Shown here: positions 1 through 27,380 of the stretch, in pieces | How positions within the stretch are numbered: the first letter of the stretch is position 1 | Layout of the letters: each line of letters opens with the position of its first letter | Origin: a virus | Lineage: Duplodnaviria > Heunggongvirae > Uroviricota > Caudoviricetes | Reading direction: 5' to 3' (one strand) | DNA length: 27,380 nucleotides | IMG/VR virus record: IMGVR_UViG_3300010280_000022 | Notes under the pieces: model-generated | The model's database searches: none | What the model saw: the letters and a program-made list of their open reading frames with translations, nothing else | What the model was told of the DNA's origin: nothing | Position numbers and translations under genes: made by a program

Positions 1-2420
1 CATATATTATTTGCCGACCTATGTACATACGTATTTACTATCGGCTTAGATGAAGATGAACCCTTAGCTCTCGAACCATCGATAAGACAGTCAGACACTG
101 ACATAAATCCTGAAACAAGGTTGTTACTCACATCCCAATCTATGGCCATTTTGTCAAAATAAACACTGCCAAGCATATATGTTTTTCCACCAGAATAGCC
201 TACAAACCTACGTAATACACCACCATAATGCTTGATGTAACTCCTAGTCATTCCTGATGTGATATTCATATATACAATATCCATATTGCACTCAATTCCG
301 TAAAGGCAAGATGCATATTCTGATATGTGTCCAACATAACATACAACTTTACATCCAGTTGATTCAGATGGAGTCAATTTAATTACAGGAATATCTCTTG
401 TAGATGCATCATGATATGAAATTGCCAACTCAAATCTTGCGTCTTTACCATTAAAAGTGCTACCAGTAAAATCTATCAACGACGGCATTTTAAAGTCACG
501 CAAAGGTGATGGCTGTGTTTTAAAGTTATTTTTAAATGATAAAATATTGAGTGTTACCTCAGAAGGCCAGTATATATTCGTCTGTACAATTATATTCTTC
601 GGAAGATGTAAAGTGCGCGGCTGGACAGGGTTCCCGGACGCGATAACATTGTCTGAACGACACAAAATCATATCCACCAAACCGGATGAACCCTCTGGAA
701 TACGAACGGATCCCCCACGGACTATGAAATCACCTTTATGTTCACCGTAATCCGTACGTACTCCAAACGGCCCTATGTGAGAATTGATGATCTGTGTTGC
801 CTCGTCGAACGCCCCAGTACCAACCAAGACGCCGCCAGGTATCCGACAATTATCAACAAGAATCTTTGAGCACCCATAGTGCATGTGAAAGCTATCAATA
901 TTACTGTCTCTCACAACTACATCCCTGCAATAGTTGCCGTCAATAGACCTCCACCCCTTACCCACTTCGCAGCCGATAAAAGTATGTTTAAGGGTGTACT
1001 CCATAGCTACGGTATAACGAGAATTATTATCCGTCTGCGTAATACCCGCACTCGTTAATCTCCAGTTAACTCCGTAGGTGGTAGAGCTACCAAAAATATT
1101 AGAATCTGTAGCTGTCATCCCCATGTCATTAAAGTAAACAACCTCAACATCAACTAAAGAACGTTGGATATCAAAAGCATAGCGTGAAAATTGACCAGTG
1201 AAACGCGGCAATACAATTTTATTACGCTTAGTTGGTAGCTTAAATAACGTACAAGTTACGGGGTCGTTGTAAGTATTTTTAAGACTGTAAGCCAATTCCC
1301 CTGGCTTAGTCATAAAGTTCACTTCACCTTTATATCTTGGGCTGAATACACCACCAATCAACCTATAGAGATCAACCTCTGTTGGACTTATTATTTTGAC
1401 GAGCGAATTACCCCACCCTGCTAAATCCTCAACACAAGAAAAAACTGAGGTTAACTCGTTCAATGGGTATGTTGATATATTAACTTCCTTTATATAATTA
1501 TCATCATCCCTTTCATCTTTATACACAACCTTTCCGTTTGTTAAGTGGAAAGTACAATTACTCAAATCAAAATCACCATATAGATATGTTTCTTTATCTA
1601 TGGTGAAAGTTAGTGGCGCGCTTGAGTATATTTTTATTGGTGTATTTTTATACTTATAAAATATAGCATTAAGCTGATCACTATTCCGCTCACCGTCTAG
1701 TGCGCTTATATCATATATATATAATCTGTTTTCTAATCCACCAATTAACTTATACCCATCAGGTTTAGCTAATTCAATTAGAACGTCTGAGGCAGATCCA
1801 GATGGTGGTAATACGACAAATGGATTACCATCATTATCAAAAGCAACCATCTTGTTTGCTCTTTCAATAGCATCAGGTAAGGAAGGTATTGATTCAGGAA
1901 CACGAAGAGTTTTGCTTAGATTGCTACCAGCAAGCGTATCCACGTAATTTTTTGTTGCCGCATCCTGCGGAAATCTGGGATCTCTCAGGTTACGAATATA
2001 ATTGTTCAAAGCATCATAATAATTAGCAATAAATGATGGTTTACGCAGAGCCAACCTGAACCAACTTCTAACCTGCTGTATCAGCATCGTCAGTTTATCG
2101 AATGCGTCTTCATGCACCTCAGCGAAGAACTTACCCTGGTTGCGCAGATCGGTATCCTGCGTAACCGGTAGCTCTCTTGATATAGAAATCTGATAACCGT
2201 TAACCAACGCCTTCGACAGAATTACATTGCCGCCGTTATACCCTCCCGCACCAGTGACTATGTAATCAGTATCAAGAATCAGCTCTGTGATGTTCTCGTT
2301 CAGGTCAACAACCTGCACTACTAAATCAGATTTCTGGAAAATCCTGAAGGTATAAGGGAATGTCGTTGTAACACCGTTACCGGTGTATTCGTTGTGGTCA
2401 ACTTCGGTTGAGACCGTCAT
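1..2420 (-). CDS. Tailspike / tail fibre protein, 3'-truncated by window edge (at least 806 aa); T7 gp17-like N-terminal anchor domain plus AT-rich divergent C-terminal region
   Basis: Minus frame open from ATG at 2420 (GGAG 8 nt upstream) to position 1; absent from ORF track because no stop lies in the window. N-terminus MTVSTEVDHNEYTGNGVTTTFPYTFRIF..LVVQVVDL..DTDYIV fits the conserved podovirus tail-fibre N-terminal pattern. Confidence 0.8.
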   Translation of the reverse strand, partial: MTVSTEVDHNEYTGNGVTTTFPYTFRIFQKSDLVVQVVDLNENITELILDTDYIVTGAGGYNGGNVILSKALVNGYQISISRELPVTQDTDLRNQGKFFAEVHEDAFDKLTMLIQQVRSWFRLALRKPSFIANYYDALNNYIRNLRDPRFPQDAATKNYVDTLAGSNLSKTLRVPESIPSLPDAIERANKMVAFDNDGNPFVVLPPSGSASDVLIELAKPDGYKLIGGLENRLYIYDISALDGERNSDQLNAIFYKYKNTPIKIYSSAPLTFTIDKETYLYGDFDLSNCTFHLTNGKVVYKDERDDDNYIKEVNISTYPLNELTSVFSCVEDLAGWGNSLVKIISPTEVDLYRLIGGVFSPRYKGEVNFMTKPGELAYSLKNTYNDPVTCTLFKLPTKRNKIVLPRFTGQFSRYAFDIQRSLVDVEVVYFNDMGMTATDSNIFGSSTTYGVNWRLTSAGITQTDNNSRYTVAMEYTLKHTFIGCEVGKGWRSIDGNYCRDVVVRDSNIDSFHMHYGCSKILVDNCRIPGGVLVGTGAFDEATQIINSHIGPFGVRTDYGEHKGDFIVRGGSVRIPEGSSGLVDMILCRSDNVIASGNPVQPRTLHLPKNIIVQTNIYWPSEVTLNILSFKNNFKTQPSPLRDFKMPSLIDFTGSTFNGKDARFELAISYHDASTRDIPVIKLTPSESTGCKVVCYVGHISEYASCLYGIECNMDIVYMNITSGMTRSYIKHYGGVLRRFVGYSGGKTYMLGSVYFDKMAIDWDVSNNLVSGFMSVSDCLIDGSRAKGSSSSKPIVNTYVHRSANNI

Positions 2421-2524
2421 GTTAAATCTCCAGATAGTCGCAGCACCCGTTGCGCCGCATATCCGGTTATTCTATTACCTGAAAAACCATATATGGATAG
2501 ACAACCCATAAATACGAACAGATA

Positions 2525-2539
2525 TTACCTTTCAGGTGA
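2525..2539 (+). promoter_or_regulatory. Dyad motif site A: TTACC-TTTCA-GGTGA
   Basis: One of five intergenic copies of ATTACC-N5-GGTRA; lies between tailspike start and the LexA-box gene. Confidence 0.45.
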
Positions 2540-2578
2540 TTCGCAAAACGTGCTGGATAGCAAATAAATTATTTGATA

Positions 2579-2594
2579 CTGTATATTTATACAG
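2579..2594 (+). promoter_or_regulatory. LexA (SOS) box CTGTATATTTATACAG
   Basis: Exact CTGT-N8-ACAG with AT-rich core, flanks taCTGT..ACAGtt; preceded by TTGATA (2573-2578); 22 nt upstream of ATG at 2616. Confidence 0.75.
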
Positions 2595-2615
2595 TTATTG
2601 CATGGAGAAGATAAG

Positions 2616-2873
2616 ATGCAGCAGTATCACTATCCACTGGAAGACGGATTTACCGAAAGGATTCACACGCCGGGAGGCGTCAGATCACTGGTGGAGGGAT
2701 CGCACTTGATGAAATTACTCCGGGATCTCGATAAGGATGGATTTAATGTCGATGGCCCACTTGCCGAACTGACTGCACTGATTAACTACGTCACCAGCTC
2801 ACAGATGTCTATGCGGGATCTGCAAACACATCTCGACTATTGTGCCGAACAATTACGAAAACAAACCAGATAA
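2616..2873 (+). CDS. Small protein (85 aa) paralogous to the C-terminal domain of the adjacent antirepressor; candidate SOS-inducible antirepressor or modulator
   Basis: ORF-track frame 2598..2873 begins at TTG; in-frame ATG at 2616 has GGAG 8 nt upstream. Motifs P.GV..L.E.S.LM.LL..L..DG..V.G..AELT and LRD.QTH..Y are shared with residues ~150-231 of the 3189..3884 protein. Confidence 0.7.
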   Translation: MQQYHYPLEDGFTERIHTPGGVRSLVEGSHLMKLLRDLDKDGFNVDGPLAELTALINYVTSSQMSMRDLQTHLDYCAEQLRKQTR

Positions 2874-2904
2874 GGTTTGCAATTACCAAGTGGAGTGCTT
2901 ATAT

Positions 2905-2919
2905 TTACCTTTGCGGTAA
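2905..2919 (+). promoter_or_regulatory. Dyad motif site E: TTACC-TTTGC-GGTAA, nested in a longer inverted repeat
   Basis: Perfect TTACC/GGTAA arms; flanked by AAGTGGAGTGCT (2888-2899) and AGCACTCCTCTT (2928-2939), inverted with one mismatch. Confidence 0.45.
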
Positions 2920-3010
2920 ATTTACATAGCACTCCTCTTGTGCCATAGTAATCGGGCACTGGCAAAATCCAGTGCCGGGATTGGCGTCCCGGATTACTAA
3001 AAGGCGCATT

Positions 3011-3031
3011 CACCGCGCAAGCGGTTTTTTT
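3011..3031 (+). terminator. Rho-independent terminator between the small LexA-controlled gene and the antirepressor gene
   Basis: Stem ACCGC/GCGGT with GCAA loop followed by six T. Confidence 0.6.
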
Positions 3032-3188
3032 ATGCGTATAGCACGGCCACATTCGTATTATGGTGGGCTGTGTGGGGGCACCGAAAGGTGCGCCGGGTCC
3101 TTTTAGCCGGTTACGCCAACCCTGCACAGTTCACCACCAACCGATTGGCGTCGGTAGTGGTGATTAACCAGACTAAAAGGTAACCACT

Positions 3189-3884
3189 ATGACAGCTACA
3201 AAAAGCACGTCCATTTTTTCTTTCGAATCCCAAGCCGATATACGGGTAATCGTCATTAATGGTGAGCCATGGTTTATCGCTTCAGATGTTTGTCGGGCTA
3301 TAGGCATAGCAAACCATCGAGATGCTGTTCGAAAACTTGATGATGATGAGAAGGGCGTCGCTTCAACCGACACCCCTGGCGGTGAGCAAGAATCGATCAT
3401 CATCTCCGAGTCAGGCCTCTACACACTGATCCTCCGCTGCCGCGATGCGGTGACACCAGGCACTATCCCATACCGCTTTCGTAAATGGGTTACAGGTGAG
3501 GTTCTTCCTCAGATCCGCCGCACCGGAAGTTACATTAAAAACTCGCTCACGCAGGAAGAACGCATAAAGATGGTTGCCGACCAGGTAGCCAACGCCACGG
3601 CGTCAGCAGTGATGCAGGCGATGAAGATAGAGAACAAAACCTACAGTGCCCCACTGAAGCCCGGCTACCGCAGCCTGATTCATTCGCCGTCTGGTGTTCT
3701 CGGCCTGACGGAGAACTCACTGCTGATGAATTTGCTGAACCAGTTACAGGAAGACGGGCACGATGTATCGGGCGCGGCGGCGGAACTGACCACCATGTTC
3801 TGCTACATCGTCGGTGTGAGCAAATGCCTGCGTGATATCCAGACTCACGCGGAGTACATCAACGACAAAGCAGGATTCTTCTGA
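3189..3884 (+). CDS. Bro-N family phage antirepressor (231 aa)
   Basis: N-terminal IRVIVINGEPWFIASDVCRAIGI...LDDDEKGV is the Bro-N/antirepressor signature; AAAAGG upstream of ATG; long structured leader. Confidence 0.8.
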   Translation: MTATKSTSIFSFESQADIRVIVINGEPWFIASDVCRAIGIANHRDAVRKLDDDEKGVASTDTPGGEQESIIISESGLYTLILRCRDAVTPGTIPYRFRKWVTGEVLPQIRRTGSYIKNSLTQEERIKMVADQVANATASAVMQAMKIENKTYSAPLKPGYRSLIHSPSGVLGLTENSLLMNLLNQLQEDGHDVSGAAAELTTMFCYIVGVSKCLRDIQTHAEYINDKAGFF

Positions 3885-3958
3885 CAGAACGGCGGCACAG
3901 GGATGTGCCTTTAAATAATTCTGTACAGATTGCAGACTGGGGGGTGAATAGAGTACTA

Positions 3959-3973
3959 TTACCTTACGGGTGA
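3959..3973 (+). promoter_or_regulatory. Dyad motif site C: TTACC-TTACG-GGTGA
   Basis: Same ATTACCTT left arm as other sites; sits ~40 nt upstream of the mini-ORF and terminator that precede the membrane-protein gene. Confidence 0.4.
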
Positions 3974-4063
3974 TCCATAGCGATTAGGCACCGATACAGG
4001 AGGAGCCCACATGAGAAAATTTGACGAGTACGAAGGCGTTTAACATTCGGATAGTTTAATGAC

Positions 4064-4084
4064 GGGGCCATTAGGCCCCGTTTT
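4064..4084 (+). terminator. Terminator/attenuator hairpin directly upstream of the membrane-protein gene
   Basis: GGGGCC-ATTA-GGCCCC then GTTTT; ends 18 nt before GTG at 4103. Confidence 0.5.
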
Positions 4085-4102
4085 CATGTCTGGAGACAGT
4101 TT

Positions 4103-4642
4103 GTGTTAAGTGAAGAAATGCAATTTGCCATGGCTGTGGCTCAAATCGTAAGTGCAGTCGCGGTTTCGCTTGGCTTGTTCATAGCTATCGCTACTATTAT
4201 TTATAATGTAAATACAGCGAGAAAAGTACACACTTCAGTATTCCTTGGTGAAAGCAGGTTTGATGTAGATTATAAGAAAGGCCTATCTACTATGCGCCGC
4301 ATTCACGAATCGAACAAATCATTCCGCTCTTATATGTATCCAAGCAATGGGCAGGCTGATCTTACGGATGAAGAAAAGATAGAGAAGAGAGAAATAATTT
4401 ACTGTCTAGGTTTCTACGAACGCATGGCTGTGAGCGTGAAGCGGAAAACTTATGATGAGACCATGATTAAGGAAGTATTTTACAGCTCCGTTGTAAATAA
4501 CTATCAGATTGCGCTACCTCTTATACAAGCTATTAGAGAAAAAGAAAACATAAACACATATTTTAAAGAATATGAATGGTTGGCCACACGATGGAAGGAT
4601 TGTCCATTGAAAGATAAATCCCCGTGGTACAAGTTTTGGTAA
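4103..4642 (+). CDS. AT-rich inner-membrane protein (179 aa; one N-terminal TM helix); candidate superinfection-exclusion/defence moron
   Basis: GTG start with GGAG 6 nt upstream (alternative ATG at 4118); hydrophobic segment FAMAVAQIVSAVAVSLGLFIAIATIIY; AT-rich codon usage unlike the flanking structural genes; strong terminator follows. Confidence 0.7.
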   Translation: MLSEEMQFAMAVAQIVSAVAVSLGLFIAIATIIYNVNTARKVHTSVFLGESRFDVDYKKGLSTMRRIHESNKSFRSYMYPSNGQADLTDEEKIEKREIIYCLGFYERMAVSVKRKTYDETMIKEVFYSSVVNNYQIALPLIQAIREKENINTYFKEYEWLATRWKDCPLKDKSPWYKFW

Positions 4643-4663
4643 GCCCGCGACGCGGGCTTTTTT
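4643..4663 (+). terminator. Rho-independent terminator after the membrane-protein gene
   Basis: GCCCGCG..CGCGGGC hairpin immediately after TAA, followed by six T. Confidence 0.7.
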
Positions 4664-4735
4664 GTGGACGAAACAAAAGTCAGTGCTACACTCATTGACG
4701 CCACATTGAGGTGGCTTATAGATGGAAATTTCACA

Positions 4736-4897
4736 ATGAAAAAAGCATTTGCTGCACTGTTCGTTTTGTTGTCTCTGGTAGCTTCAACTCAGGCCTTTGC
4801 CGGTCGTTGTCAGCACGACAGCGATACTGCCGCTGACGGCTCCCGCTGCGGTGGGCGTTCTGCGGATTCCCGCCCGGGCGGCGGTGGCATTCGTTAA
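4736..4897 (+). CDS. Small secreted peptide (53 aa; signal peptide plus ~31-aa Gly/Arg/Asp-rich mature part with 2 Cys)
   Basis: MKKAFAALFVLLSLVASTQAFA is a typical Sec signal with AXA site; upstream TTGACG (4695-4700), 16-bp spacer, TATAGA. ORF-track N-terminal extension from 4664 rejected. Confidence 0.5.
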   Translation: MKKAFAALFVLLSLVASTQAFAGRCQHDSDTAADGSRCGGRSADSRPGGGGIR

Positions 4898-4919
4898 AAA
4901 CAAGGCCGCGAAAGCGGCC
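4891..4919 (-). terminator. Terminator at the end of the minus-strand late operon
   Basis: Hairpin GGCCGC-GAAA-GCGGCC (4904-4919); on the minus strand it is followed by TTGTTTTTAACGA. Confidence 0.6.
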
Positions 4920-4933
4920 TGTGACATGTCACA

Positions 4934-5494
4934 CTACATTGATATATGATTCATAAAGTAGCTTAAAGATTTACTTCCCAGAAAAGAAATTTCTTTTCCT
5001 GGATATGTCGCAATAATTGAGCATGACTTATCCCCGTTAGAGGTAACAAATCCTGAATAACCTACTTGTTCTTTACCATTTTGTTGCTTGGCTAAAAAGT
5101 AGAGGTAGCTTATCTTTTTGCCCTCTGGGTAAAACTCTGCCAAACCAGTATCGGTGATTGAATATTTTATTCTCCCGCCTTGAGTAACGTTTTCCATCTC
5201 AAGTTTAGCTATGTCTTTTCTGTTGTATTCAGCATTGATTTTCCTTTCGAAATCAATGTTGTTTTCAAATGAGTAGGAAGCAACAGTCTGAATAGATGGG
5301 AACACGTTTATCTGGATGCCTCCACAGTCGGCACAGGTATAAAGGTATGAATCAGATGGAATCCCCATAAAAGAAAACTGAGTTACCTTAAATTTATCGC
5401 TATCTCCAAAGTATTGAAGTTCGCATTTAACATTTTGCCCTGCAAAAGAAAATGCAGACATCAATATTGAAACAAAAAATATAATTGCCTTCAT
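4934..5494 (-). CDS. AT-rich secreted/periplasmic protein (186 aa), last gene of the late operon; function unknown
   Basis: Signal peptide MKAIIFFVSILMSAFSFA; four Cys; ATG 3 nt after the stop of the upstream 850-aa gene; composition much more AT-rich than the core genes. Confidence 0.7.
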   Translation of the reverse strand: MKAIIFFVSILMSAFSFAGQNVKCELQYFGDSDKFKVTQFSFMGIPSDSYLYTCADCGGIQINVFPSIQTVASYSFENNIDFERKINAEYNRKDIAKLEMENVTQGGRIKYSITDTGLAEFYPEGKKISYLYFLAKQQNGKEQVGYSGFVTSNGDKSCSIIATYPGKEISFLGSKSLSYFMNHISM

Positions 5495-5496
5495 TA

Positions 5497-8049
5497 TTAT
5501 TTACCTAGCATGAACTGCGATGGTGGGATCAGAAAGCCGTTACCCTGCTCACGCTCAACACGGCGCTGATAACGCTCAAGAGAGCCTGGGTCAAGGGCAT
5601 CTTGTATCCGGTTCAATATTAAACCATTCATCGCCGTACGAAGCCAGAACACGTTGAGGAATGGCGTATTGTCAAGTGCCGTGCGATACCAGTCACCCAA
5701 ATCTGCATCCCCTCTCGTGGTCTGCTGGAGCAGCGTGATAATGCTGTCAGCGTTCGATGCTGCTGGCCCCATTAGCGACGTAACCGGCCCGGCCCCCATG
5801 CGGTTGACCTCGCCAAACATGAAGTCACCCAAGATGCCAAGACCGCCCCCCTGAGATGCGGCTGCGAGAAACGTCTTGGCATCTGCCGGGCGTGGTGTTT
5901 GCCCTTTCAGCATGAGTTTTGACTGCATGGAGATATAACCAAACATAGTCGCCCAGACAAAGAGGTTTGCAGCACCAAGGAAAGCCCCCTTCCCGTTACG
6001 TAGCAGCGCATTCGTCAGCGATCCGGTTTTCGACTCACCAAGCCCAGCAGGAATATAACCACGCCCGAATACTTCGCGTCCTAGTACGTTCTGCATGAAG
6101 CTTGCAGTGAACGATTTGTACTGACCAGCGAATCGTATTGCTTCCCCAGCCACCGTTCCTGGCACCGTGCCCATCTTCATAAACGCCTGCGTGCGATCGC
6201 CAGGCTCTGACATGGCGATATTCAGGCGGTCAAGGATGTAGCCGCGCAACTGCCCTTCCAATTGATCGCGTGCGTCAGCGATAGCGCGCTGCGTTGGTTT
6301 GATCCCCTTACTCTCTACATAACCGGCAATCACTTCGTCAGGCACGCCGCGGATGCCGCTGGTCGTCATGAACTTACGACCTTCGCTATCGGCCATGTCC
6401 ATGTTGCGAAAAATTTCCCACTCACGTTCGCCAATACCGTGCAGATCCAGCACGCGTCGCAGGTCTTCCGGTAGCCGCGCATGAGACTGGTCAGCATTCT
6501 TTGCAAGCCAGTTGGTTATCATCATGGCGTTGCTGTTGCGACCGCTCTCGGTCCAGAAGTTCATGAGGTTGTACTTAAAGAAAAGCTGCTGCGCGCGACC
6601 AAGCTTTCCATTCAGCGTGTCATCACCAGATATGCGCCGGATGATTTCCTGCGTCATGGAGTCGGAATAAACTCCGATAGAGGAAAGGATCTCTTTCTGC
6701 TCCGCGCTGTTGTAACGCGTGAAGCGGCCTCTCATAGCACCAAGCAACGCCTGCATAAAATTCTGCCCTTGGTAGCGCATCTCGGTAGCGGCGATAGGCA
6801 CGTCGTTAAACGATGAGATTACCGCGCCACCAAGTTGGCTCATACGCAACCAGCCGCGTACAGCCGCCGACGCATTGGCCCAGCCTACGCTGCCAGGAAT
6901 ATTTAGCGAGCCGTCAACCTGCGGCATTACGGTACGGTTAATGCGACGCACCTTCGTCATGTAGTCAGCCAACGCTGCCGGTCTTCCGGATTTGCTGATA
7001 TCTTCAGCAATGGCGTCCGTCAGGTACTTAAACATGTTCTGTGGGTTAGTGCCCAGTACGCGCATCATGCCCGTTGTGCGGGCAGCGCTGTTTAAGCCAC
7101 CAAACAGCGCTTCTCGCAGGCTGCCGGTGCCGAATTGCTGGTTGTACTCGTGCCAAGAGATACCATCTTTGAAGTGCAAAATTCGCTCTTGGCTGGCGCG
7201 TTTAGCTGCGTTCGCCGATCCCTTAAAGCCATTCATCCAATCGGGCTTTTCAGATGTAAGATGCACGCCGGAAGCCAGCCCGTTATAAATGTTACGCATG
7301 AACTGCTCGCGGTCAGCCACGCCGTCAAAAGTGCGCTCATCAAGGCGCGGGAGAATAGCATTTCGCCATGCATCATAACCTGCGGCGCGGATCTTCATGA
7401 TGTCGTGTGACTGGCGCACTATATAGCCCGGCTCTTTGCGTATCCATGCCCCGGCGCGGTTCTCATCAATGCGCGCAGTTTCCTGCCATTTCATGATGAT
7501 TTGTGCAGCGCTTACGGATTGCTTTGTCATACCGTCAGTTGACTGCCCGCGCCCTATGCGCCACATTGCATCGGCAATTTCCCGGTCATTGCTGCCGCTG
7601 GCGATGAATTGCACCAGCCCGGCACGGTCAAAATCGTAGTTGATACCGGAATGATACTTGCCGCGCAGTTGCGCCACCTCCGAAGATACCGACCGGCGGG
7701 CGCCGGTACGCGCATCGTTGCGGCCAACCAGCATTGCTTCAAGCCCGATATCCGGGCGGTCTTTCCAGATAGTACGAAGCTCTCTAAGTCGTTGTGCGGC
7801 AATACGGGCGTTGATTGCCTTATTGCGAGCCTCAATCTGTTTTGCCAGCATATCGGCATTGCTCAGTTCTTCCGCTGCGCGCATCGCGGCCTCTTCCAGA
7901 GACAGCGCCTCATTGGTCGCCAGAATTCGCCTAGTGGTGTCGTTCATGTCACGCACCAGCGACTCCATCTCATCGGAAGAAAGCTCGCGACCAGCGGCAG
8001 CATTTACACTGCGCTCGCACTGCGTCAAAAATTCGTTTGCTGCCATCAC
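5497..8049 (-). CDS. Internal virion/ejection protein (850 aa; T7 gp16-like position)
   Basis: Long ORF overlapping start/stop with neighbours, in the block between tail-tube genes and tailspike. Confidence 0.7.
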   Translation of the reverse strand: MMAANEFLTQCERSVNAAAGRELSSDEMESLVRDMNDTTRRILATNEALSLEEAAMRAAEELSNADMLAKQIEARNKAINARIAAQRLRELRTIWKDRPDIGLEAMLVGRNDARTGARRSVSSEVAQLRGKYHSGINYDFDRAGLVQFIASGSNDREIADAMWRIGRGQSTDGMTKQSVSAAQIIMKWQETARIDENRAGAWIRKEPGYIVRQSHDIMKIRAAGYDAWRNAILPRLDERTFDGVADREQFMRNIYNGLASGVHLTSEKPDWMNGFKGSANAAKRASQERILHFKDGISWHEYNQQFGTGSLREALFGGLNSAARTTGMMRVLGTNPQNMFKYLTDAIAEDISKSGRPAALADYMTKVRRINRTVMPQVDGSLNIPGSVGWANASAAVRGWLRMSQLGGAVISSFNDVPIAATEMRYQGQNFMQALLGAMRGRFTRYNSAEQKEILSSIGVYSDSMTQEIIRRISGDDTLNGKLGRAQQLFFKYNLMNFWTESGRNSNAMMITNWLAKNADQSHARLPEDLRRVLDLHGIGEREWEIFRNMDMADSEGRKFMTTSGIRGVPDEVIAGYVESKGIKPTQRAIADARDQLEGQLRGYILDRLNIAMSEPGDRTQAFMKMGTVPGTVAGEAIRFAGQYKSFTASFMQNVLGREVFGRGYIPAGLGESKTGSLTNALLRNGKGAFLGAANLFVWATMFGYISMQSKLMLKGQTPRPADAKTFLAAASQGGGLGILGDFMFGEVNRMGAGPVTSLMGPAASNADSIITLLQQTTRGDADLGDWYRTALDNTPFLNVFWLRTAMNGLILNRIQDALDPGSLERYQRRVEREQGNGFLIPPSQFMLGK

Positions 8050-9743
8050 ATCCCCCGGTTAATCATACAGGCGGCAAATGCCCGGAAAGCGTTGCTCATG
8101 CTATTGTCGCTGGCGTCGGTACGAATATCATTGAGTTTCTGGCGCAACGTGGTCGCAAGATCAGGGTTATCGACAGCGATATCGTCAAGCAGGGCGTTAC
8201 TCAGGTTGAGCTCGTTATCAAGGTCTGCAGCGGCAGCGGTAATTTCATGATCTGCCTTTTGCGTTTCTTGATAAACCCGATCGGCTGTTTCGCTTGCTGG
8301 GCGAGCCGTTTCATCAACCTGCCGTGCCGGGTTCTGTATGCGATGGATGGCGCGTTCACGCAGTGCCGGTTTGTGCAGTTCATAGAAGGGCTCAACATCT
8401 GGGCTACGTCCTTCCATCATGTGTGCCAGCGCAGCGCGATACGCCTGCTGGTTCACGTTCCAGTCAGCATCCCTGATGGCGCTTGCGGCAGTGCGAACTG
8501 CGCCAGCGACCGGCGACATCTGCATGCCGTCCAGGATCTGCTGCGCACGCTCGGAAATGGTGACTTTCAGGTCGTCGGGGATCTCGCCGCGGGAAATCTG
8601 AGACTGGCGCCAGCGCGCCTGCTCTGCTGTCGCGTGCTGCTCCAGCGATGTGTTGATCTCCTGATTGCGTGCAGCGATGGCGTCTTTCTCGGCCTGAATC
8701 TCTTTCAGTGCCCTAGAGCGCGCATCCTTAAACTTCATCCGCTGCCCCTGATACTTTTTGGTGCGCTGCTGCAGCGTCGCATCAAGCGAGTCAGCATGAC
8801 GTTGATTAGCCGCAAGCTCGGCACGCAGGTCGGCAACGTTACCGATCTGCCCGCTCTGTAACTCCTGCTGGCGCGCCATATAGTCAGGAACCACGTCGTC
8901 ATAAGCCCGGCTGTATGCGTAGCTCTCCGCTTCACTGGAAATGGCCGCCGCCAGATCTGCATTAGCGCCAACCTCAGGGATATTCACGCCCGCCGGAATG
9001 TTGTCAGGCGTTATCACCGGGGTTGGCTGCGCATCGCCAGAAAACGCCGGGGACTCTCCCGTTGCAGCATCGGGAACGCGACGCGGTCGCACGATATCGG
9101 CGATAAGGCCGCCGCCGGCATGCATTAGACCGCCAGCCATCGTGTTAAAGAAAGTACTTTCCAACGCGTTGCTATAGGTGAAGTCGTCACCTTCCGCCGC
9201 CGCTGCCAGCCCGGTAAGCGGCACGGTCACCACAGCCTGCGCTGCCCCCATGCGTGCACCAGCAACAAATCGCTCGCCAAATCGGCCAAGCACAGAAGCT
9301 GCCTTTGCTTCTCCAGCGAACGGAACCAGCGCCAGCGCCACGTTACCAGGATCTGCCATTGAACCAGCTAGGCTGGCTGCGAAATTAAGCGGCGTGGCTA
9401 CCCATCCGCTCGGTGCCGACATCGCGATCTGCTGGCGTGCCAGAGAATCTTTGCGTTCGGCAATAACATGATCGAGAAAAGCCTGCGTAACGCCAGAATC
9501 TGGCACGTTTATGCTCTTTACGCCGTACTGCTTCAGGAGCTCATCCGCTTCCTGCTTACTGATAACTGTAGAGTTTGGGTCATTCGCCAGCGAGTCGGCC
9601 TGCGCAAAGCGGTAGCCGGACATGACCGGCCCCTCTTCAAATCCCTGCTTAAGGGAAGAAAGCAGCGATTCGCCAAGCCCTGCTGGCGCGTTGCCAATTG
9701 GCTGGTTAATGCCCTGTCCCGGATCATCTGTGTAAATTGGCAT
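8046..9743 (-). CDS. Internal virion/ejection protein (565 aa)
   Basis: Long Ala-rich ORF, ATGA overlap with downstream gene, in the internal-core block. Confidence 0.65.
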   Translation of the reverse strand: MPIYTDDPGQGINQPIGNAPAGLGESLLSSLKQGFEEGPVMSGYRFAQADSLANDPNSTVISKQEADELLKQYGVKSINVPDSGVTQAFLDHVIAERKDSLARQQIAMSAPSGWVATPLNFAASLAGSMADPGNVALALVPFAGEAKAASVLGRFGERFVAGARMGAAQAVVTVPLTGLAAAAEGDDFTYSNALESTFFNTMAGGLMHAGGGLIADIVRPRRVPDAATGESPAFSGDAQPTPVITPDNIPAGVNIPEVGANADLAAAISSEAESYAYSRAYDDVVPDYMARQQELQSGQIGNVADLRAELAANQRHADSLDATLQQRTKKYQGQRMKFKDARSRALKEIQAEKDAIAARNQEINTSLEQHATAEQARWRQSQISRGEIPDDLKVTISERAQQILDGMQMSPVAGAVRTAASAIRDADWNVNQQAYRAALAHMMEGRSPDVEPFYELHKPALRERAIHRIQNPARQVDETARPASETADRVYQETQKADHEITAAAADLDNELNLSNALLDDIAVDNPDLATTLRQKLNDIRTDASDNSMSNAFRAFAACMINRGM

Positions 9744-9744
9744 G

Positions 9745-12366
9745 TTATCGTCCTGATTGCTGGCCGTTCTGGAAAATGTTAATCAGGTTGTCGCGCTGAC
9801 TTTCTGCGCTGTATTCCTTAGACTGTCCGGGAGTATATTTCACCGGCGTATCAATGAACTTGGTAATGCTGTTCCATACTGATCGGTTGGTTGCTCCCAG
9901 TTTCGCCAGATCGTTGAACGGCACCGTAATCGGGTTGCCGTCGGCACCGTTGACGATCAGCCCGTTGAGCATCAGGGTAAGTCCTGTTTCGTCGCTGTTG
10001 GTCACCCACTGCGCATTATCACGAATGCGGGAGATACTCTGCTCACGGTTGACCTCATCAGGTAGCCTTGGGTCACCAATAAGCGGCATAATCTGATCTG
10101 CTGACAGGTTTTTCAGATACGCATTGGCACCATCGTTAACGTCACGAATATCTATCCCTGCACGATTAGGTAGCCGCCAAGTGCCATTGGTCTGGTACTG
10201 CTCGCCGAGGATGTCCTGATACGCCTGTTTTGCTGCATCAGACGCCGACATTCCGCGCTGCATGTTGATGTAAGTAAGTCGTTTTCCCTGCTCGTTGAAG
10301 TTATTCCACACGGCAGTGCCACCAGGCTGAACAACCATCGTGCCAGCAAAATCTTTCGATTGGTCATTCCATGACGAGTCGGCGCTATCCGCGTCGGTTT
10401 TCTCAAGACTGCCGCGTAAGTCAGCAGTTTTAACGCTACGGTTTTGCCAGAGCGCATTTGCCGCGCGCGGGTTCTCGGTAGCCATGACAACCTGCAACGC
10501 AGGATAAGCGCTCTTCTGAACCTGCTGCATCACCTGATCCGAGTATTTGCCGAACGACTGCGCCACCGACTGAATGGCCTTAACGCTAGATTCCTGCGTG
10601 TTGTCAATACGCTGCAGTACATCATTGACCATGGACTCCGGTAAAACTTTTTTGCTCATTATCCCCAGGCGGTCTTTTTCAGACTGTATGCGGGAAACTA
10701 GGTATTCACCAGATGAAGGGTCATTCAGGTACTGCTGGAATGCAGCCTGCACAACCGGAGAGTTTTGTTGCAGCCATGCCCCCGGATCCGCTTCCCGCGC
10801 CTTCAGTACCTGCCCAAGCTTGACCTTTGCCGATGCATAAAGCTCTGCTTTGTATTTAAAGTCAGGGTCGTTTTCCTGCGGTGCCATTGCCTGCACGGCG
10901 GCGGTACCCTGCTGGACGTTGCCCTGCATAATGGTCTGATAAACAGGTTGTAGCGTCATTGCCTGCTGGTATTGCTGGAAGGTTTTTTCCATCTGCAGGC
11001 GCTCGGCAGGCGCTGCCTGAAGCGGCATAACGGCGGCCCATTCGTGCGCTGAAATAGGCGTCACCTGCTTACCGGCCTCAATTTTGGATAGGTCGTCCTG
11101 CATTCGACTCTGTAGCGCAACGCGACCGGCTGAAGCCTGCATGTCGTACATGCCAGCAACCTTGCTCATCATCTGCGACTTTTTGTCCGGACTCATGGCG
11201 TTCCAGAATGGCTGTGCGATGAGGTTTTCCATCGTCGCAGATCCAGGAATAGCTCCAGCACTGCCAGTTACTTTTGCCACATAATTGCGCGTCTCGTCGT
11301 ATGGGATAGCTGCGGCAAACTGGGCGTTACTGACTTCGCCTGTGCGCGGATCGCCAATCTGTTTAATCCAGCCGTCAACCTTTCCTGGGCCAGCGTTATA
11401 GGCAGCTACTGCCAGAACCGGGTTATTGTCGTATTTCTTCATCTGCGCGCCGAAATAAGCTTGCCCCAAGCGGGCATTATAGCGCGGGTCATTCAACCAT
11501 TTATCGCGGTCCCACGGCACGCCAGCAAGGCGGGCAGCTTCGGGGCCAGTATCTTCCGTCACCTGCGCTACGCCAACAGCGCCTTTTGGCGACACCAAAG
11601 GTGTTCCGTCCTTTCCGTACTGATTTCCGCCACTCTCCTGCCAGATTATTGCAGAGAATAACTGCGCCTCACTCGGTGTATCGGTTACCTCAATCTTGCC
11701 GTTCGGACCCATGATCTGTTGATACATCGGCACATACCACGCCTCCGCCGCACCGTTCGCGGCATTCTCGCGCCACGAAACCCAGTTCTGTTCTATCTCT
11801 TCCTGACTCTGGCCGTGGGCTTCGCCGTAAGCGATGATGCTATGATATGCCTTCAATCCTGCCTGGTTTGCCATTGTCGGGTTACGGAACTGCATCGATA
11901 GGTTTTTTAGTGTCGCATCCTGCATATCCGCCTCATACTGGCGAACCTGTCCTATTTCGTACCTCCCGGCCTGCGTAGTGAACTGAATGCGCTGCTGCTG
12001 CGCCTGCTGCATGAAAGCATTACGAGCCTGTTCATCCGGCAGCGACATAGCCAGTTGTTCGACCTGAGCATCAAACTGCTGCGTATACTCCTGACCTTTT
12101 CCAATAGCATTTTTCCCTTTCAGGTTAAGCAAACCTGTTTCAGGGTTATTCAGCAGATCGCTGCCTGTCTGACTGAGTTTAAGGGATGCCTCCTGAACCA
12201 AGGCAATATTGGTACGCTGTTTTGCCTGACCCAGAACATCAATTGCCTCTGTCCCTGCCCGAACAAAAGCATCACTAATACCTGGCTGAGAAAACGTCTG
12301 CAAGCCTGCTGACTGAACTCCACGACTCTCAACCTGACGTCCCGATGTTGTTGGTACAACTGGCAT
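9745..12366 (-). CDS. Internal virion protein with lytic transglycosylase (SLT) domain (873 aa)
   Basis: IIWQESGGNQYG..GAVGVAQV...AYNAGPG at residues ~235-335 is the SLT catalytic signature (nt ~11362-11664). Confidence 0.8.
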   Translation of the reverse strand: MPVVPTTSGRQVESRGVQSAGLQTFSQPGISDAFVRAGTEAIDVLGQAKQRTNIALVQEASLKLSQTGSDLLNNPETGLLNLKGKNAIGKGQEYTQQFDAQVEQLAMSLPDEQARNAFMQQAQQQRIQFTTQAGRYEIGQVRQYEADMQDATLKNLSMQFRNPTMANQAGLKAYHSIIAYGEAHGQSQEEIEQNWVSWRENAANGAAEAWYVPMYQQIMGPNGKIEVTDTPSEAQLFSAIIWQESGGNQYGKDGTPLVSPKGAVGVAQVTEDTGPEAARLAGVPWDRDKWLNDPRYNARLGQAYFGAQMKKYDNNPVLAVAAYNAGPGKVDGWIKQIGDPRTGEVSNAQFAAAIPYDETRNYVAKVTGSAGAIPGSATMENLIAQPFWNAMSPDKKSQMMSKVAGMYDMQASAGRVALQSRMQDDLSKIEAGKQVTPISAHEWAAVMPLQAAPAERLQMEKTFQQYQQAMTLQPVYQTIMQGNVQQGTAAVQAMAPQENDPDFKYKAELYASAKVKLGQVLKAREADPGAWLQQNSPVVQAAFQQYLNDPSSGEYLVSRIQSEKDRLGIMSKKVLPESMVNDVLQRIDNTQESSVKAIQSVAQSFGKYSDQVMQQVQKSAYPALQVVMATENPRAANALWQNRSVKTADLRGSLEKTDADSADSSWNDQSKDFAGTMVVQPGGTAVWNNFNEQGKRLTYINMQRGMSASDAAKQAYQDILGEQYQTNGTWRLPNRAGIDIRDVNDGANAYLKNLSADQIMPLIGDPRLPDEVNREQSISRIRDNAQWVTNSDETGLTLMLNGLIVNGADGNPITVPFNDLAKLGATNRSVWNSITKFIDTPVKYTPGQSKEYSAESQRDNLINIFQNGQQSGR

Positions 12367-12941
12367 CAGTAACCTCCTATTTTGAATCGGGAGTCAGAAT
12401 TCATAAAACCTGAGTTAGATAACATTGGCGTCCCACCACTAGATGTACTTCCTTTAGAGAACGGACTCCACGTCCCACCAAACATCTGGTACGCACCGTA
12501 TGCCTTCAGAGGCGCAGTGAGTAAAGTTGTTGCTGCTCCCACATTCCCCTGTTTACGGGCTGAACTGGCTTCTGCTTTATAGTTGGCAGCCTGAACCTGA
12601 TAACCGTAAGCCTCGCGTTGCGCGTTATTCACCGTCGTCAGAGAATCAAGAGCGCCAAACTGGGCAGTGTCGCCAAATATATCCAGCGCGTTACCTGTAG
12701 ATAAATCAGCGCCGGTAGCCCCCATTGTCGCCGCCTGTGTACCAAGCCGCTGTCGGGTCTCTCTGCGCCGTTGCTCAGCTTCAGCGTTACCTCTGTTTAT
12801 TGCATCATTTGCCTGAGCTGTGGCTATATCTGCGTTCGCTTCTGCAACCTTCGAGGCATACTTTCCCTGTTGGTACTGGGTGTATGCCTGAATGCCACTC
12901 ATGGCGAGCATTGCGCCACCAGCAATAACCGGATCGCACAT
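12366..12941 (-). CDS. Internal virion protein (191 aa; T7 gp14-like position)
   Basis: Size and position between tail-tube and core genes; Ala/Gln/Gly-rich. Confidence 0.55.
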   Translation of the reverse strand: MCDPVIAGGAMLAMSGIQAYTQYQQGKYASKVAEANADIATAQANDAINRGNAEAEQRRRETRQRLGTQAATMGATGADLSTGNALDIFGDTAQFGALDSLTTVNNAQREAYGYQVQAANYKAEASSARKQGNVGAATTLLTAPLKAYGAYQMFGGTWSPFSKGSTSSGGTPMLSNSGFMNSDSRFKIGGY

Positions 12942-13405
12942 TATTTTCTCTCCATGTGAAATCTGTGGAAATTAAGACCAAGAGCACCATAAGGCGCGGC
13001 TTCTTCAAGCCTGAATCCAAGCCAGTGCAGCCATGCTTTGGCAACATGGTTTCGCTCGTCGACATAGTTTTCCAGGCGCGGATAAACTGCCAGCATCTGC
13101 TGCAATACAGGGCGGCAGTGGCGAAGAAATGTCTTCTGATATTTTTCGATACGGCTGGTTCCTACCAGCCAGGGCGTACCATTGCCACCGATCATTGACG
13201 CCGGAGATACGCCAAACATGGTTACCAGTTCTCCGTTCGCAAATCCTGACCAGGCCATAGTCGCAGTACGCAGACCAACACGCAGCGCATCTTCGGTAGT
13301 CATCAGTGATACCGCATACAGTTCGTCAATATCAGCCTGACGAACATCCGGCAAAATCATCTGAAGATGCTCTTCGGTAGCGGGAACAATTCGAACATCG
13401 ATCAT
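12941..13405 (-). CDS. Hypothetical virion-assembly protein (154 aa; T7 gp13-like position)
   Basis: ORF with overlapping start/stop codons in the structural operon; function by position only. Confidence 0.5.
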   Translation of the reverse strand: MIDVRIVPATEEHLQMILPDVRQADIDELYAVSLMTTEDALRVGLRTATMAWSGFANGELVTMFGVSPASMIGGNGTPWLVGTSRIEKYQKTFLRHCRPVLQQMLAVYPRLENYVDERNHVAKAWLHWLGFRLEEAAPYGALGLNFHRFHMERK

Positions 13406-15876
13406 CAGAATCCCCCAACAGTAAGGCGAGGTATAACGGCAAGAACAGACAGCGGCAACGGGTCAAGCTGACGGATTCTTACACGTCCGTTTTTGCCCCA
13501 GTTACTGTCCAGTTTCACTTCTACTTTTCCGGTAGCGTCATCAACAGGATCATCGTAGAACTCGAATTCACGCTGTGGATATTCGTACCATTTACCGCCG
13601 GGCGTAGTCGCCCAGATGCCGCGACTGGCATTCACAACCAGAGTAACGGACGGGATCACCTGTTTTTTGTCCAGCAGCGTTTCCTGTCCGTTAATGTTGA
13701 TATCCAGTGTTTCGAATTCAGCAGTTATTGGCAGGCCGATGTGCACAACAGCCCCAGGTGATTCCAGCGTGACGGCACCTCCGGAAACCACTTTCTGTGG
13801 TTCCACGTTCGCATCAGAGAGAATGTTTACGGTCTGGCCTTCAAGATGAGACAGGCCTCCAAATGTCCGGCGCGCCATCTGCCAGTTCGTGGTAGCCACA
13901 TTCCTGAGGGATGGCGTGACGTTCCTGTTAGCACGAACCACTACAGCGGTATTGCTGGTTACAGAAATGATATCGCAACGTAATTCTTTTGACACTTCAT
14001 CGCCAGTATCAGGATCAGTTCCGGTATAAGGGAACTGTAGTTGAGCACCGACATCACTACTGGTGAAGTACGCACCACCAGAAACACTGATTGTATATTC
14101 CGCGCGGTAATCCCATTCGCCAGAACCACCAGTGATGATCATCGTTCTGTCAGACGTATTTCTTCCATCATAGCTAAGGCCAGAATCAACAAAGAAAGCA
14201 TCTTCATCGCTGGTAAATAAACGGCTGGACAGTCGCTCGATGTATCTCACTGTTTGCCCGTTAACGGTTCGGTTAACGACGAAATACACCGCATCTTCAT
14301 TGCCTTCGCTGATACTGCATGTGCTTTCATATTTTCCGGTACTGGATTGTGGTGCCCATGCAAAAACCTGCTGATCACGCAAATAGGTCATCACCAGTAA
14401 TTTACCGTCATCACGAATGCAGAAGGCGCTGGAGTAAGGGACAATCGAGAAGCACCAGTCAACAATGCTGTGCTTCTGAAAAAGATGATTGGCAAGGATA
14501 GTAAGGTCGTTCCCCTGATATCCGTCAACATCGAATGAGTAGGCCAGATCACGTACAACACTGCCTTTCTCCTGGACGAACAGAGCAATATTCGCCACGG
14601 CAATTGGTGGGACGTTGCTTGAGCCATTTGATCCCTGAGAGCTGAATGCAAATGATGATGGGGTTAACACTTTGTTCTGGTCGCCGGTGATGACGTACTC
14701 ACCTCCGGAAGTCAGCGCCACCAGCGAACCAACATCAATCAGGTGGCGGATCTCATTAACCTGACGCCCGGCATAGGTGTAGATAATTCTGTCGTCATCC
14801 TGCGTAGGATTGCTTTTGCCAAAATCTTTATAATCCCCGGTACGGCTGGCCCAGATAGTCTGAGGGAAAGCAGTCGATGCGGCGAAGTAAAGACGTTGTT
14901 GATAATAAACAACAGTGCCAGGATAACCATTAACACTGTTCCAGGCATATTTAGCCCATTTATAGCTGGCATTATCCTCACCAACGACCTGCGAAGGGAT
15001 ATAGGAAATCACCTCGGCAGTTGCAGTAGTGTCGTTTACAGCAGTGATACGGGCAATGCCAAACCCACTGTGCAGATACTCCCACTCAATGCCAGTATCA
15101 TCATCACCGGATCCGCCCCAGCCATCCCATGATGTGCCTTCTGTATGCGAAGGGCGCAAAGTGCCTGTTTTGCCTGCTGTAACGGCGCGATAGTAGTTAC
15201 TGTCTGCACGGCGAATATCGCCAATCGACGTACTCTTACTGGTTTCCCATACCGGCACAGAATCCACTGCAGGCTGTTCCAGATAGAACAATTTGCCTAC
15301 CTGCTCCGCGCCAAAAATAGAGGCGCTTGCCGTTAACGTAATTGTCCCGGTGCTGGCGCTGGCATAAACCGTCACTGACTCGTCAATATTGATATCTTCA
15401 AATGGCCCGTTCTTCGTTACCACATCAACCAGTTGCCAGTTGTCATGCGCATAGCGGCGCAACTCTTTCGGCGGGTATGCCGGATGAACCAGCGTAAGCA
15501 CGTCTGCGCTTTGCGTGAATTTAATTCGGAACAGATCGGCTTCAGTATATGGCGTGGCAATTTCATAAATAACATTGCTGCTGTTCAGCACCAACGCACC
15601 ATCTTTGATAACGCGCATGTACTGGTGTCCGAACTCCAGAGCATAAGTCTGAACCGTCGAGAACTGGAACGGGATCAGGCGGCATTTCCGATTTGGGTAT
15701 TTGGCGGCACCGACAAAACGCGTACCAGGTCGATTCTCAACGCCGCCATACTGCCGCACGATAAAGTTATCGCACTTGCGCAATGCCACCTGGTACTTCG
15801 CCATGTCGATACGTCCGTACAACGACGGTCCAATCTCACCACCGGCAAAGCTGGGCTGGATCCAACTGATAGCCAT
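13405..15876 (-). CDS. Tail tubular protein B-like (823 aa; T7 gp12-like)
   Basis: Size and position after the gp11-like gene; N-terminal P.SFAGGEIGPSLYGRID resembles the gp12 N-terminus. Confidence 0.65.
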   Translation of the reverse strand: MAISWIQPSFAGGEIGPSLYGRIDMAKYQVALRKCDNFIVRQYGGVENRPGTRFVGAAKYPNRKCRLIPFQFSTVQTYALEFGHQYMRVIKDGALVLNSSNVIYEIATPYTEADLFRIKFTQSADVLTLVHPAYPPKELRRYAHDNWQLVDVVTKNGPFEDINIDESVTVYASASTGTITLTASASIFGAEQVGKLFYLEQPAVDSVPVWETSKSTSIGDIRRADSNYYRAVTAGKTGTLRPSHTEGTSWDGWGGSGDDDTGIEWEYLHSGFGIARITAVNDTTATAEVISYIPSQVVGEDNASYKWAKYAWNSVNGYPGTVVYYQQRLYFAASTAFPQTIWASRTGDYKDFGKSNPTQDDDRIIYTYAGRQVNEIRHLIDVGSLVALTSGGEYVITGDQNKVLTPSSFAFSSQGSNGSSNVPPIAVANIALFVQEKGSVVRDLAYSFDVDGYQGNDLTILANHLFQKHSIVDWCFSIVPYSSAFCIRDDGKLLVMTYLRDQQVFAWAPQSSTGKYESTCSISEGNEDAVYFVVNRTVNGQTVRYIERLSSRLFTSDEDAFFVDSGLSYDGRNTSDRTMIITGGSGEWDYRAEYTISVSGGAYFTSSDVGAQLQFPYTGTDPDTGDEVSKELRCDIISVTSNTAVVVRANRNVTPSLRNVATTNWQMARRTFGGLSHLEGQTVNILSDANVEPQKVVSGGAVTLESPGAVVHIGLPITAEFETLDININGQETLLDKKQVIPSVTLVVNASRGIWATTPGGKWYEYPQREFEFYDDPVDDATGKVEVKLDSNWGKNGRVRIRQLDPLPLSVLAVIPRLTVGGF

Positions 15877-16484
15877 CAGGACAACCTCGCAATGGTAAAC
15901 TCATCAACCGGTGGCTGTGGTTCCTGTGATTCATTCTGGCTATGCGAGCCAGCACTAAGAATCACGCGATTGTACATATTGAGGGCAAACGTACCGAGGT
16001 CTGCATTCCCAGTCAGCGCCATGTTAATAGCTGCCGCAAGACGCCAGGCCAACGCCTCCATAAAAATGGCATCAAACATGTTCACATCTGAAACGCGAGA
16101 GACATACTTGAGCCATGCCTGCGGCTGGTCTGTGTAGATCAACTTTCCTGTTCCGTTGGTGTCTGCACCAACTTCGTACTGAACGCGCATTGCTGCTGTT
16201 GGATTGCGTACACCAGGAAGCATAATTTCAGTAATGCGCAGACAATCGGACGGGTACTGGTACGCATATTCCCAGTCAGGCGGTGGATTGCTCGTATCTG
16301 CAAGCGCCACGCGTTTGGTAGCAAAGTTCCAGTCAAAATCAGAAAGCACAGCATCACGGCAGGCCTCAAAATGCAGCGAACATTCCCCCGCTTCCTTGCT
16401 GGCTTCCGTCAGGCTGTTAATGCTGCGGCTGTTGCCAATATTGGACAGCGCACGATTACAGATCTCTACTACAGAGGCCATCAC
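15876..16484 (-). CDS. Tail tubular protein A-like (202 aa; T7 gp11-like)
   Basis: Size and position; N-terminal ICNRALSNIGNSRSINSLTE resembles the gp11 N-terminal pattern. Confidence 0.6.
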   Translation of the reverse strand: MMASVVEICNRALSNIGNSRSINSLTEASKEAGECSLHFEACRDAVLSDFDWNFATKRVALADTSNPPPDWEYAYQYPSDCLRITEIMLPGVRNPTAAMRVQYEVGADTNGTGKLIYTDQPQAWLKYVSRVSDVNMFDAIFMEALAWRLAAAINMALTGNADLGTFALNMYNRVILSAGSHSQNESQEPQPPVDEFTIARLS

Positions 16485-16804
16485 TCACCCCCGTTACCGT
16501 AGAGGGTTTCAGCCGCTGATTTTTCTACATCACCGGAAACAGGAGCGATTGCCATATCAGTGATCTGCAGATCGGCGCTGCGATTAACACCATCGTCAGT
16601 TTCTCTGGCAGACAGGCCTCGAATAACAGCCTTTGCAGTTATCATCACTTCTGTTCCGACGCCCTGAGGTTGCGCCTTCAGCTTATTCAATGTGTCGTTA
16701 TTCAGCGTGATGCACAGCCCCCACGGGTATTCATCGCGAGTTCTGGTTTCTCCGCTCTCATCCTGGTAGCTGTCAGTGCCGGTTTTGAGGTTTACGAGTT
16801 CCAT
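16481..16804 (-). CDS. Hypothetical virion protein (107 aa)
   Basis: ORF-track start at 16810 is GTG; ATG at 16804 has AGGAG 5 nt upstream. Confidence 0.55.
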   Translation of the reverse strand: MELVNLKTGTDSYQDESGETRTRDEYPWGLCITLNNDTLNKLKAQPQGVGTEVMITAKAVIRGLSARETDDGVNRSADLQITDMAIAPVSGDVEKSAAETLYGNGGE

Positions 16805-16814
16805 ATACACTCCT

Positions 16815-16836
16815 GCAATAAAGGGGCCGAAGCCCC
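16815..16836 (-). terminator. Intra-operon hairpin/partial terminator between the capsid and tail gene blocks
   Basis: Minus-strand GGGGC-UUCG-GCCCC followed by TTTATTG, between the 114-aa and 107-aa genes. Confidence 0.5.
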
Positions 16837-16854
16837 TTGTCTGATTCGCGAGGC

Positions 16855-17199
16855 TTACACGCCCAGTTCTTTACGCTTATCTGCGATCTTCTCGCGGAGC
16901 GTTTCTGCTTTGGCGTTATGGTGTGGCTTCTCGTTAAAGAGCAATTCGTACTCTTCACGGAGCTTATCCAGTTCACCATCATCTGACACATCGTTGATGA
17001 TTTTGGTGCTGGTTGCTGCCATTGACACCTTTCCTGCAACTTTTGCTTTTGCCTGTCTGGCTGCATCGTTAACAGGTTCCAGTGCGCTACCAGGCTCACC
17101 TTCGTATTCGATTTCTGCCCCCTCCGGCCACAGAGTGTTATGGATATGAGAGAGGCGCAGAACGCGGTATCTTGGTTTCTCACCTGACATCGATATCAC
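16855..17199 (-). CDS. Hypothetical virion protein (114 aa)
   Basis: ORF in the structural operon; charged, helical C-terminus. Confidence 0.55.
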   Translation of the reverse strand: MISMSGEKPRYRVLRLSHIHNTLWPEGAEIEYEGEPGSALEPVNDAARQAKAKVAGKVSMAATSTKIINDVSDDGELDKLREEYELLFNEKPHHNAKAETLREKIADKRKELGV

Positions 17200-17200
17200 C

Positions 17201-17638
17201 TTAACCAGTTACTTTTGAGCGGATCGGATACGGCGTATTGGCATCAACATCAAGACTGATACCCGCAGTGAATTCGCCAGCCGTTAGTGGGCCAGTTGCG
17301 ACGGAGTAGTTAACACGCAGATATCGCTGAACACCGGCAGGCACCTTTGCAGAAACAACTCGTTTACCTGCTGTCAGGGCGGTCTTTGCCAGTGCACCAC
17401 TATCATAAATAGTGGTCCATGAGCTGTTATCCTCACTCGTCTGCAACTGGATGTTTACAGTTGCATCACCGCTTGCTGCGGCGGCTGTGTTAACCAGCGC
17501 CCAAAACTCAAGCGGGTAACCCACGCCGATATCACGACGTTTTCCGTCAATTGGACCGAGATCGATTACGTCAGTAGAAGCCGCGGTATCAGTTACCGCC
17601 TGTGCTTCGGAGAACATCAACAGTTTGTCGGTGATCAT
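17201..17638 (-). CDS. Hypothetical structural protein (145 aa), possibly capsid-associated
   Basis: Immediately downstream of the major capsid gene; GGAG upstream of ATG. Confidence 0.55.
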   Translation of the reverse strand: MITDKLLMFSEAQAVTDTAASTDVIDLGPIDGKRRDIGVGYPLEFWALVNTAAAASGDATVNIQLQTSEDNSSWTTIYDSGALAKTALTAGKRVVSAKVPAGVQRYLRVNYSVATGPLTAGEFTAGISLDVDANTPYPIRSKVTG

Positions 17639-17689
17639 CTTCTTTCTCCATTAGTGGGTCTGTTACGACCCACAGGTTAATAACAGGCG

Positions 17690-18682
17690 TTACACCACGC
17701 GGGCTTCTGTTTCCAGAAGCGCATCAGTTTCACGGATTGGTACACCACGGAATGACGTCCACCACTCGCCTTCAGTCTCTTTTACGCTAATCGCCAGAGA
17801 TGTTTTCTCCAGAGACTGCAAATCAAGAGCCTGGCCTACAGTGCGGTTCATGTAGAACACCGGGCGACCCATGCCACGGTTTGGAATGCGATGCAGTGCT
17901 TTAACCATCAACTTCGCAATATTTGCGGCAGAGGAAGGTTCTGAAAGATTGCTGACATCGATGTTTGCAATGCGAACAACATAACGCCAGTCACGCAGAG
18001 CAAGTCCGTTATCCCATTTATAATGGGTGCGATAGCCTTCGTACTTGCCGCCATTAGCATCTTCCAGTGTCACCTGGCCTTTATCTTCCATCTGGATGCC
18101 AGCCTTCTGCCCTTTCGGGAAGATGCCATGCACGGTGTTTTCGCCCCACACCACTAACCAGATTGAGGTGTTATCTGTACCCGTGCCACCAGCATCAATG
18201 ATGTTCTGAGCATTACCCGCAGACAGGCTGGAATAGCGGGAGGACAGTCCCATAAACTGCTGAGGGTTAACGCTGGAATCACCATAAAACAGCGTCTGCG
18301 CCATCTGCTGATTCATCGCTTCAATAAATGCGCGGTCTTCAGACAGGCGGAATTCGGCGGTATTGCCGTTCAGATCAGCCAGTGACTTATCGACTTCAGC
18401 ATAGGTTTCCAGCATGCCAACGGAATCGGTGACCTGCACTGTGGTTGATTTGCTTGGCTGTACACCATAGTTCAGCAAACGCCAGGTAGCTGAAGGTAAA
18501 CCAGAACGAATGGTGGTTCGGTGTCCGGTAGGAAGGTTCCCTTCGACAAAAGGCATATCCTGAAGGATCGGGTTAGTTTGACCGAGAAGCTCGATAATCT
18601 TATCGACTTTCCCGTTTGGATCGACGCGCTTACCCCAGTCAGCCAGCGTTAGCGCAGTTAAGCCTTTAACAGCCATTGTCAT
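17690..18682 (-). CDS. Major capsid protein (330 aa)
   Basis: Position after the scaffold gene, size, strong RBS GAGAGGAA. Confidence 0.75.
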   Translation of the reverse strand: MTMAVKGLTALTLADWGKRVDPNGKVDKIIELLGQTNPILQDMPFVEGNLPTGHRTTIRSGLPSATWRLLNYGVQPSKSTTVQVTDSVGMLETYAEVDKSLADLNGNTAEFRLSEDRAFIEAMNQQMAQTLFYGDSSVNPQQFMGLSSRYSSLSAGNAQNIIDAGGTGTDNTSIWLVVWGENTVHGIFPKGQKAGIQMEDKGQVTLEDANGGKYEGYRTHYKWDNGLALRDWRYVVRIANIDVSNLSEPSSAANIAKLMVKALHRIPNRGMGRPVFYMNRTVGQALDLQSLEKTSLAISVKETEGEWWTSFRGVPIRETDALLETEARVV

Positions 18683-18690
18683 TTCCTCTC

Positions 18691-19392
18691 TTATTTGCCA
18701 TAGAGCACTTCGGCCGCACTACGCTGGCCTTCATTACCACCGGTGACCATGCCATCTTCAGACATCGCCTTTCCGATTTTCACGAACGTTTTGACCAGAT
18801 CAGGGTGATTACCCAGCCCGGTGGTGTTCAGATATTCTTTGAGTTCAGGTGTCCCGAACTGGTCAAGCGCACGCTGTGCGGCGCTGAGGTTAGAAATCAA
18901 CTTGTCGCCACCGATTTCTTTGTCAGCTTTTACATCCGCAGCCCACTGCTCGGTTGTTTTCTGCCAGGCTTCTGCCTGGCGCTGCTGAACACCTGCCAGA
19001 ATCTTCGGATAAGCATCAACCAGCTTTTGCGCTTGCTCGTTGGTCAGGTTAAGTTCTCGCGCCACCGGCTCGAATTCCTTCAACGCTTCTGTATCCAGCT
19101 CTACGCCTTCGGCAGCCTGAAACTCGTACTTCTCCGGCGCACCCTCCGGTTTATCGCCGTCATTTTTTTCACCCTGCTTATCGCTTTCAGGCTTTTTGTC
19201 ATCAGCAGGTTTATCGCCATCAGCAACAGGTTGTGGCTTATCACCTTCCTGTTGTGATGGATCACCAACTGGAGCAGGGTTATCACCTGTAGGCGCTGAC
19301 GGTTCTGACGCAGCCGGAGCTGCTCCACCATCGACTGGTTGCTCATTGCAAAGACGGCGATACAGCAAACGCTCAAATAAATTCATGATCAC
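18691..19392 (-). CDS. Scaffolding protein (233 aa)
   Basis: Acidic, Pro/Asp/Lys-rich low-complexity N-terminal half and helical C-terminal half, between portal and capsid genes. Confidence 0.65.
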   Translation of the reverse strand: MIMNLFERLLYRRLCNEQPVDGGAAPAASEPSAPTGDNPAPVGDPSQQEGDKPQPVADGDKPADDKKPESDKQGEKNDGDKPEGAPEKYEFQAAEGVELDTEALKEFEPVARELNLTNEQAQKLVDAYPKILAGVQQRQAEAWQKTTEQWAADVKADKEIGGDKLISNLSAAQRALDQFGTPELKEYLNTTGLGNHPDLVKTFVKIGKAMSEDGMVTGGNEGQRSAAEVLYGK

Positions 19393-19685
19393 TCCTGTTC
19401 ACTGGCCTCTTTGGCCATCTTCAAATACTGTTCAGGGCAATGCGCCATAACGCGCTGAAACAGTTCCAGCGCCAGATTGCGTTGCCCCTCATTAAATGCC
19501 ATTGCCATAGCGTCCATCGGTGAGATAGCGGAAAACACACGGCCTTTCTCCAGCACCGACCAGACAACGCGACGCCCCTGTTCACTGCTCATGACAAAGC
19601 GAATGTCATCAATTTCACGCTGCGCCATGTCACGTTGCTTACGGGCGTTTTCTTCTTTCAGTTGATCGTCTTCGTAATCTGTCAT
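19389..19685 (-). CDS. Hypothetical protein (98 aa) between portal and scaffold
   Basis: ATGA-type overlaps with both neighbours suggest translational coupling. Confidence 0.55.
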   Translation of the reverse strand: MTDYEDDQLKEENARKQRDMAQREIDDIRFVMSSEQGRRVVWSVLEKGRVFSAISPMDAMAMAFNEGQRNLALELFQRVMAHCPEQYLKMAKEASEQE

Positions 19686-21361
19686 TGTGATTGCCCACCC
19701 TGACCACTAACTGCATTCGCCATAGCTGACAAAACACTCGGATCCGAAGTTTTAGCTTCACTTAGCGTCTTGGCACCCTGTGCCGCCGCCATCCCCATCG
19801 CCATCATTTGTTGCTGCTGTTGTTGCTGTGCCCGTTGCTGGCGAGCCTGCTCAACCTGTTCCTGCGGAACAATGACGGTTGGAGACACTCCGGACATATC
19901 AGCGAATGCATCGATCGCCTGATCAACGTTGAGTTTGTCGAGAGCTTCTGGTTTCGCTTGCGCAAGTTGACCAATGAAGTTAACCGTGGACGCCAGACTG
20001 GACAGGCCGATAGACTTCTGCGCCTGAGCCATGACGGAAATGTATTCGACCTTCAGGGGCATGCCTTCCATCGCGTCAGGCGGTGGCGGCAGCATGTTTT
20101 TACGCACCATCATCGAGAAAGCGCGGTCAATGAGAGGATTAAGACATTCGTCGTTCAGACGCTCCAGAACCGGCCCCAACATCAGAAGTTTTTCTTCTTT
20201 CATTTCGATCACCGCTTCAACAGGCATCGAGCGGGTATTGATGTTCTGCAACATCATGAACAGATCGACAAAGTAGGCGCTGTTAATGATTTGACGAGTG
20301 TCCTGAATGTCTGCCACCAGATCTGCTGTACTGGGGTTAACCAGATAAGCAGGCCTGAAGCCATCCTGACCAGTAATCTGATCGATATACGTGATGTCGC
20401 CAGGAAGAAGGGAGGCGCGCTGATTCTTGAGGGAAGTCGGAGCAACCATCGGCGGATTGGTGGCTTTATCAATCAACTGCGACTTGCGCTTCTGGAGAAG
20501 CTGCAATGCCTTAACAGGTCCAAGCGCCAGCATACCCGGGCATGATGATCCATAAACATCTTCGCCGTTAACTTCCCAGCGCGGAGCCATAATTGGAAAC
20601 TCATCAAATCCGGACTCACGCAACAACTTGTCGTTATCGCCACCAACCTCGTAATAAACCGATTTGAATGGCTTGTTCTTGCTATCCAGCTTCGAAGTAT
20701 CGCGGTCAATGTTCGGGTAAACCGAATGCATCACTTCAATCCACTTCTCGTAGGTGCCGCTTTCCCACATGCTTTTTACGGATTCGCTGACGTTATTTAG
20801 CCCGAACTCCTGAACAAGCTGACGAACAGTCATAGAGAACTTGCGAAAACAGGTGTCCACACTGCCACGAGGTGAGTTAGCCAGGTAGTAACTGCCTATC
20901 GGGAATGGCATTGTGCGAATGATGTCCTCGTCATCCTCCAGCACTGCCATTGCACCAGTGCTGTATGTGCCGAGGCTTCCGTATAACTGCGGCAGCGACT
21001 GATAGAGATTCGACTTATTGAACATATCGTTCATGCGGTTCTGCACCGCCTCAAGCCACAACTTAACAGGGCCATAATCCATCATTTCAGGATCTGGCGT
21101 AGCCAGGCGAAACCACGGACGCGCGGGGCTTGTGATGCCTGACATCATGCCACTAGCGAGAGTGCGCGCCGCCATAGTCCCGGTCGAATCAATAATGCGT
21201 GTATTGCGTCGATCGTTACGGTTGACCTCAGAAGTCAGAAAGCGGGAACCACGCGGGTTGATGTAATCACTCAACTCGCGCCAGTGCGGCTCGAACGACT
21301 GACGCTCGCTTTCAAGTTGTGCGAACTGTTTGTTCAATCGCTCTTTAGTTGTTTCCGCCAT
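19682..21361 (-). CDS. Portal (head-to-tail connector) protein, T7 gp8-like (559 aa)
   Basis: Q-rich stretch followed by MMAMGMAAAQGA near the C-terminus and an ERL...P N-terminal pattern recall T7 gp8; GGAG 8 nt upstream. Confidence 0.8.
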   Translation of the reverse strand: MAETTKERLNKQFAQLESERQSFEPHWRELSDYINPRGSRFLTSEVNRNDRRNTRIIDSTGTMAARTLASGMMSGITSPARPWFRLATPDPEMMDYGPVKLWLEAVQNRMNDMFNKSNLYQSLPQLYGSLGTYSTGAMAVLEDDEDIIRTMPFPIGSYYLANSPRGSVDTCFRKFSMTVRQLVQEFGLNNVSESVKSMWESGTYEKWIEVMHSVYPNIDRDTSKLDSKNKPFKSVYYEVGGDNDKLLRESGFDEFPIMAPRWEVNGEDVYGSSCPGMLALGPVKALQLLQKRKSQLIDKATNPPMVAPTSLKNQRASLLPGDITYIDQITGQDGFRPAYLVNPSTADLVADIQDTRQIINSAYFVDLFMMLQNINTRSMPVEAVIEMKEEKLLMLGPVLERLNDECLNPLIDRAFSMMVRKNMLPPPPDAMEGMPLKVEYISVMAQAQKSIGLSSLASTVNFIGQLAQAKPEALDKLNVDQAIDAFADMSGVSPTVIVPQEQVEQARQQRAQQQQQQQMMAMGMAAAQGAKTLSEAKTSDPSVLSAMANAVSGQGGQSQ

Positions 21362-21375
21362 TTCAATGACTCCGG

Positions 21376-21582
21376 TTACTGACCAAGTAGCGTTTTACCG
21401 CTGGTATTAGCGGTTGATGTGTCGCCCTGAGAACCGGTAAGCAGCGTAGAACTACGACCAGCAGCAGCGCGACGGCGACGAGTTTCTTCGTCGCGGGCAT
21501 CAACAACGGCGGCATCCTGCTCCTGTGGTGCTGCCTGAACTTCTGGTGTTGCAGGCACTGATGGTGAGCTACCCATGCACAT
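21376..21582 (-). CDS. Small Ala/Gln/Arg-rich protein (68 aa) upstream of portal
   Basis: Same RBS context GGAGTCATTGA(T/A)ATG as portal; the overlapping 21363..21602 frame looks non-coding. Confidence 0.5.
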   Translation of the reverse strand: MCMGSSPSVPATPEVQAAPQEQDAAVVDARDEETRRRRAAAGRSSTLLTGSQGDTSTANTSGKTLLGQ

Positions 21583-21672
21583 ATCAATGACTCCGTACGC
21601 AATTAAATTATTACCAATTTAACCACATATGATTTATTTATCGTAGACAGTTGACATTTAACGCACGAATTA

Positions 21673-21687
21673 TTACCTTTCAGGTAA
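21673..21687 (+). promoter_or_regulatory. Dyad motif site B: TTACC-TTTCA-GGTAA (perfect inverted repeat)
   Basis: Perfect palindrome 17 bp downstream of a TTGACA hexamer (21651-21656); heads the tRNA/moron insertion. Confidence 0.5.
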
Positions 21688-22009
21688 CCAAAGAGTTCAT
21701 TCCGGTTACTAACCTGACTGGCTTGTCGTTAAATTGAACAGGTGGAGTGAGCTTTTATTTTGATCAGTACGGCGTATGGCACATGCGCCGATAGCGGTCT
21801 GGATACGTTTAAGGGGCACCCTCCCTTGCTCGGGCAAACGAACCAGGTAGCCGGAATGTGCAAGTCGAGCGGTTTTATTCCGCGCACGGGGATTCACCAT
21901 CCCGGCGATTCGGTGTGACGCCTCGGAAGAGACGAGGGTACAACGATGAGAGCATTTATGGAGCCGCGACAAAGTGTGGTGCCTTAACAGGCTAAGTGCT
22001 CTCAGCGTT

Positions 22010-22086
22010 GTGGCATTAGCTCAGTCGGACAGAGCAACCGCCTTCTAAGCGGTTGGTCGCAGGTTCGAATCCTGCATGCCACGCCA
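22010..22086 (+). tRNA. tRNA-Arg (anticodon UCU, reads AGA), phage-type
   Basis: Acceptor stem GTGGCAT/ATGCCAC, D-arm AGCTCAGTCGGACAGAGC, anticodon loop CTTCTAA, T-arm GCAGGTTCGAATCCTGC, discriminator G plus CCA. Confidence 0.85.
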
Positions 22087-22249
22087 GAATCACGCCTAAG
22101 GACCGTGATGCCAGAAGTTCCAGGTGCTTGGCGGTGATGGTTTCCCTTGAAGAACTATCACCGCCCTTTTTACAGCAGGACGCCATTGCGATGACTTCAT
22201 GCTGTAAACCAGTACAGCCACGGAAGGCATAACTCATTGCTTCCAGTTC

Positions 22250-22273
22250 GCCCGGTTCGCCGGGCATTTTTTT
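22250..22273 (+). terminator. Rho-independent terminator downstream of the tRNA
   Basis: GCCCGG-TTCG-CCGGGC followed by ATTTTTTTG. Confidence 0.7.
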
Positions 22274-22289
22274 GCTTGATGACCGCAAA

Positions 22290-22304
22290 TTACCTTAAAG
22301 GTAT
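22290..22304 (+). promoter_or_regulatory. Dyad motif site D: TTACC-TTAAA-GGTAT, abutting TATAAT and the moron ATG
   Basis: ATTACCTTAAAGGTATAATcATG; right arm overlaps an AAGG Shine-Dalgarno-like element 7 nt from ATG at 22309. Confidence 0.45.
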
Positions 22305-22308
22305 AATC

Positions 22309-23127
22309 ATGAAAAACTTCAAGGTAATTAGCATGTTTGAATCGTTTAAAGAGCTGTTTTTATCTACTGCCAATACTGCCGTGAATAGAGCCAAAAACCC
22401 TGTGCTTGGTGCTTTTGTTATGTCCTGGTGCGCCTTCAACTGGAAATCAATTCTTTATCTATTTTTTAGCAAATCAAACATAATAGATAAAATTTCATAT
22501 ATCTCAGATAACAGCACATGGAAAACTGTTATGTTTTATCCATGCTTATCTGTAATTGCTATCTGCTGCCTATTACCATGGGTAAACAATATCATTAACG
22601 TATGGCAAGCAAAGCCTCTTGATAATAATGACTCAATCGAAAATCACCTGAAGGCAAGAAAAATCCAGCGTGAAACAAGACTGCAGAGGTTATTGGCTAA
22701 AAAAGATGTTACATACGACAAAGTTAAGACTGGCGCGGAAAAAGACATCCAAGAGATGAAAGAAGAGATTATTCGATCAAAGAATAGTATGGGGGAATTG
22801 ACTGCCGAGTTGAAAGCTAAAGATGACGAATTGAGATCCGCCAGTGCTCAGTTAGCAGCTCTAAATCATTCATTAAAAGAGATATCGGAAACTCTTGGAA
22901 GAATGAATGAGGCATATAAGACCCTCCAAAATGATTTCGACGAATACAAACTCAAATACCCTGAAAAATCTCAAATAAAAAGCCTTGCACTTGGCAACGG
23001 CCAAACAATTAGCAACTTTTTGGAGCAACACAACTTATCCGGATTAAAATCTGGTAAGCCAAACGTTTTTAATAACTTTGGTGTTCTATCTGGATTATCA
23101 GGTTTCGAGGATAAAAATAAAGACTAA
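22309..23127 (+). CDS. AT-rich moron: membrane-anchored protein with C-terminal coiled coil (272 aa); candidate abortive-infection/superinfection-exclusion factor
   Basis: Two hydrophobic segments (PVLGAFVMSWCAFNW..., VMFYPCLSVIAICCLLPWV) then a long charged heptad-like region; opposite strand and markedly more AT-rich than the flanking terL and portal genes. Confidence 0.7.
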   Translation: MKNFKVISMFESFKELFLSTANTAVNRAKNPVLGAFVMSWCAFNWKSILYLFFSKSNIIDKISYISDNSTWKTVMFYPCLSVIAICCLLPWVNNIINVWQAKPLDNNDSIENHLKARKIQRETRLQRLLAKKDVTYDKVKTGAEKDIQEMKEEIIRSKNSMGELTAELKAKDDELRSASAQLAALNHSLKEISETLGRMNEAYKTLQNDFDEYKLKYPEKSQIKSLALGNGQTISNFLEQHNLSGLKSGKPNVFNNFGVLSGLSGFEDKNKD

Positions 23128-24599
23128 GCATATGGATCGTACTCGGTAAGCGCCTTGCCTTGCTGGTTCTGCTGCCCGGGAAGTCGCAGGCGCTTTGACA
23201 CCGGGAAAGCAAACGTCAGCAGTAGCGCATCGCCTTTACCAGGCGAACGCCCAAGCCGCTCCTTGATATCTTCCTTCGGTTCGATAACGATTTTACCGTC
23301 CACTCGAACTTTGTACTCTGCCGCCGACAGATCGTCCGCTGTTTCCTGGTCATCCAGCATCCCGCCCAGCCTCAGCCATGTCTTGCATGAGTTGAACATC
23401 TCCCCACGCTTGTTGAGCATCTGCGGGTCAGTAGACGCGCCACCGAACGGAACAAGTTGCCATGTGCGCCCCCAACCGTCACCGATTGACTTCAGACCGG
23501 TACCGTAACCAAAGTCGATGAACACTGCGTCAGCCTGATACAGGTCTTCAAAGTCAGCGATACGCTTCGCCATAATCAGATCGTCGGTAGTCTTGTTGCC
23601 AGTCCACAGCACCTTACTGTGTAGCCCCTGCCGCAGGTATATCACCGCGTCATCAACGCCTGAATATGCCGGGTCAACACCGATTATCACCGGAGCATGC
23701 GCCACCTGCGCAGCGGTTACCACCCGTTTCATTGCCTCATCAGTAAGACCGGTAGGGATAAACTGCAATTCAGATGCATCAGGGAATATGCCGCGCACAC
23801 GGATTTTAACGAAGTCGCTGTCTTCCCCGTAGTCATCAACCCATTTCTGCAACTGCTGTTTGTTAGTGCCTTCCACCGTCCGGCTGTCAATCTGCGCAGT
23901 TTTCCAGCGGTGTTTATATTTGCGGAAACATTCGCGGAAACGCCCGGTGTTACGTGTAGGGTTTCCGAACGCCACCCAGATAATCTCAGTGTCTTCGTCC
24001 GTAAGCGCACCCTCAGCAACTTCCCACACCAGATCCGCAATGTTCGACGCTTCATCGAATACCACGATGATGCGTTTGCGCTCGTTGTGTAGTCCGGCGA
24101 ATGCCTCAGTGTTGTGCTCAGACCAGGGGATTGCGTCAGCTCGCCACCGCTTGTCGTGCCCAGGATCATTGCTGTACATCGCGGTAGCGGTACAGGTAAA
24201 CCAGTCTTTCGTGATAGCAAGGTTCGACCACTTGATAATTTCCGGCCAGGTCTTCGTTCGTAGCTGGTTGTCGGTGTTGGCAGTCACCACGACCTTACAA
24301 TCCTCGCAAGTGGACATGCCCCAGTTGATCAGCATTGAGATGAATGCTGATTTACCAATACCGTGACCCGAAGCGCGTGCCAGCATAAGCGGCTGATAGC
24401 GCGTCTCTGGATTCTGCAGGTGATCACGTATCTCTCGGAACGCATCGGCCTGCCACTGACGTGGGCCGGTAGCATGTGCCAGTTCAGTCCCCTCTTCCCC
24501 CCACGGGAACGCATAGAGGGCATAGCCAAGCGGATCGTGAGTGAACCCTGCAATATCCTCGATCAACTGCTCTTCAGGAGATAACGCTGTATCTGTCAC
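23124..24599 (-). CDS. terL: Terminase large subunit (491 aa)
   Basis: Walker A-like ASGHGIGKS, Walker B-like IIVVFDEAS, C-terminal nuclease-type acidic motifs; GTG start overlapping the terS stop. Confidence 0.85.
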   Translation of the reverse strand: MTDTALSPEEQLIEDIAGFTHDPLGYALYAFPWGEEGTELAHATGPRQWQADAFREIRDHLQNPETRYQPLMLARASGHGIGKSAFISMLINWGMSTCEDCKVVVTANTDNQLRTKTWPEIIKWSNLAITKDWFTCTATAMYSNDPGHDKRWRADAIPWSEHNTEAFAGLHNERKRIIVVFDEASNIADLVWEVAEGALTDEDTEIIWVAFGNPTRNTGRFRECFRKYKHRWKTAQIDSRTVEGTNKQQLQKWVDDYGEDSDFVKIRVRGIFPDASELQFIPTGLTDEAMKRVVTAAQVAHAPVIIGVDPAYSGVDDAVIYLRQGLHSKVLWTGNKTTDDLIMAKRIADFEDLYQADAVFIDFGYGTGLKSIGDGWGRTWQLVPFGGASTDPQMLNKRGEMFNSCKTWLRLGGMLDDQETADDLSAAEYKVRVDGKIVIEPKEDIKERLGRSPGKGDALLLTFAFPVSKRLRLPGQQNQQGKALTEYDPYA

Positions 24600-25192
24600 T
24601 GATTACCATCCTGACGTTCTTTGAGTCGCTTCCTGGCTGCTGCTATGCGATCAGCAATTGTCACATTCACATTAACATCCAGACGTTCTTTGAACGCGTT
24701 GACATCAACATGCTTACCAATCAGCTCAAGGTTCTTCACCTTGTCAGGCCATTTAATTTTTTTGAGGATTGTCTCTATCGAATCCTCGTTCATGTTCATG
24801 ATGGTCGATGACAGATCAAAGCCACTAAGCGTAGTGCGCCAGATTTTCGGCCACTCACGGATTGGTTTAAGGCTCCCATCGTCGTTGAGGATGTCGATCA
24901 CGTCCATCTGGTCGATCTCCACCAGGCGCATGAGAACGTAATCAGCACTGACGCGCATTCGTTTGTTGCGCTCCTCCATCAACTCGGCAATCCGTTTTTG
25001 AATGCGTTCATCGCGCATCATGACACTGGCTTTAACTGCCGCTGTATTTGGGGAGAATCCTGCGTTAATCGCTGCCTGAGTCTGGTTTTCAGGCGTTTTG
25101 ATGTATGACTGGCAATAAGCCTCCTGCATTGCTGTGAGCGGCTTAAATTGCGTTGATTTGCGTTTATAGGTTTTAGGTTCAGCAGGCATCAT
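24596..25192 (-). CDS. terS: Terminase small subunit (198 aa)
   Basis: ...LELIGKHVDVNAFKE... is a terminase small-subunit type signature; start moved to ATG at 25192 because the first 26 residues of the ORF-track call are a Thr/Ile-rich read-through. Confidence 0.65.
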   Translation of the reverse strand: MMPAEPKTYKRKSTQFKPLTAMQEAYCQSYIKTPENQTQAAINAGFSPNTAAVKASVMMRDERIQKRIAELMEERNKRMRVSADYVLMRLVEIDQMDVIDILNDDGSLKPIREWPKIWRTTLSGFDLSSTIMNMNEDSIETILKKIKWPDKVKNLELIGKHVDVNAFKERLDVNVNVTIADRIAAARKRLKERQDGNQ

Positions 25193-25201
25193 AACCACCG
25201 T

Positions 25202-25231
25202 GGTAATAGTTACCGTTGTGGTAATAGTACC
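25202..25231 (-). repeat. Tandem palindromic repeats GGTAATAGT(T)ACC x2 in the terS leader
   Basis: Copies at 25202-25214 and 25220-25231, 10-40 nt upstream of the terS start. Confidence 0.5.
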
Positions 25232-25232
25232 A

Positions 25233-25261
25233 TGCAAAATAAAGCCGCCATAGTTGGCGGC
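25233..25261 (-). terminator. Rho-independent terminator between the nin-like genes and terS
   Basis: Minus-strand GCCGCCA-ACTA-TGGCGGC followed by TTTATTTTG. Confidence 0.6.
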
Positions 25262-25266
25262 AGTAT

Positions 25267-25500
25267 TCAAAGTCCATCAAATCCATCGTAAAAACTCTCG
25301 TCAAGATACCCTTCCCATTTACCGCGAATGAAAATTACATCCTCGCCGCAAGGGTGCTGACTGTCGATAACTATATCCCTCCTGGCGCAACCATACTTAT
25401 GCATGAGAAATTTAACCTCTTTCGGAAAATTTGCTGAGTTATCTCTCATATCTTCAAGGTCGTAGCGTATTTTTGGCATAACACCTTCGTGACATGTCAC
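25267..25500 (-). CDS. Hypothetical protein (77 aa)
   Basis: ORF in a compact minus-strand array with overlapping stop/start codons. Confidence 0.5.
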   Translation of the reverse strand: MTCHEGVMPKIRYDLEDMRDNSANFPKEVKFLMHKYGCARRDIVIDSQHPCGEDVIFIRGKWEGYLDESFYDGFDGL

Positions 25501-25838
25501 ACTATTAATTTCGTTTCATGCCAGCCTTTGGTCACCCAGCATTGCGAGTCACCATTACACGGGCATGAATTCACAGGAACTCTCTCGCCGCACTTACCGC
25601 AACGTTTTCTGCTGATCGATTTTATACGCCCGTGCACGCGAGCATCATCCTGGCGGATAAGTAACGCAATATACTCACCAAATTCGTAAGGCACACGCCC
25701 GGGGCGACGCGTGGCACAGTTACGCTCCAGCATTTCAATTTCCTGAGCATCAAGCACAATCTCCAGCTTACGTACACCGGATGCAGCTTGTCTGGCTCTC
25801 TGAGCGGCTTTGCGCTCTGCTGCTGATTTAGCCATCAA
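25497..25838 (-). CDS. Hypothetical basic protein with C-terminal Cys cluster (113 aa)
   Basis: CGKCGERVPVNSCPCNGDSQC suggests a zinc-binding motif; N-terminus Lys/Arg/Ala-rich. Confidence 0.5.
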   Translation of the reverse strand: MMAKSAAERKAAQRARQAASGVRKLEIVLDAQEIEMLERNCATRRPGRVPYEFGEYIALLIRQDDARVHGRIKSISRKRCGKCGERVPVNSCPCNGDSQCWVTKGWHETKLIV

Positions 25839-26109
25839 TATTTACCTTTATAGCGAACACCTTTACCGGTTTATCGCCGAAGTGCGGATGTGTGATTGTT
25901 TTTATTTCATATCCGTTATACGGGACGTCAATTCTGCGACTGAAGTCTTCGCGCTTCGGATATCCCTTTGTGATAATCAGGCGGTCATACTCGCGGAACA
26001 TAATTCGCTTATTCCAGTAGTCATTACACAGGCGATACTCTTCCGTTTTCTCCCCGCGAATCATGGCATCGAAGTATTCACCTTTGACGGCAAGTTGCAG
26101 GTTAGCCAC
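25828..26109 (-). CDS. ASCH/PUA-like (DUF3850-like) protein (93 aa)
   Basis: LAVKGEYFDAMIRGEKTEEYRLND matches the ASCH/DUF3850 N-terminal pattern; start reassigned to GTG at 26109 with GGAGG 6 nt upstream. Confidence 0.5.
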   Translation of the reverse strand: MANLQLAVKGEYFDAMIRGEKTEEYRLCNDYWNKRIMFREYDRLIITKGYPKREDFSRRIDVPYNGYEIKTITHPHFGDKPVKVFAIKVNIDG

Positions 26110-26704
26110 GGTTAACCTCCTGCGGCGGTTTTGCTGCAAAATGCGCAATACCTTTATCCCAGATGGATTTTATGGTCGTCCACGTGACTGGTACTTTAAT
26201 TTCAATTCGTCCGCTCCCGTCACAGGTATCGCAATCATCATCGCTAAAGCATTCCGGGCAGCTTATAAACGTAGTTTCTGAAAATTCACCGGATAGCACA
26301 CCCTTAGCGCCGTTCTCAGCGGTTAGTTTCTTCGGCACTATAACCCAACCATCCGGAGTTGCCGGATAGTTGCCATTCACAAGGTCAGCTCGAACATATA
26401 GCGTGTCATCATGGTGTTGATTGTGGCTGCACCACGTTAATTCGCTTAACTCACCATCTTCTGGCCATACTCCAGCTGTTTGCAGCCAGATATGGGCTGG
26501 CGCATCTTGGCAAGGTGTATTAACTGGCAACTTGTAAGTTTGGCTTACAGGTTCTGCACTATCAGCTTCGCGCCGCTTCTGTAGCTCTGCTGCTATCGCT
26601 CTCACGACTTCAACTGGTGCCCTTGCAGCAAACTCTATGTTGGTGATCAGCTCATTAAGATATTGCTCGCTGGGATACTGTTTCTTATTGGTAATAGTGG
26701 TCAT
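26102..26704 (-). CDS. Hypothetical protein (200 aa), possibly DUF551-like C-terminal region
   Basis: W...WPEDG pattern and Cys-rich CPECFSDDDCDTCDGSG segment; ATGA overlap with the upstream gene. Confidence 0.5.
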   Translation of the reverse strand: MTTITNKKQYPSEQYLNELITNIEFAARAPVEVVRAIAAELQKRREADSAEPVSQTYKLPVNTPCQDAPAHIWLQTAGVWPEDGELSELTWCSHNQHHDDTLYVRADLVNGNYPATPDGWVIVPKKLTAENGAKGVLSGEFSETTFISCPECFSDDDCDTCDGSGRIEIKVPVTWTTIKSIWDKGIAHFAAKPPQEVNRG

Positions 26705-26910
26705 TTGTTAACCCTCAAAACTTTATGCCCGGGCGCAAAAGCACGCGTTTTGTCTTTGCTTATTCGCCAGCCATCCTTGCGCGCCTCTTTTGCACAGCCA
26801 GCCCATGACGTACCTATATACTCACCGAAGTCTGGCGACTTATATTTGCCATCTGTACACTGGAGGCAGTCACAATAGAGATGCATGGTGTAACTTGCGG
26901 CAATAGCCAT
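26701..26910 (-). CDS. Small Cys-rich protein (69 aa)
   Basis: ATG at 26910 with AAGGAG 7 nt upstream; CDCLQC...C motif. The 26701..27072 ORF-track call overlaps the next gene in another frame and is trimmed. Confidence 0.55.
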   Translation of the reverse strand: MAIAASYTMHLYCDCLQCTDGKYKSPDFGEYIGTSWAGCAKEARKDGWRISKDKTRAFAPGHKVLRVNK

Positions 26911-26911
26911 A

Positions 26912-27313
26912 TCACTCTCCTTTGATGCGAATGCCTGCGGCGCGCTCGGCTTCACTTTGTTCCCAAAACCACTTGTGAAGCTCCATGAGATTTTCGTCAA
27001 TCGGTGCATATTTGCGATTAAAGTAGGCCTGAGCATCTTTCTCAGATTCGTCCGGCAATTCGCCTGGACCAAACAGTGTGTTATAAATCCATGCCAGTCC
27101 GCTTTTAGCGTCGCCAGTCGATCGCCATTCGATAATGGCAGCCTGCATGACCAGAATGTTTTTCCCGATTAATAGGTCCAGTTCTTTGAACCGGTTACGG
27201 ATGTATGCATTCTCGCTTTGTAATTTTGCGTTGCGCTTCTCTGCGGCTTCCAGCGCTGCAACCAATTCGTCTACAGTTCCGGCAGCTTGCAGTGCGTAAT
27301 CGGTAATAGCCAT
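26912..27313 (-). CDS. Hypothetical protein (133 aa in window); frame stays open to the window edge, so the true start may lie beyond 27380
   Basis: No in-frame stop between 27313 and 27380; Trp-rich helical protein. Confidence 0.5.
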   Translation of the reverse strand: MAITDYALQAAGTVDELVAALEAAEKRNAKLQSENAYIRNRFKELDLLIGKNILVMQAAIIEWRSTGDAKSGLAWIYNTLFGPGELPDESEKDAQAYFNRKYAPIDENLMELHKWFWEQSEAERAAGIRIKGE

Positions 27314-27380
27314 CTCATGATCAATTTCAGTACCGTTCTCATTCGTTGAGGTGATAGCAAAATAATCAGAGTCGATTTCG

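Follow-up and report, generated by a model that had tools for sequence, protein, structure and literature searches.

The tailspike gene at the edge of the DNA analysed here is a mosaic, in which an anchor of the Uetakevirus type is joined to a receptor-binding body that has a distribution of its own. Throughout the text, "the window" denotes the whole stretch of 27,380 nucleotides. Two nested boundaries were found in the gene, one at codon ~110-130 and the other at codon ~216-220, and the body following the second one is predicted to fold as a right-handed parallel beta-helix. A first-pass annotation of this DNA had proposed a horizontal swap of the receptor-binding domain; the separate distribution of the parts, with the body being 96% identical in DNA behind an anchor of the PF09008 type, bears this out. 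The gene very probably encodes the single tailspike, mosaic in build, of a temperate E. coli podovirus similar to phiV10 and epsilon15 (Uetakevirus type).

The spike gene and its host phage

The main parts of the gene, with positions given as those of the window, are as follows.

2420 (ATG) to position 1, minus strand: tailspike ORF, 806 codons plus two bases, no stop
2046..2420, minus strand: proximal anchor, codons 1-125, Uetakevirus (phiV10/epsilon15-type), core-like codon usage
1773..2045, minus strand: distal anchor, codons 126-216, phiV10-homologous, a diverged and very AT-rich version
3..1772, minus strand: receptor-binding body, codons 217-806, predicted right-handed parallel beta-helix depolymerase, truncated with 38 codons missing

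As had been noted before, the gene runs off the window, the reading frame that starts at 2420 being still open at position 1, and for this reason the spike is missing from the ORF list. A full-length twin encoded by an E. coli draft genome (P0001, locus L004) is 844 amino acids long and 99.1% identical, and hence 38 codons of the spike fall outside the window. P0001 is already present in NCBI as a "hypothetical protein", 98% identical end to end.

Window positions 2421-27380 share ~97.6% DNA identity, over 54-59% of the length, with Uetakevirus-type phages that include phiV10, the O157 typing phages 9 and 10, TL-2011b and PAS61. The genes in this region are ordered as in phiV10: those for large virion/structural proteins are followed by Bro-N and epsilon15p19-like genes on the opposite strand and then by the spike, which therefore occupies the same genomic position as phiV10 gp25 and epsilon15 gp20. 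Two features by which a Uetakevirus tailspike is recognised, anchor homology and genome position, were both found for the window spike. In phiV10 the spike is followed by an O-acetyltransferase gene, whereas the twin locus L004 lacks such a gene after the spike. A sigma-70 promoter scan of the region upstream of the spike (2421-2600) gave no minus-strand site, a result that is uninformative, and PADLOC gave zero matches in the accessory genes nearby.

Residues 1-227 of the spike are 78% identical in protein to the anchor of phiV10 gp25, and similarity to gp25 was not detectable past residue ~227. The first 205 amino acids of phiV10 gp25 have been taken as the Uetakevirus anchor (PMC10408124). 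Among the PHROG tail fibre/spike families, 25 matched the N-terminus of the window protein, most of them within residues 1-160 or 1-230 alone; in the PDB, residues 1-128 matched domain 1 of Dpo31 (E 4.7e-24) and residues 135-229 matched a KN1 capsule depolymerase (E 1.4e-9). The P22 head-binding domain PF09008 was searched for in the window protein and was not found; the homologues P0002-P0009 do have it. The first ~150 residues had been described in the first-pass annotation as a conserved anchor of core-like composition. Conservation and composition were both confirmed, with the composition break at codon ~125, but the anchor is longer than was thought: by homology it reaches residue ~216-227, so that the composition break falls inside it.

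Codon usage changes within the anchor

The spike gene has a GC content of 0.395, which is below that of the window (0.497) and that of 12 structural (core) genes (0.531). GC3 is 0.54 in codons 1-125 (core genes, 0.56), 0.22 in codons 126-317, with a value of 0.17 in codons 162-220, and 0.36 in codons 318-806. The best single change point in GC3 lies after codon 125, and its likelihood gain was reached in none of 500 permutations. Codon usage in codons 151-806 differs from that of the core genes (chi-square P = 2.5e-30), whereas for codons 1-150 the same comparison gave P = 0.096. When sliding windows of 60 codons were used, 7 of the 38 windows in the spike fell below the minimum of the 241 core-gene windows, in agreement with the AT-rich stretch noticed in the first-pass annotation. 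The preference for AAT, ATA and TTA that it had noted was also confirmed.

AAT share of Asn: codons 151-806, 0.72; codons 1-150, 0.25; core genes, 0.35
ATA share of Ile: codons 151-806, 0.44; codons 1-150, 0.30; core genes, 0.10
TTA share of Leu: codons 151-806, 0.32; codons 1-150, 0.07; core genes, 0.05

Likewise, 7 of the 12 Leu residues in codons 1-125 are encoded by CTG and none of the 41 in codons 217-806, and AGA plus AGG account for 17 of 34 Arg codons, compared with 24 of 315 in the core genes. The composition shift is therefore one of synonymous codon choice.

The AT-richness that had been ascribed to the rest of the gene holds for most of it but is not uniform. The body contains the following patch.

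600..1100, minus strand: GC-richer patch in the body, codons 441-607, GC 0.47, GC3 0.46 (GC3 of the flanks, 0.28-0.29)

The rise in GC3 over this patch is limited to the window, its twin and the L001 lineage, and is absent in the homologues of phages ECO1230-10, P433.1, Paul and PM16. Amino-acid composition was considered as its cause and ruled out, given that GC3 rises too and does so in one lineage only. Judged from the alignment, the patch covers the most conserved, probably catalytic, core of the predicted depolymerase.

The bodies of the other Uetakevirus-type spikes that were checked (phiV10, CE0021a and CP8-3) are AT-rich too, with a GC3 of 0.28-0.32, and AT-richness alone can therefore not date the swap. 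The low GC content may reflect a shared pool of modules and not a datable import.

Two nested boundaries

Comparison with the Uetakevirus-type spikes L005 (CE0021a) and L006 (CP8-3) of E. coli prophages revealed DNA identity of ~100% up to gene nucleotide ~330-390, after which it drops abruptly to 60-75%. This recombination break falls where GC3 changes (codon 125) and lies directly 3' of a highly conserved stretch, FFAEVHEDAFDKLTMLIQQVRSW (codons 98-120). The distal anchor that follows is 60-77% identical in DNA to L005, L006 and phiV10.

The second boundary is located at a conserved linker.

1737..1775, minus strand: junction motif ELAKPDGYKLIGG, codons 216-228, module exchange boundary between anchor types

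Homology to the Uetakevirus-type spike L006 stops at gene nucleotide 647 (window 1774), and homology to L001, a P22-type spike, begins at gene nucleotide 658 (window 1763). In the protein the linker reads ELAKP/DGYKLIGG, and the alignment that starts at residue 216 corresponds to residue 121 of the P22-type spike. Variants of the junction motif are present at the same point in P0010, P0017, P0020 and P0028. P0020 combines a Uetakevirus-type anchor with a body of the same family and is 61-79% identical along its length, which indicates that the fusion of body and anchor predates the break at codon ~125.

P0010 and P0017 show, by eye, an alternation of diverged stretches with others that seem near-identical to the protein of the window. 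Together with the GC3 patch limited to one lineage, this alternation points to further recombination within the module.

Distribution and relatives of the receptor-binding body

The anchor and the body have separate distributions, as appeared when the two parts were searched separately, a check that the first-pass annotation had suggested. Out of 5,426 complete genomes of E. coli, ~496 have the anchor; the body was found in the same set in three records that represent two strains, always behind PF09008 in a P22-like prophage. A search of 5.8 billion proteins with the body yielded 40 clusters, and HMMER gave just 28 matches at E <= 0.001 among 1.84 billion cluster representatives, from which we conclude that the body family is small. 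The anchors found with this body are of the Uetakevirus type (P0001 and P0020), PF09008, PF18668-containing and others. Besides the P22-type anchor, no fewer than four other anchor types carry the body, in phages of Escherichia, Enterobacter and Proteus.

A close relative with another anchor is the tailspike WP_338846156.1 of a P22-like (Lederbergvirus) prophage in E. coli JX21CE33. From residue 216 to the end of the window the two bodies share 95% protein identity and 96% DNA identity, whereas the anchor of the prophage spike is PF09008 (residues 1-113), which is unrelated to that of the window spike. The first ~40 body residues of the P22-like spike are more diverged, with 56-79% DNA identity to the window. 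The same body family is found in the spikes of four lytic-type phages, with protein identities that cover essentially the full length of the body: 69% for Orf17 of Escherichia phage vB_EcoM_ECO1230-10 (Jilinvirus), which is annotated as "tail spike protein" and has an anchor containing PF18668, 58% for P433.1 (Vectrevirus), 55% for Paul (Kuravirus) and 42% for Proteus phage PM16 (Novosibovirus). These four phages differ from the window phage in their anchors (PF18668, phiEco32-type and others), morphotypes and lifestyles, and their spikes have a GC3 profile that is higher or flatter than that of the window spike. A literature search did not find a published substrate for the spikes of ECO1230-10, P433.1, Paul or PM16. 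Exchange of receptor domains among the tailspikes of eight phage genera, Uetake- and Lederbergviruses included, has been described (PMC10408124).

Predicted fold of the body

We generated an AlphaFold2 monomer model from an alignment of 34 sequences. Residues 235-844 were modelled with a pLDDT of ~90; the N-terminal 230 residues had a pLDDT below 50 and are unreliable. In the model the body is a right-handed parallel beta-helix, the fold that defines beta-helix tailspike depolymerases and that had been anticipated for the C-terminal part. The closest solved structures were the following.

Klebsiella K64-ORF41 (8x8m), score 23.2
Pseudomonas phi297 gp61 (4ru5), score 22.9
Acinetobacter AP22 gp54 (4y9v), score 22.9
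LKA1 gp49 (4ru4), score 21.9

Pectin-lyase-fold enzymes rank behind these four proteins, and Foldseek concurs in selecting 8x8m (E 3.3e-15). The identity of the body to the solved beta-helix depolymerases 8x8m, 4ru5, 4ru4 and 4y9v is just 10-13%, without a match at the sequence level, and their mechanism and substrate are not transferable to it.

Searches of Pfam, NCBIfam and the PDB, both with the single sequence and with a profile, left the body uncovered, all matches being confined to the N-terminal part. PF12708 and related pectate-lyase-like Pfam families gave no significant match to the body; remote relatives gave weak, mostly sub-threshold matches to PF12708, outside the region shared with the body. 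The alignment contains ~60 invariant positions, many of them Asp, Glu, Arg, His or Tyr, which are clustered in a conserved core. Those in codons 441-607 include W490, D494, R499, H514-Y515-G516, E540, R555, D557-Y558-G559-E560 and K562, among others. The protein would probably form a trimeric spike that binds and cleaves a polysaccharide.

Hosts and candidate substrates

E. coli JX21CE33 carries O174-family wzx/wzy genes and a wzzB pseudogene. Strain "numer 3", the other complete-genome host of the 96%-identical body, carries O54-family O-antigen genes and is not among the 26 genomes with wzx/wzy of the JX21CE33 type. The publication on JX21CE33 gives ST206 and phylogroup A and does not give a serotype. 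An O-antigen RBP subtype in the sense of PMC10408124 goes with one serogroup, and the body does not in these strains (n=2). A serogroup assignment from the prophage hosts was dropped, the two hosts with complete genomes differing in this respect (O174-family versus O54-family). Since the O-antigen clusters differ, the reading of one module for one serogroup is unsupported by this small sample; the two strains neither support nor exclude specificity for O-antigen.

We also considered Dpo42 (PMC5539073) as evidence on the substrate and rejected it, because its phage ECOO78 is absent from the tblastn matches of the body. The announcement of phage Paul gives E. coli 4s as host. The spike body of phiV10 is specific for O157 (PMC10408124).

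Discussion

The results are best accounted for if residues 1 to ~216 constitute a genus-specific anchor that would fix a trimeric spike to the tail, and the region from residue ~217 onward an exchangeable beta-helix receptor module. The most likely role of this module is to bind and cleave a polysaccharide on the host surface, with O-antigen as a first guess, and cleavage would let the virion reach the outer membrane. The allele would have arisen from at least two layers of recombination. In the older one, the conserved ELAKP-GYKLIGG linker would have been the site at which the receptor-module family was fused to an anchor of the Uetakevirus type. In the recent one, homologous exchange in the conserved proximal anchor (codons ~110-130) would have coupled the AT-rich distal anchor and the body to a phiV10-like backbone. 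We infer the direction of each of these transfers.

It could be argued that the gene was inherited whole and that its AT-richness follows either from selection or from the amino-acid make-up of beta-helix spikes, which are rich in Asn, Ile, Tyr and Lys. The AT-rich bodies of three other Uetakevirus-type spikes are compatible with this explanation, and so is the end-to-end match of P0001 (98%), the kind of single homologue that the first-pass annotation had regarded as evidence against a swap. However, P0001 represents this very mosaic allele, carried by a different prophage of E. coli, and is hence no argument against a mosaic origin. Inheritance in one piece is at odds with the synonymous nature of the shift, seen in GC3 (from 0.54 to 0.22), in CTG usage (from 7 of 12 to 0 of 41) and in the AAT share of Asn (from 0.25 to 0.72), with its coincidence with the abrupt fall in DNA identity to the sister prophages, and with the 96% identity of the body to that of a spike with an unrelated anchor. 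Moreover, the ECO1230-10 homologue, whose locus has 52.5% GC, shows a GC3 of 0.36-0.53 over the same residues, so the protein does not force a low GC3. Inheritance in one piece is thus largely refuted, and we regard it as highly improbable.

For the mosaic spike, the nature of the polysaccharide and the activity of the body both allow other views. Instead of a serogroup-specific O-antigen, the target of the body may be a capsule or some other exopolysaccharide (K antigen, colanic acid or ECA). The two hosts of the 96%-identical body, with their O174-family and O54-family clusters, fit such a target, and so do the ranking of a Klebsiella K64 capsule depolymerase as the top structural neighbour and the action of AP22 gp54 on capsule. 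However, among Uetake- and Lederbergviruses the spikes that have been characterised have O-antigen as their target (PMC10408124). Two strains are too small a sample, and a prophage can outlast a switch of O-antigen. The tailspikes LKA1 gp49 and phi297 gp61 are also top neighbours, and LKA1 gp49 is an O-antigen lyase. We consider a capsule or exopolysaccharide target possible, if somewhat unlikely. Alternatively, the body could be a non-catalytic adhesin that binds a glycan without cleaving it: catalytic residues could not be assigned and there were zero matches to enzyme-family models. The clustering in the core of ~60 invariant positions, among them many Asp, Glu, Arg, His and Tyr, argues against this, as do the top fold matches, all of which are active depolymerases or lyases, and a mere adhesin seems quite unlikely to us. 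It is also conceivable, though we find it doubtful, that the body represents a small, uncharacterised clade of depolymerases whose substrate is either a glycan motif common to O54, O174 and others, or a polysaccharide other than O-antigen. If true, such a substrate would help to explain the presence of the module in six lineages of phages in Escherichia, Enterobacter and Proteus.

With an exchangeable receptor module as the preferred reading, the locus is a clear but ordinary example of phage host-range change. Conceptually it adds nothing new, as module exchange between tailspikes of Uetake- and Lederbergviruses is already documented (PMC10408124). What it does provide are exact junctions, for homologous exchange within the genus at codon ~125 and for exchange between anchor types at the ELAKP-GYKLIGG linker (codon ~217). 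These junctions could be of help in designing chimeric spikes, tailocins or reporter phages, for which their practical value would be modest. In addition, the locus flags what may be an uncharacterised family of depolymerases.

Variation within the receptor module of the tailspike

The visible tailspike allele (window 3-1772) was compared with that of its twin in an E. coli draft genome (locus L004, 8001-10535). The two genes differ at 22 codons, and 14 of these 22 differences are non-synonymous. All 14 lie within the receptor module, between residues 259 and 747, and the anchor is 100% identical in the two proteins. This distribution is consistent with ongoing diversification of the binding surface.

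The receptor module also contains a GC-richer patch. On the minus strand, window 600-1100 has a GC3 of 0.46, versus ~0.28 on both flanks, and spans the best-conserved core of the module. The observation that this patch is limited to the window lineage and its P22-type sister suggests that it is a separate recombination patch inside the receptor module.

In E. coli JX21CE33, the host of the P22-type copy of the module, the annotation gives wzzB (O-antigen chain-length regulator; L010, 35974-36951) as a pseudogene, interrupted by an internal stop.

Genes flanking the tailspike

Two genes lie on the anchor side of the tailspike gene:
2598-2873, +, small epsilon15p19-like ORF, adjoining the tailspike gene
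3189-3884, +, Bro-N protein

The product of the small ORF shares 43% identity (E 2e-16) with the last 74 residues of the adjacent Bro-N protein, a level of similarity that marks it as a free-standing paralogue of this C-terminal domain.

Between these genes and the structural module, window 4103-5494 holds cargo with a GC content of 0.34-0.41:
4103-4642, +, DUF4760 protein
4664-4897, +, 77-aa ORF, secreted- or lipoprotein-like as judged by eye
4934-5494, -, 186-aa ORF whose N-terminus resembles a signal peptide by eye

By its ORF sizes and annotations, the stretch seems to vary among the relatives (the twin L004, CE0021a, the CP8-3 prophage and phiV10). A PADLOC scan of 4103-5494 gave no hits.

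Gene content downstream of the tailspike gene also varies among relatives, as seen when L006 (E. coli CP8-3_Sichuan, 5729-7647) is compared with L004 and L003. In phiV10 an O-acetyltransferase gene follows the tailspike gene, whereas CP8-3_Sichuan has a DUF6056 gene and the GT2 gene yfdH, which are taken to be O-antigen glucosylation genes, and in the twin the tailspike gene is followed directly by holin genes. The corresponding region of the window falls past position 1.

Arginine codons of the tailspike and a phage-encoded tRNA

The phage encodes a tRNA for arginine:
22010-22086, +, tRNA-Arg, anticodon UCU

The visible part of the tailspike gene contains 12 AGA and 9 AGG codons. Within codons 126-806, the two codons together account for 17 of the 34 arginine codons, versus 24 of 315 in the twelve core structural genes; for AGA alone, the difference between tailspike and core genes gives a Fisher P of ~1e-5. 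A tRNA-Arg is present in related typing phages too. The one encoded here may compensate for the rare-codon load of AT-rich swapped-in tailspike modules.

Follow-up and report, generated by a model that had tools for sequence, protein, structure and literature searches.

The window, the whole 27,380-nt stretch of DNA analysed here, is the virion-gene arm, in reverse complement, of an E. coli prophage of the phiV10/epsilon15 type (genus Uetakevirus). It begins in the last early genes, continues with the terminase, head, tail and ejection proteins, and ends with most of the tailspike:

3..1775, minus strand: tailspike receptor-binding part, residues ~216-806, GC ~39%
1776..2420, minus strand: tailspike N-terminal virion-attachment module, residues 1-215, epsilon15/phiV10 type
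2500-4900, plus strand: antirepressor island, between the last internal protein and the tailspike
4103..4897, plus strand: DUF4760 gene (179 aa, GC 39%) and gene for a 77-aa protein
4934..5494, minus strand: protein of 186 aa, GC 35.5%, its N-terminus resembling a signal peptide (phrog_11983)
5497..12366, minus strand: three large internal (ejection) proteins, 850, 565 and 873 aa, syntenic with epsilon15 gp15-17
12366..13405, minus strand: a pair of small internal virion proteins, one of 191 aa in the T7 gp14 family, the other of 154 aa at the gp13 position
13405..15876, minus strand: tail nozzle of 823 aa at the T7 gp12 position (tubular tail protein B), homologue of PDB 8CK1_A
15876..16484, minus strand: tail adaptor of 202 aa with the T7 gp11 fold (tubular tail protein A; AlphaFold pLDDT 88)
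16481..19685, minus strand: head module, epsilon15/BPP-1 type
19682-21361, minus strand: portal, 559 aa (19682-21582 with the 68-aa gp3-like gene that precedes it)
22010..22086, plus strand: phage-borne tRNA-Arg, anticodon UCU, reading AGA
22309..23127, plus strand: 272-aa accessory gene, GC 36% (phrog_4780)
23124-24599, minus strand: terminase large subunit, 491 aa
24596-25270, minus strand: terminase small subunit, 224 aa
25267..27313, minus strand: six small genes that close the early region, with ASCH, DUF4752 and Ea22-like neighbours in relatives

Nucleotide identity to phiV10 is 97%, with the same value for the O157 typing phages 9 and 10; for epsilon15 it is 77%. The genes are colinear one for one with phiV10 gp1-gp25 and epsilon15 gp1-gp20. 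The original prediction had named epsilon15/phiV10-like genomes among those to be compared, and by identity and synteny the window belongs to exactly that group. The best genomic match is an E. coli prophage bounded by yfgI and an integrase. With the phiV10 group (O157 typing phages 9 and 10, TL-2011b, phiv142-3 and vB_EcoP_ZX5, all Uetakevirus) the window shares 97-98% nucleotide identity in the conserved parts, an identical order from terminase to tailspike N-terminus, the tRNA-Arg, the small Ant and an isrK/C4 pair before the BRO-N gene. It departs from phiV10 in the receptor-binding part of the tailspike, in a BRO-N protein of 231 aa instead of 194 aa, in the 186-aa predicted secreted protein that replaces a 46-aa gene, and in the DUF4760 and 272-aa genes that stand in place of p22, p03 and p04. 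Epsilon15, a Salmonella phage, type of Uetakevirus and a model system for cryo-EM, has in common with the window the capsid proteins gp7/gp10, the portal, the gp11-gp17 block, the LexA box with the gp19 Ant, and the operator motif; unlike the window, it is without isrK/C4, BRO-N antirepressor and tRNA in the records examined.

Virion genes and the resemblance to T7

The terminase genes (PF03592; phrog_2 and phrog_51 for the pair), syntenic with phiV10 gp1/gp2, lie upstream of the portal, in agreement with the original prediction. The portal matches PF12236 (Head-tail_con) with 624 bits, the family in which T7 gp8 scores 379 bits, whereas the P22 portal falls in PF16510; it is also matched by the Carin-1 portal 8CK0_A (E 6e-179). 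In the head module (PF21628, PF21190, PF20911 with E 2e-149, PF25181, and PHROGs) are found the gp10 staple, a 114-aa protein, the Bbp16 cement, the gp7 major capsid protein, a 233-aa scaffold/protease-like protein and a Bbp19-like protein, the Pfam families GP7, Gp10-like, Bbp16 and Bbp19 being among those matched by the virion proteins.

The portal, adaptor, nozzle and spike N-terminus all have Carin-1 homologues of solved structure. The nozzle matches the Carin-1 'Tail Nozzle' 8CK1_A with E 4.5e-217 and LME-1 orf18 with E 5e-16. Foldseek matches of the adaptor model include Carin-1 8CK1_E (E 7e-16), LME-1, KP32 TTPA and T7 gp11 7BOX_N (E 9e-6, TM 0.59, 13% identity), and not P22 gp4; structural alignments of the adaptor to T7 gp11 are only 10-14% identical. 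PF24072 (T7_gp14) gives 33.7 bits on the 191-aa protein (cut-off 27), and PF11090 (T7_Gp13) a sub-threshold 13.6 bits on the small internal proteins, where the PHROG label is 'internal virion protein'. The 850-, 565- and 873-aa proteins are gp17-, gp16- and gp15-like, respectively, with reference to epsilon15, and the 873-aa one carries an SLT lytic transglycosylase domain (PF01464, E 1.5e-17); the large proteins fall in phrog_684, phrog_3003 and phrog_1044, with phrog_342 ('internal virion protein with endolysin domain') at E 4e-9.

The tailspike gene starts at 2420 and is cut by the window end ~38 codons short of the expected stop. Its N-terminal module is 72% identical to phiV10 gp25 over residues 1-250, the identity stopping near residue 230, and matches domain D1 of the Carin-1 tail-spike Dpo31 (E 4.7e-24), PHROG tail families and 27,926 cluster representatives (E<=0.001). 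Compared with T7 gp17, it gives E 0.14 with PF03906 and E 0.024 at a probability of 2% with hhalign, and its AlphaFold model is of low confidence (pLDDT 45). A P22-like prophage of E. coli JX21CE33 encodes a P22-type 'head-binding domain' tailspike whose residues 121-711 are 95% identical in protein sequence (560/591) to the receptor-binding part. The receptor-binding part is the single recent exchange with a P22-like phage; the exact tailspike combination is absent from the phage and complete E. coli genome collections.

The portal, tail-tube block, internal core proteins and tailspike N-terminus had been predicted to follow T7 gp8-gp17 in order and motifs. The order stands (head, adaptor, nozzle, two small and three large internal proteins, tailspike), while the motifs are limited to PF12236, PF24072 and the gp11-like fold. 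All T7 and P22 virion proteins were searched with BLASTP and phmmer and nothing significant was found; the T7 models PF17212 (gp11) and PF25675 (gp12) match neither adaptor nor nozzle. The likeness to T7 is visible at the profile or fold level only. An SLT-bearing internal protein is shared as well, but the domain is internal in the first large protein of the window and N-terminal in the last one, gp16, of T7. Other differences from T7 are the epsilon15/BPP-1 type of capsid, the position of the terminase, upstream and not at the far end, and the RNA polymerase, none being annotated in the relatives of the window.

Since the portal belongs to PF12236 and not to PF16510, and since adaptor and nozzle are not gp4, gp10 or gp26, the analysis supports a tail and ejection apparatus of T7 type, not of P22 type. 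Because pairwise similarity to T7 or P22 is absent, the T7 resemblance reflects deep ancestry. The relationship of the epsilon15 group to T7 was published by Hardies et al. in 2016 (PMC4819975): the tail and internal proteins of epsilon15 have homologues in T7, its gp12 matches T7 gp12 in HMM-HMM comparison, gp17 is an IVP-D homologue, and the T7/epsilon15 split is placed near the podovirus base, with P22 itself in the same deep tail homology group. The tail complexes of Carin-1 and LME-1 resemble that of T7 (PMC12407071). A T7-type tail within a temperate genome is thus an ancient, already described trait of the epsilon15/phiV10 group and no fresh mosaic. By analogy with solved homologues, the T7-family portal would bear a dodecameric adaptor of gp11 fold and a hexameric nozzle, and six tailspike trimers would dock via the conserved N-terminal module; the five internal proteins, one of them a lytic transglycosylase, would be ejected as a bridge across the cell envelope, and the head would be of epsilon15/BPP-1 type with staple and cement proteins.

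The antirepressor island

The regulatory features are the following (sites without assigned strand are given by position only):

2525..2539: Rep operator-like palindrome TTACCTTTCAGGTGA, half-sites as in epsilon15
2577-2597: LexA (SOS) box TACTGTATATTTATACAGTTA, near-consensus, just 5' of the small ant gene
2616..2873, plus strand: small Ant, 85 aa, epsilon15 gp19/SPC32H Ant type
2905..2919: second site resembling a Rep operator, TTACCTTTGCGGTAA, which overlaps promoter-like hexamers 5' of the RNA genes
2943..3031, plus strand: isrK-family RNA (Rfam RF01394) with c4 target set 1 and an intrinsic terminator
3056..3141, plus strand: C4 antisense RNA, P1/P7 immI type (RF01695)
3145..3180, plus strand: c4 target set 2, UUGGCGU (3145-3151) and CUAAAAGG (3173-3180), C4 complements
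3189..3884, plus strand: BRO-N::Ant fusion antirepressor, 231 aa (PF02498 Bro-N, E 2e-21; PHROG 'anti-repressor Ant')
21673..21687: TTACCTTTCAGGTAA, a perfect palindrome of the Rep operator type, in a gap of 430 bases 5' of the late operon

For the predicted LexA box there is a good candidate at 2577-2597: CTGT-N8-ACAG occurs at three sites in the window (0.32 expected), of which this one alone is AT-rich and in front of a gene, and the box is kept in epsilon15 upstream of gp19 (TACTGTATGTTTATACAGTAA). The small Ant matches 5D50 chain E, 'Anti-repressor protein', over almost its full length (E 1.9e-46). In the Salmonella phage SPC32H, induction is driven by LexA-controlled Ant (PMC7380047), a tetramer that disassembles the Rep tetramer (PMC9638917). 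The window resembles this switch by its close Ant homologue with a LexA box 5', and differs from it by a second, RNA-controlled Ant-domain protein alongside and by a Rep partner lying outside the window. The operator motif was found nine times with at most three mismatches (0.47 expected). The 2525..2539 palindrome shares its half-sites with epsilon15 sites labelled 'repressor; lysogeny' (ATTACCTNNNAGGTAAT), and the epsilon15 counterpart of the 21673..21687 site, at 2931-2947, is labelled a repressor site. We suggest that the prophage repressor, encoded beyond the window, would bind TTACCT-N3-AGGTAA operators at the predicted late-operon, terminase, tailspike/ant and accessory-gene promoters. 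LexA would leave its box upon DNA damage, and the 85-aa Ant then made would, as in SPC32H, pull the repressor off the operators.

The isrK RNA scores 77.9 bits with RF01394 (gathering score 50) and 45.1 bits with RF03163 (c4-a1b1), slightly below the gathering score of 46.7; its target set 1, UUGGCGU at 2981-2987 and CUAAAAGG at 2997-3004, is exactly complementary to the C4 loops. The C4 RNA is full length (77.7 bits; gathering score 45); it occurs also in phiV10 and the NZ_CP138217 prophage and, in the RNA comparison of relatives, is absent from epsilon15. The two elements of target set 2, 7 and 8 bases long, are exactly complementary to C4 3113-3119 and 3099-3106, respectively, and the CUAAAAGG copy in this set spans the BRO-N ant Shine-Dalgarno sequence. 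The duplex energy is -41.0 versus -30.3 ± 4.7 in shuffles, 8 out of 500 being as low. The C-terminal residues 150-226 of BRO-N::Ant share homology with the small Ant in 5D50 (E 1e-13).

The P1/P7 immI operon, composed of c4 antisense RNA, icd and ant, is paralleled by the full-length C4-family RNA, the two a/b target sets, one of them over the ribosome-binding site of the antirepressor gene that follows, and the operator-like site at the promoter. Unlike P1/P7, there is no icd-like frame between c4 and ant, and the target therefore lies directly on the ribosome-binding site of ant; the antirepressor joins BRO-N to an SPC32H-type Ant domain. By analogy with P1/P7, the C4 loops would pair with the BRO-N ant ribosome-binding site, and this second antirepressor would be kept down by the co-transcribed C4. 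The isrK, c4 and BRO-N arrangement has also been reported from P22-like APSE phages (PMC7313666). Lysogeny by the close relative vB_EcoP_ZX5 is reduced when its BRO-N antirepressor is overexpressed (PMC9782041).

The island joins an SPC32H LexA/Ant system to a P1/P7-type c4 antisense RNA system. It had been called immI-like by reference to P22; its location between ejection proteins and tailspike fits, the homology does not. P22 Ant belongs to PF10547/PF10548 and the Arc and Mnt genes are missing from the island, and it is neither a homologue of P22 immI nor of Mnt/Arc/sar type.

Lifestyle, origin and accessory genes

The temperate lifestyle put forward in the original prediction is supported, because the element has a LexA-gated antirepressor and repressor operators and its closest relatives are integrase-bearing prophages or proven temperate phages, which integrate at guaA (PMC9782041). 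Integrase, attachment site, the known attP core and repressor gene are all absent from the window; integration and an intact immunity region would be expected from the relatives. The best overall explanation, and in our opinion a highly probable one, is that the window represents ~27 kb of a Uetakevirus-like temperate podovirus of E. coli, with the virion and lysogeny control proposed above.

A defective, non-inducible prophage remnant of the same family is unlikely: the window is partial and fragments are common in E. coli (some match in 1,574 genomes, at least 80% of the window in just 47 complete ones), but the ORFs of the 23-kb late region are all intact, with lengths as in phiV10 or epsilon15, and the regulatory sites are intact too. 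It is very improbable that a lytic T7-like virion block was recently recombined into a P22-like temperate backbone, even though the T7 gp8-gp17 order, two Pfam families in common with T7, the P22-like layout (terminase, portal, head, tail, ejection proteins, antirepressor island, tailspike), which the original prediction had rightly recognized, and a receptor-binding part truly common to a P22-like prophage all point that way. Against it are the lack of significant pairwise similarity to T7 or P22 virion proteins, the depth of the T7/epsilon15 split, and the differences from P22 (Lederbergvirus), whose portal, Ant and tail machine belong to other families: the window has no similarity to gp4, gp10, gp26, gp7, gp20 or gp16, and no Arc, Mnt or sieA. 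Moreover, the whole 23-kb late block keeps the gene order of the long-known epsilon15/phiV10 genomes throughout, at 77-97% identity, which does away with the idea of a hybrid informative for lytic-temperate exchange. A strictly lytic phage or lytic derivative, as poorly credible, would suit a window without integrase, att site and repressor gene, but not the LexA-gated antirepressor, the operators and the c4/ant module, nor nearest relatives that are integrated prophages or proven temperate phages, nor the coverage of at least 80% of the query by 47 bacterial chromosomes and by no phage record.

The tRNA-Arg(UCU) at 22010-22086, taken earlier as another temperate sign, is indeed present but is an internal phage gene, found at the equivalent position in phiV10 and the E. 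coli prophage, and carries no information on lifestyle. The DUF4760 gene (PF15956, E 1.6e-30) and its 77-aa neighbour, labelled membrane-associated protein by PHROG (phrog_3117 and phrog_14503 for the pair), have terminator-like hairpins on either side. The 186-aa gene fills a variable slot after the last internal protein, where phiV10 and epsilon15 hold other small genes. The 272-aa translation shows N-terminal hydrophobic segments followed by a coiled coil, and its PADLOC matches are weak and of coiled-coil type. The low-GC cassettes are exchangeable accessory modules; they comprise the tailspike receptor-binding part, DUF4760, the predicted secreted 186-aa protein and the predicted membrane 272-aa protein. 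AGA codons are concentrated in the low-GC genes.

Identity of the window

Nearly all the long reading frames of the window lie on the minus strand. Over positions 1938-25000, megablast gave 97-98% identity to phages phiV10, O157 typing phages 9 and 10, TL-2011b, phiv142-3 and vB_EcoP_ZX5, and 77% to Salmonella phage epsilon15. Among complete E. coli genomes, 1,574 contained some match and, in 47, 80% or more of the first 25 kb was found. The top genomic match, NZ_CP138217, carries a prophage that is flanked by yfgI and a site-specific integrase, and that encodes a helix-turn-helix repressor, RecT/exonuclease and a lysis cassette. The epsilon15-type capsid set is also present (PF20911, E 2e-149, corresponding to the gp7 major capsid protein; PF21628, E 1e-51; PF21190, E 7e-47), the gp10 staple and a Bbp16-like cement protein being among the proteins found. 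In the synteny check proposed in the original prediction, the annotated records of epsilon15 (gp1-gp20) and phiV10 (p01-p25) carry the genes of the window in identical order, at 77% and 97% identity, respectively.

Because of this nucleotide identity, the common gene order and the prophage match, the window is, on sequence grounds, the late arm, in reverse complement, of a temperate phage of Uetakevirus type. Its left end falls within the tailspike gene and its right end within the early region. Neither an integrase gene nor an att site was found within it, and the attP core attgagtgggaatgatt, which targets the 3' end of guaA, is absent; the guaA-targeting region lies outside the window. In relatives, the integrase and the attP for the guaA 3' end do occur (NZ_CP138217 prophage for the integrase region; PMC9782041). 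The window belongs to a known and well-studied genus, of which it is an ordinary representative in its architecture.

Resemblance to T7 and to P22

The original prediction was that T7-like virion proteins are set in a P22-like temperate layout, the whole being a hybrid informative on exchange between lytic and temperate phages. The gene order is in keeping with the T7 part, as it parallels T7 gp8-gp17: the portal comes first, then a small protein, a scaffold/protease-like protein, the capsid and the decoration proteins, then the 202-aa adaptor and 823-aa nozzle, internal proteins of 154 and 191 aa and three large ones (one of 873 aa that bears an SLT domain, followed by those of 565 and 850 aa), and last the tailspike. 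None of the 30 window proteins showed significant pairwise similarity (BLASTP and phmmer) to T7 gp6.7-gp19. Profile searches gave the following results.

Profile searches bearing on the T7 relationship
Portal: PF12236, 624 bits (T7 gp8, 379 bits on the same model)
191-aa protein: PF24072 (T7_gp14), 33.7 bits, passing the cut-off of 27
154-aa protein: PF11090 (T7_Gp13), 13.6 bits, below threshold
Adaptor and nozzle: no match to the T7 models PF17212 and PF25675

The adaptor model (pLDDT 88) matched in fold the Carin-1 (E 7e-16) and LME-1 proteins, T7 gp11 (7BOX_N; E 9e-6, TM 0.59, 13% identity), tail tubular protein A of KP32 and proteins of further podoviruses; P22 gp4 was absent among the matches. 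The solved tail of Carin-1, a marine phage, contains sequence homologues of the portal (E 6e-179), adaptor (E 3e-26), nozzle (E 4.5e-217) and spike N-terminus (E 5e-24). Carin-1 is called a T7-like virus in the LME-1 paper, in which all four of these parts, including the capsid-proximal fibre domain, are found structurally similar to T7 (PMC12407071). For the tailspike N-terminus, the match to T7 gp17 was insignificant (PF03906, E 0.14; hhalign in register, E 0.024, probability 2%), and the AlphaFold model of residues 1-240 had a pLDDT of 45. As run here, with shallow family alignments against single T7 proteins, hhalign was insensitive, since it missed even the adaptor despite its clear fold match. 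Neither the 850-aa protein nor the large subunit of terminase had a match in PDB sequence searches.

The likeness to T7 does not extend to the genome plan of that phage (Autographiviridae), which is strictly lytic, has a single-subunit RNA polymerase and carries the terminase genes at its right end. In the window, by contrast, the terminase genes lie upstream of the portal gene. Both epsilon15 and the E. coli prophage have an integrase and a repressor, and in neither is an RNA polymerase annotated.

As to P22, its functional order is the one found here: terminase, portal, head, tail, ejection proteins, antirepressor island and tailspike. Much of the order from terminase to tailspike is general among tailed phages. 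A 1.5-kb insert, containing the tRNA-Arg and an opposite-strand gene, parts the terminase genes from the portal. The predicted P22-like layout holds for functional order. By BLASTP and phmmer, the 30 window proteins had no significant similarity to any of 19 proteins from the late and immI regions of P22. The portal belongs to PF12236 instead of PF16510, and the gp4/gp10/gp26 tail machine and the gp7/gp20/gp16 ejection proteins of P22 have no detectable similarity in the window. P22 Ant is of the PF10547/PF10548 type, whereas the window has Bro-N and 5D50-type domains. The tailspike N-terminus is of phiV10 type and not the head-binding one of P22, and the match to a P22-type spike is limited to residues 216-806.

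How these likenesses should be read is indicated by the homology groups of Hardies et al. 2016 (PMC4819975). There, the tubular tail proteins A/B and internal virion proteins A-D of the epsilon15 group are homologous to those of T7; the match of epsilon15 gp12 to T7 gp12 is the only strong inter-group HMM match, and epsilon15 gp17 is an IVP-D homologue. Terminase and capsid of epsilon15 go with siphoviruses, and P22 falls within the same deep 'transient tail' homology group. Given these groups, the T7-versus-P22 dichotomy behind the term 'hybrid' is unreal. The T7 resemblance, already published for the epsilon15 group, is due to ancient common descent of the podovirus tail and not to module exchange between lytic and temperate phages. 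What gives the impression of a hybrid is that the T7, epsilon15 and even P22 lineages have podovirus tail and ejection modules in common from ancient times, while their lifestyle modules differ. To conclude, the observation was largely correct and its interpretation as a notable hybrid was not. As a discovery it carries little weight, and its use is that of a correction; the informative parts are the tailspike cassette exchange and the isrK and C4 RNAs, apparently left unannotated in the phiV10 record.

The antirepressor island

The most informative part of the window is the antirepressor island, the relevant features of which are the following.

2525-2539, palindrome resembling the operator of the prophage repressor (Rep), ahead of small ant
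2577-2597, predicted LexA box, near-consensus, 19 bases ahead of the small ant ATG
2616-2873 (+), small ant, 85 aa
2956-3031 (+), isrK RNA, Rfam 77.9 bits
2981-2987 and 2997-3004, upstream c4 target set, exact complements of the C4 loops
3056-3141 (+), C4 antisense RNA, RF01695, 77.7 bits (gathering score 45), 48 bases ahead of the BRO-N ant ATG
3145-3151 and 3173-3180, downstream c4 target set, exact complements of the C4 loops
3189-3884 (+), BRO-N ant, 231 aa

The product of small ant matches the SPC32H anti-repressor (PDB 5D50, chain E) with an E value of 1.9e-46. An Ant homologue preceded by a putative LexA box is the SPC32H-type arrangement, and epsilon15 gp19 is preceded by the same LexA box and operator. 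For SPC32H, an epsilon15-like phage, the Ant tetramer is described as disrupting the Rep tetramer (PMC9638917), and induction as driven by LexA-controlled Ant (Kim and Ryu 2013, as reported in PMC7380047).

Downstream of small ant, Rfam also matches the c4 a1/b1 target family. The C4 loop sequences CCUUUUAG and ACGCCAA are each exactly complemented twice (8 and 7 bases, respectively), and the complement at 3173-3180 overlies the Shine-Dalgarno sequence of BRO-N ant. A C4 RNA with two a/b target sets is common to the window and to the immI operon of P1/P7; the icd frame translationally coupled to ant in the latter is absent here, since no reading frame exists between 3141 and 3189 and the target sits on the ant ribosome-binding site itself. 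By its predicted pairings, the isrK/C4/BRO-N arrangement has the regulatory logic of a P1/P7-type immI operon that lacks icd. Because it combines a C4 RNA with two target sets, one of them over a ribosome-binding site, the island, predicted to be immI-like as in P22, is so in the P1 sense only: no Arc-family gene was found in the window, isrK and C4 are the only RNA genes reported for the island by Rfam, so that the Mnt, Arc and sar RNA of P22 immI are lacking, and the Ant family is another one. The isrK, c4 and BRO-N arrangement has been noted in the P22-like APSE phages (PMC7313666).

The C-terminal ~80 residues (150-226) of the BRO-N protein are homologous to small Ant (E 1e-13 to 5D50_E). 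The island thus encodes two proteins that share a putative repressor-binding domain and differ in their control. In vB_EcoP_ZX5, a close relative, overexpression of the BRO-N antirepressor lowers lysogeny (PMC9782041). It is conceivable, as a tentative proposal, that 2500-3900 forms a two-input antirepressor switch, in which one input would be the Ant gated by LexA and so by DNA damage, and the other an operator- and c4-gated BRO-N-Ant acting as a P1-style anti-immunity or superinfection input. If so, phiV10-type Uetakeviruses would have two independent routes to inactivate one repressor, and epsilon15 only the LexA route.

Both RNAs are present in phiV10 and in the E. coli prophage, and missing from epsilon15 (isrK/C4 region at 2943-3180 in the window; counterpart loci L001, 4016-4201, and L002, 12713-12898). 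At this position, the phiV10 RefSeq record has only a 'terminator' and a misc_feature; isrK and C4 appear to be unannotated there. No description of an RNA layer in the antirepressor control of the genus Uetakevirus was found in the literature searched.

Tailspike, operators and accessory genes

3-2420 (-), tailspike, phiV10-type anchor joined to the receptor-binding part of a P22-type prophage

Residues 1 to ~230 of the tailspike are of phiV10 type (72% identity). Residues 216-806 match, with 95% identity in protein and 97% in DNA, residues 121-711 of another tailspike, one that has a P22 head-binding domain (locus L006, 8886-11135) and comes from a genuine P22-like prophage at argW/intS of E. 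coli JX21CE33 (layout: ejection proteins, Arc/Mnt, P22-type Ant, tailspike). The junction is a conserved P/N-DG-Y/F-K-x-IG linker. This exact combination was absent from 5,426 complete E. coli genomes and the phage collection. From these identities, two temperate lineages have indeed exchanged the receptor-binding cassette recently, and its sharing predicts host O-antigen or capsule specificity.

Searching with anchor residues 1-165 (1926-2420) gave 27,926 matches (E<=0.001) in 1.84 billion representatives of 50%-identity clusters. The 150 matches listed were at least 66% identical in the anchor (all but one at least 78%), for total lengths of 175-962 aa. Since among them the anchor is conserved and the length varied, one anchor seems to carry many different receptor-binding parts, and swapping of these cassettes looks common. 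Such swapping is expected from established knowledge of podovirus spikes. The 150 matches were so similar in this module that they added no diversity for a deeper profile.

The operator motif TTACCT-N3-AGGTAA occurs 9 times in the window (up to 3 mismatches) versus 0.47 expected, and its half-sites are identical to the annotated epsilon15 repressor sites. The operator-like sites below are mostly intergenic, at promoter-like positions.

2525-2539
2905-2919
3959-3973
12113-12127
21673-21687, perfect copy, upstream of the late operon
22290-22304
25210-25224

Among these are copies at the tailspike/ant promoter, at the isrK/c4 promoter, upstream of the DUF4760 gene and at the 272-aa gene, and one that falls within the first part of the small terminase gene. 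The rep gene is absent from the window. This distribution suggests that the repressor may directly control the late and accessory promoters.

A temperate lifestyle had been deduced from the LexA box, the antirepressor and the tRNA. It is correct on the basis of the LexA, Ant, operator and c4 elements and of the relatives; the tRNA lends it no support, being an internal phage gene conserved in phiV10.

22010-22086, tRNA-Arg(UCU), reading AGA

The 40 AGA codons (overall frequency 5.1 per 1000) cluster in low-GC genes: 12 lie in the tailspike gene, 5 in that of the 272-aa protein and 3 in that of DUF4760, while none occurs in the capsid, portal and terminase genes. Such a distribution fits a tRNA-Arg(UCU) serving low-GC, horizontally acquired accessory cassettes. 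A CTGT-N8-ACAG match, at 22202-22217, lies in the gap that separates the tRNA terminator from the 272-aa gene. Like the one at 17660-17675, it was set aside as probably not a LexA site because its spacer is GC-rich.

The low-GC (35-39%) accessory genes occupy slots that vary between relatives, at 4103-5494 and 22309-23127.

4103-5494, DUF4760 gene, 77-aa protein (PHROG label: membrane-associated protein) and 186-aa protein

The 186-aa protein has a signal-peptide-like N-terminus, its gene having the same orientation as the late operon. The 272-aa protein encoded beside the tRNA reads as hydrophobic N-terminal segments followed by a coiled coil. PADLOC gave weak coiled-coil-type matches for the 272-aa gene and none for the DUF4760, 186-aa and 77-aa proteins. 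In the early region, a 133-aa protein (26912-27313, minus strand) matches PHROG families of no known function and, over residues 22-120, the PADLOC model 'DpdH' (E 1e-36).

Follow-up and report, generated by a model that had tools for sequence, protein, structure and literature searches.

The 27,380-nucleotide stretch of phage DNA analyzed here (the window) carries a short dyad that recurs ahead of several transcription units, which raises the question of whether this dyad is an operator, a promoter element or an RNA hairpin, and which regulator it serves. A preliminary description had placed three copies, written ATTACC-N5-GGTRA, on the plus strand. We confirmed the 15-bp core TTACC-N5-GGTRA at 2525-2539, 2905-2919 and 3959-3973 on this strand and also found it at 21673-21687 and 25210-25224. 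These five places compare with 0.10 expected from 100 dinucleotide shuffles (largest count in any shuffle, 2), while the form ATTACC-N5-GGTRA occurs at 4 places against 0.02 expected, in agreement with the earlier estimate of its rarity by chance. The ATTACC wording did not hold throughout: site E reads ATTTACC...GGTAAAT and fits the core, not ATTACC. Relative to the 17-mer ATTACC-N5-GGTAAT, the sites in the window have 1-2 mismatches each. The half-site ATTACCTGAAA that had also been reported is present, but its true position is 2474-2484, one base away from the earlier coordinates. Of the two copies said to head the tRNA/moron island, the one at 21673 does face the island, whereas the one at 25210 lies upstream of terS, 21 bp from the minus-strand ATG of this terminase small-subunit gene. 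A weaker site with 2 mismatches, ATTACCTTAAAGGTATA, was seen at 22289-22305 within the moron island.

All five exact sites are intergenic, as had been described, and none was found in the ~25 kb of coding DNA; the non-coding share of the window is ~7% by a hand-made ORF list. Control DNA from three lambdoid-prophage/host loci (20.6 kb each, partly redundant) contained no dyad. The window is part of an epsilon15/phiV10-like (Uetakevirus) prophage, and each related genome has 11-12 copies of the dyad, nearly always in intergenic DNA (10/11, 12/12 and 12/12), which makes up only 6.5-17% of these genomes (binomial P 1e-10 to 1e-15). The lone dyad counted as coding is an effect of a long terS start call in phiV10. 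The dyads are concentrated between genes in the window and its relatives alike, the pattern for which the preliminary description had suggested a motif scan. In phiV10, TL-2011b, Tyrion, epsilon15, SPC32H, Klebsiella ST11-OXA245phi3.2 and L016, the rep gene is flanked on each side by 2-3 dyads, with the rep-flanking spacings kept at 62 and 48 bp. Other dyads in the relatives stand ahead of replication, terminase, head, lysis and antirepressor units.

Seven such dyads are annotated as protein_bind 'repressor' in the epsilon15 RefSeq record NC_004775.2, and all of them read (A)TTACC-N5-GGTAAT; this annotation may be computational. When the window was aligned with its relatives, as had been suggested earlier, site A fell on the annotated epsilon15 site 19895-19911 in the tailspike/ant intergenic region. 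Judged by the flanking genes, the site at 21673 is the homologue of the annotated epsilon15 site 2931-2947 and of phiV10 3252, and the tandem site at terS is the counterpart of the annotated epsilon15 site 12-27. For sites E and C there is nothing comparable in epsilon15, since this phage lacks the isrK/C4/Bro-N and DUF4760 cassettes. At homologous positions in diverged relatives the half-sites are fixed and the spacer changes. Of the viral contigs retrieved with a probe for the left half-site alone, 107/107 also had the right one, correctly spaced, and a right-half-site probe found the left one in 124/124. The central spacer base was A/T in 122/124 strand-pooled counts, and the remaining spacer positions varied (45 spacers among 62 sites).

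The preliminary description had attributed the motif to a regulator not encoded in the window. This agrees with what we observed, as the dyad is identical to the epsilon15 repressor sites and flanks rep in every relative examined. The probable regulator is a Rep of the SPC32H type (PDB 5D50; the PDB 5D50/5D4Z switch), encoded outside the window. In prophage L016, which is 99.99% identical to window positions 16102-27380 (11.3 kb), the Rep gene lies ~4 kb past the right end of the window, flanked by OL and OR operator pairs, and its product is identical to phiV10 gp40. Since Rep is absent from the window, the pairing of a cognate Rep with the dyads rests on this near-identical prophage. Both epsilon15 gp38 and phiV10 gp40 matched the Rep of PDB 5d50_A, with E values of 8e-128 and 4e-42 (full length), respectively. 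The phiV10-type Rep shares only ~42% identity overall with the epsilon15/SPC32H Rep, but conservation of the N-terminal DNA-binding domain extends to all of these proteins. No S24 autocleavage domain was found in Rep. Published work describes Rep as a tetramer that binds palindromic DNA sites (PMC9638917) and its N-terminal domain as the DNA-binding domain, with a repression mechanism that 'has not been extensively characterized' (PMC9986798); the ZX5 paper covers both repressor and antirepressor but names no operator. Our putative operator assignment rests on the epsilon15 GenBank annotation and secondary text. Taking together the identity to the epsilon15 sites, the distribution, the positional conservation, the promoter register described below and the Rep/Ant homology, we propose that (A)TTACC-N5-GGTAA(T) is the operator of the main lysogeny repressor Rep (phiV10 gp40, epsilon15 gp38), with a probability of about 0.9.

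The features around the sites are collected in Table 1. The -10 hexamer ends on the first T of TTACC at the strong PL-like promoters TTGACA-17-AATTAT and TTGACA-17-GATTAT and at sites A, E, C and 21673, and at site E this register is the same with four unrelated upstream families. Because of this register, bound Rep would be expected to cover -10/+1 and block initiation. The plus-strand promoter at site A is assigned tentatively, since conservation of its -35 does not extend to Tyrion or epsilon15. Next to the lone half-site, on the minus strand, is a conserved TAGAAT (2470-2475) directed toward the tailspike gene; the half-site itself might be a half-operator with an auxiliary function. The likely ant promoter, TGGATA-N17-TACTGT, was read by eye; a role of LexA at this promoter was reportedly described by Kim and Ryu in 2013. 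Operator E lies within a longer inverted repeat (2893-2934) and is adjoined by a promoter-like site of isrK itself, TTTACA-N17-CATAGT (2921-2949). The C4 RNA is directly 5' of the Bro-N gene. At terS, the operator at 25209-25225 has the exact core and 1 mismatch to the 17-mer; its neighbor at 25191-25207 has 1 mismatch. PADLOC returned nothing for the DUF4760 protein, the Bro-N protein or ORF 4934-5494, and a duplex-energy calculation of C4 against the ant leader was too unspecific.

Table 1. Putative Rep operators and adjoining features, in window coordinates.
Feature	Position	Strand	Remarks
Lone half-site ATTACC(TGAAA)	2474-2484		Conserved in Tyrion and epsilon15
Promoter, sigma-70-like, TAGACA-N17-GATATT	2498-2526	+	-10 overlaps left half-site of operator A
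Putative operator A, ATTACCTTTCAGGTGAT	2524-2540		Between tailspike start (minus strand, ATG 2420-2418) and small Ant gene
LexA box, CTGTATATTTATACAG	2579-2594		Over likely ant promoter; conserved in Tyrion and epsilon15
Small antirepressor Ant, 85 aa	2616-2873	+	SPC32H Ant homologue (PDB 5d50_E, E 1.4e-46)
Promoter-like TTGCAA-N17-TATATT	2877-2905	+	Last T of -10 is first T of operator E TTACC
Putative operator E, TTTACCTTTGCGGTAAA	2904-2920		Heads isrK/C4/Bro-N unit
isrK-family sRNA	2956-3031	+	Intrinsic terminator at 3012-3025
C4-family antisense RNA (P1/P7 immI type)	3056-3141	+	Rfam C4, 77.7 bits (gathering score 45)
Bro-N domain protein, 231 aa	3189-3884	+	Annotated antirepressor in relatives
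Promoter-like TTGCAG-N18-TACTAT	3930-3959	+	Last T of -10 is first T of operator C; called by eye, 8/12, under scan threshold
Putative operator C, ATTACCTTACGGGTGAT	3958-3974		Heads mini-ORF/hairpin/DUF4760 cassette
Putative operator at tRNA-Arg/moron island	21672-21688		Overlaps plus-strand promoter-like TAGACA-N18-AATTAT facing island
Putative tandem operators, 25209-25225 and 25191-25207	25191-25225		Between intrinsic-terminator-like hairpin and terS ATG (25189, minus strand)

These observations suggest how the sites might work. Rep would act as a non-cleavable tetramer, two of whose N-terminal helix-turn-helix domains would touch both TTACC half-sites, the centers of which lie 10 bp apart. 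At most sites the operator would span about -7 to +8, and bound Rep would exclude RNA polymerase. In a lysogen, Rep would shut off expression of the small Ant unit or the tailspike region via site A, the isrK/C4/Bro-N unit via site E, the DUF4760 cassette via site C, the tRNA/moron unit via 21673, the late terS operon via 25191-25225 and the early promoters beyond the window. Upon induction, the SOS response would strip LexA from its box at 2579-2594 so that Ant is made, and Ant would take apart the Rep tetramer, freeing all Rep operators together. We infer both the physical binding of Rep to the sites in the window, from the sequence relationships above, and the identity of the promoter controlled by site A; as ~58 bp separate this site from the likely LexA-controlled ant start downstream, its target could be the tailspike promoter instead.

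The symmetry of the dyad would also fit an RNA hairpin in plus-strand transcripts (5-7 bp stem, 3-5 nt loop) that serves processing, boxB-like antitermination or protein binding. The short stems have folding energies of -3.6 to -6 kcal/mol (z-scores, -1.4 to -4.2), and GGTGA would give a U-G wobble on the plus strand at sites A and C. However, any dyad folds and the stems here are weak. No pairing-preserving variation was seen at the ±8 flank, where AA, TT and AC are common, and the sole variable core position, ±6, gives T-G or C-A on strand-collapsed sequence; positions ±3-5 and ±7 were fixed by the search pattern, and their invariance is by construction. Across diverged relatives it is the half-sites that stay constant and the spacer that is free. 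Among the sites, both orientations to the flanking genes are represented, and the divergent rep/cro control region also contains sites. Moreover, transcription is predicted to start within the dyad, which would leave the left arm out of transcripts from the adjacent promoter, and Rfam gave no match at the dyad positions. The hairpin option offered in the preliminary description was abandoned in view of the lack of covariation, the mixed orientation and the predicted starts, and we regard it as extremely improbable. The likeness to MqsA-type palindromes had been called only a resemblance, and rightly so, since the ACCT-N3-AGGT core occurs in just 9/43 distinct sites and is incidental. An MqsA-type palindrome as such (ACCT-N(2-4)-AGGT; 9/43 distinct sites, 2/5 window sites) was rejected, and so was an element that is a promoter only, as the dyad persists with four unrelated promoters and nine unrelated cargos and its right half is downstream of -10.

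Another regulator might instead be the sole user of the operator, for instance a Cro-like protein encoded beside rep or an epsilon15 gp49-like 'transcriptional regulator'. Cro proteins share the operators of the repressor in lambda, and the sites ahead of late units (terS, head, lysis) would suit an activator or a Cro-type protein. On the other hand, multiple sites on both sides of rep resemble OL/OR, the overlap with -10/+1 suits repression and not activation, and the epsilon15 record labels the sites as repressor sites; we consider exclusive use by such a regulator very unlikely. The Cro-like phiV10 gp41 could share the sites of Rep, which would not conflict with their being Rep operators. 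The module boundaries invite yet another explanation. Related phages lose homology to one another at the edges of the operators. A single promoter with its operator, of the site C type (3930-3959), stands ahead of nine or more unrelated cargo families in viral contigs, and at site E the isrK/C4/Bro-N unit is served by four promoters that are unrelated to each other. The dyad could on these grounds be primarily a recombination or cassette-junction site that marks accessory slots, comparable to integron attC or the target of a site-specific recombinase. Yet the same dyad is present at immunity, replication and late promoters, where no cassette exchange was seen, no dedicated recombinase is associated with it, and selection for working units would also leave junctions at the promoter/operator boundary. 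This makes a primary role in recombination very improbable.

A Rep operator might nevertheless double as a joint for the exchange of accessory cassettes, whether by recombination or by selection, and we put this forward tentatively, as possible but doubtful. The 15-17 bp dyad is the only sequence common to the unrelated modules, so exchange or selection there would give operator-delimited slots. Independently acquired promoters all stand in one fixed register with the operator, and the cargo includes a P1-type C4/antirepressor module, a DUF4760 membrane protein and at least 8 others. If the idea is correct, captured cargo would automatically come under Rep and SOS control. The coincidence of module junctions with operator edges is the sole observation that goes beyond the existing record, and it bears on how temperate-phage mosaics control new cargo.

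On the sequence evidence, then, the dyad is most probably an ordinary Rep operator of a known system, and the preliminary description was right to read it as an operator. As the dyads appear to form the operator set of a characterized repressor family, no new regulator or RNA element is needed. The Rep regulon can be annotated in phiV10-group prophages, which are frequent in E. coli, O157 and APEC strains among them. We predict that lysogens do not express the accessory cassettes, the tRNA island or the late operon, and that all of these come on at the same time once LexA-controlled Ant inactivates Rep.

The closest known system is the Rep-Ant pair of epsilon15 and SPC32H, with which the window shares the genus, the genome layout and the identical dyad ATTACC-N5-GGTAAT; the window has an SPC32H-type small Ant with a LexA box, and its relatives have the homologous Rep. 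It differs from epsilon15 in having the cassettes headed by sites E and C, and the phiV10-group records examined carry no operator annotation, unlike epsilon15. The arrangement also resembles lambda CI/Cro at OL-OR, with multiple dyad operators on both sides of the repressor gene over divergent early promoters, presumed repression by promoter occlusion and an oligomeric repressor that could bridge sites. Unlike the lambda repressor, however, Rep is without an S24 autocleavage domain and is inactivated by an antirepressor, and its putative operators are also found at late, lysis and accessory promoters genome-wide. The stoperators of mycobacteriophage L5 gp71 are likewise present in many copies across the genome in short intergenic gaps, but they are asymmetric, oriented with transcription and block elongation, whereas the dyads in the window are symmetric and lie over the promoter -10/+1. 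As for MqsA, sites A and 21673 contain ACCTTTCAGGT, and MqsA and Rep are both of the XRE-type helix-turn-helix class, but the conserved TTACC/GGTAA bases lie outside the MqsA core. In P1/P7, the C1 repressor acts at many dispersed operators, and immI consists of Op51, the c4 antisense RNA and icd/ant. The window resembles this immunity system in its succession of an operator-controlled promoter, a C4-family antisense RNA and an antirepressor gene, and in the apparent control of many scattered transcription units by a single repressor. P1 C1 uses an asymmetric 17-mer, ATTGCTCTAATAAATTT, as its operator. The promoter of the module in the window carries the Rep dyad and not a C1-type Op51 operator, C1 is unrelated to Rep, and the window adds an isrK-family sRNA.

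The 15-bp core dyad, TTACC-N5-GGTRA, occurred in five places in the window against 0.10 expected from dinucleotide shuffles, and the longer ATTACC form in four (0.02 expected). Sites A, E and C of the preliminary description were thus confirmed as core dyads; the ATTACC-headed consensus given for them failed at site E, which reads ATTTACC...GGTAAAT and so conforms to just the core. The half-site ATTACCTGAAA was also present, at 2474-2484 rather than 2475-2485. Allowing up to two mismatches to ATTACC-N5-GGTAAT added sites at 25191-25207, adjoining the 25210 site, and 22289-22305, while the single match in coding DNA (6926-6942) was within chance (0.72 expected). All five exact sites were intergenic, as claimed earlier for A, E and C, in a window that is ~7% non-coding by a hand-made ORF list.

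Dyads, promoter-like elements and accessory-island features in the window
Feature	Coordinates	Detail	Basis
Core dyad, site A	2525-2539	+ strand	
Core dyad, site E	2905-2919	+ strand	
Core dyad, site C	3959-3973	+ strand	
Core dyad	21673-21687		
Core dyad	25210-25224		
Promoter-like, site A	2498-2526	TAGACA-17-GATATT	promoter scan
Promoter-like, site E	2877-2905	TTGCAA-17-TATATT	promoter scan
Promoter-like, site C	3930-3959	TTGCAG-18-TACTAT	by eye
Promoter-like, site 21673		TAGACA-18-AATTAT, + strand	promoter scan
LexA-box gene, small antirepressor Ant of Salmonella phage SPC32H	2616-2873		PDB 5d50_E, E 1.4e-46
isrK-family sRNA	2956-3031		Rfam
C4-family antisense RNA	3056-3141		Rfam
Bro-N protein, antirepressor-like	3189-3884	isrK and C4 RNAs just upstream	

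Since region 2300-4700 was 92-98% identical to Escherichia phages TL-2011b, ZX5, phiV10 and relatives (Tyrion and epsilon15-like phages being more distant), the window is, by sequence similarity, an epsilon15/phiV10-like (Uetakevirus) prophage; its structural genes lie on the minus strand. Whole-genome scans identified dyads at homologous positions in phiV10 (11), TL-2011b (12), Tyrion (11) and epsilon15 (12). Two or three separated the repressor gene from the divergent cro-like gene, and a further two or three came immediately after the repressor 3' end, before the early-left operon. A pair was located after the replication genes, single dyads between the serotype-conversion gene (oac in phiV10) and the lysis cassette, before the terminase gene terS and before the head genes, and the remainder beside the tailspike/antirepressor region. 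By annotated CDS, 10/11, 12/12 and 12/12 dyads were intergenic in three relatives with just 6.5%, 6.6% and 16.8% intergenic DNA (binomial P of 1e-11, 7e-15 and 5e-10, respectively), and the one 'coding' dyad of phiV10 was upstream of the terS start used in TL-2011b, Tyrion and epsilon15. The motif was enriched in intergenic DNA (P 5e-10 or lower) and conserved in position, and coding DNA did not carry it at similar density. It was absent from three unrelated lambdoid/host loci that we scanned.

The epsilon15 RefSeq record contains seven 'protein_bind, repressor, lysogeny' features, all reading (A)TTACC-N5-GGTAAT. One (19895-19911) aligned with site A in the tailspike/ant intergenic region, and two more were, judged by flanking genes, the counterparts of the 21673 and 25210 sites. 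The epsilon15 protein gp38 and the crystallised SPC32H repressor Rep are essentially one protein (5d50_A, E 8e-128), and phiV10 gp40 is a full-length Rep homologue (E 4e-42); homologues were found in 37 phage records, almost all Uetakevirus-like, and dyads also occurred on both sides of rep in SPC32H and a Klebsiella prophage. The window itself contains no rep. An exact-protein look-up identified a contig (GCA_023885065.1, L016) 99.99% identical to window 16102-27380. About 4.0 kb past the right end of the window this contig has a rep gene with dyad pairs on both sides, and the encoded Rep is the same as phiV10 gp40. The main interpretation in the preliminary description, an operator for a regulator not encoded in the window, was thus right: the dyad is a known element, the epsilon15/SPC32H-type Rep operator, predicted at the window sites from sequence. 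The system is already known, and little is new in the operator itself.

Rep is a tetramer on palindromic sites that is dismantled by Ant (PMC9638917, secondary literature). Its N-terminal domain is the DNA-binding domain, its two pairs of middle dimerization domains are ~100 Å apart, and its repression mechanism has not been 'extensively characterized' (PMC9986798). Among family members the N-terminal domain was well conserved, as was its NLVNRW...IG..AR.IE segment, in keeping with a half-site that does not change. Centre-to-centre pair spacings of 62 and 48 bp were fixed in the phiV10 group, and the epsilon15 sites were 76, 62, 17, 30 and 62 bp apart; the fixed spacings would be compatible with a tetramer having two DNA-binding units. 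At loci L003, L004, L005, L006 and L016 the operator pairs kept constant spacings across genera, 62 bp for the OL-like pair and for the one after the replication genes, 48 bp for the OR-like pair, and the epsilon15 OR had three sites spaced 17 and 30 bp. The gene that follows the replication genes (phiV10 gp45) has a conserved site, TTACCT.AGAGGTAAatcATG, overlapping its ribosome-binding site.

Promoter scans repeatedly put the end of the -10 hexamer on the first T of TTACC, or on its first two Ts. This register was seen in the PL-like promoters of phiV10 (TTGACA-17-AATTAT) and epsilon15 (TTGACA-17-GATTAT), at window sites A, E and 21673 and, by eye, at site C. In this register the operator would cover about -7 to +8, the classical position to block initiation. 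Induction would follow the SPC32H scheme, reportedly that of Kim & Ryu 2013 and Kim et al. 2016, in which LexA release leads to Ant synthesis and Rep disassembly. Of the sites, A is the least certain. Because Tyrion and epsilon15 do not conserve its plus-strand -35, the likely ant start is ~58 bp downstream, and a conserved minus-strand TAGAAT (2470-2475) abutting the half-site faces the tailspike gene, site A may serve the tailspike promoter. The lone half-site ATTACC is kept in Tyrion and epsilon15 although the intergenic DNA around it diverges. The stretch 2470-2484 may combine a tailspike promoter and an auxiliary half-operator, the latter ~50 bp from site A.

The dyad had also been proposed to form an RNA hairpin, but the stems are weak (-3.6 to -6 kcal/mol), and invariance at most stem positions proves nothing as the search pattern fixed them. 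The free positions were unpaired (±8 often AA, TT or AC; ±6 varying to T-G or C-A), half-sites stayed fixed while spacers changed at homologous positions in diverged relatives, dyads occurred in both orientations, and predicted transcription starts fall inside the dyad; a hairpin is thus highly improbable. We counted 45 different spacers among 62 sites, with A/T as the central base in 122/124 strand-pooled counts, and fixed half-sites with a free spacer and an A/T centre fit the pattern of a protein-DNA site. The suggested likeness to MqsA palindromes was rejected, the ACCT-N3-AGGT core being present in just 9/43 distinct sites. A Cro-like or late regulator may share the dyads with Rep, but it explains the OL/OR layout no better than Rep does.

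When seven related islands were compared, homology broke at operator edges (junction loci for sites C, 3958-3974, and E, 2904-2920: L017-L150). For site C, a probe that stopped at the left half-site retrieved 107 viral contigs, and the unspecified right half-site was at the correct spacing in 107/107; the promoter and operator led into nine unrelated cargo families, one of them the mini-ORF/DUF4760 cassette of the window (20 instances). For site E, a probe that began with the right half-site gave the unspecified left half-site in 124/124 viral-contig instances, preceded by four unrelated families, each with TTGAnn-N17/18-TATnAT in the exact -10/operator register. The constant presence of the unspecified half-site independently shows that selection acts on the complete dyad, and the probes support, for sites C and E, the claim that the dyad heads each unit. 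The dyad either promotes cassette exchanges or merely survives them, and this junction pattern is a modest lead beyond the known system. A longer inverted repeat (2893-2934, GGAGTGCT...AGCACTCC, -15.3 kcal/mol as RNA) encloses operator E. Its phiV10 counterpart (L002 3594-3632) is a perfect palindrome of ~39 nt with an inverted spacer (GCAAA vs TTTGC) and has lost the TTTACA -35 of the isrK promoter, which suggests a strand-switch or palindrome-forming event.

Downstream of operator C (4012-4642) lies a mini-ORF of 10 codons, MRKFDEYEGV, whose Shine-Dalgarno sequence is strong. It is followed by a GC-rich hairpin then Ts (~4062-4085) and by a 179-aa DUF4760 protein (Pfam E 1.6e-30). The order of these parts is similar to that of a leader-peptide attenuator, and PADLOC returned no hit for the DUF4760 protein. 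The operator-controlled plus-strand promoter at 21645-21673 precedes a leader of ~330 nt, tRNA-Arg(TCT) (22010-22086) and a terminator. Beyond the terminator come the weak dyad (22289-22305) and an ORF of <=296 aa (region to 23127), weakly matched in PADLOC by DndD, PbeC and LmuB (E 3e-5 to 2.5e-4). The two operators at 25191-25225, with centres 18 bp apart, separate an intrinsic-terminator-like hairpin (GCCGCC...GGCGGC plus a T run) from the terS ATG; this implies that Rep controls the late or packaging operon directly. Two antirepressor systems stand side by side in this prophage, the SPC32H-type small Ant and the Bro-N module, whose gene directly follows the tandem isrK- and C4-family RNAs (2956-3141). 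This isrK/C4/Bro-N module is of the P1/P7 immI type and is placed under a Rep operator in a Uetakevirus prophage.

Follow-up and report, generated by a model that had tools for sequence, protein, structure and literature searches.

A predicted LexA-controlled antirepressor gene next to a C4/IsrK-type RNA module in an epsilon15/phiV10-like phage of Escherichia coli

Does a LexA box directly in front of a small antirepressor gene mark an SOS-responsive induction switch and, if so, on which repressor would it act and which known system does it most resemble? We addressed this for a viral stretch of 27,380 nucleotides (the window), in which the first-pass annotation had read the box and an 85-aa gene as an SOS-triggered module that could act in trans on a repressor encoded elsewhere. 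That interpretation is supported: judged by homology and gene context, the locus is very probably an SOS-responsive induction switch, orthologous to the Ant-Rep-LexA system of phage SPC32H. In this phage genus the LexA-Ant-Rep switch is already known, with genetic and biochemical descriptions and a crystal structure of Ant bound to its repressor. Kim & Ryu (2013, J Virol 87:11775) reportedly described the Ant-Rep-LexA antirepression system of SPC32H, and the SPC32H Ant-Rep system is said to be the subject of Kim et al. (2016, PNAS 113:E2480), with the structures PDB 5D4Z and 5D50. The more interesting feature of the region, itself of a known kind, is a second antirepressor gene gated by C4- and IsrK-type RNAs.

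The LexA box and the small antirepressor gene

A megablast search with positions 2400-4000 returned Escherichia phages TL-2011b, vB_EcoP_ZX5 and phiV10, all Uetakevirus, at 96-98% identity and 93-98% query coverage. By its sequence, the window comes from an epsilon15/phiV10-like temperate podophage (Uetakevirus) of E. coli. It opens with an incomplete tail-fibre gene, read from the minus strand with its start codon at 2421, followed by the ant locus and then by virion and terminase genes, also on the minus strand. Of 5,426 complete E. coli genomes, 247 contain the 1.6 kb of the megablast query at ≥80% coverage. RefSeq E. coli genomes list the product of the small ant gene as 'hypothetical protein'; a correct annotation would mark the carrier prophages as SOS-inducible via an antirepressor.

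For comparison we used 95 loci with a homologue of the 85-aa gene, drawn from phage records, GTDB genomes and IMG/VR contigs. The GTDB genome scan gave only 6 loci and the IMG/VR scan 80; nearly all of the IMG/VR loci have an Ant that is 98-100% identical, so they are useful for the flanks and add little protein diversity. Nine phages of Escherichia, Salmonella, Enterobacter and Klebsiella were also aligned. The features upstream of and including the small gene are as follows:

2554-2559, plus strand: putative -35 hexamer of the ant promoter, TGGATA, 17 bp upstream of TACTGT; identical in 90/94 loci
2577-2582, plus strand: TACTGT, putative -10 hexamer of the ant promoter and at once the left LexA-box arm; identical in 90/94 loci
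2577-2596, no strand assigned: predicted LexA (SOS) box, TACTGTATATTTATACAGTT; 18/20 matches to the consensus, unique in the window
2604-2607, plus strand: Shine-Dalgarno of ant, GGAG, well spaced at 8 nt before the ATG; invariant in the nine-phage alignment
2616-2873, plus strand: ant, an 85-aa antirepressor, orthologue of SPC32H Ant (5D50_E, SPC32H_020, PHROG 450)

The SOS box claimed at 2579-2594 was confirmed, the core there being exactly CTGTATATTTATACAG, which fits CTGT-N8-ACAG; 21 nt separate the box from the ATG at 2616. As a 20-mer, TACTGTATATTTATACAGTT agrees with the E. coli LexA consensus TACTGTATATATATACAGTA at 18 of 20 positions; the runner-up on the two strands of the window has 14, and a binomial estimate puts the chance expectation of ≥18/20 over 2 x 27 kb at about 1e-4. 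The looser CTGT-N8-ACAG pattern occurs three times in the window (0.32 expected), and the two other sites (17660 and 22202) have G+C-rich centres. The latter, CTGTAAACCAGTACAG at 22202-22217, lies ~115 nt downstream of a tRNA-Arg gene (anticodon TCT, 22010-22086) embedded in the structural region; its centre contains G+C, and it is probably a chance occurrence.

The box is conserved well beyond the near-identical phages. CTGT-N8-ACAG stands 37-40 nt upstream of the ant ATG in 89 of the 95 loci, and the loci with a conserved box come from Escherichia, Salmonella, Citrobacter, Enterobacter, Erwinia, Pseudocitrobacter and Scandinavium. Across the 95-locus set the arms are invariant and the central octamer takes 13 variants, as one would expect if the constrained contacts are those in the arms. 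In the nine-phage alignment the box falls in the same column in six phages, and its position is the same in SPC32H, epsilon15, phiV10, Tyrion and BUCT554. The left arm reads ATGT instead of CTGT in four loci, those of three Klebsiella phages in the alignment and of Superficieibacter; given this arm, LexA control may be weakened in some relatives.

The box had also been said to overlap the ant promoter region, and this holds for a near-consensus, conserved site whose left arm, TACTGT, doubles as the putative -10 hexamer. The matching -35, TGGATA, overlaps the invariant block CTGGA of the nine-phage alignment. Because the arrangement TGGATA-17-TACTGT is conserved and TACTGT is the annotated -10 of the phage 186 promoter p95, we infer that ant transcription starts near 2589 and that LexA would repress it by occluding the -10 region. 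A simple consensus promoter scan of the window reported no promoter over the LexA box. A second candidate for the ant promoter, TTGATA-17-TATTGC, was rejected: transcription would start inside the Shine-Dalgarno, and its -10 is not conserved.

The gene at 2616 was itself upheld, with an ORF at 2616-2873 that encodes 85 aa and has GGAG upstream. This is likely the true start, since the crystallised SPC32H Ant has 86 aa. In the equivalent of 2378-2873, many gene predictions begin at an ATG further upstream and give an ORF of 110-127 aa that crosses the Rep operator, the promoter and the LexA box, as in one IMG/VR contig (2378-2758).

The product is, as proposed, an antirepressor-domain protein. 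With phmmer it matched PDB 5D50_E, 'Anti-repressor protein', at E 1.4e-46 (residues 2-84 against 3-85), and by tblastn it is 86.7% identical to SPC32H_020, which is annotated 'ant'; it also matches PHROG 450 (E 7e-48). A Pfam search of the 85-aa protein gave no family above threshold and no Bro-N; a sub-threshold match to DUF724 was taken as noise. The first-pass annotation had described the gene as encoding only the C-terminal domain of a Bro-N antirepressor. The homology in that description stands: aligned with residues 150-223 of the neighbouring Bro-N protein, the 85-aa protein shows 43% identity (E 1e-16), and 23 positions are invariant across the stand-alone and fused forms. The truncation does not, the crystallised form being a complete Ant of 86 aa. 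On sequence, the 85-aa protein is a complete, autonomous Ant and no fragment, and its 231-aa neighbour reads as a derived form that joins Bro-N to an Ant-like domain.

The family is narrowly distributed. A tblastn search of 50,697 phage records with the 85-aa protein (Ant85) found only Uetakevirus-type phages and related Klebsiella prophages, and the same search detected no relation to GfoA, GfhA or Fels-2 Tum. BLASTP against 186 Tum gave no significant similarity (16.9 bits, E 0.056 in a single pairwise comparison, 14/47 identities). By these comparisons Ant85 belongs to the SPC32H Ant family; it appears Tum-like in its working and lies outside the Tum family.

The Rep repressor and its putative operators

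The target repressor had been expected to be encoded elsewhere, which agrees with what we found: SPC32H Rep had no tblastn match in the window, and Rep is present in the near-identical phages ZX5, TL-2011b and phiV10 (96-98% identical to the window across the locus). A Rep homologue is present in 36 phage records and an Ant homologue in 35, and the two sets essentially coincide. The Rep of ZX5 (QTH80031, 194 aa) has helix-turn-helix (HTH) domains only and no peptidase S24 domain; the lack of a self-cleavage domain explains the need for an antirepressor.

The Rep proteins of the E. coli phages are 42-43% identical to SPC32H Rep, compared with ~87% for Ant, and the operator-like palindromes look alike. 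The antirepressor is thus far more conserved than its presumed target (ZX5 Rep, 1201-1785, versus SPC32H Rep, 33739-34335). Because of this difference, the Ant-Rep contact in the window's phage is an extrapolation from SPC32H across a diverged partner.

We take the palindrome TTACC-N5-GGTAA as the putative Rep operator. In ZX5, the intergenic region shared by rep and its divergent neighbour cro holds three palindromes of this type. In the window the motif, with ≤1 mismatch, occurs eight times against 0.43 expected, an excess of about 19-fold. The copies are at 2525, 2905, 3959, 21673, 22290, 25192 and 25210, with a further one at 5118 inside a gene; most are intergenic, and two of them stand next to the promoters of ant and of the RNA module:

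2525-2539, no strand assigned: Rep-operator-like palindrome TTACCTTTCAGGTGA in the intergenic stretch that separates ant from the tail-fibre gene, with the LexA box 38 bp downstream of it
2905-2919, no strand assigned: perfect Rep-operator-like palindrome TTACCTTTGCGGTAA; it separates the RNA module's two promoters and abuts the -35 TTTACA

The block with the first palindrome is kept in all nine aligned phages, and the epsilon15 record annotates the equivalent site as 'protein_bind repressor, lysogeny'. At the second, ATTACC-N5-GGTAA abuts TTTACA in 6/6 divergent loci. From their sequence and placement, the window palindromes are probably Rep operators. Of the remaining copies, one (3959-3973) lies between the Bro-N ant stop codon and a gene for a DUF4760 protein, and a tandem pair (25192-25224) lies just after a terminator and directly upstream of the probable start of the terminase small subunit (ATG ~25189, minus strand). 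This placement suggests direct control by Rep of the late operon and of several accessory genes.

The RNA module and second antirepressor downstream of ant

The first reading had passed over the 315 bp that separate the small ant from the Bro-N gene. They hold an IsrK-like RNA and a C4 RNA:

2877-2905, plus strand: promoter-like site TTGCAA-17-TATATT right after the ant stop codon, from a promoter scan
2921-2949, plus strand: predicted promoter of the IsrK-like RNA, TTTACA-17-CATAGT preceded by TG, kept across genera
2956-3031, plus strand: IsrK-like RNA, Rfam RF01394, 77.9 bits (gathering score 50), model matched end to end
2981-2987 (b1) and 2997-3004 (a1), plus strand: C4 target copies in the IsrK-like RNA, from complementarity to the C4 loops
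3012-3031, plus strand: predicted intrinsic terminator of the IsrK-like RNA
3056-3141, plus strand: C4-type antisense RNA whose loop a' spans 3099-3106 and loop b' 3113-3119; Rfam RF01695, 77.7 bits (gathering score 45)
3145-3151 (b2, TTGGCGT) and 3173-3180 (a2, CTAAAAGG), plus strand: C4 targets, a2 covering the Shine-Dalgarno of the Bro-N ant gene (ATG 3189)
3189-3884, plus strand: Bro-N::Ant antirepressor, 231 aa, with Bro-N at residues 17-107 and an Ant-like domain at residues about 150-226

By these matches, positions 2874-3884 form a complete module of the P1 immI/Gifsy-1 isrK type, a kind already known. An equivalent of the first promoter, TTGnAA-17-TAnnAT, can be read by eye in the Tyrion, Citrobacter, Erwinia and Superficieibacter loci. 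The start predicted for the second promoter, ~7 nt downstream of CATAGT, is position 1 of the Rfam isrK match, 2956. The c4-a1b1 family RF03163 was also matched, at 45.1 bits, just below its gathering score of 46.7. The C4 fold was predicted with an MFE of -45.6 kcal/mol, and its loops, CCTTTTAG and ACGCCAA, show exact 8-nt and 7-nt complementarity to both a1/b1 and a2/b2.

Comparison across related loci indicates that this pairing is maintained. The 81 related loci reduced to 40 distinct module sequences, with four types of a' and four of b' in at least nine combinations. Complementarity between loop and target is kept in 40/40 distinct sequences, and both target copies co-vary with the loops. 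The diversity of loops and targets is present even among prophages with a small Ant that is 98-100% identical.

The 231-aa protein matches Pfam Bro-N (PF02498, E 2e-21) and 5D50_E (E 1e-13), together with PHROG 130, 'anti-repressor Ant', and PHROG 450 over residues 148-229. Its gene is adjacent to the small ant gene in 80/95 loci; SPC32H, epsilon15 and BUCT554 have ant alone, without the RNA module.

A 35-aa ORF (3060-3167) lies over the C4 RNA gene and stops 21 nt short of the Bro-N ant start codon; the ZX5 record calls its equivalent 'ash family protein'. Either the RNA gene has been translated spuriously here, or the ORF is a counterpart of Gifsy-1 orf45.

In about 29 loci, ~1/3 of the related E. 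coli prophages, an insertion of 0.8-1.1 kb separates ant from the IsrK module (2758-3670 in one IMG/VR contig, for example). The insertion carries a convergent gene for a 242-aa protein with a Cys-rich C-terminus and an N-terminal membrane segment, and a strong, G+C-rich hairpin.

Beyond the module, the accessory region 4103-5494, between the Bro-N ant and the virion genes, contains the DUF4760 protein gene (4103-4642), a 77-aa ORF (4664-4897) with a hydrophobic, signal-peptide-like stretch and a gene for a 186-aa minus-strand protein (PHROG 11983). These genes are absent from phiV10 and SPC32H at this place. PADLOC gave zero matches for the five proteins between 2616 and 5494.

Proposed mechanism, competing readings and precedents

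The preferred reading is as follows. In a lysogen, host LexA would occupy the box, whose left arm is the likely -10 hexamer, and ant would be silent. After DNA damage, RecA would become active, LexA would cleave itself and the gene for the 85-aa Ant would be transcribed. Ant would then bind Rep, a repressor that lacks a self-cleavage domain and whose gene lies outside the window, and the DNA-binding Rep tetramer would be dismantled; this would free the TTACC-N5-GGTAA operators and allow lytic growth. The IsrK-like RNA, the C4 antisense RNA and the Bro-N::Ant fusion would form a separate second layer downstream. This module probably supplies a second antirepressor that is held off by C4 at the level of translation and by Rep at the level of transcription. 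The pairing of the switch with a diversified, C4/IsrK-gated second antirepressor bears on cross-induction and heteroimmunity among co-resident prophages.

The two layers might instead be coupled, with the SOS signal passing through RNA: transcripts from the ant promoter would reach the IsrK terminator (3031) or run beyond it, act as a decoy for C4 and switch on Bro-N::Ant. In the window, nothing terminator-like lies on the plus strand from the ant stop codon (2873) to 3012, and the same is true of 52/52 loci in which IsrK starts 79-82 nt after ant. The a1/b1 copies that these transcripts would carry are exactly complementary to the C4 loops, and in Gifsy-1 the short IsrK, which is complementary to the C4-like RNA STnc1160, activates translation of the downstream antirepressor in trans (PMC4825925). 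However, the RNA module has its own conserved promoters, the convergent 242-aa gene and the G+C-rich hairpin intervene between ant and IsrK in about 29 loci, and the module is wholly missing from SPC32H and epsilon15; a strong hairpin specific to the window (~2889-2937) may also stop part of the transcripts. The loci with the insertion and the phages without the module show that the two units are separable and that read-through is no required design, and we consider this coupling unlikely. A particular form of it starts from the IsrK start lying 82 nt after the ant stop codon: an SOS-induced ant mRNA with IsrK and a1/b1 at its 3' end would titrate C4, giving a two-stage relay of Ant and then of a Bro-N::Ant gated both by RNA and by a Rep operator, a fusion that shares the Rep-binding fold. 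This is a long shot; if true, the relay could lock induction in or carry it over to heteroimmune relatives.

It would also be conceivable that Ant85 acts mainly on the Bro-N::Ant protein and not on Rep, with mixed oligomers that activate or poison the larger protein. The shared Ant domain (43% identity, 23 invariant positions), the neighbouring genes in 80/95 loci and the tetramer that SPC32H Ant is described as forming (PMC9638917) would all be in keeping with this. We nevertheless judge it very improbable: the SPC32H orthologue is a Rep-binding antirepressor in a phage without a Bro-N ant gene, and Ant85 occurs with Rep in every phage record, whereas it occurs with the Bro-N ant in some only.

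That the palindrome is no working LexA site, being an A+T-rich promoter palindrome or a site of the divergent tail-fibre gene, and that Rep alone controls ant, is scarcely credible: a Rep-operator-like palindrome does lie 38 bp upstream, the box is known here from its sequence and its left arm is degenerate in four relatives, but it has 18/20 consensus matches against a background maximum of 14, invariant arms around a freely variable centre, near-identity to the annotated LexA site of 186 p95 and an orthologue in SPC32H for which reviews cite SOS/LexA control, and the tail-fibre start codon is ~160 bp away.

The preferred reading, a LexA-controlled Ant acting on Rep, follows what has been described for SPC32H, whose Ant is a characterised LexA-repressed antirepressor that takes apart the non-cleavable repressor Rep. 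One review gives the order as LexA cleavage, Ant synthesis and inhibition of the repressor by protein-protein contact (PMC7380047), and a second source identifies the tetramerisation domain of Rep as its Ant-binding domain (PMC9986798). The window's phage and SPC32H share the genus Uetakevirus, the antisense position of ant between the last virion gene and the tailspike/tail-fibre gene, an Ant that is ~87% identical, a Rep-operator-like palindrome upstream, a Rep homologue (here in the near-identical phages) and a LexA box at a matching distance from the ATG (37 nt in the window, 40 nt in SPC32H). They differ in host (E. coli versus Salmonella), in Rep, which is only 42-43% identical, in the box octamer (ATATTTAT in the window, ATGTTTAT in SPC32H) and in the IsrK/C4/Bro-N ant module, which follows ant in the window and is lacking in SPC32H.

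The precedents first proposed for the locus, 186 Tum and the Gifsy prophages, gave way to this orthologous Ant/Rep/LexA switch of the same genus as the closest one. The logic of 186 is the same: a small antirepressor gene has a LexA box across its -10 region, and the repressor, 186 CI, is not cleaved. In the 186 p95 (tum) promoter the annotated -10, TACTGT, is the left box arm, as we infer for ant, and the LexA site TACTGTATGTTTATACAGTA differs from the 20-mer of the window at two positions. In contrast, Tum has no significant sequence similarity to Ant85, is a 146-aa protein with a DinI-like part and belongs to a P2-like myovirus. GfoA and GfhA of the Gifsy prophages and Tum of Fels-2 are LexA-repressed antirepressors of non-cleavable repressors, and other prophages can be their targets in trans (Lemire et al. 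2011, PMC3121763).

For the downstream module, two known loci are relevant. One is the immI region of P1 and P7.

P1/P7 immI comprises the c4 antisense RNA, icd and ant, with different specificity types in P1 and P7 and a repressor operator at the promoter. Like it, the window has a C4 RNA (RF01695) between upstream a1/b1 and downstream a2/b2 targets, with a2 on the ribosome-binding site before the antirepressor gene, several specificity types in which loops and targets co-vary, and a repressor operator (operator-like here) at the promoter. Unlike immI, the window module has no icd, and C4 would pair directly over the ant Shine-Dalgarno; the antirepressor is a fusion of Bro-N to the SPC32H-Ant domain, and the IsrK terminator lies between a1/b1 and C4.

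The other is the isrK-orf45-anrP locus of Gifsy-1, in which the C4-like RNA is STnc1160 (Hershko-Shalev et al. 2016, PMC4825925). Both have a terminator, then a C4-like RNA, then the antirepressor gene, and in both a short RNA is complementary to the downstream RNA. The locus of the window differs in its small ORF over C4, which has 35 aa and ends 21 nt before ant, and orf45-like translational coupling of this ORF is uncertain. About 140 records of Stx1/Stx2-converting phages match only the IsrK/C4 part of the window (2962-3164), at ~81% identity and mostly in unannotated regions, so that the same RNA module is widespread in Shiga-toxin phages.

Follow-up and report, generated by a model that had tools for sequence, protein, structure and literature searches.

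The window analysed here is the whole stretch of 27,380 nt of the IMG/VR virus record IMGVR_UViG_3300010280_000022 (Caudoviricetes). It is part of an epsilon15-like E. coli prophage, and close to one end it carries a short gene, ant, a compact RNA cassette and a gene for a 231-aa protein in which a Bro-N head precedes an Ant-like domain (Table 1). A tailspike gene that runs past the start of the window diverges from ant and marks the position conserved for this locus in Uetakevirus: at the equivalent place phiV10, SPC32H and Tyrion likewise encode a tailspike or a tail fibre.

Table 1. Features of the ant–fusion locus, in window coordinates.
Feature	Position	Strand	Remarks
Tailspike gene	1..2421	-	ATG at 2421; open frame without a stop to position 1
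Operator-like palindrome	2525..2539	.	TTACC-N5-GGTGA, 1 mismatch; tailspike/ant intergenic
LexA (SOS) box	2579..2594	+	CTGTATATTTATACAG; perfect CTGT-N8-ACAG, 21 nt upstream of ant ATG
ant, stand-alone antirepressor, 85 aa	2616..2873	+	Homology to SPC32H Ant
Operator-like palindrome, perfect	2905..2919	.	TTACCTTTGCGGTAA; adjoins -35 hexamer of IsrK promoter
IsrK promoter-like site	2921..2949	+	TTTACA-17-CATAGT, extended -10 TG; predicted start near 2956
IsrK-like sRNA	2956..3031	+	Rfam RF01394, 77.9 bits (gathering score 50)
Box b1	2979-2988	+	GATTGGCGTC; predicted C4 target inside IsrK-like sRNA
Box a1	2996-3004	+	ACTAAAAGG; predicted C4 target inside IsrK-like sRNA
Intrinsic terminator	3012-3031	+	Stem-loop and T-run; ends IsrK-like sRNA, between the two genes
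C4-type antisense RNA	3056..3141	+	Rfam RF01695, 77.7 bits (gathering score 45), full length
Putative ORF, 35 aa	3060..3167	+	Overlaps C4; ends 21 nt before fusion ATG
C4 loop a'	3099-3106	+	CCTTTTAG; pairs with a boxes
C4 loop b'	3113-3119	+	ACGCCAA; pairs with b boxes
Box b2	3143-3152	+	GATTGGCGTC; second target copy, complementary to C4
Box a2	3172-3180	+	ACTAAAAGG; second copy, overlaps fusion Shine-Dalgarno, 9 nt before ATG
Bro-N/Ant-domain fusion antirepressor, 231 aa	3189..3884	+	Bro-N and Ant-like domain
Operator-like palindrome	3959..3973	.	1 mismatch; downstream of Bro-N gene

The 85-aa product of ant is 87% identical to chain E of PDB entry 5D50 (residues 2–84 on 3–85, E 1.4e-46), and in a profile search phrog_450 covers it over its full length (E 7e-48). 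It is without a family model in Pfam or NCBIfam, both of which were searched; a match to Pfam DUF724 was discarded as noise (17 bits against a cut-off of 38). Homologues are 85–86 aa long and begin M-Q/S-Q/R-Q-Y-H, and because they share this length and N-terminus we take the ATG at 2616, which has the Shine-Dalgarno sequence GGAGAAG 6 nt upstream, as the correct start. On this homology the gene is an orthologue of Ant of Salmonella phage SPC32H, the complete antirepressor known as the trigger of SOS induction in epsilon15-like podoviruses. According to papers that cite the original work, SPC32H Ant is LexA-controlled (Kim & Ryu, 2013, J Virol; through PMC7380047 and PMC9638917) and acts as a tetramer that binds the C-terminal domains of the repressor Rep and takes Rep off DNA (PMC9638917); 5D50 itself is reported to be SPC32H Ant crystallised with Rep (Kim et al., 2016, PNAS). 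The initial annotation had offered a 'regulated effector domain' as one of two options for the small protein, and the identity to 5D50 chain E makes that option essentially right. The immunity region lies beyond the window, so the cognate Rep of this phage is deduced from relatives; Rep of the near-identical phage ZX5 is 42% identical to SPC32H Rep (E 2e-53).

Upstream of ant the LexA box adjoins TTGATA, a -35-like hexamer at 2573–2578, and the 20-mer TACTGTATATTTATACAGTT agrees at 18 of 20 positions with the LexA consensus. In alignments the box is shared with SPC32H, phiV10 and Tyrion. LexA control of the small gene, proposed earlier from the letters of the window, is borne out by a perfect box conserved in relatives, and we infer that it operates on ant here.

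In the 231-aa protein the Bro-N domain (Pfam PF02498, 76.7 bits against a cut-off of 25.6, E 2e-21) spans aa 17–107 (nt 3237–3509) and is followed by a helical linker and by the Ant-like domain at aa 150–226 (nt 3636–3866). Pfam searched at E up to 0.1 gave Bro-N alone, with KilAC (PF03374) absent, and a search of NCBIfam gave no model for the protein. The paralogy claimed in the initial annotation was confirmed by BLASTP, in which the 85-aa protein aligns without gaps to the fusion (32/74 identities, 43%, E 1e-16; residues 2–75 on 150–223), with the motifs quoted earlier in the alignment. The C-terminal domain of the fusion also matches 5d50_E (E 1e-13) and phrog_450 (E 4e-36). Structure prediction, run on an alignment from which locus-derived sequences were left out, gave Ant and this domain a common modelled fold, and the two sequences have many invariant positions in common, consistent with the earlier expectation of a shared domain; the modelled Bro-N head resembles the Dachshund/SKI and Mbp1 DNA-binding folds. 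A Foldseek search of the PDB did not recover 5D50. Because the small protein corresponds to a complete antirepressor, the shared domain is probably the repressor-binding unit, and by homology the fused copy would bind Rep as well.

The two genes are separated by an RNA cassette. The terminator noticed between them in the initial annotation is present as a stem-loop and T-run, and belongs to the IsrK-like sRNA of an IsrK/C4 switch. From promoter to start codon the region is ∼81% identical to Gifsy-1 isrK–orf45 DNA, and the cassette promoter aligns with the Gifsy-1 isrK promoter region. The C4-type RNA lies between two copies of its a and b boxes. The model for the upstream pair, RF03163 (c4-a1b1), scores 45.1 bits against a gathering score of 46.7; the a1 and b1 boxes are present and complementary to C4. 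Across six loci, four a-box and three b-box variants occur, each accompanied by corresponding changes in C4 and in the majority of the target copies; in Tyrion and in one further locus (L010) the upstream a1 box is only partly complementary to the C4 loop. The 35-aa frame over C4 corresponds in position to Gifsy-1 orf45, which is translationally coupled to anrP (PMC4825925), and is labelled 'ash family protein' in ZX5; it has zero matches in Pfam and NCBIfam and is no icd homologue.

A stable hairpin at 2887–2940 (z -3.4) was considered as a further terminator and rejected, since it has no U-run; we read it as the perfect operator-like palindrome with its flanks. The motif TTACC-N5-GGTAA occurs eight times in the window against 0.43 expected. 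The imperfect site between the tailspike gene and ant fits the motif without mismatch in SPC32H, Tyrion and ZX5, and ZX5 has a perfect palindrome at the place equivalent to the imperfect site downstream of the Bro-N gene. The palindrome at the cassette promoter begins 51 nt before the IsrK 5' end (48–51 nt in six related loci), and its stem is conserved while its loop varies. Since this palindrome and the cassette promoter overlap, the phage's own regulator probably controls the cassette as well. Its centre lies near -44 of the promoter, a position that activators also use, and a regulator other than Rep could be the binder.

The two genes differ in their conservation. Intact ant was found in 529 of 5426 complete E. 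coli genomes and its dN/dS is ∼0.07; SPC32H carries ant alone, and epsilon15 gave a single tblastn match to Ant. The view in the initial annotation of the small gene as a derivative of a 'full-length' antirepressor is not supported. On the grounds of its solitary occurrence in SPC32H, its intactness in so many E. coli genomes and its low dN/dS, we conclude that ant is the conserved, ancestral component and the Bro-N fusion a variable add-on, broken in phiV10. That viable temperate phage carries a 16-bp frameshifting deletion within the Ant-like domain of the fusion, and the P0146 protein, internally deleted, is without the first half; the fusion is thus dispensable.

Such decay raises the question of whether the fusion plays no part in this phage's switch, as a mosaic passenger that is either decaying or selfish, its similarity to Ant dating from a past duplication or recombination. 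The fusion was not found in Salmonella members, by tblastn and, in SPC32H, by inspection of the locus, and its slot is rich in variable accessory genes (DUF4760, a YafO toxin, DUF2335, a P22-type immI module). Nevertheless, its 3' Ant-domain segment occurs in 470 E. coli genomes, as against the 529 with ant, and is under purifying selection: the dN/dS of the fused Ant-like domain, AntC, is ∼0.23 against Tyrion, and within E. coli 4–7.5 synonymous stand against 0–4.5 non-synonymous changes. A conserved palindrome at the promoter, a covarying RNA switch and the phenotype in ZX5 described below likewise speak for a function, and we regard a mere passenger as very unlikely.

The arrangement of the fusion in relatives points to its working part. 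The same 83-aa C-terminus, identical in sequence, is found behind Bro-N variants, AntA and ORF6N heads in sibling E. coli prophages, and a more divergent Ant domain stands behind Rha in other prophages. At every locus inspected, including that of a distant metagenomic relative with an inverted fusion gene, the fusion adjoins a stand-alone ant. Behind homologous RNA cassettes, ORF6N is joined to an unrelated C-terminus in Gifsy-1 and to P22_AR_C in Stx phage PA28. We searched for the Ant domain in Gifsy-1 AnrP, where it is absent, and in the PA28 antirepressor, where P22_AR_C takes its place; the C-terminal domain thus differs between these phage types. Constancy of the C-terminal module while heads are swapped, together with its replacement in Gifsy-1 and PA28, points to the module as the repressor-specific effector.

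Functional data come from ZX5, whose ORF4 is 99.6% identical to the 231-aa protein and lies at the same locus. Overexpression of ORF4, GST-tagged and with a crude read-out, reduced the number of lysogens from 1e9 to 1e6 and cut repressor transcription by 75% (Li et al., 2022, PMC9782041). This push towards lysis tells against the second option of the initial annotation, a dominant-negative relation in which Ant and the fusion would form mixed tetramers via the shared domain and so damp or tune antirepression. Mixed oligomers are conceivable, given a tetrameric SPC32H Ant, the common predicted fold and the many invariant positions, but in SPC32H, where a fusion gene is lacking, the small protein is the antirepressor whose activity is proven, and both genes are under purifying selection; we consider damping of this kind extremely unlikely.

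The ZX5 phenotype bears also on the proposal that the fusion is an anti-immunity or cross-talk weapon, made on infection before C4 accumulates and directed against the Rep of heteroimmune epsilon15-like prophages instead of that of its own phage. The antirepressors of P1 and P22 act as anti-immunity functions. Trans-acting antirepressors between prophages are documented (PMC3121763), and the annotators of phiV10 named the fusion gene 'putative anti-immunity protein'. The fused domain has diverged to 43% identity with Ant, the strong divergence of Rep among family members (42% identity) implies several immunity types, and the several C4/box specificity types resemble P1/P7 heteroimmunity. It was, however, ZX5's own lysogeny and repressor transcription that suffered on overexpression, and the C-terminal domain is nearly invariant in E. 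coli prophages, unlike a surface shaped by an arms race. We consider a weapon of this kind unlikely.

Alongside these observations of homology, predicted fold, RNA elements, box covariation, synteny and purifying selection, we think it likely that the phage encodes two functional antirepressors that share one small helical repressor-binding domain and answer to different controls. LexA would act on the ant promoter, so that Ant is made upon DNA damage; as in the SPC32H orthologue, an Ant tetramer would bind the C-terminal domains of Rep and remove Rep from its operators. The downstream cassette, apparently acquired, comprises its own promoter, the IsrK-like sRNA with its terminator, the C4-type RNA and the antirepressor gene, the last joining an interchangeable DNA-binding-type head, here Bro-N, to the Ant-like C-terminal domain. 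By analogy with P1 immI, pairing of the C4 loops with two boxes, one of them over the ribosome-binding site of the fusion, should hold off translation of the fusion in the lysogen, and IsrK-type transcripts could release it, as in Gifsy-1; the direction of the RNA control is drawn from systems of opposed sign, as IsrK activates translation in Gifsy-1 while C4 represses in P1. The second antirepressor would then serve as a follow-up amplifier or anti-immunity function, and not as the primary SOS sensor.

The two controls may also act in sequence. In a two-stage induction circuit of epsilon15-like coliphages, LexA cleavage would yield Ant, removal of Rep would derepress the cassette promoter with its operator-like palindrome, IsrK-type transcripts (among which there may be some that read through from ant and stop at the IsrK terminator) would titrate C4, and a DNA-tethered Ant-domain protein would be translated; the C4/box types would confer RNA-based immunity specificity and the heads would be generic carriers. 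Obligatory read-through from ant into the cassette was rejected as a general coupling, because a convergent gene lies between them at one locus (L007) and the fusion is inverted relative to ant at another (L012). We put this circuit forward as a speculation, rather unlikely as a whole. If it is true, the second Ant-domain protein would lock in the choice of lysis or carry antirepression over to prophages resident in the same cell. A podovirus would then have, in its covarying C4/box types, a second immunity specificity that is based on RNA and amounts to an immI system. Bro-N, AntA, Rha and ORF6N heads would all serve to deliver a C-terminal warhead specific to the repressor, and 'antirepressor' annotations could be read by that general rule. 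Many such labels in phages, thousands of them, rest on a Bro-N, Rha, AntA or ORF6N domain alone, and the working part of these antirepressors is rarely known.

The preferred reading of two functional antirepressors would give one phage the same effector domain under two inputs, SOS via LexA and a P1-like antisense-RNA switch, and bears on the induction decisions of prophages in ∼10% of sequenced E. coli. It would also correct the annotation of two features: the ORF labelled 'ash family protein' overlaps with an RNA gene, and a gene called 'hypothetical' would be the primary antirepressor of the SOS response. The small gene had been characterised already; the new part, a modest one, is its pairing with an Ant-domain fusion under two different controls.

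Compared with known systems, SPC32H has the stand-alone ant without RNA cassette or fusion, while the fused copy in the window is 36–43% identical and rides on Bro-N. The ZX5 paper (PMC9782041) takes ORF4 as the sole antirepressor and leaves the small Ant gene, LexA and the RNA elements unmentioned. The isrK–orf45–anrP region of Gifsy-1 shares the RNA region, the IsrK terminator and an antirepressor gene downstream, expression of which needs read-through of the IsrK terminator (Hershko-Shalev et al., 2016, PMC4825925); it differs in the a-box sequence, in a promoter without the TTACC-N5-GGTAA palindrome and in AnrP, an ORF6N protein without an Ant-like domain. With P1/P7 immI the locus has in common a C4-family RNA between two copies of two target boxes (a1/b1, a2/b2), downstream boxes at the ribosome-binding site of a frame leading into the antirepressor, a phage operator (here operator-like) at the promoter and several specificity types. 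Unlike P1 and P7, this podovirus has an unrelated repressor and an effector domain unrelated to P1 Ant; it has a 35-aa ORF over C4 but no icd homologue, and a terminated IsrK-type sRNA precedes C4. Finally, the fusion follows the classical Bro-N, KilA-N, Rha, AntA and ORF6N antirepressors in joining a swappable DNA-binding-type head to a C-terminal module by domain shuffling; in those proteins the module is typically KilAC or P22_AR_C, whereas here it is the SPC32H Ant domain.

Pairwise alignment bears out the proposal of the initial annotation that the small ORF is a paralogue of the C-terminal part of the large protein: residues 2–75 of the former align by BLASTP with residues 150–223 of the latter (74 residues without a gap, 43% of them identical, E 1e-16), in which Bro-N (PF02498) occupies residues 17–107. 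The LexA control that it gave the small gene is matched by a perfect half-site pair, CTGT-N8-ACAG (2579–2594), aligning with the corresponding box in SPC32H, phiV10 and Tyrion, and the terminator that it placed between the genes is a stem-loop with a T-run (3012–3031), the end of IsrK as defined by Rfam.

On homology, the small gene is an already known one, ant of the type found in Salmonella phage SPC32H. Its product matches chain E of PDB 5D50 (‘anti-repressor protein’) over residues 2–84 (E 1.4e-46), tblastn gives 87% identity with the annotated ant of Salmonella phages SPC32H and SPC32N, and its position in SPC32H, adjoining the tailspike gene, is identical. RefSeq, Pfam and NCBIfam hold no name for it. 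Later papers, which cite Kim & Ryu 2013 and Kim et al. 2016, describe SPC32H Ant as produced upon LexA self-cleavage and as inhibiting the repressor, Rep, through protein–protein contact; in their account, Ant is tetrameric, engages two Rep dimers and disrupts the Rep tetramer. Conservation is high: homologues across Enterobacteriaceae are 85–86 aa long, and of 5426 complete E. coli genomes 529 carry ant, nearly all at full length. Compared with SPC32H, ant shows dS ~1.5 and dN ~0.11. Rep is encoded outside the window; between the near-identical phage ZX5 and SPC32H, Rep is 42% identical (E 2e-53), so that Ant, at 87% between E. coli and Salmonella phages, is conserved far more than its target.

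Features of the antirepressor locus and palindrome sites in the window
Feature	Position	Strand	Basis or remark
Tailspike gene	from 2421 off window start	-	ORF reading
Small ORF (ant)	2616-2873	+	ORF reading
Promoter-like site TTTACA-17-CATAGT	2921-2949		puts transcription start at ~2956
C4 a1/b1 target element	2943-2995		Rfam, 45.1 bits, slightly below its threshold
IsrK (RF01394)	2956-3031		Rfam, 77.9 bits; ends in the terminator
C4 antisense RNA (RF01695)	3056-3141		Rfam, 77.7 bits
Spacer between small ORF and Bro-N ORF			315 nt
Bro-N ORF	3189-3884	+	ORF reading
DUF4760 gene	4103-4642	+	ORF reading
Virion genes beyond DUF4760 gene		-	
TTACC-N5-GGTAA sites	2525-2539, 2905-2919, 3959-3973, 5118-5132, 21673-21687, 22290-22304, 25192-25206, 25210-25224		

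The epsilon15-like podoviruses phiV10, TL-2011b and vB_EcoP_ZX5 (genus Uetakevirus) match this region at ~97% DNA identity, and prophages in about one-fifth of complete E. coli genomes match at least part of window 2400–4100. The large gene is, to judge from its distribution, a mosaic add-on. SPC32H has no Bro-N gene and no RNA matches, its ant running straight to convergent virion genes; tblastn finds one match to Ant in Salmonella members, and two or three in most E. coli members, in Tyrion and in three of four Klebsiella phage records. From 1.84 billion representative proteins, a profile picked out only 61 as belonging to the Ant domain family. The majority are stand-alone proteins of 80–95 aa; the few bigger proteins with the domain as their C-terminus carry Bro-N, AntA, Phage_pRha or ORF6N at the N-terminus. 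In four sampled E. coli prophages, each with the fusion gene just 3′ of ant, the last 83 residues are identical to those of the window or one residue off, and the N-terminal domains are two different Bro-N variants, AntA and ORF6N. The head of the fusion can thus be exchanged, and its fold is of a DNA-binding type. In a distant relative from a metagenome, the locus holds Ant (57% identical) together with a Rha/Ant-domain fusion, the latter inverted. Among E. coli genomes, the 3′ Ant-domain segment occurs in 470 and the window's full-length version in 97.

The fused Ant domain is under purifying selection: it shows 6 synonymous and 0 non-synonymous differences from that of a relative (L010), and dS 0.68 with dN 0.15 against Tyrion. 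In phiV10 (L001, 3787–4466), a 16-bp frameshifting deletion within the Ant-like domain splits the Bro-N gene into ORFs of 194 and 29 aa, and a further fusion homologue (P0146) lacks the first half of the domain. These deletions, one of them in a viable phage, indicate that the fusion is dispensable. We consider a passenger without function to be a poorly supported reading of the gene.

Li et al. (2022; PMC9782041) overexpressed ZX5 ORF4, which shares 99.6% identity with the window's 231-aa protein: lysogens dropped from 1e9 to 1e6 per mL, with a 75% loss of repressor transcription. Their paper is silent on the small Ant gene and on LexA, and reports no RNA elements here. Fewer lysogens and less repressor transcription are compatible with an antirepressor and speak against a dominant-negative modulator, which the initial annotation had offered as one possibility and which is poorly supported. 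Nor does this result favour the plausible alternative that the fusion is a cross-immunity weapon aimed at heteroimmune relatives.

The accessory genes 3′ of the fusion vary, with DUF4760 in the window (its product having a predicted N-terminal hydrophobic segment) and a YafO-family toxin or DUF2335 protein in sibling prophages (L008, L009, L010). In E. coli 13E0780 (L009, 5671–7407) the same slot also holds a P22-type immI module of sar RNA, an Arc-family gene and a P22-like antirepressor; this brings the antirepressor systems of a single locus to three and marks the slot as a hotspot for such modules. Beyond the DUF4760 gene, a 77-aa ORF (4664–4897) has an internal start resembling a signal peptide (MKKAFAALFVLLSLVASTQAFA...), and a 186-aa minus-strand ORF (4934–5494) with a signal-peptide-like N-terminus has phrog_11983 (unknown function) as its sole match.

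With up to one mismatch allowed, the palindrome TTACC-N5-GGTAA occurs 8 times in the window against 0.43 expected (~20-fold excess) and 14 times in the whole ZX5 genome against 0.70; SPC32H has 10 perfect sites. All 10 perfect ZX5 sites are intergenic, as are nearly all palindromes in the three sequences overall, and the ZX5 rep/cro-side region has one perfect and one one-mismatch copy, with two more perfect ones just 3′ of rep. The perfect copy at 2905–2919 abuts the −35 hexamer of the promoter of the cassette (IsrK, C4 and the fusion gene) and begins 51 nt ahead of the 5′ end of IsrK; six relatives keep this spacing at 48–51 nt, with a conserved stem and variable loop. The Gifsy-1 promoter lacks the palindrome. 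It is probably the operator at which the phage repressor, or some other regulator acting phage-wide, binds. A regulator of the phage itself, most likely Rep, probably also governs the cassette, as C1 governs P51a in P1.

Box GATTGGCGTC is present twice between the genes (2979 and 3143), as is box ACTAAAAGG (2996 and 3172), whose 3172 copy overlaps the Shine–Dalgarno sequence, 9 nt 5′ of the ATG at 3189. Loops of the C4 RNA, CCTTTTAG (3099–3106) and ACGCCAA (3113–3119), are complementary to both. Four a-box and three b-box variants occur among the six loci compared, each with a matching C4 loop change and, bar two partial exceptions at a1, a matching change in both target copies. IsrK and C4 lie directly 5′ of the fusion in every fusion-bearing locus examined. 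A short ORF over the C4 RNA (3060–3167; 1779–1892 in ZX5), without match in Pfam or NCBIfam, is an ‘ash family protein’ in the ZX5 annotation; probably this is either an RNA gene annotated in error or a leader peptide of the orf45/icd type.

We propose induction in two stages. In the first, known by orthology, DNA damage would cause LexA to be cleaved, Ant to be made and Rep to be inactivated. In the second, the acquired cassette would provide another Ant-domain protein, made under the control of the C4/IsrK RNAs and probably also of the phage operator; this protein may act as an amplifier once Rep is removed, or in anti-immunity during infection. The small gene is already known; our searches of the literature found no report of ant paired with a fusion gene that carries its domain, nor, for these phages, of Ant-domain shuffling or RNA control of the immI kind.

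The immI scheme of P1/P7 comprises upstream boxes a1/b1, C4 loops a′/b′ and downstream boxes a2/b2, and the two duplicated boxes and complementary C4 loops of the window have this arrangement. From promoter region to start codon, the window is 81% identical to the isrK-orf45 region 5′ of anrP in Gifsy-1, where transcription past the IsrK terminator yields an inactive mRNA, which short IsrK activates in trans (PMC4825925). The IsrK/C4 segment (2962–3164) is also ~81% identical in many Stx1/Stx2-converting phages, ~100 records besides Stx phage PA28, in which (2501–3401) it precedes an ORF6N/P22_AR_C antirepressor within the nin region. Cassettes of this kind thus stand before unrelated antirepressors elsewhere, ORF6N with an unrelated C-terminus in Gifsy-1 and ORF6N with P22_AR_C in PA28, which indicates that the RNA switch is portable; the C-terminal protein module varies from one of these phage types to another.

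Follow-up and report, generated by a model that had tools for sequence, protein, structure and literature searches.

The leader of an antirepressor gene in an epsilon15/phiV10-like Escherichia coli prophage carries an IsrK-like RNA and a c4 antisense RNA

The antirepressor gene and its upstream region

The window in this study, the whole stretch of 27,380 nucleotides that was analysed (IMG/VR record IMGVR_UViG_3300010280_000022), is an epsilon15/phiV10-like (Uetakevirus) E. coli prophage. DNA similar to the locus described here was present in 998 of 5,426 complete E. coli genomes. The genes and the elements upstream of the leader RNA are as follows.

2577-2596, plus strand: LexA box TACTGTATATTTATACAGTT, read from the sequence
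2616-2873, plus strand: 85-aa gene following the LexA box, paralogue of the C-terminal domain of Ant
2887-2940, no strand assigned: outer inverted repeat (arms 2887-2899 and 2928-2940) enclosing the operator dyad
2905-2919, no strand assigned: operator-like dyad TTACC-TTTGC-GGTAA ("site E"), from a pattern count and relatives
2921-2949, plus strand: predicted sigma-70 leader promoter with -35 TTTACA (2921-2926), a 17-nt spacer and a TG-extended -10 CATAGT (2944-2949)
3189-3884, plus strand: ant, antirepressor of 231 aa with a Bro-N and a C-terminal domain, from Pfam and PHROG

The gene regulated by the leader is ant. Its product matched Pfam Bro-N (E = 2.2e-21) and PHROG 130, "anti-repressor Ant" (E = 5e-63). 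In phage vB_EcoP_ZX5, the gene under a 98%-identical DNA match is ORF4, annotated as "anti-repressor", and overexpression of ORF4 shifted that phage towards lysis (PMC9782041). The 85-aa protein shared 43% identity over 74 aa with the C-terminal domain of Ant (BLASTP, E = 1e-16), and both proteins matched phrog_450.

The predicted promoter aligned with the P1 promoter P1c4 (= P51b; TTGACC / TATAGT) and with the Gifsy-1 isrK promoter. Transcription is predicted from the sequence to start at about G2956, and position 1 of the Rfam isrK model fell on window position 2956. The dyad abuts and overlaps the -35 box. TTACC-N5-GGTAA sites occurred about 7-8 times in the window against 0.43 expected, and 0 of 100 shuffles reached 8. 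The half-sites were retained in Tyrion with another spacer and in phiV10 with an inverted spacer, and the position of the dyad corresponds to that of the P1 C1 operator Oc4 (former Op51). Site E, which the original prediction had placed within a structured leader, is a DNA operator and not an RNA element, and is predicted from sequence to bind the prophage repressor.

The repeats and hairpins named in that prediction were all found in the sequence where it had placed them. The outer arms, CAAGTGGAGTGCT (2887-2899) and AGCACTCCTCTTG (2928-2940), are 13 nt long and 92% complementary, and the inner dyad arms lie at 2900-2909 and 2915-2924. An RNA function of the outer repeat in the ant leader is nevertheless improbable. 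Its hairpin (2885-2942; -24.8 kcal/mol, z = -6.8) was the most stable local hairpin in the shuffle comparison and would be contained in any read-through transcript from the upstream LexA-controlled gene. However, the leader RNA is predicted to start downstream of the repeat, which is not followed 3' by a T run. The right arm serves as the promoter spacer and was kept in all E. coli variants aligned, whereas the left arm, which goes with the upstream small gene, was replaced in JNE25-001, UTME-14 and Tyrion without a compensating change. The outer repeat is therefore not a conserved RNA helix.

The IsrK-like RNA, the c4 RNA and their shared targets

Two known Rfam families, both above their curated thresholds, were found on the plus strand downstream of the predicted promoter, so the leader is not an unknown riboregulator. 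The elements of the leader RNA are as follows.

2956-3031, plus strand: IsrK-like short RNA / 5' leader, from Rfam RF01394 and the MFE structure
2981-2987, plus strand: target a1, TTGGCGT, in the loop of IsrK hairpin 2
2997-3004, plus strand: target b1, CTAAAAGG, single-stranded
3012-3031, plus strand: intrinsic terminator ACCGC-GCAA-GCGGT followed by T7, from the sequence
3056-3141, plus strand: c4 antisense RNA, from Rfam RF01695, fold and covariation
3099-3106, plus strand: b', CCTTTTAG, in the loop of c4 hairpin 2
3113-3119, plus strand: a', ACGCCAA, single-stranded, 3' of c4 hairpin 2
3141-3154, plus strand: small hairpin CCGA/UCGG, whose loop shows a2
3145-3151, plus strand: target a2, TTGGCGT, in the loop of the CCGA/UCGG hairpin
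3157-3163, plus strand: conserved GUGGUGA with two alternative pairings
3173-3180, plus strand: target b2, CTAAAAGG, which includes the Shine-Dalgarno AAAGG 8 nt before the ant ATG (3189)

The isrK family RF01394 matched over its full length (model 1-77 of 77) with 77.9 bits against a gathering score of 50 (E = 2.4e-15). The family c4-a1b1 (RF03163) scored 45.1 bits at 2943-2995, just under its gathering score of 46.7, and the stronger isrK match covers the same stretch. In the MFE structure, hairpin 1 spans 2956-2975 and hairpin 2 spans 2976-2991 with a1 in its loop; here b1 lies 3' of both hairpins. The hairpin-1 loop CAAAAU, a candidate c4 target from the Rfam name "a1b1", is not complementary to c4 here, and in other loci it reads UUAUAAAGC or the inverted AUUUUG. 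The promoter-like site and the terminator stand where isrK would have them and align in sequence with Gifsy-1; the terminator is the GNRA-loop terminator of the original prediction. Folding of the IsrK part reached a z of only -2.3, weaker than that of c4 (z = -4.7).

The repeats of this part were present as described, namely GGCACTGG (2955-2962) with CCAGTGCC (2969-2976) and TAGTAATC.../...GATTACTA (2946-2959 with 2986-2999, 86% complementary). The GTAATC...GATTAC stem was considered as an RNA unit and set aside, since its first bases fall within the -10 box and so precede the start predicted near 2956. It could form only in read-through transcripts from upstream and is probably no RNA unit.

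The C4 family RF01695 also matched over its full length (model 1-87 of 87), with 77.7 bits against a gathering score of 45 (E = 7.3e-14). The RNA has a 17-bp closing stem, hairpin 1 (3078-3091, GCACC-GAAA-GGUGC) and hairpin 2 (3092-3111). The MFE structure of c4 (-45.6 kcal/mol) was identical to the family structure. The second GAAA hairpin of the original prediction is real, but it is the first internal hairpin of c4 and probably not a separate unit of the 5' UTR. The 3' end of c4 reads CACCACC, and this and an AU|GG junction align, as sequence features, with the ends of mature P1 c4, whose coordinates were taken from the annotation of the P1 record. By homology with P1 c4, mature c4 is predicted to be the 77 nt at 3062-3138, released from a longer leader precursor, and its 5' end to be generated by RNase P. 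That this enzyme processes C4 is stated in PMC11143913, which cites Hartmann et al. 1995.

Two direct repeats, overlooked in the original prediction, are the functional core of the leader. GATTGGCGTC occurs at 2979 and at 3143 and ACTAAAAGG at 2996 and at 3172, and c4 has an unpaired stretch complementary to each of them. The c4 surfaces a' and b' are accordingly complementary to a2 and b2 downstream, where b2 covers the ribosome-binding site of ant, and to a second target set, a1 and b1, upstream in the same predicted transcript.

We then compared this locus with others from IMG/VR. The set comprised 89 copies of c4 with 57 different sequences, among them 30 versions of b' and 13 of a'. Pair counts and RNAalifold used 47 loci with differing specificities, and own-target matching, with a threshold of at least 7 nt, used 48 specificity combinations. 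At a fixed position, the own target was matched in 46 of 48 combinations for a2, 41 for b2, 37 for a1 and 25 for b1. When partners were swapped between loci, the match fell to 2-4% (4% for b2 with swapped b' loops). The a':a2 pairing was formed in 98.8% of cells with 81 double-change cells, against 27-39% in slid controls, and a':a1 in 98.1% of cells with 78 double-change cells; slid controls over both a' pairings gave 20-50%. In Tyrion, a Uetakevirus relative that is about 78-83% identical at the locus, a', a1 and a2 carried joint compensating changes. The a'/b' sequences and their targets change together and reassort between loci, and sequence variation in the leader coincides exactly with the four targets and the two surfaces of c4. 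The end of b2, GGA/AGG, stood shortly before the ATG in nearly all loci. Duplex energies at the single locus were not better than those of shuffled queries, a':a1 excepted, so the case rests on the comparative data. The a' and b' sequences appear to set immunity specificity.

Folding and covariance, two of the checks proposed with the original prediction, were applied to the leader. The stretch 2956-3200 folded with z = -4.7, and none of 200 shuffles folded equally well. RNAalifold found compensatory changes in all intramolecular helices of IsrK and c4, with many compensatory pairs in all three c4 helices; covariance upheld these helices and the target pairings, and not the outer inverted repeat. 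Together, the two Rfam matches and the targets that covary across 47 loci bear out the idea of an RNA gating the antirepressor.

The conserved GUGGUGA has two partners. In the precursor only, it can form a helix with 3131-3137, the 3' side of the closing stem of c4; this helix was paired in 97.9% of cells, with 20 double-change cells and four pairs changed on both sides. Alternatively, it can pair with ACCACUA (3183-3189), a segment containing the first base of the ant start codon, and b2 then lies in the loop. This second helix was part of the RNAalifold consensus, with AU in 24 and GC in 17 at one pair.

Comparison with known antirepressor control systems

The c4 RNA of P1/P7 immI is known from Citron & Schuster 1990, as cited in PMC7313666, PMC8198154 and PMC12197685. 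It has the same fold and the same predicted 77-nt size as the RNA here, with b' in the second hairpin loop and a' single-stranded 3' of it. The order a1-b1-c4-a2-b2 is common to both, the spacings are nearly equal (a1-b1, 16 nt here and 14 in P1; a2-b2, 28 nt and 29), and the order of the elements, from the operator through to b2 with the Shine-Dalgarno and the ATG, is identical to the P1 annotation. P1/P7 immI also has b2 over a Shine-Dalgarno, a repressor operator upstream and an antirepressor in the operon. The systems differ in a' and b', which would mean a different immunity specificity. In P1, icd lies between c4 and ant, whereas the window has no icd and b2 lies directly on the ant Shine-Dalgarno; ant is of the Bro-N type here and Ant1/2 in P1. 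A clear intrinsic terminator stands between b1 and c4 in the window, while the alignment shows only a weaker counterpart in P1. The operator here is the symmetric TTACC-N5-GGTAA, a dyad sequence that the annotated P1 C1 operator does not have, and the window element is an integrated podovirus prophage, unlike the plasmid prophage P1.

Salmonella Gifsy-1 has the promoter, terminator, c4-like RNA and antirepressor in the same order as the window (RF01394; PMC4825925). The window matched the isrK family over the full length, and the Gifsy-1 a1 (UUGGCGU) and a' (ACGCCAA) are identical to those here. In Gifsy-1, IsrK binds Hfq and acts in trans to promote translation of the read-through mRNA, and compensatory mutants G28A/C162U and G31A/C159U have been described (PMC4825925). 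We found that the G28/G31-C162/C159 pairing maps exactly onto a1:a' (UUGGCGU / ACGCCAA). The b' and b2 sequences differ, Gifsy-1 b2 being AUCACCGGAGG. The Gifsy-1 antirepressor AnrP begins MTTQIS, in common with the downstream proteins here that match Pfam ORF6N and in contrast to the Bro-N type. The Gifsy-1 locus adjoins a Q-like antQ gene, whereas this locus adjoins a tail-fibre gene (by the phiV10 annotation) and the LexA-controlled Ant paralogue.

In APSE phages of Hamiltonella (LR794147; PMC7313666), c4 and isrK are annotated immediately before a Bro-N gene, arranged as in the window, and the authors noted that a' and b' match the region upstream of this gene (PMC7313666). The host and phage group are different, and so are the APSE-7 specificities (a' UAGUCUCAA, b' CCUUGUUAG). 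The IsrK authors pointed to a structural analogue in satellite phage P4, the CI RNA with seqA/seqC (PMC4825925). It is likewise processed from a leader and pairs with sequences up- and downstream of itself; unlike the system here, it causes transcription termination of replication genes.

These results indicate that the locus is a clear copy of a known type of switch, made of the c4 antisense RNA of P1/P7 and the IsrK RNA of Salmonella Gifsy-1; it is real but ordinary. Very probably, the leader upstream of ant is an immI-type antirepressor control module as in P1/P7 and Gifsy-1 (IsrK followed by STnc1160). A literature search for c4 in Uetakevirus/epsilon15 phages found nothing.

Proposed mechanism and alternative readings

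In the following scheme, the promoter and its start site, how efficiently transcription terminates, and cleavage by RNase P are inferred from sequence and homology. In the lysogen, the operator at 2905-2919 overlaps the promoter and would keep it mostly off. Transcripts would start near 2956, and by homology many may end at the terminator (3012-3031), giving an IsrK-like RNA of about 76 nt that carries a1 and b1. Read-through RNA would carry c4 and, as suggested by homology with P1, release its 77-nt form. The b' loop would then pair with b2 on the ant Shine-Dalgarno, and single-stranded a' with the a2 hairpin loop. Covariation shows the a':a2 and b':b2 pairing itself; its consequence, judged from P1, would be that ribosomes are kept off ant. 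In P1, c4 pairing leads to premature transcription termination. Because b2 lies directly on the ant Shine-Dalgarno with no icd between, Rho-dependent polarity of the P1 type may not apply alike here. The a1 and b1 targets would compete for the same c4 surfaces, acting in cis as a lock on the read-through RNA and, as Gifsy-1 genetics suggest, giving relief in trans as the short RNA.

A control of the Gifsy-1 type overlaps with this scheme and does not exclude it. There, the read-through RNA would fold into a silent form, the IsrK-like RNA would activate it in trans, ant would be translated only through coupling to an ORF starting at ATG 3060, and free c4 would be secondary. Gifsy-1 shares a1 and a', supplying IsrK in trans increased translation of anrP over 100-fold in that prophage (PMC4825925), and the precursor-only helix between 3131-3137 and 3157-3163 is conserved and covarying. 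An ORF is indeed present from ATG 3060, an AUG in the 5' strand of c4, to a stop at 3165-3167. However, this frame, 35 codons long in the window and corresponding to Gifsy-1 "orf45", is not conserved as a protein: over 84 loci it ranged from 14 to more than about 79 codons, with no stop within the examined stretch in 43 loci and a stop inside c4 in 12. A conserved leader peptide was rejected on the ORF length. ATG 3060 also has no Shine-Dalgarno, and by P1 homology the RNase P cut is predicted between U3061 and G3062, within the AUG itself. Direct occlusion of the ant Shine-Dalgarno by b', which covaries with b2, is the simpler account, and we consider the coupled scheme possible but rather unlikely.

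The original prediction had drawn an analogy with P22 immI. On that reading, an opposite-strand antisense RNA would overlap the ribosome-binding site of ant, and the dyads would be operators for repressors of the Arc/Mnt type. The gene context is indeed similar, since an antirepressor gene follows a structured region with a dyad operator, and an inverted repeat can fold on either strand. The logic of P22 sar, a small RNA that limits antirepressor translation at the ribosome-binding site besides a protein repressor, is also the same. However, sar lies on the opposite strand and overlaps its target, whereas c4 here lies upstream on the same strand with short dispersed complementarities, and sar has no homology in sequence or structure with this leader. 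The region 2400-3300 contained no minus-strand promoter-like site. The c4 stretch folded on the minus strand no better than shuffles (z = -1.2, against -4.7 on the plus strand), and G-U pairs of the conserved helices fit the plus strand only. Rfam gave no sar match, while isrK and C4 were both on the plus strand, and the interval from the operator to ant has no small gene of the Arc/Mnt kind. The sar-type reading was therefore rejected as extremely improbable. A cis attenuator or riboswitch that decides termination at 3031 in response to a ligand or protein, without a trans RNA, has only a little more to commend it and is very unlikely. A terminator does lie within the leader, and the IsrK authors raised a possible modulation of the terminator by downstream RNA (PMC4825925). 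In Rfam, however, no riboswitch family matched even at E values up to 10, and the joint variation of the four targets and the two c4 surfaces fits RNA-RNA specificity rather than a ligand pocket.

Returning to the immI-type control of ant, IsrK and c4 appear as separate systems in the literature searched. We tentatively raise the idea that the IsrK-like RNA and c4 form a co-transcribed pair of decoy and antisense RNA whose ratio is set by read-through at 3012-3031, and that the precursor-only helix links processing to the ant start. This may be so, although the odds are somewhat against it. If it were true, Ant output would be a threshold function of promoter activity. The helix 3131-3137/3157-3163 would rival both the closing stem of c4 and the pairing that hides the start codon of ant, and RNase P processing of c4 would be tied to exposure of the ant start site. 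The P1 model, in which c4 represses, and the Gifsy-1 model, in which IsrK activates, would then merge into one mechanism.

The module brings no new principle beyond what follows. It gives the correct annotation for a stretch that is unannotated or "hypothetical" in phiV10-like phages, and a probable account of how an experimentally active antirepressor is silenced in phages of the vB_EcoP_ZX5 type. The published Gifsy-1 IsrK mutants affect a pairing, a1:a', that belongs to a c4 system, and this connects the two literatures.

The c4/IsrK module in the ant leader

The whole window was scanned against Rfam at curated thresholds, and three matches were obtained. Two lie on the plus strand in the leader of the antirepressor gene ant (listed below), and the third is a distant tRNA. 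A second, permissive Rfam scan placed c4-a1b1 (RF03163) at 2943-2995 with 45.1 bits, slightly below its threshold of 46.7, and gave no riboswitch match. Compared with shuffled sequence, folding reached z = -4.7 for both 2956-3200 and 3056-3141 and z = -6.8 for 2885-2942, and was weaker for 2956-3033 alone (z = -2.3). The terminator at 3012-3031 was detected by pattern scan. All inverted repeats of the original prediction were found at its coordinates. Its idea of an RNA gating antirepressor expression was correct in concept; the analogy chosen, P22 immI, was wrong, as sar had no match in the permissive scan.

In this study, we found two direct repeats that the prediction had overlooked, GATTGGCGTC at 2979 and 3143 and ACTAAAAGG at 2996 and 3172. 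Both have a complement in the stretch separating the copies: ACGCCAA (3113-3119) and CCTTTTAG (3099-3106). They correspond to the unpaired segments a' and b' of the antisense RNA c4 and to its upstream (a1, b1) and downstream (a2, b2) targets.

Features of the ant leader (plus strand)
2956-3031: isrK match (RF01394), 77.9 bits, threshold 50
2981-2987: a1, UUGGCGU, loop of IsrK hairpin 2
2997-3004: b1, CUAAAAGG, unpaired
3056-3141: C4 antisense RNA match (RF01695), 77.7 bits, threshold 45
3099-3106: b', CCUUUUAG, loop of c4 hairpin 2
3113-3119: a', ACGCCAA, single-stranded
3145-3151: a2, UUGGCGU, loop of a 4-bp hairpin
3173-3180: b2, CUAAAAGG, includes the Shine-Dalgarno sequence

The Shine-Dalgarno sequence AAAGG inside b2 is 8 nt upstream of the ant ATG (3189). 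A five-way alignment included the window, P1, Gifsy-1, an Stx2a phage and the Uetakevirus relative Tyrion. In it, the -35 (TTTACA) and the TG-extended -10 (CATAGT) of the window fell on the P1 promoter P1c4 (former P51b) and the Gifsy-1 isrK promoter. The predicted start, near G2956, falls on the first position of the isrK model. Judged by the ends annotated for its P1 homologue, mature c4 in the window would be 77 nt long (3062-3138), with CACCACC at its end.

Over 1.4 kb around the leader, the window shares 96-98% identity with Escherichia phages vB_EcoP_ZX5, TL-2011b, phiV10 and O157 typing phages 9/10, epsilon15-like podoviruses of the genus Uetakevirus, and similar DNA is present in 998 of 5,426 complete E. 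coli genomes. Annotation of the locus in public records is limited to 'hypothetical protein', a Bro-N or 'anti-immunity' protein and one terminator (phiV10); no RNA gene is annotated there. The results strongly support that the leader feature is genuine and belongs to a known c4/IsrK-type system, which was described in 1990 in P1/P7 and studied in Gifsy-1 in 2016. No paper in the searched literature connects c4 with Uetakevirus phages. The system was placed in Rfam from comparative work of 2010 (PMC2864571).

Covariation of the pairing segments

A degenerate c4 pattern was scanned over IMG/VR, and 120 loci were obtained, 89 of them with a 16-17/17 closing stem. Among these 89 copies, 57 c4 sequences, 84 loci, 30 b' loops and 13 a' segments are distinct. 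One representative per a'/b' combination (n = 48) was examined for Watson-Crick matches (7 nt or longer) at the canonical position, with partners swapped between loci as control. The locus's own segment matched a2 in 46 of 48 cases, b2 in 41, a1 in 37 and b1 in 25 (36 at ≥6 nt), and swapped partners matched in 2-4% for each target.

In a 47-sequence whole-leader alignment, 98.8% of a':a2 cells were paired (27-39% in slid controls), and 81 cells, spread over 5 of the 7 pairs, were changed on both sides. For a':a1 the figures were 98.1% and 78. From the 47 sequences, RNAalifold recovered both hairpins of IsrK (1 and 2), both of c4 and the closing stem of c4; 20 of 42 pairs showed compensatory changes. 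Covariation across homologues, the check proposed with the original prediction, thus revealed conserved and compensated pairings. Since the short duplexes within the window's single locus, except a':a1, were no better than shuffled queries, the evidence is comparative, not thermodynamic. In Tyrion (~78-83% identity at the locus), a' is UAAGACCAA and both a1 and a2 are UUGGUCU, by sequence a three-way compensation in a related phage. The window's b' is combined with two other a' types elsewhere (loci L018 and L110); therefore, the two specificity determinants reassort.

The stems of IsrK hairpin 1 (2956-2975; columns 28-47 of leader alignment A3) covary, and its loop is not complementary to c4. 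This loop exists in a few discrete forms: most loci share GCAAAAUC, a further group has UUAUAAAGC, and locus L019 carries an inverted AUUUUG.

One possible partner of the conserved GUGGUGA at 3157-3163 is 3131-3137, the 3' strand of the stem that closes c4 (97.9% paired, 20 double changes in 47 loci). The alternative partner, 3183-3189, includes the A of the ant AUG; pairing with it would leave b2 in a loop, and this helix also covaries in the 47 loci. The two helices are likely the published 'alternative structures' and, speculatively, may couple c4 processing to translation or ant start-codon exposure.

Operator-like dyad and outer inverted repeat

The dyad TTACC-TTTGC-GGTAA (2905-2919) abuts the -35 box. 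With at most one mismatch, TTACC-N5-GGTAA occurs at 8 sites in the whole window against 0.43 expected (2525, 2905, 3959, 5118, 21673, 22290, 25192 and 25210). Several are near gene starts: 2525 is upstream of the LexA-controlled gene, 3959 just after ant, and the tandem dyads 25192 and 25210 are in front of ORF 24596-25270, upstream of its internal MMPAEPK methionines. Tyrion retains the half-sites around another spacer, and phiV10 around an inverted one. The dyad at 2905-2919 is best read as a predicted prophage-repressor operator, the counterpart of P1 Oc4, and the sites together look like a scattered operator set of one repressor, recalling the many C1 operators of P1.

In phiV10 (L001, ~1925-1950 against window 2900-2925), the spacer is reverse-complemented, GCAAA versus TTTGC, between unchanged half-sites, and a 3-bp deletion adjoins the -35 box. 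A tRNA-Arg gene (anticodon UCU, 22010-22086) lies within the prophage between the operator-like dyads 21673 and 22290. In E. coli strain 3908 (L132, ~330-420), a deletion fuses the 85-aa gene, reduced to its 5' part, directly to the leader promoter at its -35 region, and the dyad is lost; prophages of this type might express the leader constitutively.

The outer inverted repeat was considered as a conserved helix of the ant leader. In all E. coli variants its right arm (2928-2940), which forms the promoter spacer, is conserved. Its left arm (2887-2899) occurs only in lineages with the upstream 85-aa gene and is replaced in JNE25-001, UTME-14 and Tyrion with no compensating change, so this reading was rejected. 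The repeat may instead be a 3' hairpin of the upstream mRNA.

Relation to P1 and Gifsy-1 and proposed regulation of ant

The P1 record has the order C1 operator Oc4, promoters P2c4 and P1c4, a1, b1, c4 (77 nt), a2, b2, icd and ant1/2. Its a1 and a2 are both TTGACAG, b1 is GTTAGTGC, and b2, GTTAGTGA, extends into the GAGG Shine-Dalgarno sequence of icd. The window contains the same parts in corresponding positions, and in both c4 RNAs b' is in the second-hairpin loop and a' in the single strand after it. Spacing is 16 nt in the window versus 14 in P1 for a1-b1, and 28 versus 29 for a2-b2. However, icd is absent from the window, so ant itself is the direct target, and this ant encodes a Bro-N type protein, unlike P1.

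With IsrK numbered from the first model position, the first G of a1 is Gifsy-1 G28 and the last is G31, and C162 and C159 are Cs within a'; both segments are identical in the window and Gifsy-1. In Gifsy-1, the silent 'structure A' is defined by the published mutant pairs G28A/C162U and G31A/C159U, which are compensatory, and IsrK in trans activates translation of the antirepressor gene anrP (PMC4825925). These experiments therefore concern the a1:a' pairing of a c4-type system. The same report likened IsrK to CI/seqA/seqC of P4 and mentioned STnc1160, a processed RNA located downstream (PMC4825925). IsrK and c4 were still separate entries in a 2025 review (PMC12197685), and in an APSE phage the two are annotated next to each other, upstream of a Bro-N gene (PMC7313666).

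The RNA module is a portable cassette, followed across loci by Bro-N, ORF6N, Rha, KilA-N and P22_AR_N genes and by small genes without a Pfam match. The small frame from an AUG inside c4 (Gifsy-1 'orf45'; 35 codons in the window) showed no conserved length across loci. Annotated frames span isrK and c4 in phage SfV (L007, orf37 'immunity region', 825-1661) and Hafnia phage yong2 (L005, 'Ash family protein', 988-1671), and both probably reach too far in the 5' direction; SfV has an ATG with a preceding Shine-Dalgarno sequence after b2. Locus L043 (IMGVR_UViG_2671181028_000005, 9652-11216, minus strand) has three tandem IsrK-c4-gene cassettes 656 nt apart, each with a different a'/b' specificity and a following ~120-aa gene, and L079 and L123 have two cassettes apiece. 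Such arrays of distinct specificities may deserve separate study.

The leader is homologous to both RNA families and P1-like in architecture, and its a'/b' complementarity co-evolves with both target sets, b2 overlapping the ant Shine-Dalgarno sequence. By analogy with P1 and Gifsy-1, the operator would keep promoter activity low in the lysogen, and many of the transcripts made would stop at 3031 to give an IsrK-like RNA. RNase P cleavage of read-through transcripts would release c4 (PMC11143913). This RNA would block ribosome binding at ant, and a1/b1, in cis or on the short RNA, would compete for c4 and relieve repression.

A near-consensus LexA box (TACTGTATATTTATACAGTT, 2577-2596) lies just upstream of the 85-aa gene (2616-2873). 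Its product shares 43% identity with Ant residues 150-223, the C-terminal domain (E = 1e-16), and a phrog_450 match is common to both proteins. The phage thus seems to encode two antirepressor-type proteins with one domain in common, of which the short one would be SOS-controlled and the long one controlled by c4.

Follow-up and report, generated by a model that had tools for sequence, protein, structure and literature searches.

Genes and features of the locus

The window analyzed here, a stretch of 27,380 nucleotides, is an epsilon15/phiV10-type prophage (Uetakevirus) of Escherichia coli. A P1 immI-like block sits upstream of a locus at which a ten-codon open reading frame (mini-ORF), a hairpin and a gene of the DUF4760 family follow one another. 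The features of the region are, from left to right:

2956-3031, isrK, part of the P1 immI-like block
3056-3141, C4 antisense RNA, part of the same block
3189-3884, Bro-N antirepressor gene (ant), part of the same block
3893-3909, hairpin belonging to the ant gene, 150 nt upstream of the mini-ORF hairpin region
3930-3959, plus strand, putative sigma-70 promoter (TTGCAG at 3930-3935, 18-nt spacer, TACTAT at 3954-3959)
3958-3974, plus strand, operator-like palindrome ATTACCTTACGGGTGAT, overlapping the -10 and +1 of the putative promoter
3998-4005, plus strand, Shine-Dalgarno (SD) sequence AGGAGGAG of the mini-ORF, read from the sequence
4011-4043, plus strand, mini-ORF of 10 codons plus TAA, encoding MRKFDEYEGV, of a family ending D-E-[FY]-[DE]-G-[FV]-stop
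4061-4084, plus strand, intrinsic-terminator-type hairpin and T-tract (stem 4061-4069 / 4074-4082, loop ATTA, TTTT at 4081-4084)
4092-4095, plus strand, GGAG, SD sequence of the DUF4760 gene, 7 nt before the GTG at 4103
4103-4642, plus strand, DUF4760 gene, 179 aa (Pfam PF15956, E = 1.6e-30)
4641-4663, plus strand, terminator closing the operon and conserved right boundary of the cargo slot; matched by the terminator scan, with the same sequence after different cargo in TL-2011b, phiv142-3 and IAI39
4736-4897, gene for a conserved 53-aa membrane-associated protein (phrog_14503)

The elements described in an earlier note on this DNA, i.e., the SD sequence, the mini-ORF, the hairpin with its T-tract and the GTG start at 4103, were all found on reading the sequence. 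AGGAGGAG stands 5 nt from the ATG when counted from its last G, or 7 nt when counted from the end of AGGAGG. An in-frame TAG is located 10 codons upstream of the ATG at 4011 with no other start codon between them, so that this ATG is the only possible start of the mini-ORF. PGAP left the mini-ORF unannotated in every genome checked. No longer version of it was found, and its interpretation as the 5' remnant of a longer gene was rejected because the stop codon and 13 nt beyond it are common to both cargo types. A hidden promoter, suggested by a -35-like TTGACG within the mini-ORF, was dismissed since the D-E codons differ between loci by synonymous changes and F gives way to other residues. An ATGGAT after the T-tract was considered as a second mini-ORF; its frame is inconsistent between loci, and it was therefore read as the SD sequence GGA.

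The Pfam match of the downstream gene (106.6 bits against a cut-off of 25) covers residues 19-164, and PGAP calls the same start, with a 540-nt CDS, in identical E. coli prophages. The encoded protein carries an N-terminal transmembrane helix followed by an all-helical domain (AF2 model, pLDDT 88) and corresponds to phrog_2284, which is listed as function unknown in PHROGs. Neither Pfam nor PHROGs indicated an enzyme or transporter domain, and in PADLOC 0 families matched DUF4760, i.e., no known defence, toxin or toxin-antitoxin (TA) model. Among longer homologues there were no natural fusions of the peptide to DUF4760. Nothing relevant on DUF4760 was found in the literature covered by our searches.

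A swappable cargo slot with a putative repressor-controlled promoter

The stretch from the Bro-N antirepressor gene to the gene for the 53-aa membrane-associated protein forms a cargo slot. Its left flank, to about position 3965, is common to phages with quite different genes inside, and the right-hand terminator AGCCCGC..GCGGGCTTTTTT is likewise shared by phages with different cargo. At this slot, TL-2011b carries a YafO-family toxin with a small upstream gene, phiv142-3 two small ORFs, and E. coli IAI39 a 211-aa protein (phrog_1349). IAI39-type prophages have kept the mini-ORF, with the hairpin and DUF4760 swapped for another gene; the junction, at 4056/4057, lies immediately before another TTACC-N5-GGTAA. 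Such prophages indicate that recombination can part the mini-ORF from the hairpin, and cargo exchange appears to occur at operator-like palindromes. Relatives of the IAI39 211-aa gene carry the mini-ORF in no case, which identifies the IAI39 arrangement as a recent recombinant; on the same ground we rejected the mini-ORF as a general leader for any cargo.

The earlier note had missed an operator-bearing putative promoter upstream of the mini-ORF (3930-3974). Its predicted transcription start is near 3966, and its score of 7 of 12 is below the scan threshold. The element is kept in phages with different cargo at the slot; in diverged relatives the -10 reads TAATAT or TAAAAT, with A2 and T6 kept. 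We infer that 3930-3959 functions as a promoter. The motif of the overlapping palindrome, ATTACC-N5-GGTAAT with at most two mismatches, occurs at 8 sites in the window versus 0.72 expected; one copy is located just upstream of isrK and a tandem pair at 25191-25225. In the record of epsilon15, this motif carries the annotation of a repressor binding site. This overabundance and annotation, together with the presence of the palindrome upstream of 36 of the 70 distinct DUF4760 leaders, make it probable that the operon is under prophage-repressor control.

Rfam searches over 3860-4160, at gathering as well as permissive thresholds, returned no RNA family. The sole matches were a weak RsmV-like stem, which coincides with the hairpin at 3893-3909, and a chance CRISPR-repeat match on the terminator-type hairpin. 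isrJ, considered for its position after the antirepressor gene in Gifsy-1, likewise had no Rfam match.

Conservation of the mini-ORF

For comparative analysis, relatives of DUF4760 were drawn from viral contigs, a set with one genome per species, metagenomes and exact-protein look-ups, and 126 loci with enough upstream DNA were obtained. An SD-led mini-ORF is located less than 330 nt upstream of DUF4760 in 122 of them, and across these 122 loci the peptide ends D-E-[FY]-[DE]-G/L/W-[FVLC]-stop. The DUF4760 proteins of these loci share between 99% and about 40% identity with that of the window, and many of the hosts are Enterobacterales (Xenorhabdus, Yersinia, Pantoea, Klebsiella, Enterobacter, Kluyvera, Atlantibacter). 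The linkage holds in different prophage backbones, where the contexts are prophage cargo slots, and the set of mini-ORF, terminator hairpin and membrane-protein gene recurs in many prophages of gut bacteria. Two of the four exceptions (L076 and L163) represent one stop-loss lineage with the peptide MKKAFDEFDGFYIMK; the others are a leader cut by an insertion (L094) and an interrupted DUF4760 gene (L127).

For 52 distinct sequences, aligned at their stop codons, the entropy of the last six codons was determined. Mean values were 0.23 bit at codon position 1, 0.21 bit at position 2 and 1.28 bit at position 3, with 1.73 bit in the 17-nt spacer after the stop. Synonymous forms of the D, E and D/E codons split about evenly, and the stop codon is TAA in 48 of the 52 sequences. 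The same pattern is seen at shorter distance: compared with two loci of 84-85% DUF4760 identity (L061 and L062), the 30-nt ORF of the window differs by four third-position synonymous changes and one R-to-K replacement, and the 5' UTRs are unalignable. Even where the 5' UTR of a relative is otherwise unalignable, a strong SD sequence (GGAGG, GGGGG or AGGAG) persists, and the peptides fit M-[KRT]-[KR]-x-[FY]-D-E-[FY]-[DE]-G-[FV]. Since the first two codon positions are nearly invariant, the third is free and the flanks cannot be aligned, these comparisons indicate that the peptide itself is under selection, rather than an RNA or DNA motif, and that its C-terminal six residues are what selection preserves. 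The codon-periodic conservation bears out the earlier claim that the mini-ORF is real, and on this comparative evidence we report it as putatively translated. That the conserved object is the peptide sequence itself had escaped the earlier note.

The endings DEYEGV, DEYELV, DEFEGF and DEYDWF are clade-specific variants that occur only beside the matching DUF4760 clade. As the end of a mini-ORF, DEYEGV-stop is found only beside its own DUF4760 clade or in the IAI39 recombinant, and elsewhere it ends ordinary proteins; the peptide variant therefore tracks the DUF4760 clade. Taken across the loci, the comparison indicates a tight linkage of peptide and DUF4760, which diverge together.

The hairpin between the mini-ORF and DUF4760

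The hairpin has a core stem of seven GC pairs, CGGGGCC/GGCCCCG (4063-4069 / 4074-4080), which one A-U and one G.U pair extend to nine pairs (4061-4082). It folds with a free energy of -18.4 kcal/mol (z = -5.5), a stability reached by 0 of 200 shuffled sequences. The T-tract of the window comprises only TTTT (4081-4084), followed by CATGTCT, and the consensus scan made no terminator call for this hairpin, as only 4 of the 8 bases after the maximal stem are T. In 67 of 69 leaders of relatives, T occupies 5-8 of the 9 positions that follow the final GC pair, and nearly all leaders have a canonical terminator after the mini-ORF, typically GAGGCGGGG-loop-CCCCGCCTTTTTT; three lineages (L067, L069 and L078) keep the peptide without a T-tract terminator. 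RNAalifold applied to 27 diverse leaders identified the hairpin stem as the only conserved structure, with compensatory changes from GC to AU at two of five core pairs. The earlier call of a terminator hairpin thus holds as that of a conserved intrinsic-terminator-type element, with the reservation that its T-tract is short in the window. In 51 of 70 distinct leaders a gap of 17-18 nt lies between the stop codon and the stem, and overall this gap is mostly 15-19 nt; despite this kept length, the spacer sequence is almost random.

Only 18 nt (4085-4102) separate the T-tract from the GTG at 4103. In relatives, GGA or GGAG follows the T-tract within 2-5 nt and the DUF4760 start comes about 8-15 nt later, so that none of the approximately 70 distinct leaders has room for a promoter of DUF4760's own; the consensus scan of 4044-4102 found no promoter-like site. 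As no promoter fits after the terminator, DUF4760 would have to be expressed by read-through, in agreement with the earlier proposal.

A probable fixed terminator rather than a switch

The earlier note had described the arrangement as attenuator-like or, alternatively, as a deliberately throttled gene. We looked for the hallmarks of a ribosome-dependent switch. RNAalifold on the 27 diverse leaders revealed no conserved alternative helix or antiterminator. Seven diverse leaders were also folded as free RNA, with the start region masked and with the stop region masked, and under all three conditions the minimum-energy fold kept the full terminator. The peptides contain no run of regulatory-amino-acid codons. 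A ribosome covers about 12 nt of mRNA 3' of its A site; with a gap of 17-18 nt, a ribosome on the stop codon would end 5-8 nt short of the stem. Because no alternative helix was seen, the terminator is predicted to form in all three conditions, a codon run is absent and a stop-codon ribosome would fall short of the stem, a switchable attenuator is not supported by these analyses. The second part of the earlier proposal fares better: a terminator without a switch precedes a weakly initiated, promoterless gene, which supports a throttled gene. The picture that the data support is of a terminator that acts constitutively and probably only in part, placed after a micro-gene with strong translation signals and ahead of a gene whose initiation signals are weak.

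Other features of the leaders bear on how the short RNA might behave. In many clades, the window not among them, the mini-ORF SD sequence can pair with an anti-SD AACCUCU in the stop-to-stem spacer. Such pairing would limit repeated translation and would fit poorly with an abundantly made peptide. The corresponding CCUC:GAGG mini-helix was considered as an antiterminator and rejected: it was estimated to be too weak, never displaced the terminator in the masked folds and is absent from the window clade. Folding placed a 5' stem-loop before the mini-ORF SD sequence in all leaders, which would suit a stable short RNA. The tight stop-to-hairpin spacing with free sequence hints at a ribosome-terminator geometry, for which a pure ratio-setter has no need.

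The peptide outside the DUF4760 operon

A back-translated DEFDGF-stop pattern was found in at least 120 viral contigs. Among the matches listed, 96 are ORFs of at most 30 codons and only 36 precede a DUF4760 gene. Related peptide genes of 8-14 residues stand alone in many other phages. These free-standing copies typically have 8 codons (MYDEFDGF, MKDEFDGF, MLDEFDGF, MNDEFDGF), and some carry a duplicated motif (MKDEFEWCDEFDGF, MLDEFEGFDEFDGF). In lambdoid prophages they are located between the Q antiterminator and the lysis genes, in epsilon15-type phages in a slot beside the terminase gene, and in T4-like Karamvirus phages between a-gt.2 and gene 47; PG7 annotates its copy as a 21-aa hypothetical protein (YP_009005317.1). 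Many copies have terminators on both sides, followed by a convergent gene or none, and in several the hairpin begins just 2-7 nt after the stop codon. As these terminator-flanked copies have no co-directional gene downstream, they cannot be leaders.

As a control, we used FGDFED-stop, a pattern with the same information content. It gave 19 matches, of which 15 are the C-terminus of one 172-aa protein family and the other 4 are C-termini of longer ORFs (19-140 codons) or lack a start codon; none of the 19 is an SD-led mini-ORF. The occurrence of the motif without DUF4760, and often without any co-directional downstream gene, favours a peptide that would act in trans. Literature searches on the peptide strings, incomplete in their coverage, returned nothing relevant.

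A model for the operon and its alternatives

We hold with moderate confidence that the mini-ORF encodes a trans-acting micro-peptide, that a fixed leaky terminator behind it yields much peptide message and little DUF4760 message, and that DUF4760 is made via read-through from an operator-controlled promoter. The region would then be a small operon of two genes that an epsilon15/phiV10-like prophage carries as swappable cargo. Transcription would start near 3966 at the promoter overlapping the phage-repressor operator (3930-3974), and the consensus SD sequence would drive efficient translation of the 10-residue peptide. The constitutive, leaky intrinsic terminator 18 nt after the stop codon would end most transcripts and leave a short RNA, about 120 nt long, with a hairpin at either end. 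A minority of polymerases would read through into DUF4760, with its weak SD sequence, its GTG start and no promoter of its own, such that the terminator would serve as a fixed ratio-setter and not as a switch. In trans, the peptide would most likely be a partner, regulator or antidote of DUF4760, and the free-standing copies would act on the same target. Partial termination, action in trans and any functional link between peptide and DUF4760 are steps that we infer. Three observations suggest a pairing of the peptide with DUF4760 as its antidote or regulator: the linkage is near-obligate, the peptide variants match the DUF4760 clades, and TL-2011b has toxin-antitoxin cargo at the same slot. 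A free cytoplasmic peptide of 10 residues would be unusually small for a stable trans-acting factor.

Several other explanations account for parts of these data. Were the SD sequence and ATG fortuitous, the hairpin could simply end the upstream ant operon or have come in as part of the DUF4760 cassette; a short ORF with an SD-like run of purines is no rarity, and the short T-tract of the window, for which the scan made no terminator call, would fit a leftover terminator. The ant gene, however, has its own hairpin 150 nt upstream, and the equal-information control pattern gave no comparable SD-led mini-ORF. We regard a chance ORF as refuted, at a very small residual probability, because the element is present in 122 of 126 loci and its conservation is codon-periodic; it is this conservation, and not the motif itself, that excludes chance. 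A real gene might nevertheless be an autonomous one, in which mini-ORF and hairpin form a self-contained unit whose function, e.g., on a host protein, is unrelated to DUF4760, the latter riding on the terminator leak as a weak expression signal. The free-standing mini-ORF-plus-hairpin units of lambdoid late leaders, the epsilon15-type slot and T4-like phages fit such autonomy, as do the IAI39-type prophages that keep the mini-ORF after losing the hairpin and DUF4760 to a replacement. We rate an autonomous micro-gene as possible though not likely. Against it stand a linkage close to obligate, maintained over 40-99% DUF4760 identity and in different prophage backbones, and the confinement of each of the four peptide endings to its matching DUF4760 clade; the IAI39 arrangement is moreover a recent recombinant, its replacement gene having no relatives with a mini-ORF.

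The main rival to a trans-acting peptide, possible though not likely in our assessment, is a cis-acting arrest leader. Here the sequence DE[FY][DE]G[FV] would make the ribosome stall on or close to the stop codon, either constitutively or on a signal, and the parked ribosome would change terminator efficiency, message stability or DUF4760 initiation, making the mini-ORF a regulator rather than a product. Conservation is densest over the final six residues, which abut a strongly preferred UAA, as in leaders of the TnaC, SpeFL and MsrDL type, and the tight spacing of 17-18 nt between stop and hairpin, with free spacer sequence, points the same way. The SD:anti-SD pairing of many clades suggests co-transcriptional, single-round translation, and the hairpins that lie 2-7 nt after the stop of several free-standing copies would melt under a terminating ribosome. 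The ribosome is moreover a universal target, which would explain a single motif in very different phages. The absence of a conserved antiterminator or alternative fold speaks against arrest, as does the geometry: a stop-codon ribosome would remain short of a stem 17-18 nt away, and the constrained folds keep the hairpin. Furthermore, the three lineages without a T-tract terminator retain the peptide, many free-standing copies have no co-directional gene to regulate, and the peptide variant co-varies with the DUF4760 clade and not with any ribosomal feature.

Within the trans-acting model, a more specific version would make the peptide a short-lived antidote or regulator of a membrane-anchored DUF4760 effector. 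The two would constitute a peptide-based TA- or Abi-like pair with terminator-set dosage and repressor gating, and the free-standing DEFDGF micro-genes of lambdoid, epsilon15-like and T4-like phages would be counter-measures or mimics addressing the same target. We put this version forward as speculative and consider it improbable as it stands.

Relation to known systems

The architecture of a short ORF, a terminator and a promoterless gene is of a known kind. Its closest documented counterpart is mccA-mccB, which shares with the present operon a very short SD-led ORF (7 codons in mcc, 10 here), a terminator and promoterless downstream genes. In mcc, an intrinsic terminator between the 7-codon ORF and the operon gives rise to a short RNA that is abundant and ribosome-bound, along with a minor long one (Zukher et al. 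2014, PMC4231749). Upstream RNA attenuates this terminator until a ribosome binds, and the peptide MccA is the substrate of enzymes encoded downstream (PMC4231749). In the present operon the downstream gene is instead a single DUF4760 membrane protein without an enzyme or transporter domain, no competing fold is predicted at the terminator, and the ratio of the two RNAs is a predicted one.

In the type III system ToxIN (toxI-toxN), which is found on mobile elements, a small upstream antidote is followed by an internal terminator that sets a high antidote:toxin ratio and by a larger effector. As in ToxIN, a small upstream gene and a larger downstream gene are co-inherited here on mobile elements (122 of 126 loci), and a YafO-family toxin module occupies the same slot in TL-2011b. 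The antidote of ToxIN is a repeated RNA; its counterpart here would be a peptide of 10 residues, and no PADLOC or TA model matches DUF4760.

The attenuators trpL, hisL, pheL and pyrL likewise combine a short translated ORF, an intrinsic terminator and a structural gene, and the mini-ORF resembles them in showing coding-type conservation upstream of a terminator. It differs in having no cognate codon run and no conserved antiterminator, and in ending 17-18 nt before the stem. Leaders of the TnaC, SpeFL and MsrDL type stall ribosomes at termination and are conserved up to the stop codon. The mini-ORF is similarly short, with an amino-acid sequence conserved up to the stop; unlike in those leaders, a stalled ribosome would probably not touch the hairpin, and the motif also occurs where nothing downstream could be regulated. 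A looser likeness concerns the tail of SSB, DDDIPF, in which acidic residues precede a C-terminal Phe with a free carboxylate, a typical short docking motif. DEFDGF shares the acidic residues and the C-terminal aromatic residue and lacks the penultimate Pro and the Ile, so that we treat the resemblance as a lead only.

Neither the peptide family nor its link with DUF4760 nor the free-standing copies seem to have been described before. Genes of 8-12 codons are invisible to annotation, and the evidence for a selected gene of at most 10 codons is unusually clean in this case. Across Enterobacterales the peptide is inherited together with an uncharacterized protein family, and copies of it stand free in phages of unrelated types. 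Were the peptide to work with or against DUF4760, it would provide the first functional handle on this protein family and would represent a new, minimal form of two-component phage cargo. If it acts on the ribosome instead, DE[FY][DE]G[FV] would be a new arrest motif. Should the reading as an antidote or regulator prove true, this peptide of 8-12 residues would be one of the smallest conserved phage gene products.

Cargo exchange and its regulatory surroundings

Sequence comparison with three related loci (L001, L002 and L003) indicates that the interval between the Bro-N antirepressor gene (ant) and the gene for a 53-aa membrane-associated protein is a cargo-exchange slot. Its promoter and terminator boundaries stay constant, while its occupants differ by phage: some have the peptide gene together with DUF4760, others a YafO-family toxin pair, and others again either two small ORFs or a protein of phrog_1349. 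The exchange junctions coincide with operator-like palindromes. IAI39-type prophages, which account for 11 of the 52 E. coli genomes that carry the mini-ORF, retain it but have the hairpin and DUF4760 gene swapped out.

Features in and around the slot (window coordinates)
2956-3141: matches to isrK (77.9 bits) and to the C4 antisense RNA (77.7 bits)
3885-4735: cargo-exchange slot, from ant to the 53-aa protein gene
3893-3909: hairpin CGGCACAGGGATGTGCC, 9 nt 3' of the ant stop
2524, 2904, 3958, 6926, 21672, 22289, 25191, 25209: ATTACC-N5-GGTAAT sites with at most 2 mismatches

The isrK and C4 matches lie immediately 5' of the antirepressor gene, and together these elements are an anti-immunity module in a Uetakevirus prophage, resembling P1 immI and Gifsy-1 isrK-anrP. 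The loop and flanks of the ant-proximal hairpin read CACAGGGAUGUG, a close likeness to the high-affinity GGA hairpin of CsrA/RsmA (SELEX consensus); an Rfam search returned a partial match to the RsmV stem (E = 0.069). Since this hairpin is kept in every phage with the same flank and is followed by TTTAAATAATT, it may have a second role in weakly terminating the ant operon.

The palindrome ATTACC-N5-GGTAAT, annotated as a repressor binding site in the epsilon15 record, occurs 8 times in the window at up to 2 mismatches, against 0.72 copies expected. Copies are located 5' of isrK/C4-ant, 5' of the mini-ORF operon and around the tRNA gene, and two form a tandem pair at 25191-25225. The set has the look of a regulon with scattered operators, similar to that of P1 C1.

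A second epsilon15-type cargo slot (L289:1603-1640 in epsilon15; also L172 and L267) adjoins the terminase gene, and here too the gene begins only about 13 nt past an annotated rho-independent terminator. At this position some relatives have an 8-codon MKDEFDGF or MEDEFDGF ORF in place of epsilon15 p50. A terminator followed closely by a gene may be a general layout for the cargo slots of this phage group.

Leader variation and free-standing micro-ORFs

Micro-ORFs ending in DEFDGF-stop without DUF4760 occur in many phages among the matches listed (viral contigs L168-L287; for example L170, L172, L173, L174, L186, L227 and L248). Often they span just 8 codons; the motif is duplicated in some, and those of large phages adjoin repeated EENWG/EEDWG motifs. 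One is annotated in Enterobacter phage PG7 as a 21-aa hypothetical protein (YP_009005317.1; L288:956-1021), 5' of gene 47.

In the leaders of DUF4760 relatives from many clades (L066, L071, L073, L077, L103, L123, L166 and L075), the sequence separating the mini-ORF stop from the terminator includes AACCUCU or ACCUUCU, which resembles an anti-SD. Predicted base-pairing of this spacer element with the SD of the mini-ORF itself would place the entire ORF inside a loop. The window's clade lacks the element.

Two natural variants of the leader could be informative: in L076 and L163 (Franconibacter/Enterobacter pulveris lineage), a TAA-to-TAC stop loss extends the peptide by 4 residues to a new stop 8 nt from the hairpin, and in L094 both the mini-ORF and the terminator's 5' arm have been lost through an insertion.

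Follow-up and report, generated by a model that had tools for sequence, protein, structure and literature searches.

In an E. coli prophage of the epsilon15/phiV10 type (Uetakevirus), three small genes with envelope-targeted products lie between the ejection-protein genes and the tailspike gene, which raises the question whether they act together as one functional module. An earlier note on the window (the whole stretch of 27,380 nucleotides analysed here) had described positions 4103 to 5494 as a cluster of AT-rich genes and proposed an exclusion or defence module acting on DNA entry, or a lysogenic-conversion cassette. The three open reading frames, here called g1 (4103-4642, plus strand), g2 (4736-4897, plus) and g3 (4934-5494, minus), are present as described, and the same ORFs are annotated in RefSeq in a 99.4%-identical E. 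coli prophage. The neighbouring genes confirmed the position between ejection-protein genes and tailspike, and the interval is the counterpart of the gene16-sieA-immI-gene9 region of P22, the equivalence to the sieA position that the note had drawn. Targeting of the products to the envelope was likewise recovered, with a membrane anchor in g1 and signal peptides in g2 and g3.

Two exchanging slots around a conserved small gene

Two accessory slots, A and B, adjoin in this interval, separated by the conserved micro-gene g2, and each exchanges independently of the other. The slots are situated within a c4-RNA/Bro-N (immI-like) region, with the ejection-protein operon on one side and the tailspike gene on the other. 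The region contains the following features.

Left of the interval, running off the window start, minus strand: tailspike gene.
2943-3141, plus: P1-type immI regulatory RNAs (a1b1 targets, isrK-like, C4) 5′ of the Bro-N/Ant-like gene (Rfam).
2943-2995, plus: c4-a1b1 (Rfam 45.1 bits, just under the gathering threshold of 46.7).
2956-3031, plus: isrK (Rfam 77.9 bits, gathering threshold 50).
3056-3141, plus: C4 antisense RNA (Rfam 77.7 bits, gathering threshold 45).
3189-3884, plus: backbone gene for a Bro-N domain antirepressor-like protein (Pfam Bro-N, E = 2.2e-21; PHROG anti-repressor Ant families).
3972-4641, plus: slot-A cassette, leader and g1 (blastn breakpoints against TL-2011b, L004, phiv142-3 and phiV10).
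4103-4642, plus: g1, 179-aa DUF4760 protein; N-terminal membrane anchor followed by an all-helical domain, the latter predicted to be cytoplasmic (Pfam PF15956; phrog_2284).
4641-4665, plus: terminator after g1 (8-bp stem, six GC pairs, T-run; RNAfold -13.4 kcal/mol).
4642-4932: conserved g2 block (blastn breakpoints).
4665-4692, plus: candidate promoter-like site of g2 (TGGACG, 16-nt spacer, extended -10 TGcTACACT).
4736-4897, plus: g2, 53 aa, predicted to yield a secreted peptide of 31 aa that contains two Cys (phrog_14503, E = 2.3e-40).
4903-4920: bidirectional terminator hairpin, common to g2 (plus; RNAfold z -4.8) and to the late operon with g3 (minus; z -4.0).
4933-5477, minus: slot-B cassette, g3 (blastn breakpoints).
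4934-5494, minus: g3, 186 aa with four Cys, predicted to be periplasmic, last gene of the ejection-protein operon (phrog_11983).
5497-8049, minus: last ejection/internal virion protein gene, 850 aa (phrog_684, "virion structural protein", E = 2.3e-271).
5497-12366, minus: ejection-type genes (850, 565 and 873 aa, the 873-aa product with an SLT domain).

The analogy to immI, also made in the note, was borne out by an immI-type antirepressor unit of the P1 type, in which isrK and a C4-type antisense RNA, both above the Rfam gathering thresholds, lie directly 5′ of the Bro-N gene. The Bro-N gene is kept in phiV10, TL-2011b and other relatives, and the phiV10 counterpart of the 850-aa gene (phiV10p20) is annotated as a virion structural protein.

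Comparison with relatives by blastn placed sharp breakpoints at 3971/3972, 4641/4642, 4932/4933 and 5477/5478, and the cassettes between them are present or absent among otherwise near-identical phages. Foreign composition had been ascribed to all three genes and holds for two of them: GC contents of 38.7% (g1) and 35.5% (g3) are about 3.2 and 4.0 standard deviations below that of the structural region (51.6 ± 4.0% in 540-nt windows), but g2 with 58.0% does not differ in this way from the surrounding genes. In E. coli relatives, g2 is conserved GC-rich backbone and not foreign AT-rich cargo. The terminator at 4641-4665 is part of this conserved block and lies outside the g1 cassette, homology with relatives resuming at 4641/4642; the site of the 4903-4920 hairpin is annotated as a terminator in phiV10. 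As to transcription signals of their own, terminators were found, the g1 leader has no strong sigma-70 match, and g2 possesses a promoter-like site only, which may serve as its promoter and was picked up when scanning with a lax consensus (8 of 12 positions and the TG extension). Upstream of g3 there is no intergenic space at all.

Among 5,426 E. coli genomes searched, the g2 block was found in 422-499, g1 in 41-81 and g3 in 56, g1 and g3 occurring jointly in only 4 of the ~93 genomes that have either. In relatives, slot A is occupied by a YafO-like toxin, a DUF2335 membrane protein or a 210-aa protein, or is empty. Slot B alternatively holds a lipoprotein, signal-peptide proteins or multi-TM proteins, nearly all of them abutting the ejection gene, and in phiV10 just a 46-aa membrane peptide. 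Prophages of Klebsiella contain g1 without g2 or g3, and those of Salmonella and Hafnia combine g3 with different slot-A cargo. Because g1 and g3 rarely co-occur and each of these two is replaced independently by unrelated cargo, g1, g2 and g3 are separate units and not one module. A coordinated envelope module of all three genes, acting on DNA entry as exclusion, defence or conversion cassette, would agree with their adjacency, the envelope targeting of all products and the sieA-equivalent position; however, the independent assortment, the separate breakpoints of each gene, the gene combinations in Klebsiella, Salmonella and Hafnia, and the distribution over different strands and transcription units with terminators between them make it highly improbable. 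The single cluster of the earlier note was thus given up.

None of the three proteins nor the Bro-N protein had a match in PADLOC-DB v2.0.0 at E ≤ 1. Ten alternative slot proteins gave nothing convincing, the matches being coiled-coil noise, apart from one weak TIR-like match of the TL-2011b 187-aa protein (E = 0.005), and membership in a known defence family was rejected for the three proteins and for these ten. The two Uetakevirus slots were not described in the literature searched. Both slots flank the ejection operon in prophages of the epsilon15/phiV10 type. About 9% of complete E. coli genomes carry them, and they represent a ready supply of further uncharacterised envelope proteins for superinfection-exclusion screening.

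The products of g2 and g3

The product of g2 had been described as a secreted, Cys-containing peptide of 53 aa, and this agrees with our analysis. A Sec-type signal peptide (MKKAFAALFVLLSLVASTQAFA, cleaved before G) precedes the mature part of 31 aa with two invariant Cys; the mature part is nearly invariant and the signal peptide variable. The gene also occurs alone in unrelated prophages. It has no Pfam or NCBIfam family, and a possible resemblance of the peptide to the DxDxDG/Excalibur calcium loop had no Pfam match. We suggest that g2 may encode an autonomous secreted disulfide peptide.

For g3, a convergent periplasmic protein had been proposed. A signal peptide (..SAFSFA before GQ), four invariant Cys and the convergent orientation towards g1 and g2 are consistent with this proposal, but g3 is not a separate unit: it shares the strand of the ejection genes and starts 2 nt past the stop codon of the 850-aa gene. 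The 2-nt gap recurs in four genera, and prophages of Hafnia, Klebsiella and Salmonella show the same position and spacing at identities as low as 66%. The family is small: among 1.84 billion proteins it makes up no more than 8 clusters (50% identity), and it has no Pfam entry. Profile and structure searches, which the note had proposed for each protein, assigned g1 to DUF4760 but revealed neither kinship of g1 or g3 to SieA nor a PADLOC match, and the AF2 model of g3 (pLDDT 44) was unusable.

Two candidate relatives of g3 were rejected. T5 Llp (PDB 8a60) was the top PDB profile match but failed the background control: with signal peptides included the E-value was 0.28, the hhalign probability was 8.8%, and 1 of 324 unrelated ORFs scored as high against Llp. 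The match to NlpE (NCBIfam E = 0.033, 13.6 bits) was far under the cut-off of 243 bits and was judged to be driven by the signal peptide.

It has to be considered that g3 and the other slot-B products might have no part in exclusion and serve the phage's own lytic cycle, by timing lysis or by aiding passage through the envelope or the release of virions. The position of g3 abutting the late operon, its long co-residence with the 848-850-aa ejection gene across genera and the tailspike gene directly following g3 in K. michiganensis argue for such a role. Nevertheless, since unrelated proteins, or the 46-aa membrane peptide in phiV10, fill slot B in near-identical phages, no single slot-B function can be essential, and g3 itself was absent from 50,697 deposited phage genomes; we regard a role in the lytic cycle as rather unlikely. 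We favour the reading that g3 would be expressed late, along with the virion proteins, and that, like other slot-B cargo, it would modify the envelope of the infected cell. The effect might be a "lytic conversion" of the kind exerted by T5 Llp, which would shield the cell or the progeny from further injections.

The DUF4760 gene and its leader

The g1 protein belongs to the Pfam family DUF4760 (PF15956; 106.6 bits compared to a cut-off of 25, profile positions 2-141 of 141), which was matched by all 17 aligned homologues. In agreement with the inner-membrane protein expected by the earlier note, g1 shows a single hydrophobic segment (about residues 6-39). Its N-side flank is acidic and the C-side flank basic, and the positive-inside rule points to an N-out/C-in topology with the helical domain facing the cytoplasm. 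Within the DUF4760 domain, the basic residues R52, R75, R107, R145 and K123 are invariant or nearly so. The AF2 model of g1 reached a pLDDT of 86. An identity as HEPN protein was rejected, HEPN ranking low in the Foldseek list (TM about 0.22) and the Rx4-6H motif not being seen in g1.

The left edge of the interval as drawn at 4103 omits 130 nt of the g1 cassette, including a short upstream frame (uORF) and a hairpin (4061-4082). The leader comprises the following elements, followed by the ribosome-binding site of g1 (GGAG, 4092-4095).

3998-4005, plus: Shine-Dalgarno sequence (SD) AGGAGGAG, 5 nt before the ATG of the uORF.
4011-4043, plus: uORF of 10 codons, MRKFDEYEGV, as read from the sequence.
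4061-4084, plus: intrinsic-terminator-like hairpin (stem 4062-4069/4074-4081, loop ATTA, then TTTT).

The hairpin (RNAfold -20.8 kcal/mol, z -4.2) begins 18 nt past the stop of the uORF and ends 18 nt short of the g1 start, an intrinsic terminator thus being located between uORF and g1. The same arrangement accompanies the family: a uORF ending in D-E-[F/Y]-[D/E]-G-x-stop was found 5′ of DUF4760 in 79 of 89 distinct upstream regions, and a hairpin with T-run in 70 of the 89, mostly 17-19 nt past the uORF stop. The leader gene has 10-11 codons across the family. In the core codons, positions 1 and 2 are invariant except for F/Y and the third positions vary (24 distinct codon strings); the Klebsiella copy differs by four synonymous changes and one R to K exchange. 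When 2.1 Mb were scanned, 125 of 127 motif uORFs were situated within 330 nt 5′ of a DUF4760 gene, and the shuffled sequence control yielded none. The core stem of the hairpin is conserved, with double-sided changes at 3 of 6 pairs. Even a Pseudomonas phage with 31% protein identity shows the same design (...EEYEGI-stop, 19 nt, hairpin and T5). These patterns indicate that the uORF is a short frame under selection with its own ribosome-binding site, for which translation is predicted. The unit of uORF, terminator and DUF4760 gene travels as a block between unrelated mobile elements.

From this arrangement we conclude that uORF and terminator probably control g1 as a predicted leader-peptide attenuator. 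The attenuator would keep DUF4760 low, and transcription would read through the terminator into the DUF4760 gene when translation of the leader is disturbed. The conserved C-terminus of the peptide would most likely act on the ribosome at termination. In the leader of the window, no clear alternative antiterminator fold was found, and the SD/anti-SD pairing of P2-type leaders is missing; in the latter, this pairing is compatible with the terminator and does not exclude it. Scans for the sigma-70 consensus 5′ of the leader revealed no promoter passing the thresholds, the best candidate (TTGCAG-18-TACTAT, 3929-3958) matching 7 of 12 consensus positions. The leader region had no Rfam match, and the leader-peptide motifs did not occur in the literature searched; the uORF and terminator accompanying DUF4760 were previously unnoticed.

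Alternatively, the 10-aa peptide itself might be a functional partner of DUF4760, for instance a "micro-antitoxin", acidic, labile and present in abundance, that inhibits a membrane protein with toxic activity; the terminator would then set only the ratio of peptide to protein. Selection on the peptide sequence itself, the strong SD of the uORF and the combination of an acidic, aromatic peptide with a DUF4760 domain that has conserved basic residues would fit this explanation, as would the usual toxin-antitoxin layout with the more highly expressed gene upstream and the YafO toxin cassette that alternates in slot A. On the other hand, the near-fixed spacing of 17-19 nt between stop and hairpin and the restriction of conservation to the six residues that precede the stop are seen more typically in leader peptides coupled to termination, and we know of no antitoxin as short as 10 aa. 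A partner peptide is thus considered the less plausible explanation, with a low probability, and we continue with the attenuator. A leader of this kind points to a trigger that responds to how translation is proceeding; if true, this would be a new way to arm a defence or toxic membrane protein. One small fragment with obvious point mutations offers a concrete experimental handle on the DUF4760 leader.

DUF4760 was solitary in 13 of 13 genome loci examined. It occupies the same slot as g1 in Klebsiella prophages, and lies between the tail genes K and I in a Yersinia lambdoid prophage, between portal gene Q and replication gene A in P2-like phages (the old/tin defence hotspot), right after cI in Pseudomonas phage D14E and adjoining the integrase in Alteromonas phage P24. 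The contents of the P2 hotspot include 197 entries of DUF4760 (Table S5 of PMC9122126), and the family is absent from the table of evaluated systems of the same paper; a literature search for "DUF4760" yielded the main text of a single, unrelated paper. The old/tin hotspot, the position downstream of cI and that adjacent to Bro-N/ant typically house exclusion or abortive-infection genes (PMC9122126; PMC10883804). By analogy, the location favours a prophage-encoded exclusion or defence role, for g1 especially, and the predicted anti-phage function is likely. DUF4760 appears as a widespread, unstudied passenger of sites where temperate phages keep anti-phage genes, including the well-mined P2 hotspot.

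The genes could instead be host-fitness or lysogenic-conversion factors or serve maintenance of the element (envelope stress tolerance, colonisation, plasmid-like prophage maintenance). In P2-like phages, ParM/StbA partition genes very often adjoin DUF4760, which could mean maintenance; DUF4760 forms single-gene islets amid housekeeping genes in several Enterobacterales chromosomes; and phiV10-type phages are known serotype converters (oac annotation). However, the positions of DUF4760 at old/tin, after cI and beside Bro-N/ant are those of exclusion and abortive-infection genes, and a YafO-like toxin alternates with g1 in slot A, which leaves a fitness or maintenance role with a minor share of the probability. 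Taken together, we consider it on balance probable that the locus consists of two exchanging cargo slots around g2, with an attenuated anti-phage DUF4760 gene in one and a late envelope-modifying g3 in the other. DUF4760 would be a single-gene anti-phage protein expressed from the prophage; working at the inner membrane, on its inner face, it would either exclude superinfecting phages or abort the infection.

Comparison with known systems

Leader-peptide attenuators and arrest peptides are known from trp- and pyrBI-type attenuation, TnaC and ToiL. The DUF4760 leader shares with them a short uORF predicted to be highly translated, an intrinsic terminator at fixed distance and the regulated gene thereafter, as well as the concentration of conservation in stop-adjacent residues. 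It differs in having no identified antiterminator, and to our knowledge D-E-[F/Y]-[D/E]-G-x-stop resembles no known leader peptide.

The closest solved fold to the g1 predicted model was the EP domain of the plant EDS1 family, a borderline match at the level of the fold only (Foldseek E-values 0.6-3). By sequence, an identity of DUF4760 with the EDS1 EP domain was rejected: PF18117 gave no match at E ≤ 10 among 17 DUF4760 members, hhalign of the g1 family against the EP domain of AtEDS1 (sequence verified against PDB 7xdd_B) resulted in a probability of 0.5%, and a broader alignment of 22 sequences was negative as well. In EDS1, PAD4 and SAG101, the EP domain (PF18117) is the receptor for TIR-made nucleotide signals; it is fused to a lipase-like domain and works in a heterodimer binding ligands derived from ADP-ribose. 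Unlike these proteins, g1 has neither a lipase-like domain nor a heterodimer partner and is membrane-anchored, a TM helix being all that precedes its helical domain. Literature linking EP domains to bacterial proteins was not found in our searches. A far-reaching proposal would be kinship between DUF4760, a family of bacteria and phages, and the EP domain. DUF4760 would then be a membrane-anchored sensor-effector with a basic pocket, the ligand being either an immune signal derived from nucleotides or the acidic peptide of its own leader, and its ribosome-sensing leader would switch it on when infection disturbs translation. We regard this as a long shot. If true, the plant "orphan" EP domain would gain a prokaryotic counterpart, and DUF4760 would be a new defence consisting of one gene, with the translational trigger built in; the fold-level link is weak and, if real, bears on the origin of a central node of plant immunity.

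The lipoprotein T5 Llp is a small phage envelope protein of lytic growth, the role proposed here for g3 and slot B. Both proteins share a KCE..Y..D..K.K...F stretch, within a match that is not significant, but g3 is three times longer and, having no Cys at the signal-peptide cleavage site, has no lipobox.

With P22 SieA, the locus shares the site between the last ejection-protein gene and the tailspike, beside the antirepressor (immI) unit (PMC10883804), in a short-tailed prophage, and g1 is likewise a small inner-membrane protein (179 aa, compared to 164 aa for SieA) present in only some relatives. By sequence, SieA homology was rejected for both candidates (hhalign probability against P22 SieA 1.0% for g1 and 0.3% for g3). 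TMHMM transmembrane helices are predicted for all three SieA types, which carry a cytoplasmic FxRYPxEAxxFNK motif (PMC10883804); this motif is absent from the g1 and g3 sequences. SieA has several long hydrophobic stretches, whereas the single segment of g1 does not correspond to a multi-pass topology. Furthermore, SieA belongs to Lederbergvirus instead of Uetakevirus and, unlike g1, has no leader uORF.

DUF4760 itself often occupies the P2 old/tin (Q-A) hotspot, and the cassettes described here resemble the cargo of this hotspot and morons in general (PMC9122126): their GC content is foreign, their breakpoints are sharp, they have terminators, and phages that are otherwise near-identical may carry or lack them. 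In contrast to the hotspot cargo, that of slot B comes without intergenic space of its own and nearly always encodes an envelope protein.

Gene layout and exchangeable cargo positions

By its DNA matches, the window belongs with the epsilon15/phiV10-like Uetakevirus prophages of E. coli, such as TL-2011b, phiv142-3 and phiV10. The structural genes, with terminase-, portal- and capsid-sized ORFs among them, occupy the minus strand from ~27000 down to 5497; after them, on the minus strand, come three large genes encoding 873 aa (with an SLT domain), 565 aa and 850 aa, the last product belonging to phrog_684 ('virion structural protein'). The tailspike gene (minus strand) lies left of ~2330 and runs off the window. 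Its coding region (1-2300) is likewise GC-poor (39%), in keeping with a receptor-binding module that is exchanged horizontally; tailspikes differ among the relatives, endosialidase and GH28-like types included. A second AT-rich island (22010-23127, plus strand, 33-39% GC), probably another moron, separates the terminase and portal genes of the packaging/head module and is on the strand opposite to theirs. It carries a tRNA-Arg(tct) (22010-22086) and an ORF of 272-296 aa that contains a long coiled coil as well as hydrophobic segments, and for which PADLOC yielded weak coiled-coil matches to SMC-like defence proteins and nothing more.

Three ORFs, interpreted in the earlier note as one AT-rich, envelope-targeted candidate module for exclusion or defence, or a lysogenic-conversion cassette, were confirmed by ORF calls and by the RefSeq annotation of a prophage 99.4% identical to the window:

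4103-4642, plus strand, g1
4736-4897, plus strand, g2
4934-5494, minus strand, g3

Envelope targeting is likewise predicted, g1 having one N-terminal hydrophobic helix and g2 and g3 Sec-type signal peptides. Compared to 51.6 +/- 4.0% GC in the structural region, g1 (38.7%) and g3 (35.5%) are AT-rich, but g2 (58.0%) is not. The description of g3 as a separate convergent unit did not hold: it is transcribed in the same direction as the ejection genes, starts 2 nt past the stop codon of the 850-aa gene and is the final cistron of the ejection operon, before a bidirectional terminator (4903-4920).

Breakpoints were obtained by blastn of the window against relatives. Homology to TL-2011b and a second relative (L004) ends at 3971 and returns at 4641/4642, homology to a third (L005) ends at 4932 and returns at 5478, and phiV10 lacks the whole 3886-4874 stretch. 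These breakpoints are sharp, and g1, g2 and g3 do not form one module. They also occur independently: of 5,426 complete E. coli genomes, 422-499 contain the g2 block, 41-81 contain g1 and 56 contain g3, and only 4 have g1 and g3 at one locus. The earlier observation was thus partly right and the module reading wrong. The region is instead divided as follows:

3972-4641, slot A, exchangeable cargo; in relatives DUF4760, a YafO-like toxin with a small upstream ORF, DUF2335 plus a 110-aa ORF, a 210-aa protein, small ORFs or nothing
4642-4932, g2 block, kept in E. coli relatives
4933-5477, slot B, exchangeable cargo; in relatives g3, a 123-aa signal-peptide protein plus a 98-aa multi-TM protein, 149- and 146-aa proteins, a Klebsiella lipoprotein (lipobox LSGC), a 46-aa two-TM peptide (phiV10) or Arc-Ant plus two ORFs (TL-2011b)

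The DUF4760 cassette and its leader

The g1 product is a full-length Pfam DUF4760 protein (106.6 bits) and a member of phrog_2284, with no match to PADLOC models. A literature search for 'DUF4760' retrieved the main text of one unrelated paper only. At every locus examined the gene is solitary. Klebsiella epsilon15-like prophages carry it in the same slot with both g2 and g3 missing; as a moron it separates tail genes K and I of a Yersinia lambdoid prophage, in Pseudomonas phage D14E it comes after cI, in Alteromonas phage P24 it abuts the integrase, and it also forms single-gene islets amid housekeeping genes. P2-like prophages and phages have it in the interval from portal gene Q to replication gene A, known as the old/tin defence hotspot (PMC9122126). 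Table S5 of that study holds 197 DUF4760 entries, usually adjoining StbA/ParM genes; DUF4760 was not found in its table of evaluated systems. Two P2-like phages (L041, L045) together with Table S5 show DUF4760 very often adjoining ParM/StbA and a partition/stability gene in this hotspot. Such places are the usual sites of lysogen-expressed exclusion and abortive-infection genes, which is guilt by location and not proof.

Alignment of the 130 nt travelling with g1 to the Klebsiella copies uncovered an upstream ORF (uORF); a terminator-like hairpin follows it:

3998-4005, plus strand, Shine-Dalgarno sequence of the uORF, AGGAGGAG
4011-4043, plus strand, 10-codon uORF, MRKFDEYEGV
4061-4082, plus strand, GC hairpin plus T-tract after the uORF (-20.8 kcal/mol, z -4.2)

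Past the hairpin follow the ribosome binding site and GTG start of g1. The Klebsiella uORF differs from that of the window by four synonymous changes and one R to K exchange. Thirteen genome loci and 80 viral contigs yielded 121 DUF4760 places with 89 distinct upstream regions. A uORF ending in [DE][DE][FYW][DE]G-x(1-5)-stop is present in 79 of these 89, and 70 additionally have a perfect GC hairpin and T-run, mostly starting 17-19 nt past the uORF stop and ending ~5-25 nt before the DUF4760 start. The motif is specific: of 127 uORFs with it in the 2.1 Mb scanned, 125 have a same-strand DUF4760 gene no more than 330 nt downstream; shuffled sequence gave none. The one motif uORF that does not adjoin a DUF4760 gene (MKKMHDEFDGF, at ~1536 on contig L086) has that gene 1.4 kb downstream (3001-3468), suggesting an insertion between the two. 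Even a Pseudomonas phage with a 31% identical DUF4760 has a uORF ending EEYEGI-stop, followed after 19 nt by GGAGGCC/GGCCTCC and T5. The hairpin core is conserved, with some base pairs altered on both sides.

Within the core D-E-[F/Y]-[D/E]-G, the first two bases of each codon never change apart from the F/Y exchange and the third takes 2-4 different bases, which shows selection on the peptide and not on the RNA alone. We read the leader as a leader-peptide attenuator; conservation beside the stop codon and the fixed spacing suggest an event when translation terminates. Alternatively, the acidic uORF peptide may act on DUF4760 itself, as its partner or inhibitor. The window-type leader showed no antiterminator; in P2-type leaders, the uORF Shine-Dalgarno sequence pairs with an anti-Shine-Dalgarno sequence immediately 5' of the terminator. 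The region matched no Rfam family, and a literature search with the peptide motifs gave no match. This conserved uORF-terminator leader, which is new here and defines the DUF4760 cassette, is the most valuable result. We place what is novel within a known kind, prophage accessory and exclusion cargo, of which it would be a variant; a more unusual nature has a low probability.

The AF2 model of g1 is confident (pLDDT 86, pTM 0.74) and consists of a long N-terminal helix holding the TM segment and a helical bundle. Foldseek ranked EDS1 chains first (TM 0.46-0.51, E 0.6-3). As g1 is all-helical, the match would concern the helical EP domain of EDS1-family proteins and not the lipase-like domain, as judged from the fold. 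The EP domain was reported to lack structural relatives beyond its own family (PMC6377607), and comparison of g1/DUF4760 with it, using an EDS1 sequence confirmed against PDB 7xdd_B, gave no homology signal at the sequence level; the modelled likeness may serve as a lead only. Residues invariant in a 22-sequence DUF4760 alignment include R52, D54, E106, R145 and E156, and fall in the motifs ESRxD, NFYERxAVS, PxIxAxRE and YQEFEWL.

The g2 micro-gene and slot-B cargo

Across Enterobacterales, the g2 signal peptide is variable and the mature part (C-x-H-D-x-D-T-A-A-D-G-S-R-C-G-G-R-S-A-D-S-R-P-G-G) nearly invariant. The gene has a promoter-like site, terminators on either side, and is also found alone in unrelated prophages (solitary loci L038 4346-5162 and L037 5001-5168). 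One copy, in an E. coli prophage, comes directly after a RelB/YafQ toxin-antitoxin pair; a Pectobacterium prophage has another between large virion genes.

The g3 family (phrog_11983) is tiny and confined to Enterobacterales, comprising 17 clusters at 90% identity, and 8 clusters among 1.84 billion proteins at 50% identity; it is absent from deposited phage genomes. Homologues down to 66% identity always start 2 nt past an 848-850-aa ejection gene. Structure prediction gave no usable model, and the best profile match in the PDB, T5 Llp, was not significant. Slot-B cargo, directly after the last ejection gene, generally has no upstream region of its own and, with few exceptions, encodes an envelope protein, from which we infer that g3 would be co-expressed late and may have an envelope-modifying, Llp-like role. 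The cargo of the relatives (L007 6581-6961; L005 4028-4704; L006 4033-4935; TL-2011b, L001 10558-11553; L036 3846-3986) is of PHROG 'unknown function' or without PHROG match. A weak PADLOC ThsB (TIR-like) match of the 187-aa TM-anchored TL-2011b protein (L001 10990-11553; E 0.005, 15 bits) is probably noise.

The immI-type region and comparison with P22

Left of slot A, a control region was detected:

2943-3141, plus strand, immI RNA region (Rfam), directly upstream of the Bro-N gene
3189-3884, plus strand, Bro-N antirepressor-like gene

Both isrK (77.9 bits) and C4 antisense RNA (77.7 bits) score above the Rfam gathering score, and the c4-a1b1 target element just under its threshold (45.1 vs 46.7 bits). 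Because C4/isrK RNAs lie upstream of the Bro-N gene, the region is a P1/P7-type immI (c4-ant) control unit in a Uetakevirus prophage. Exclusion or defence cargo at the sieA-equivalent position is a plausible candidate reading for g1 and g3, each taken separately; in P22, sieA-mnt-arc-ant occupies the position equivalent to the immI region of the window.
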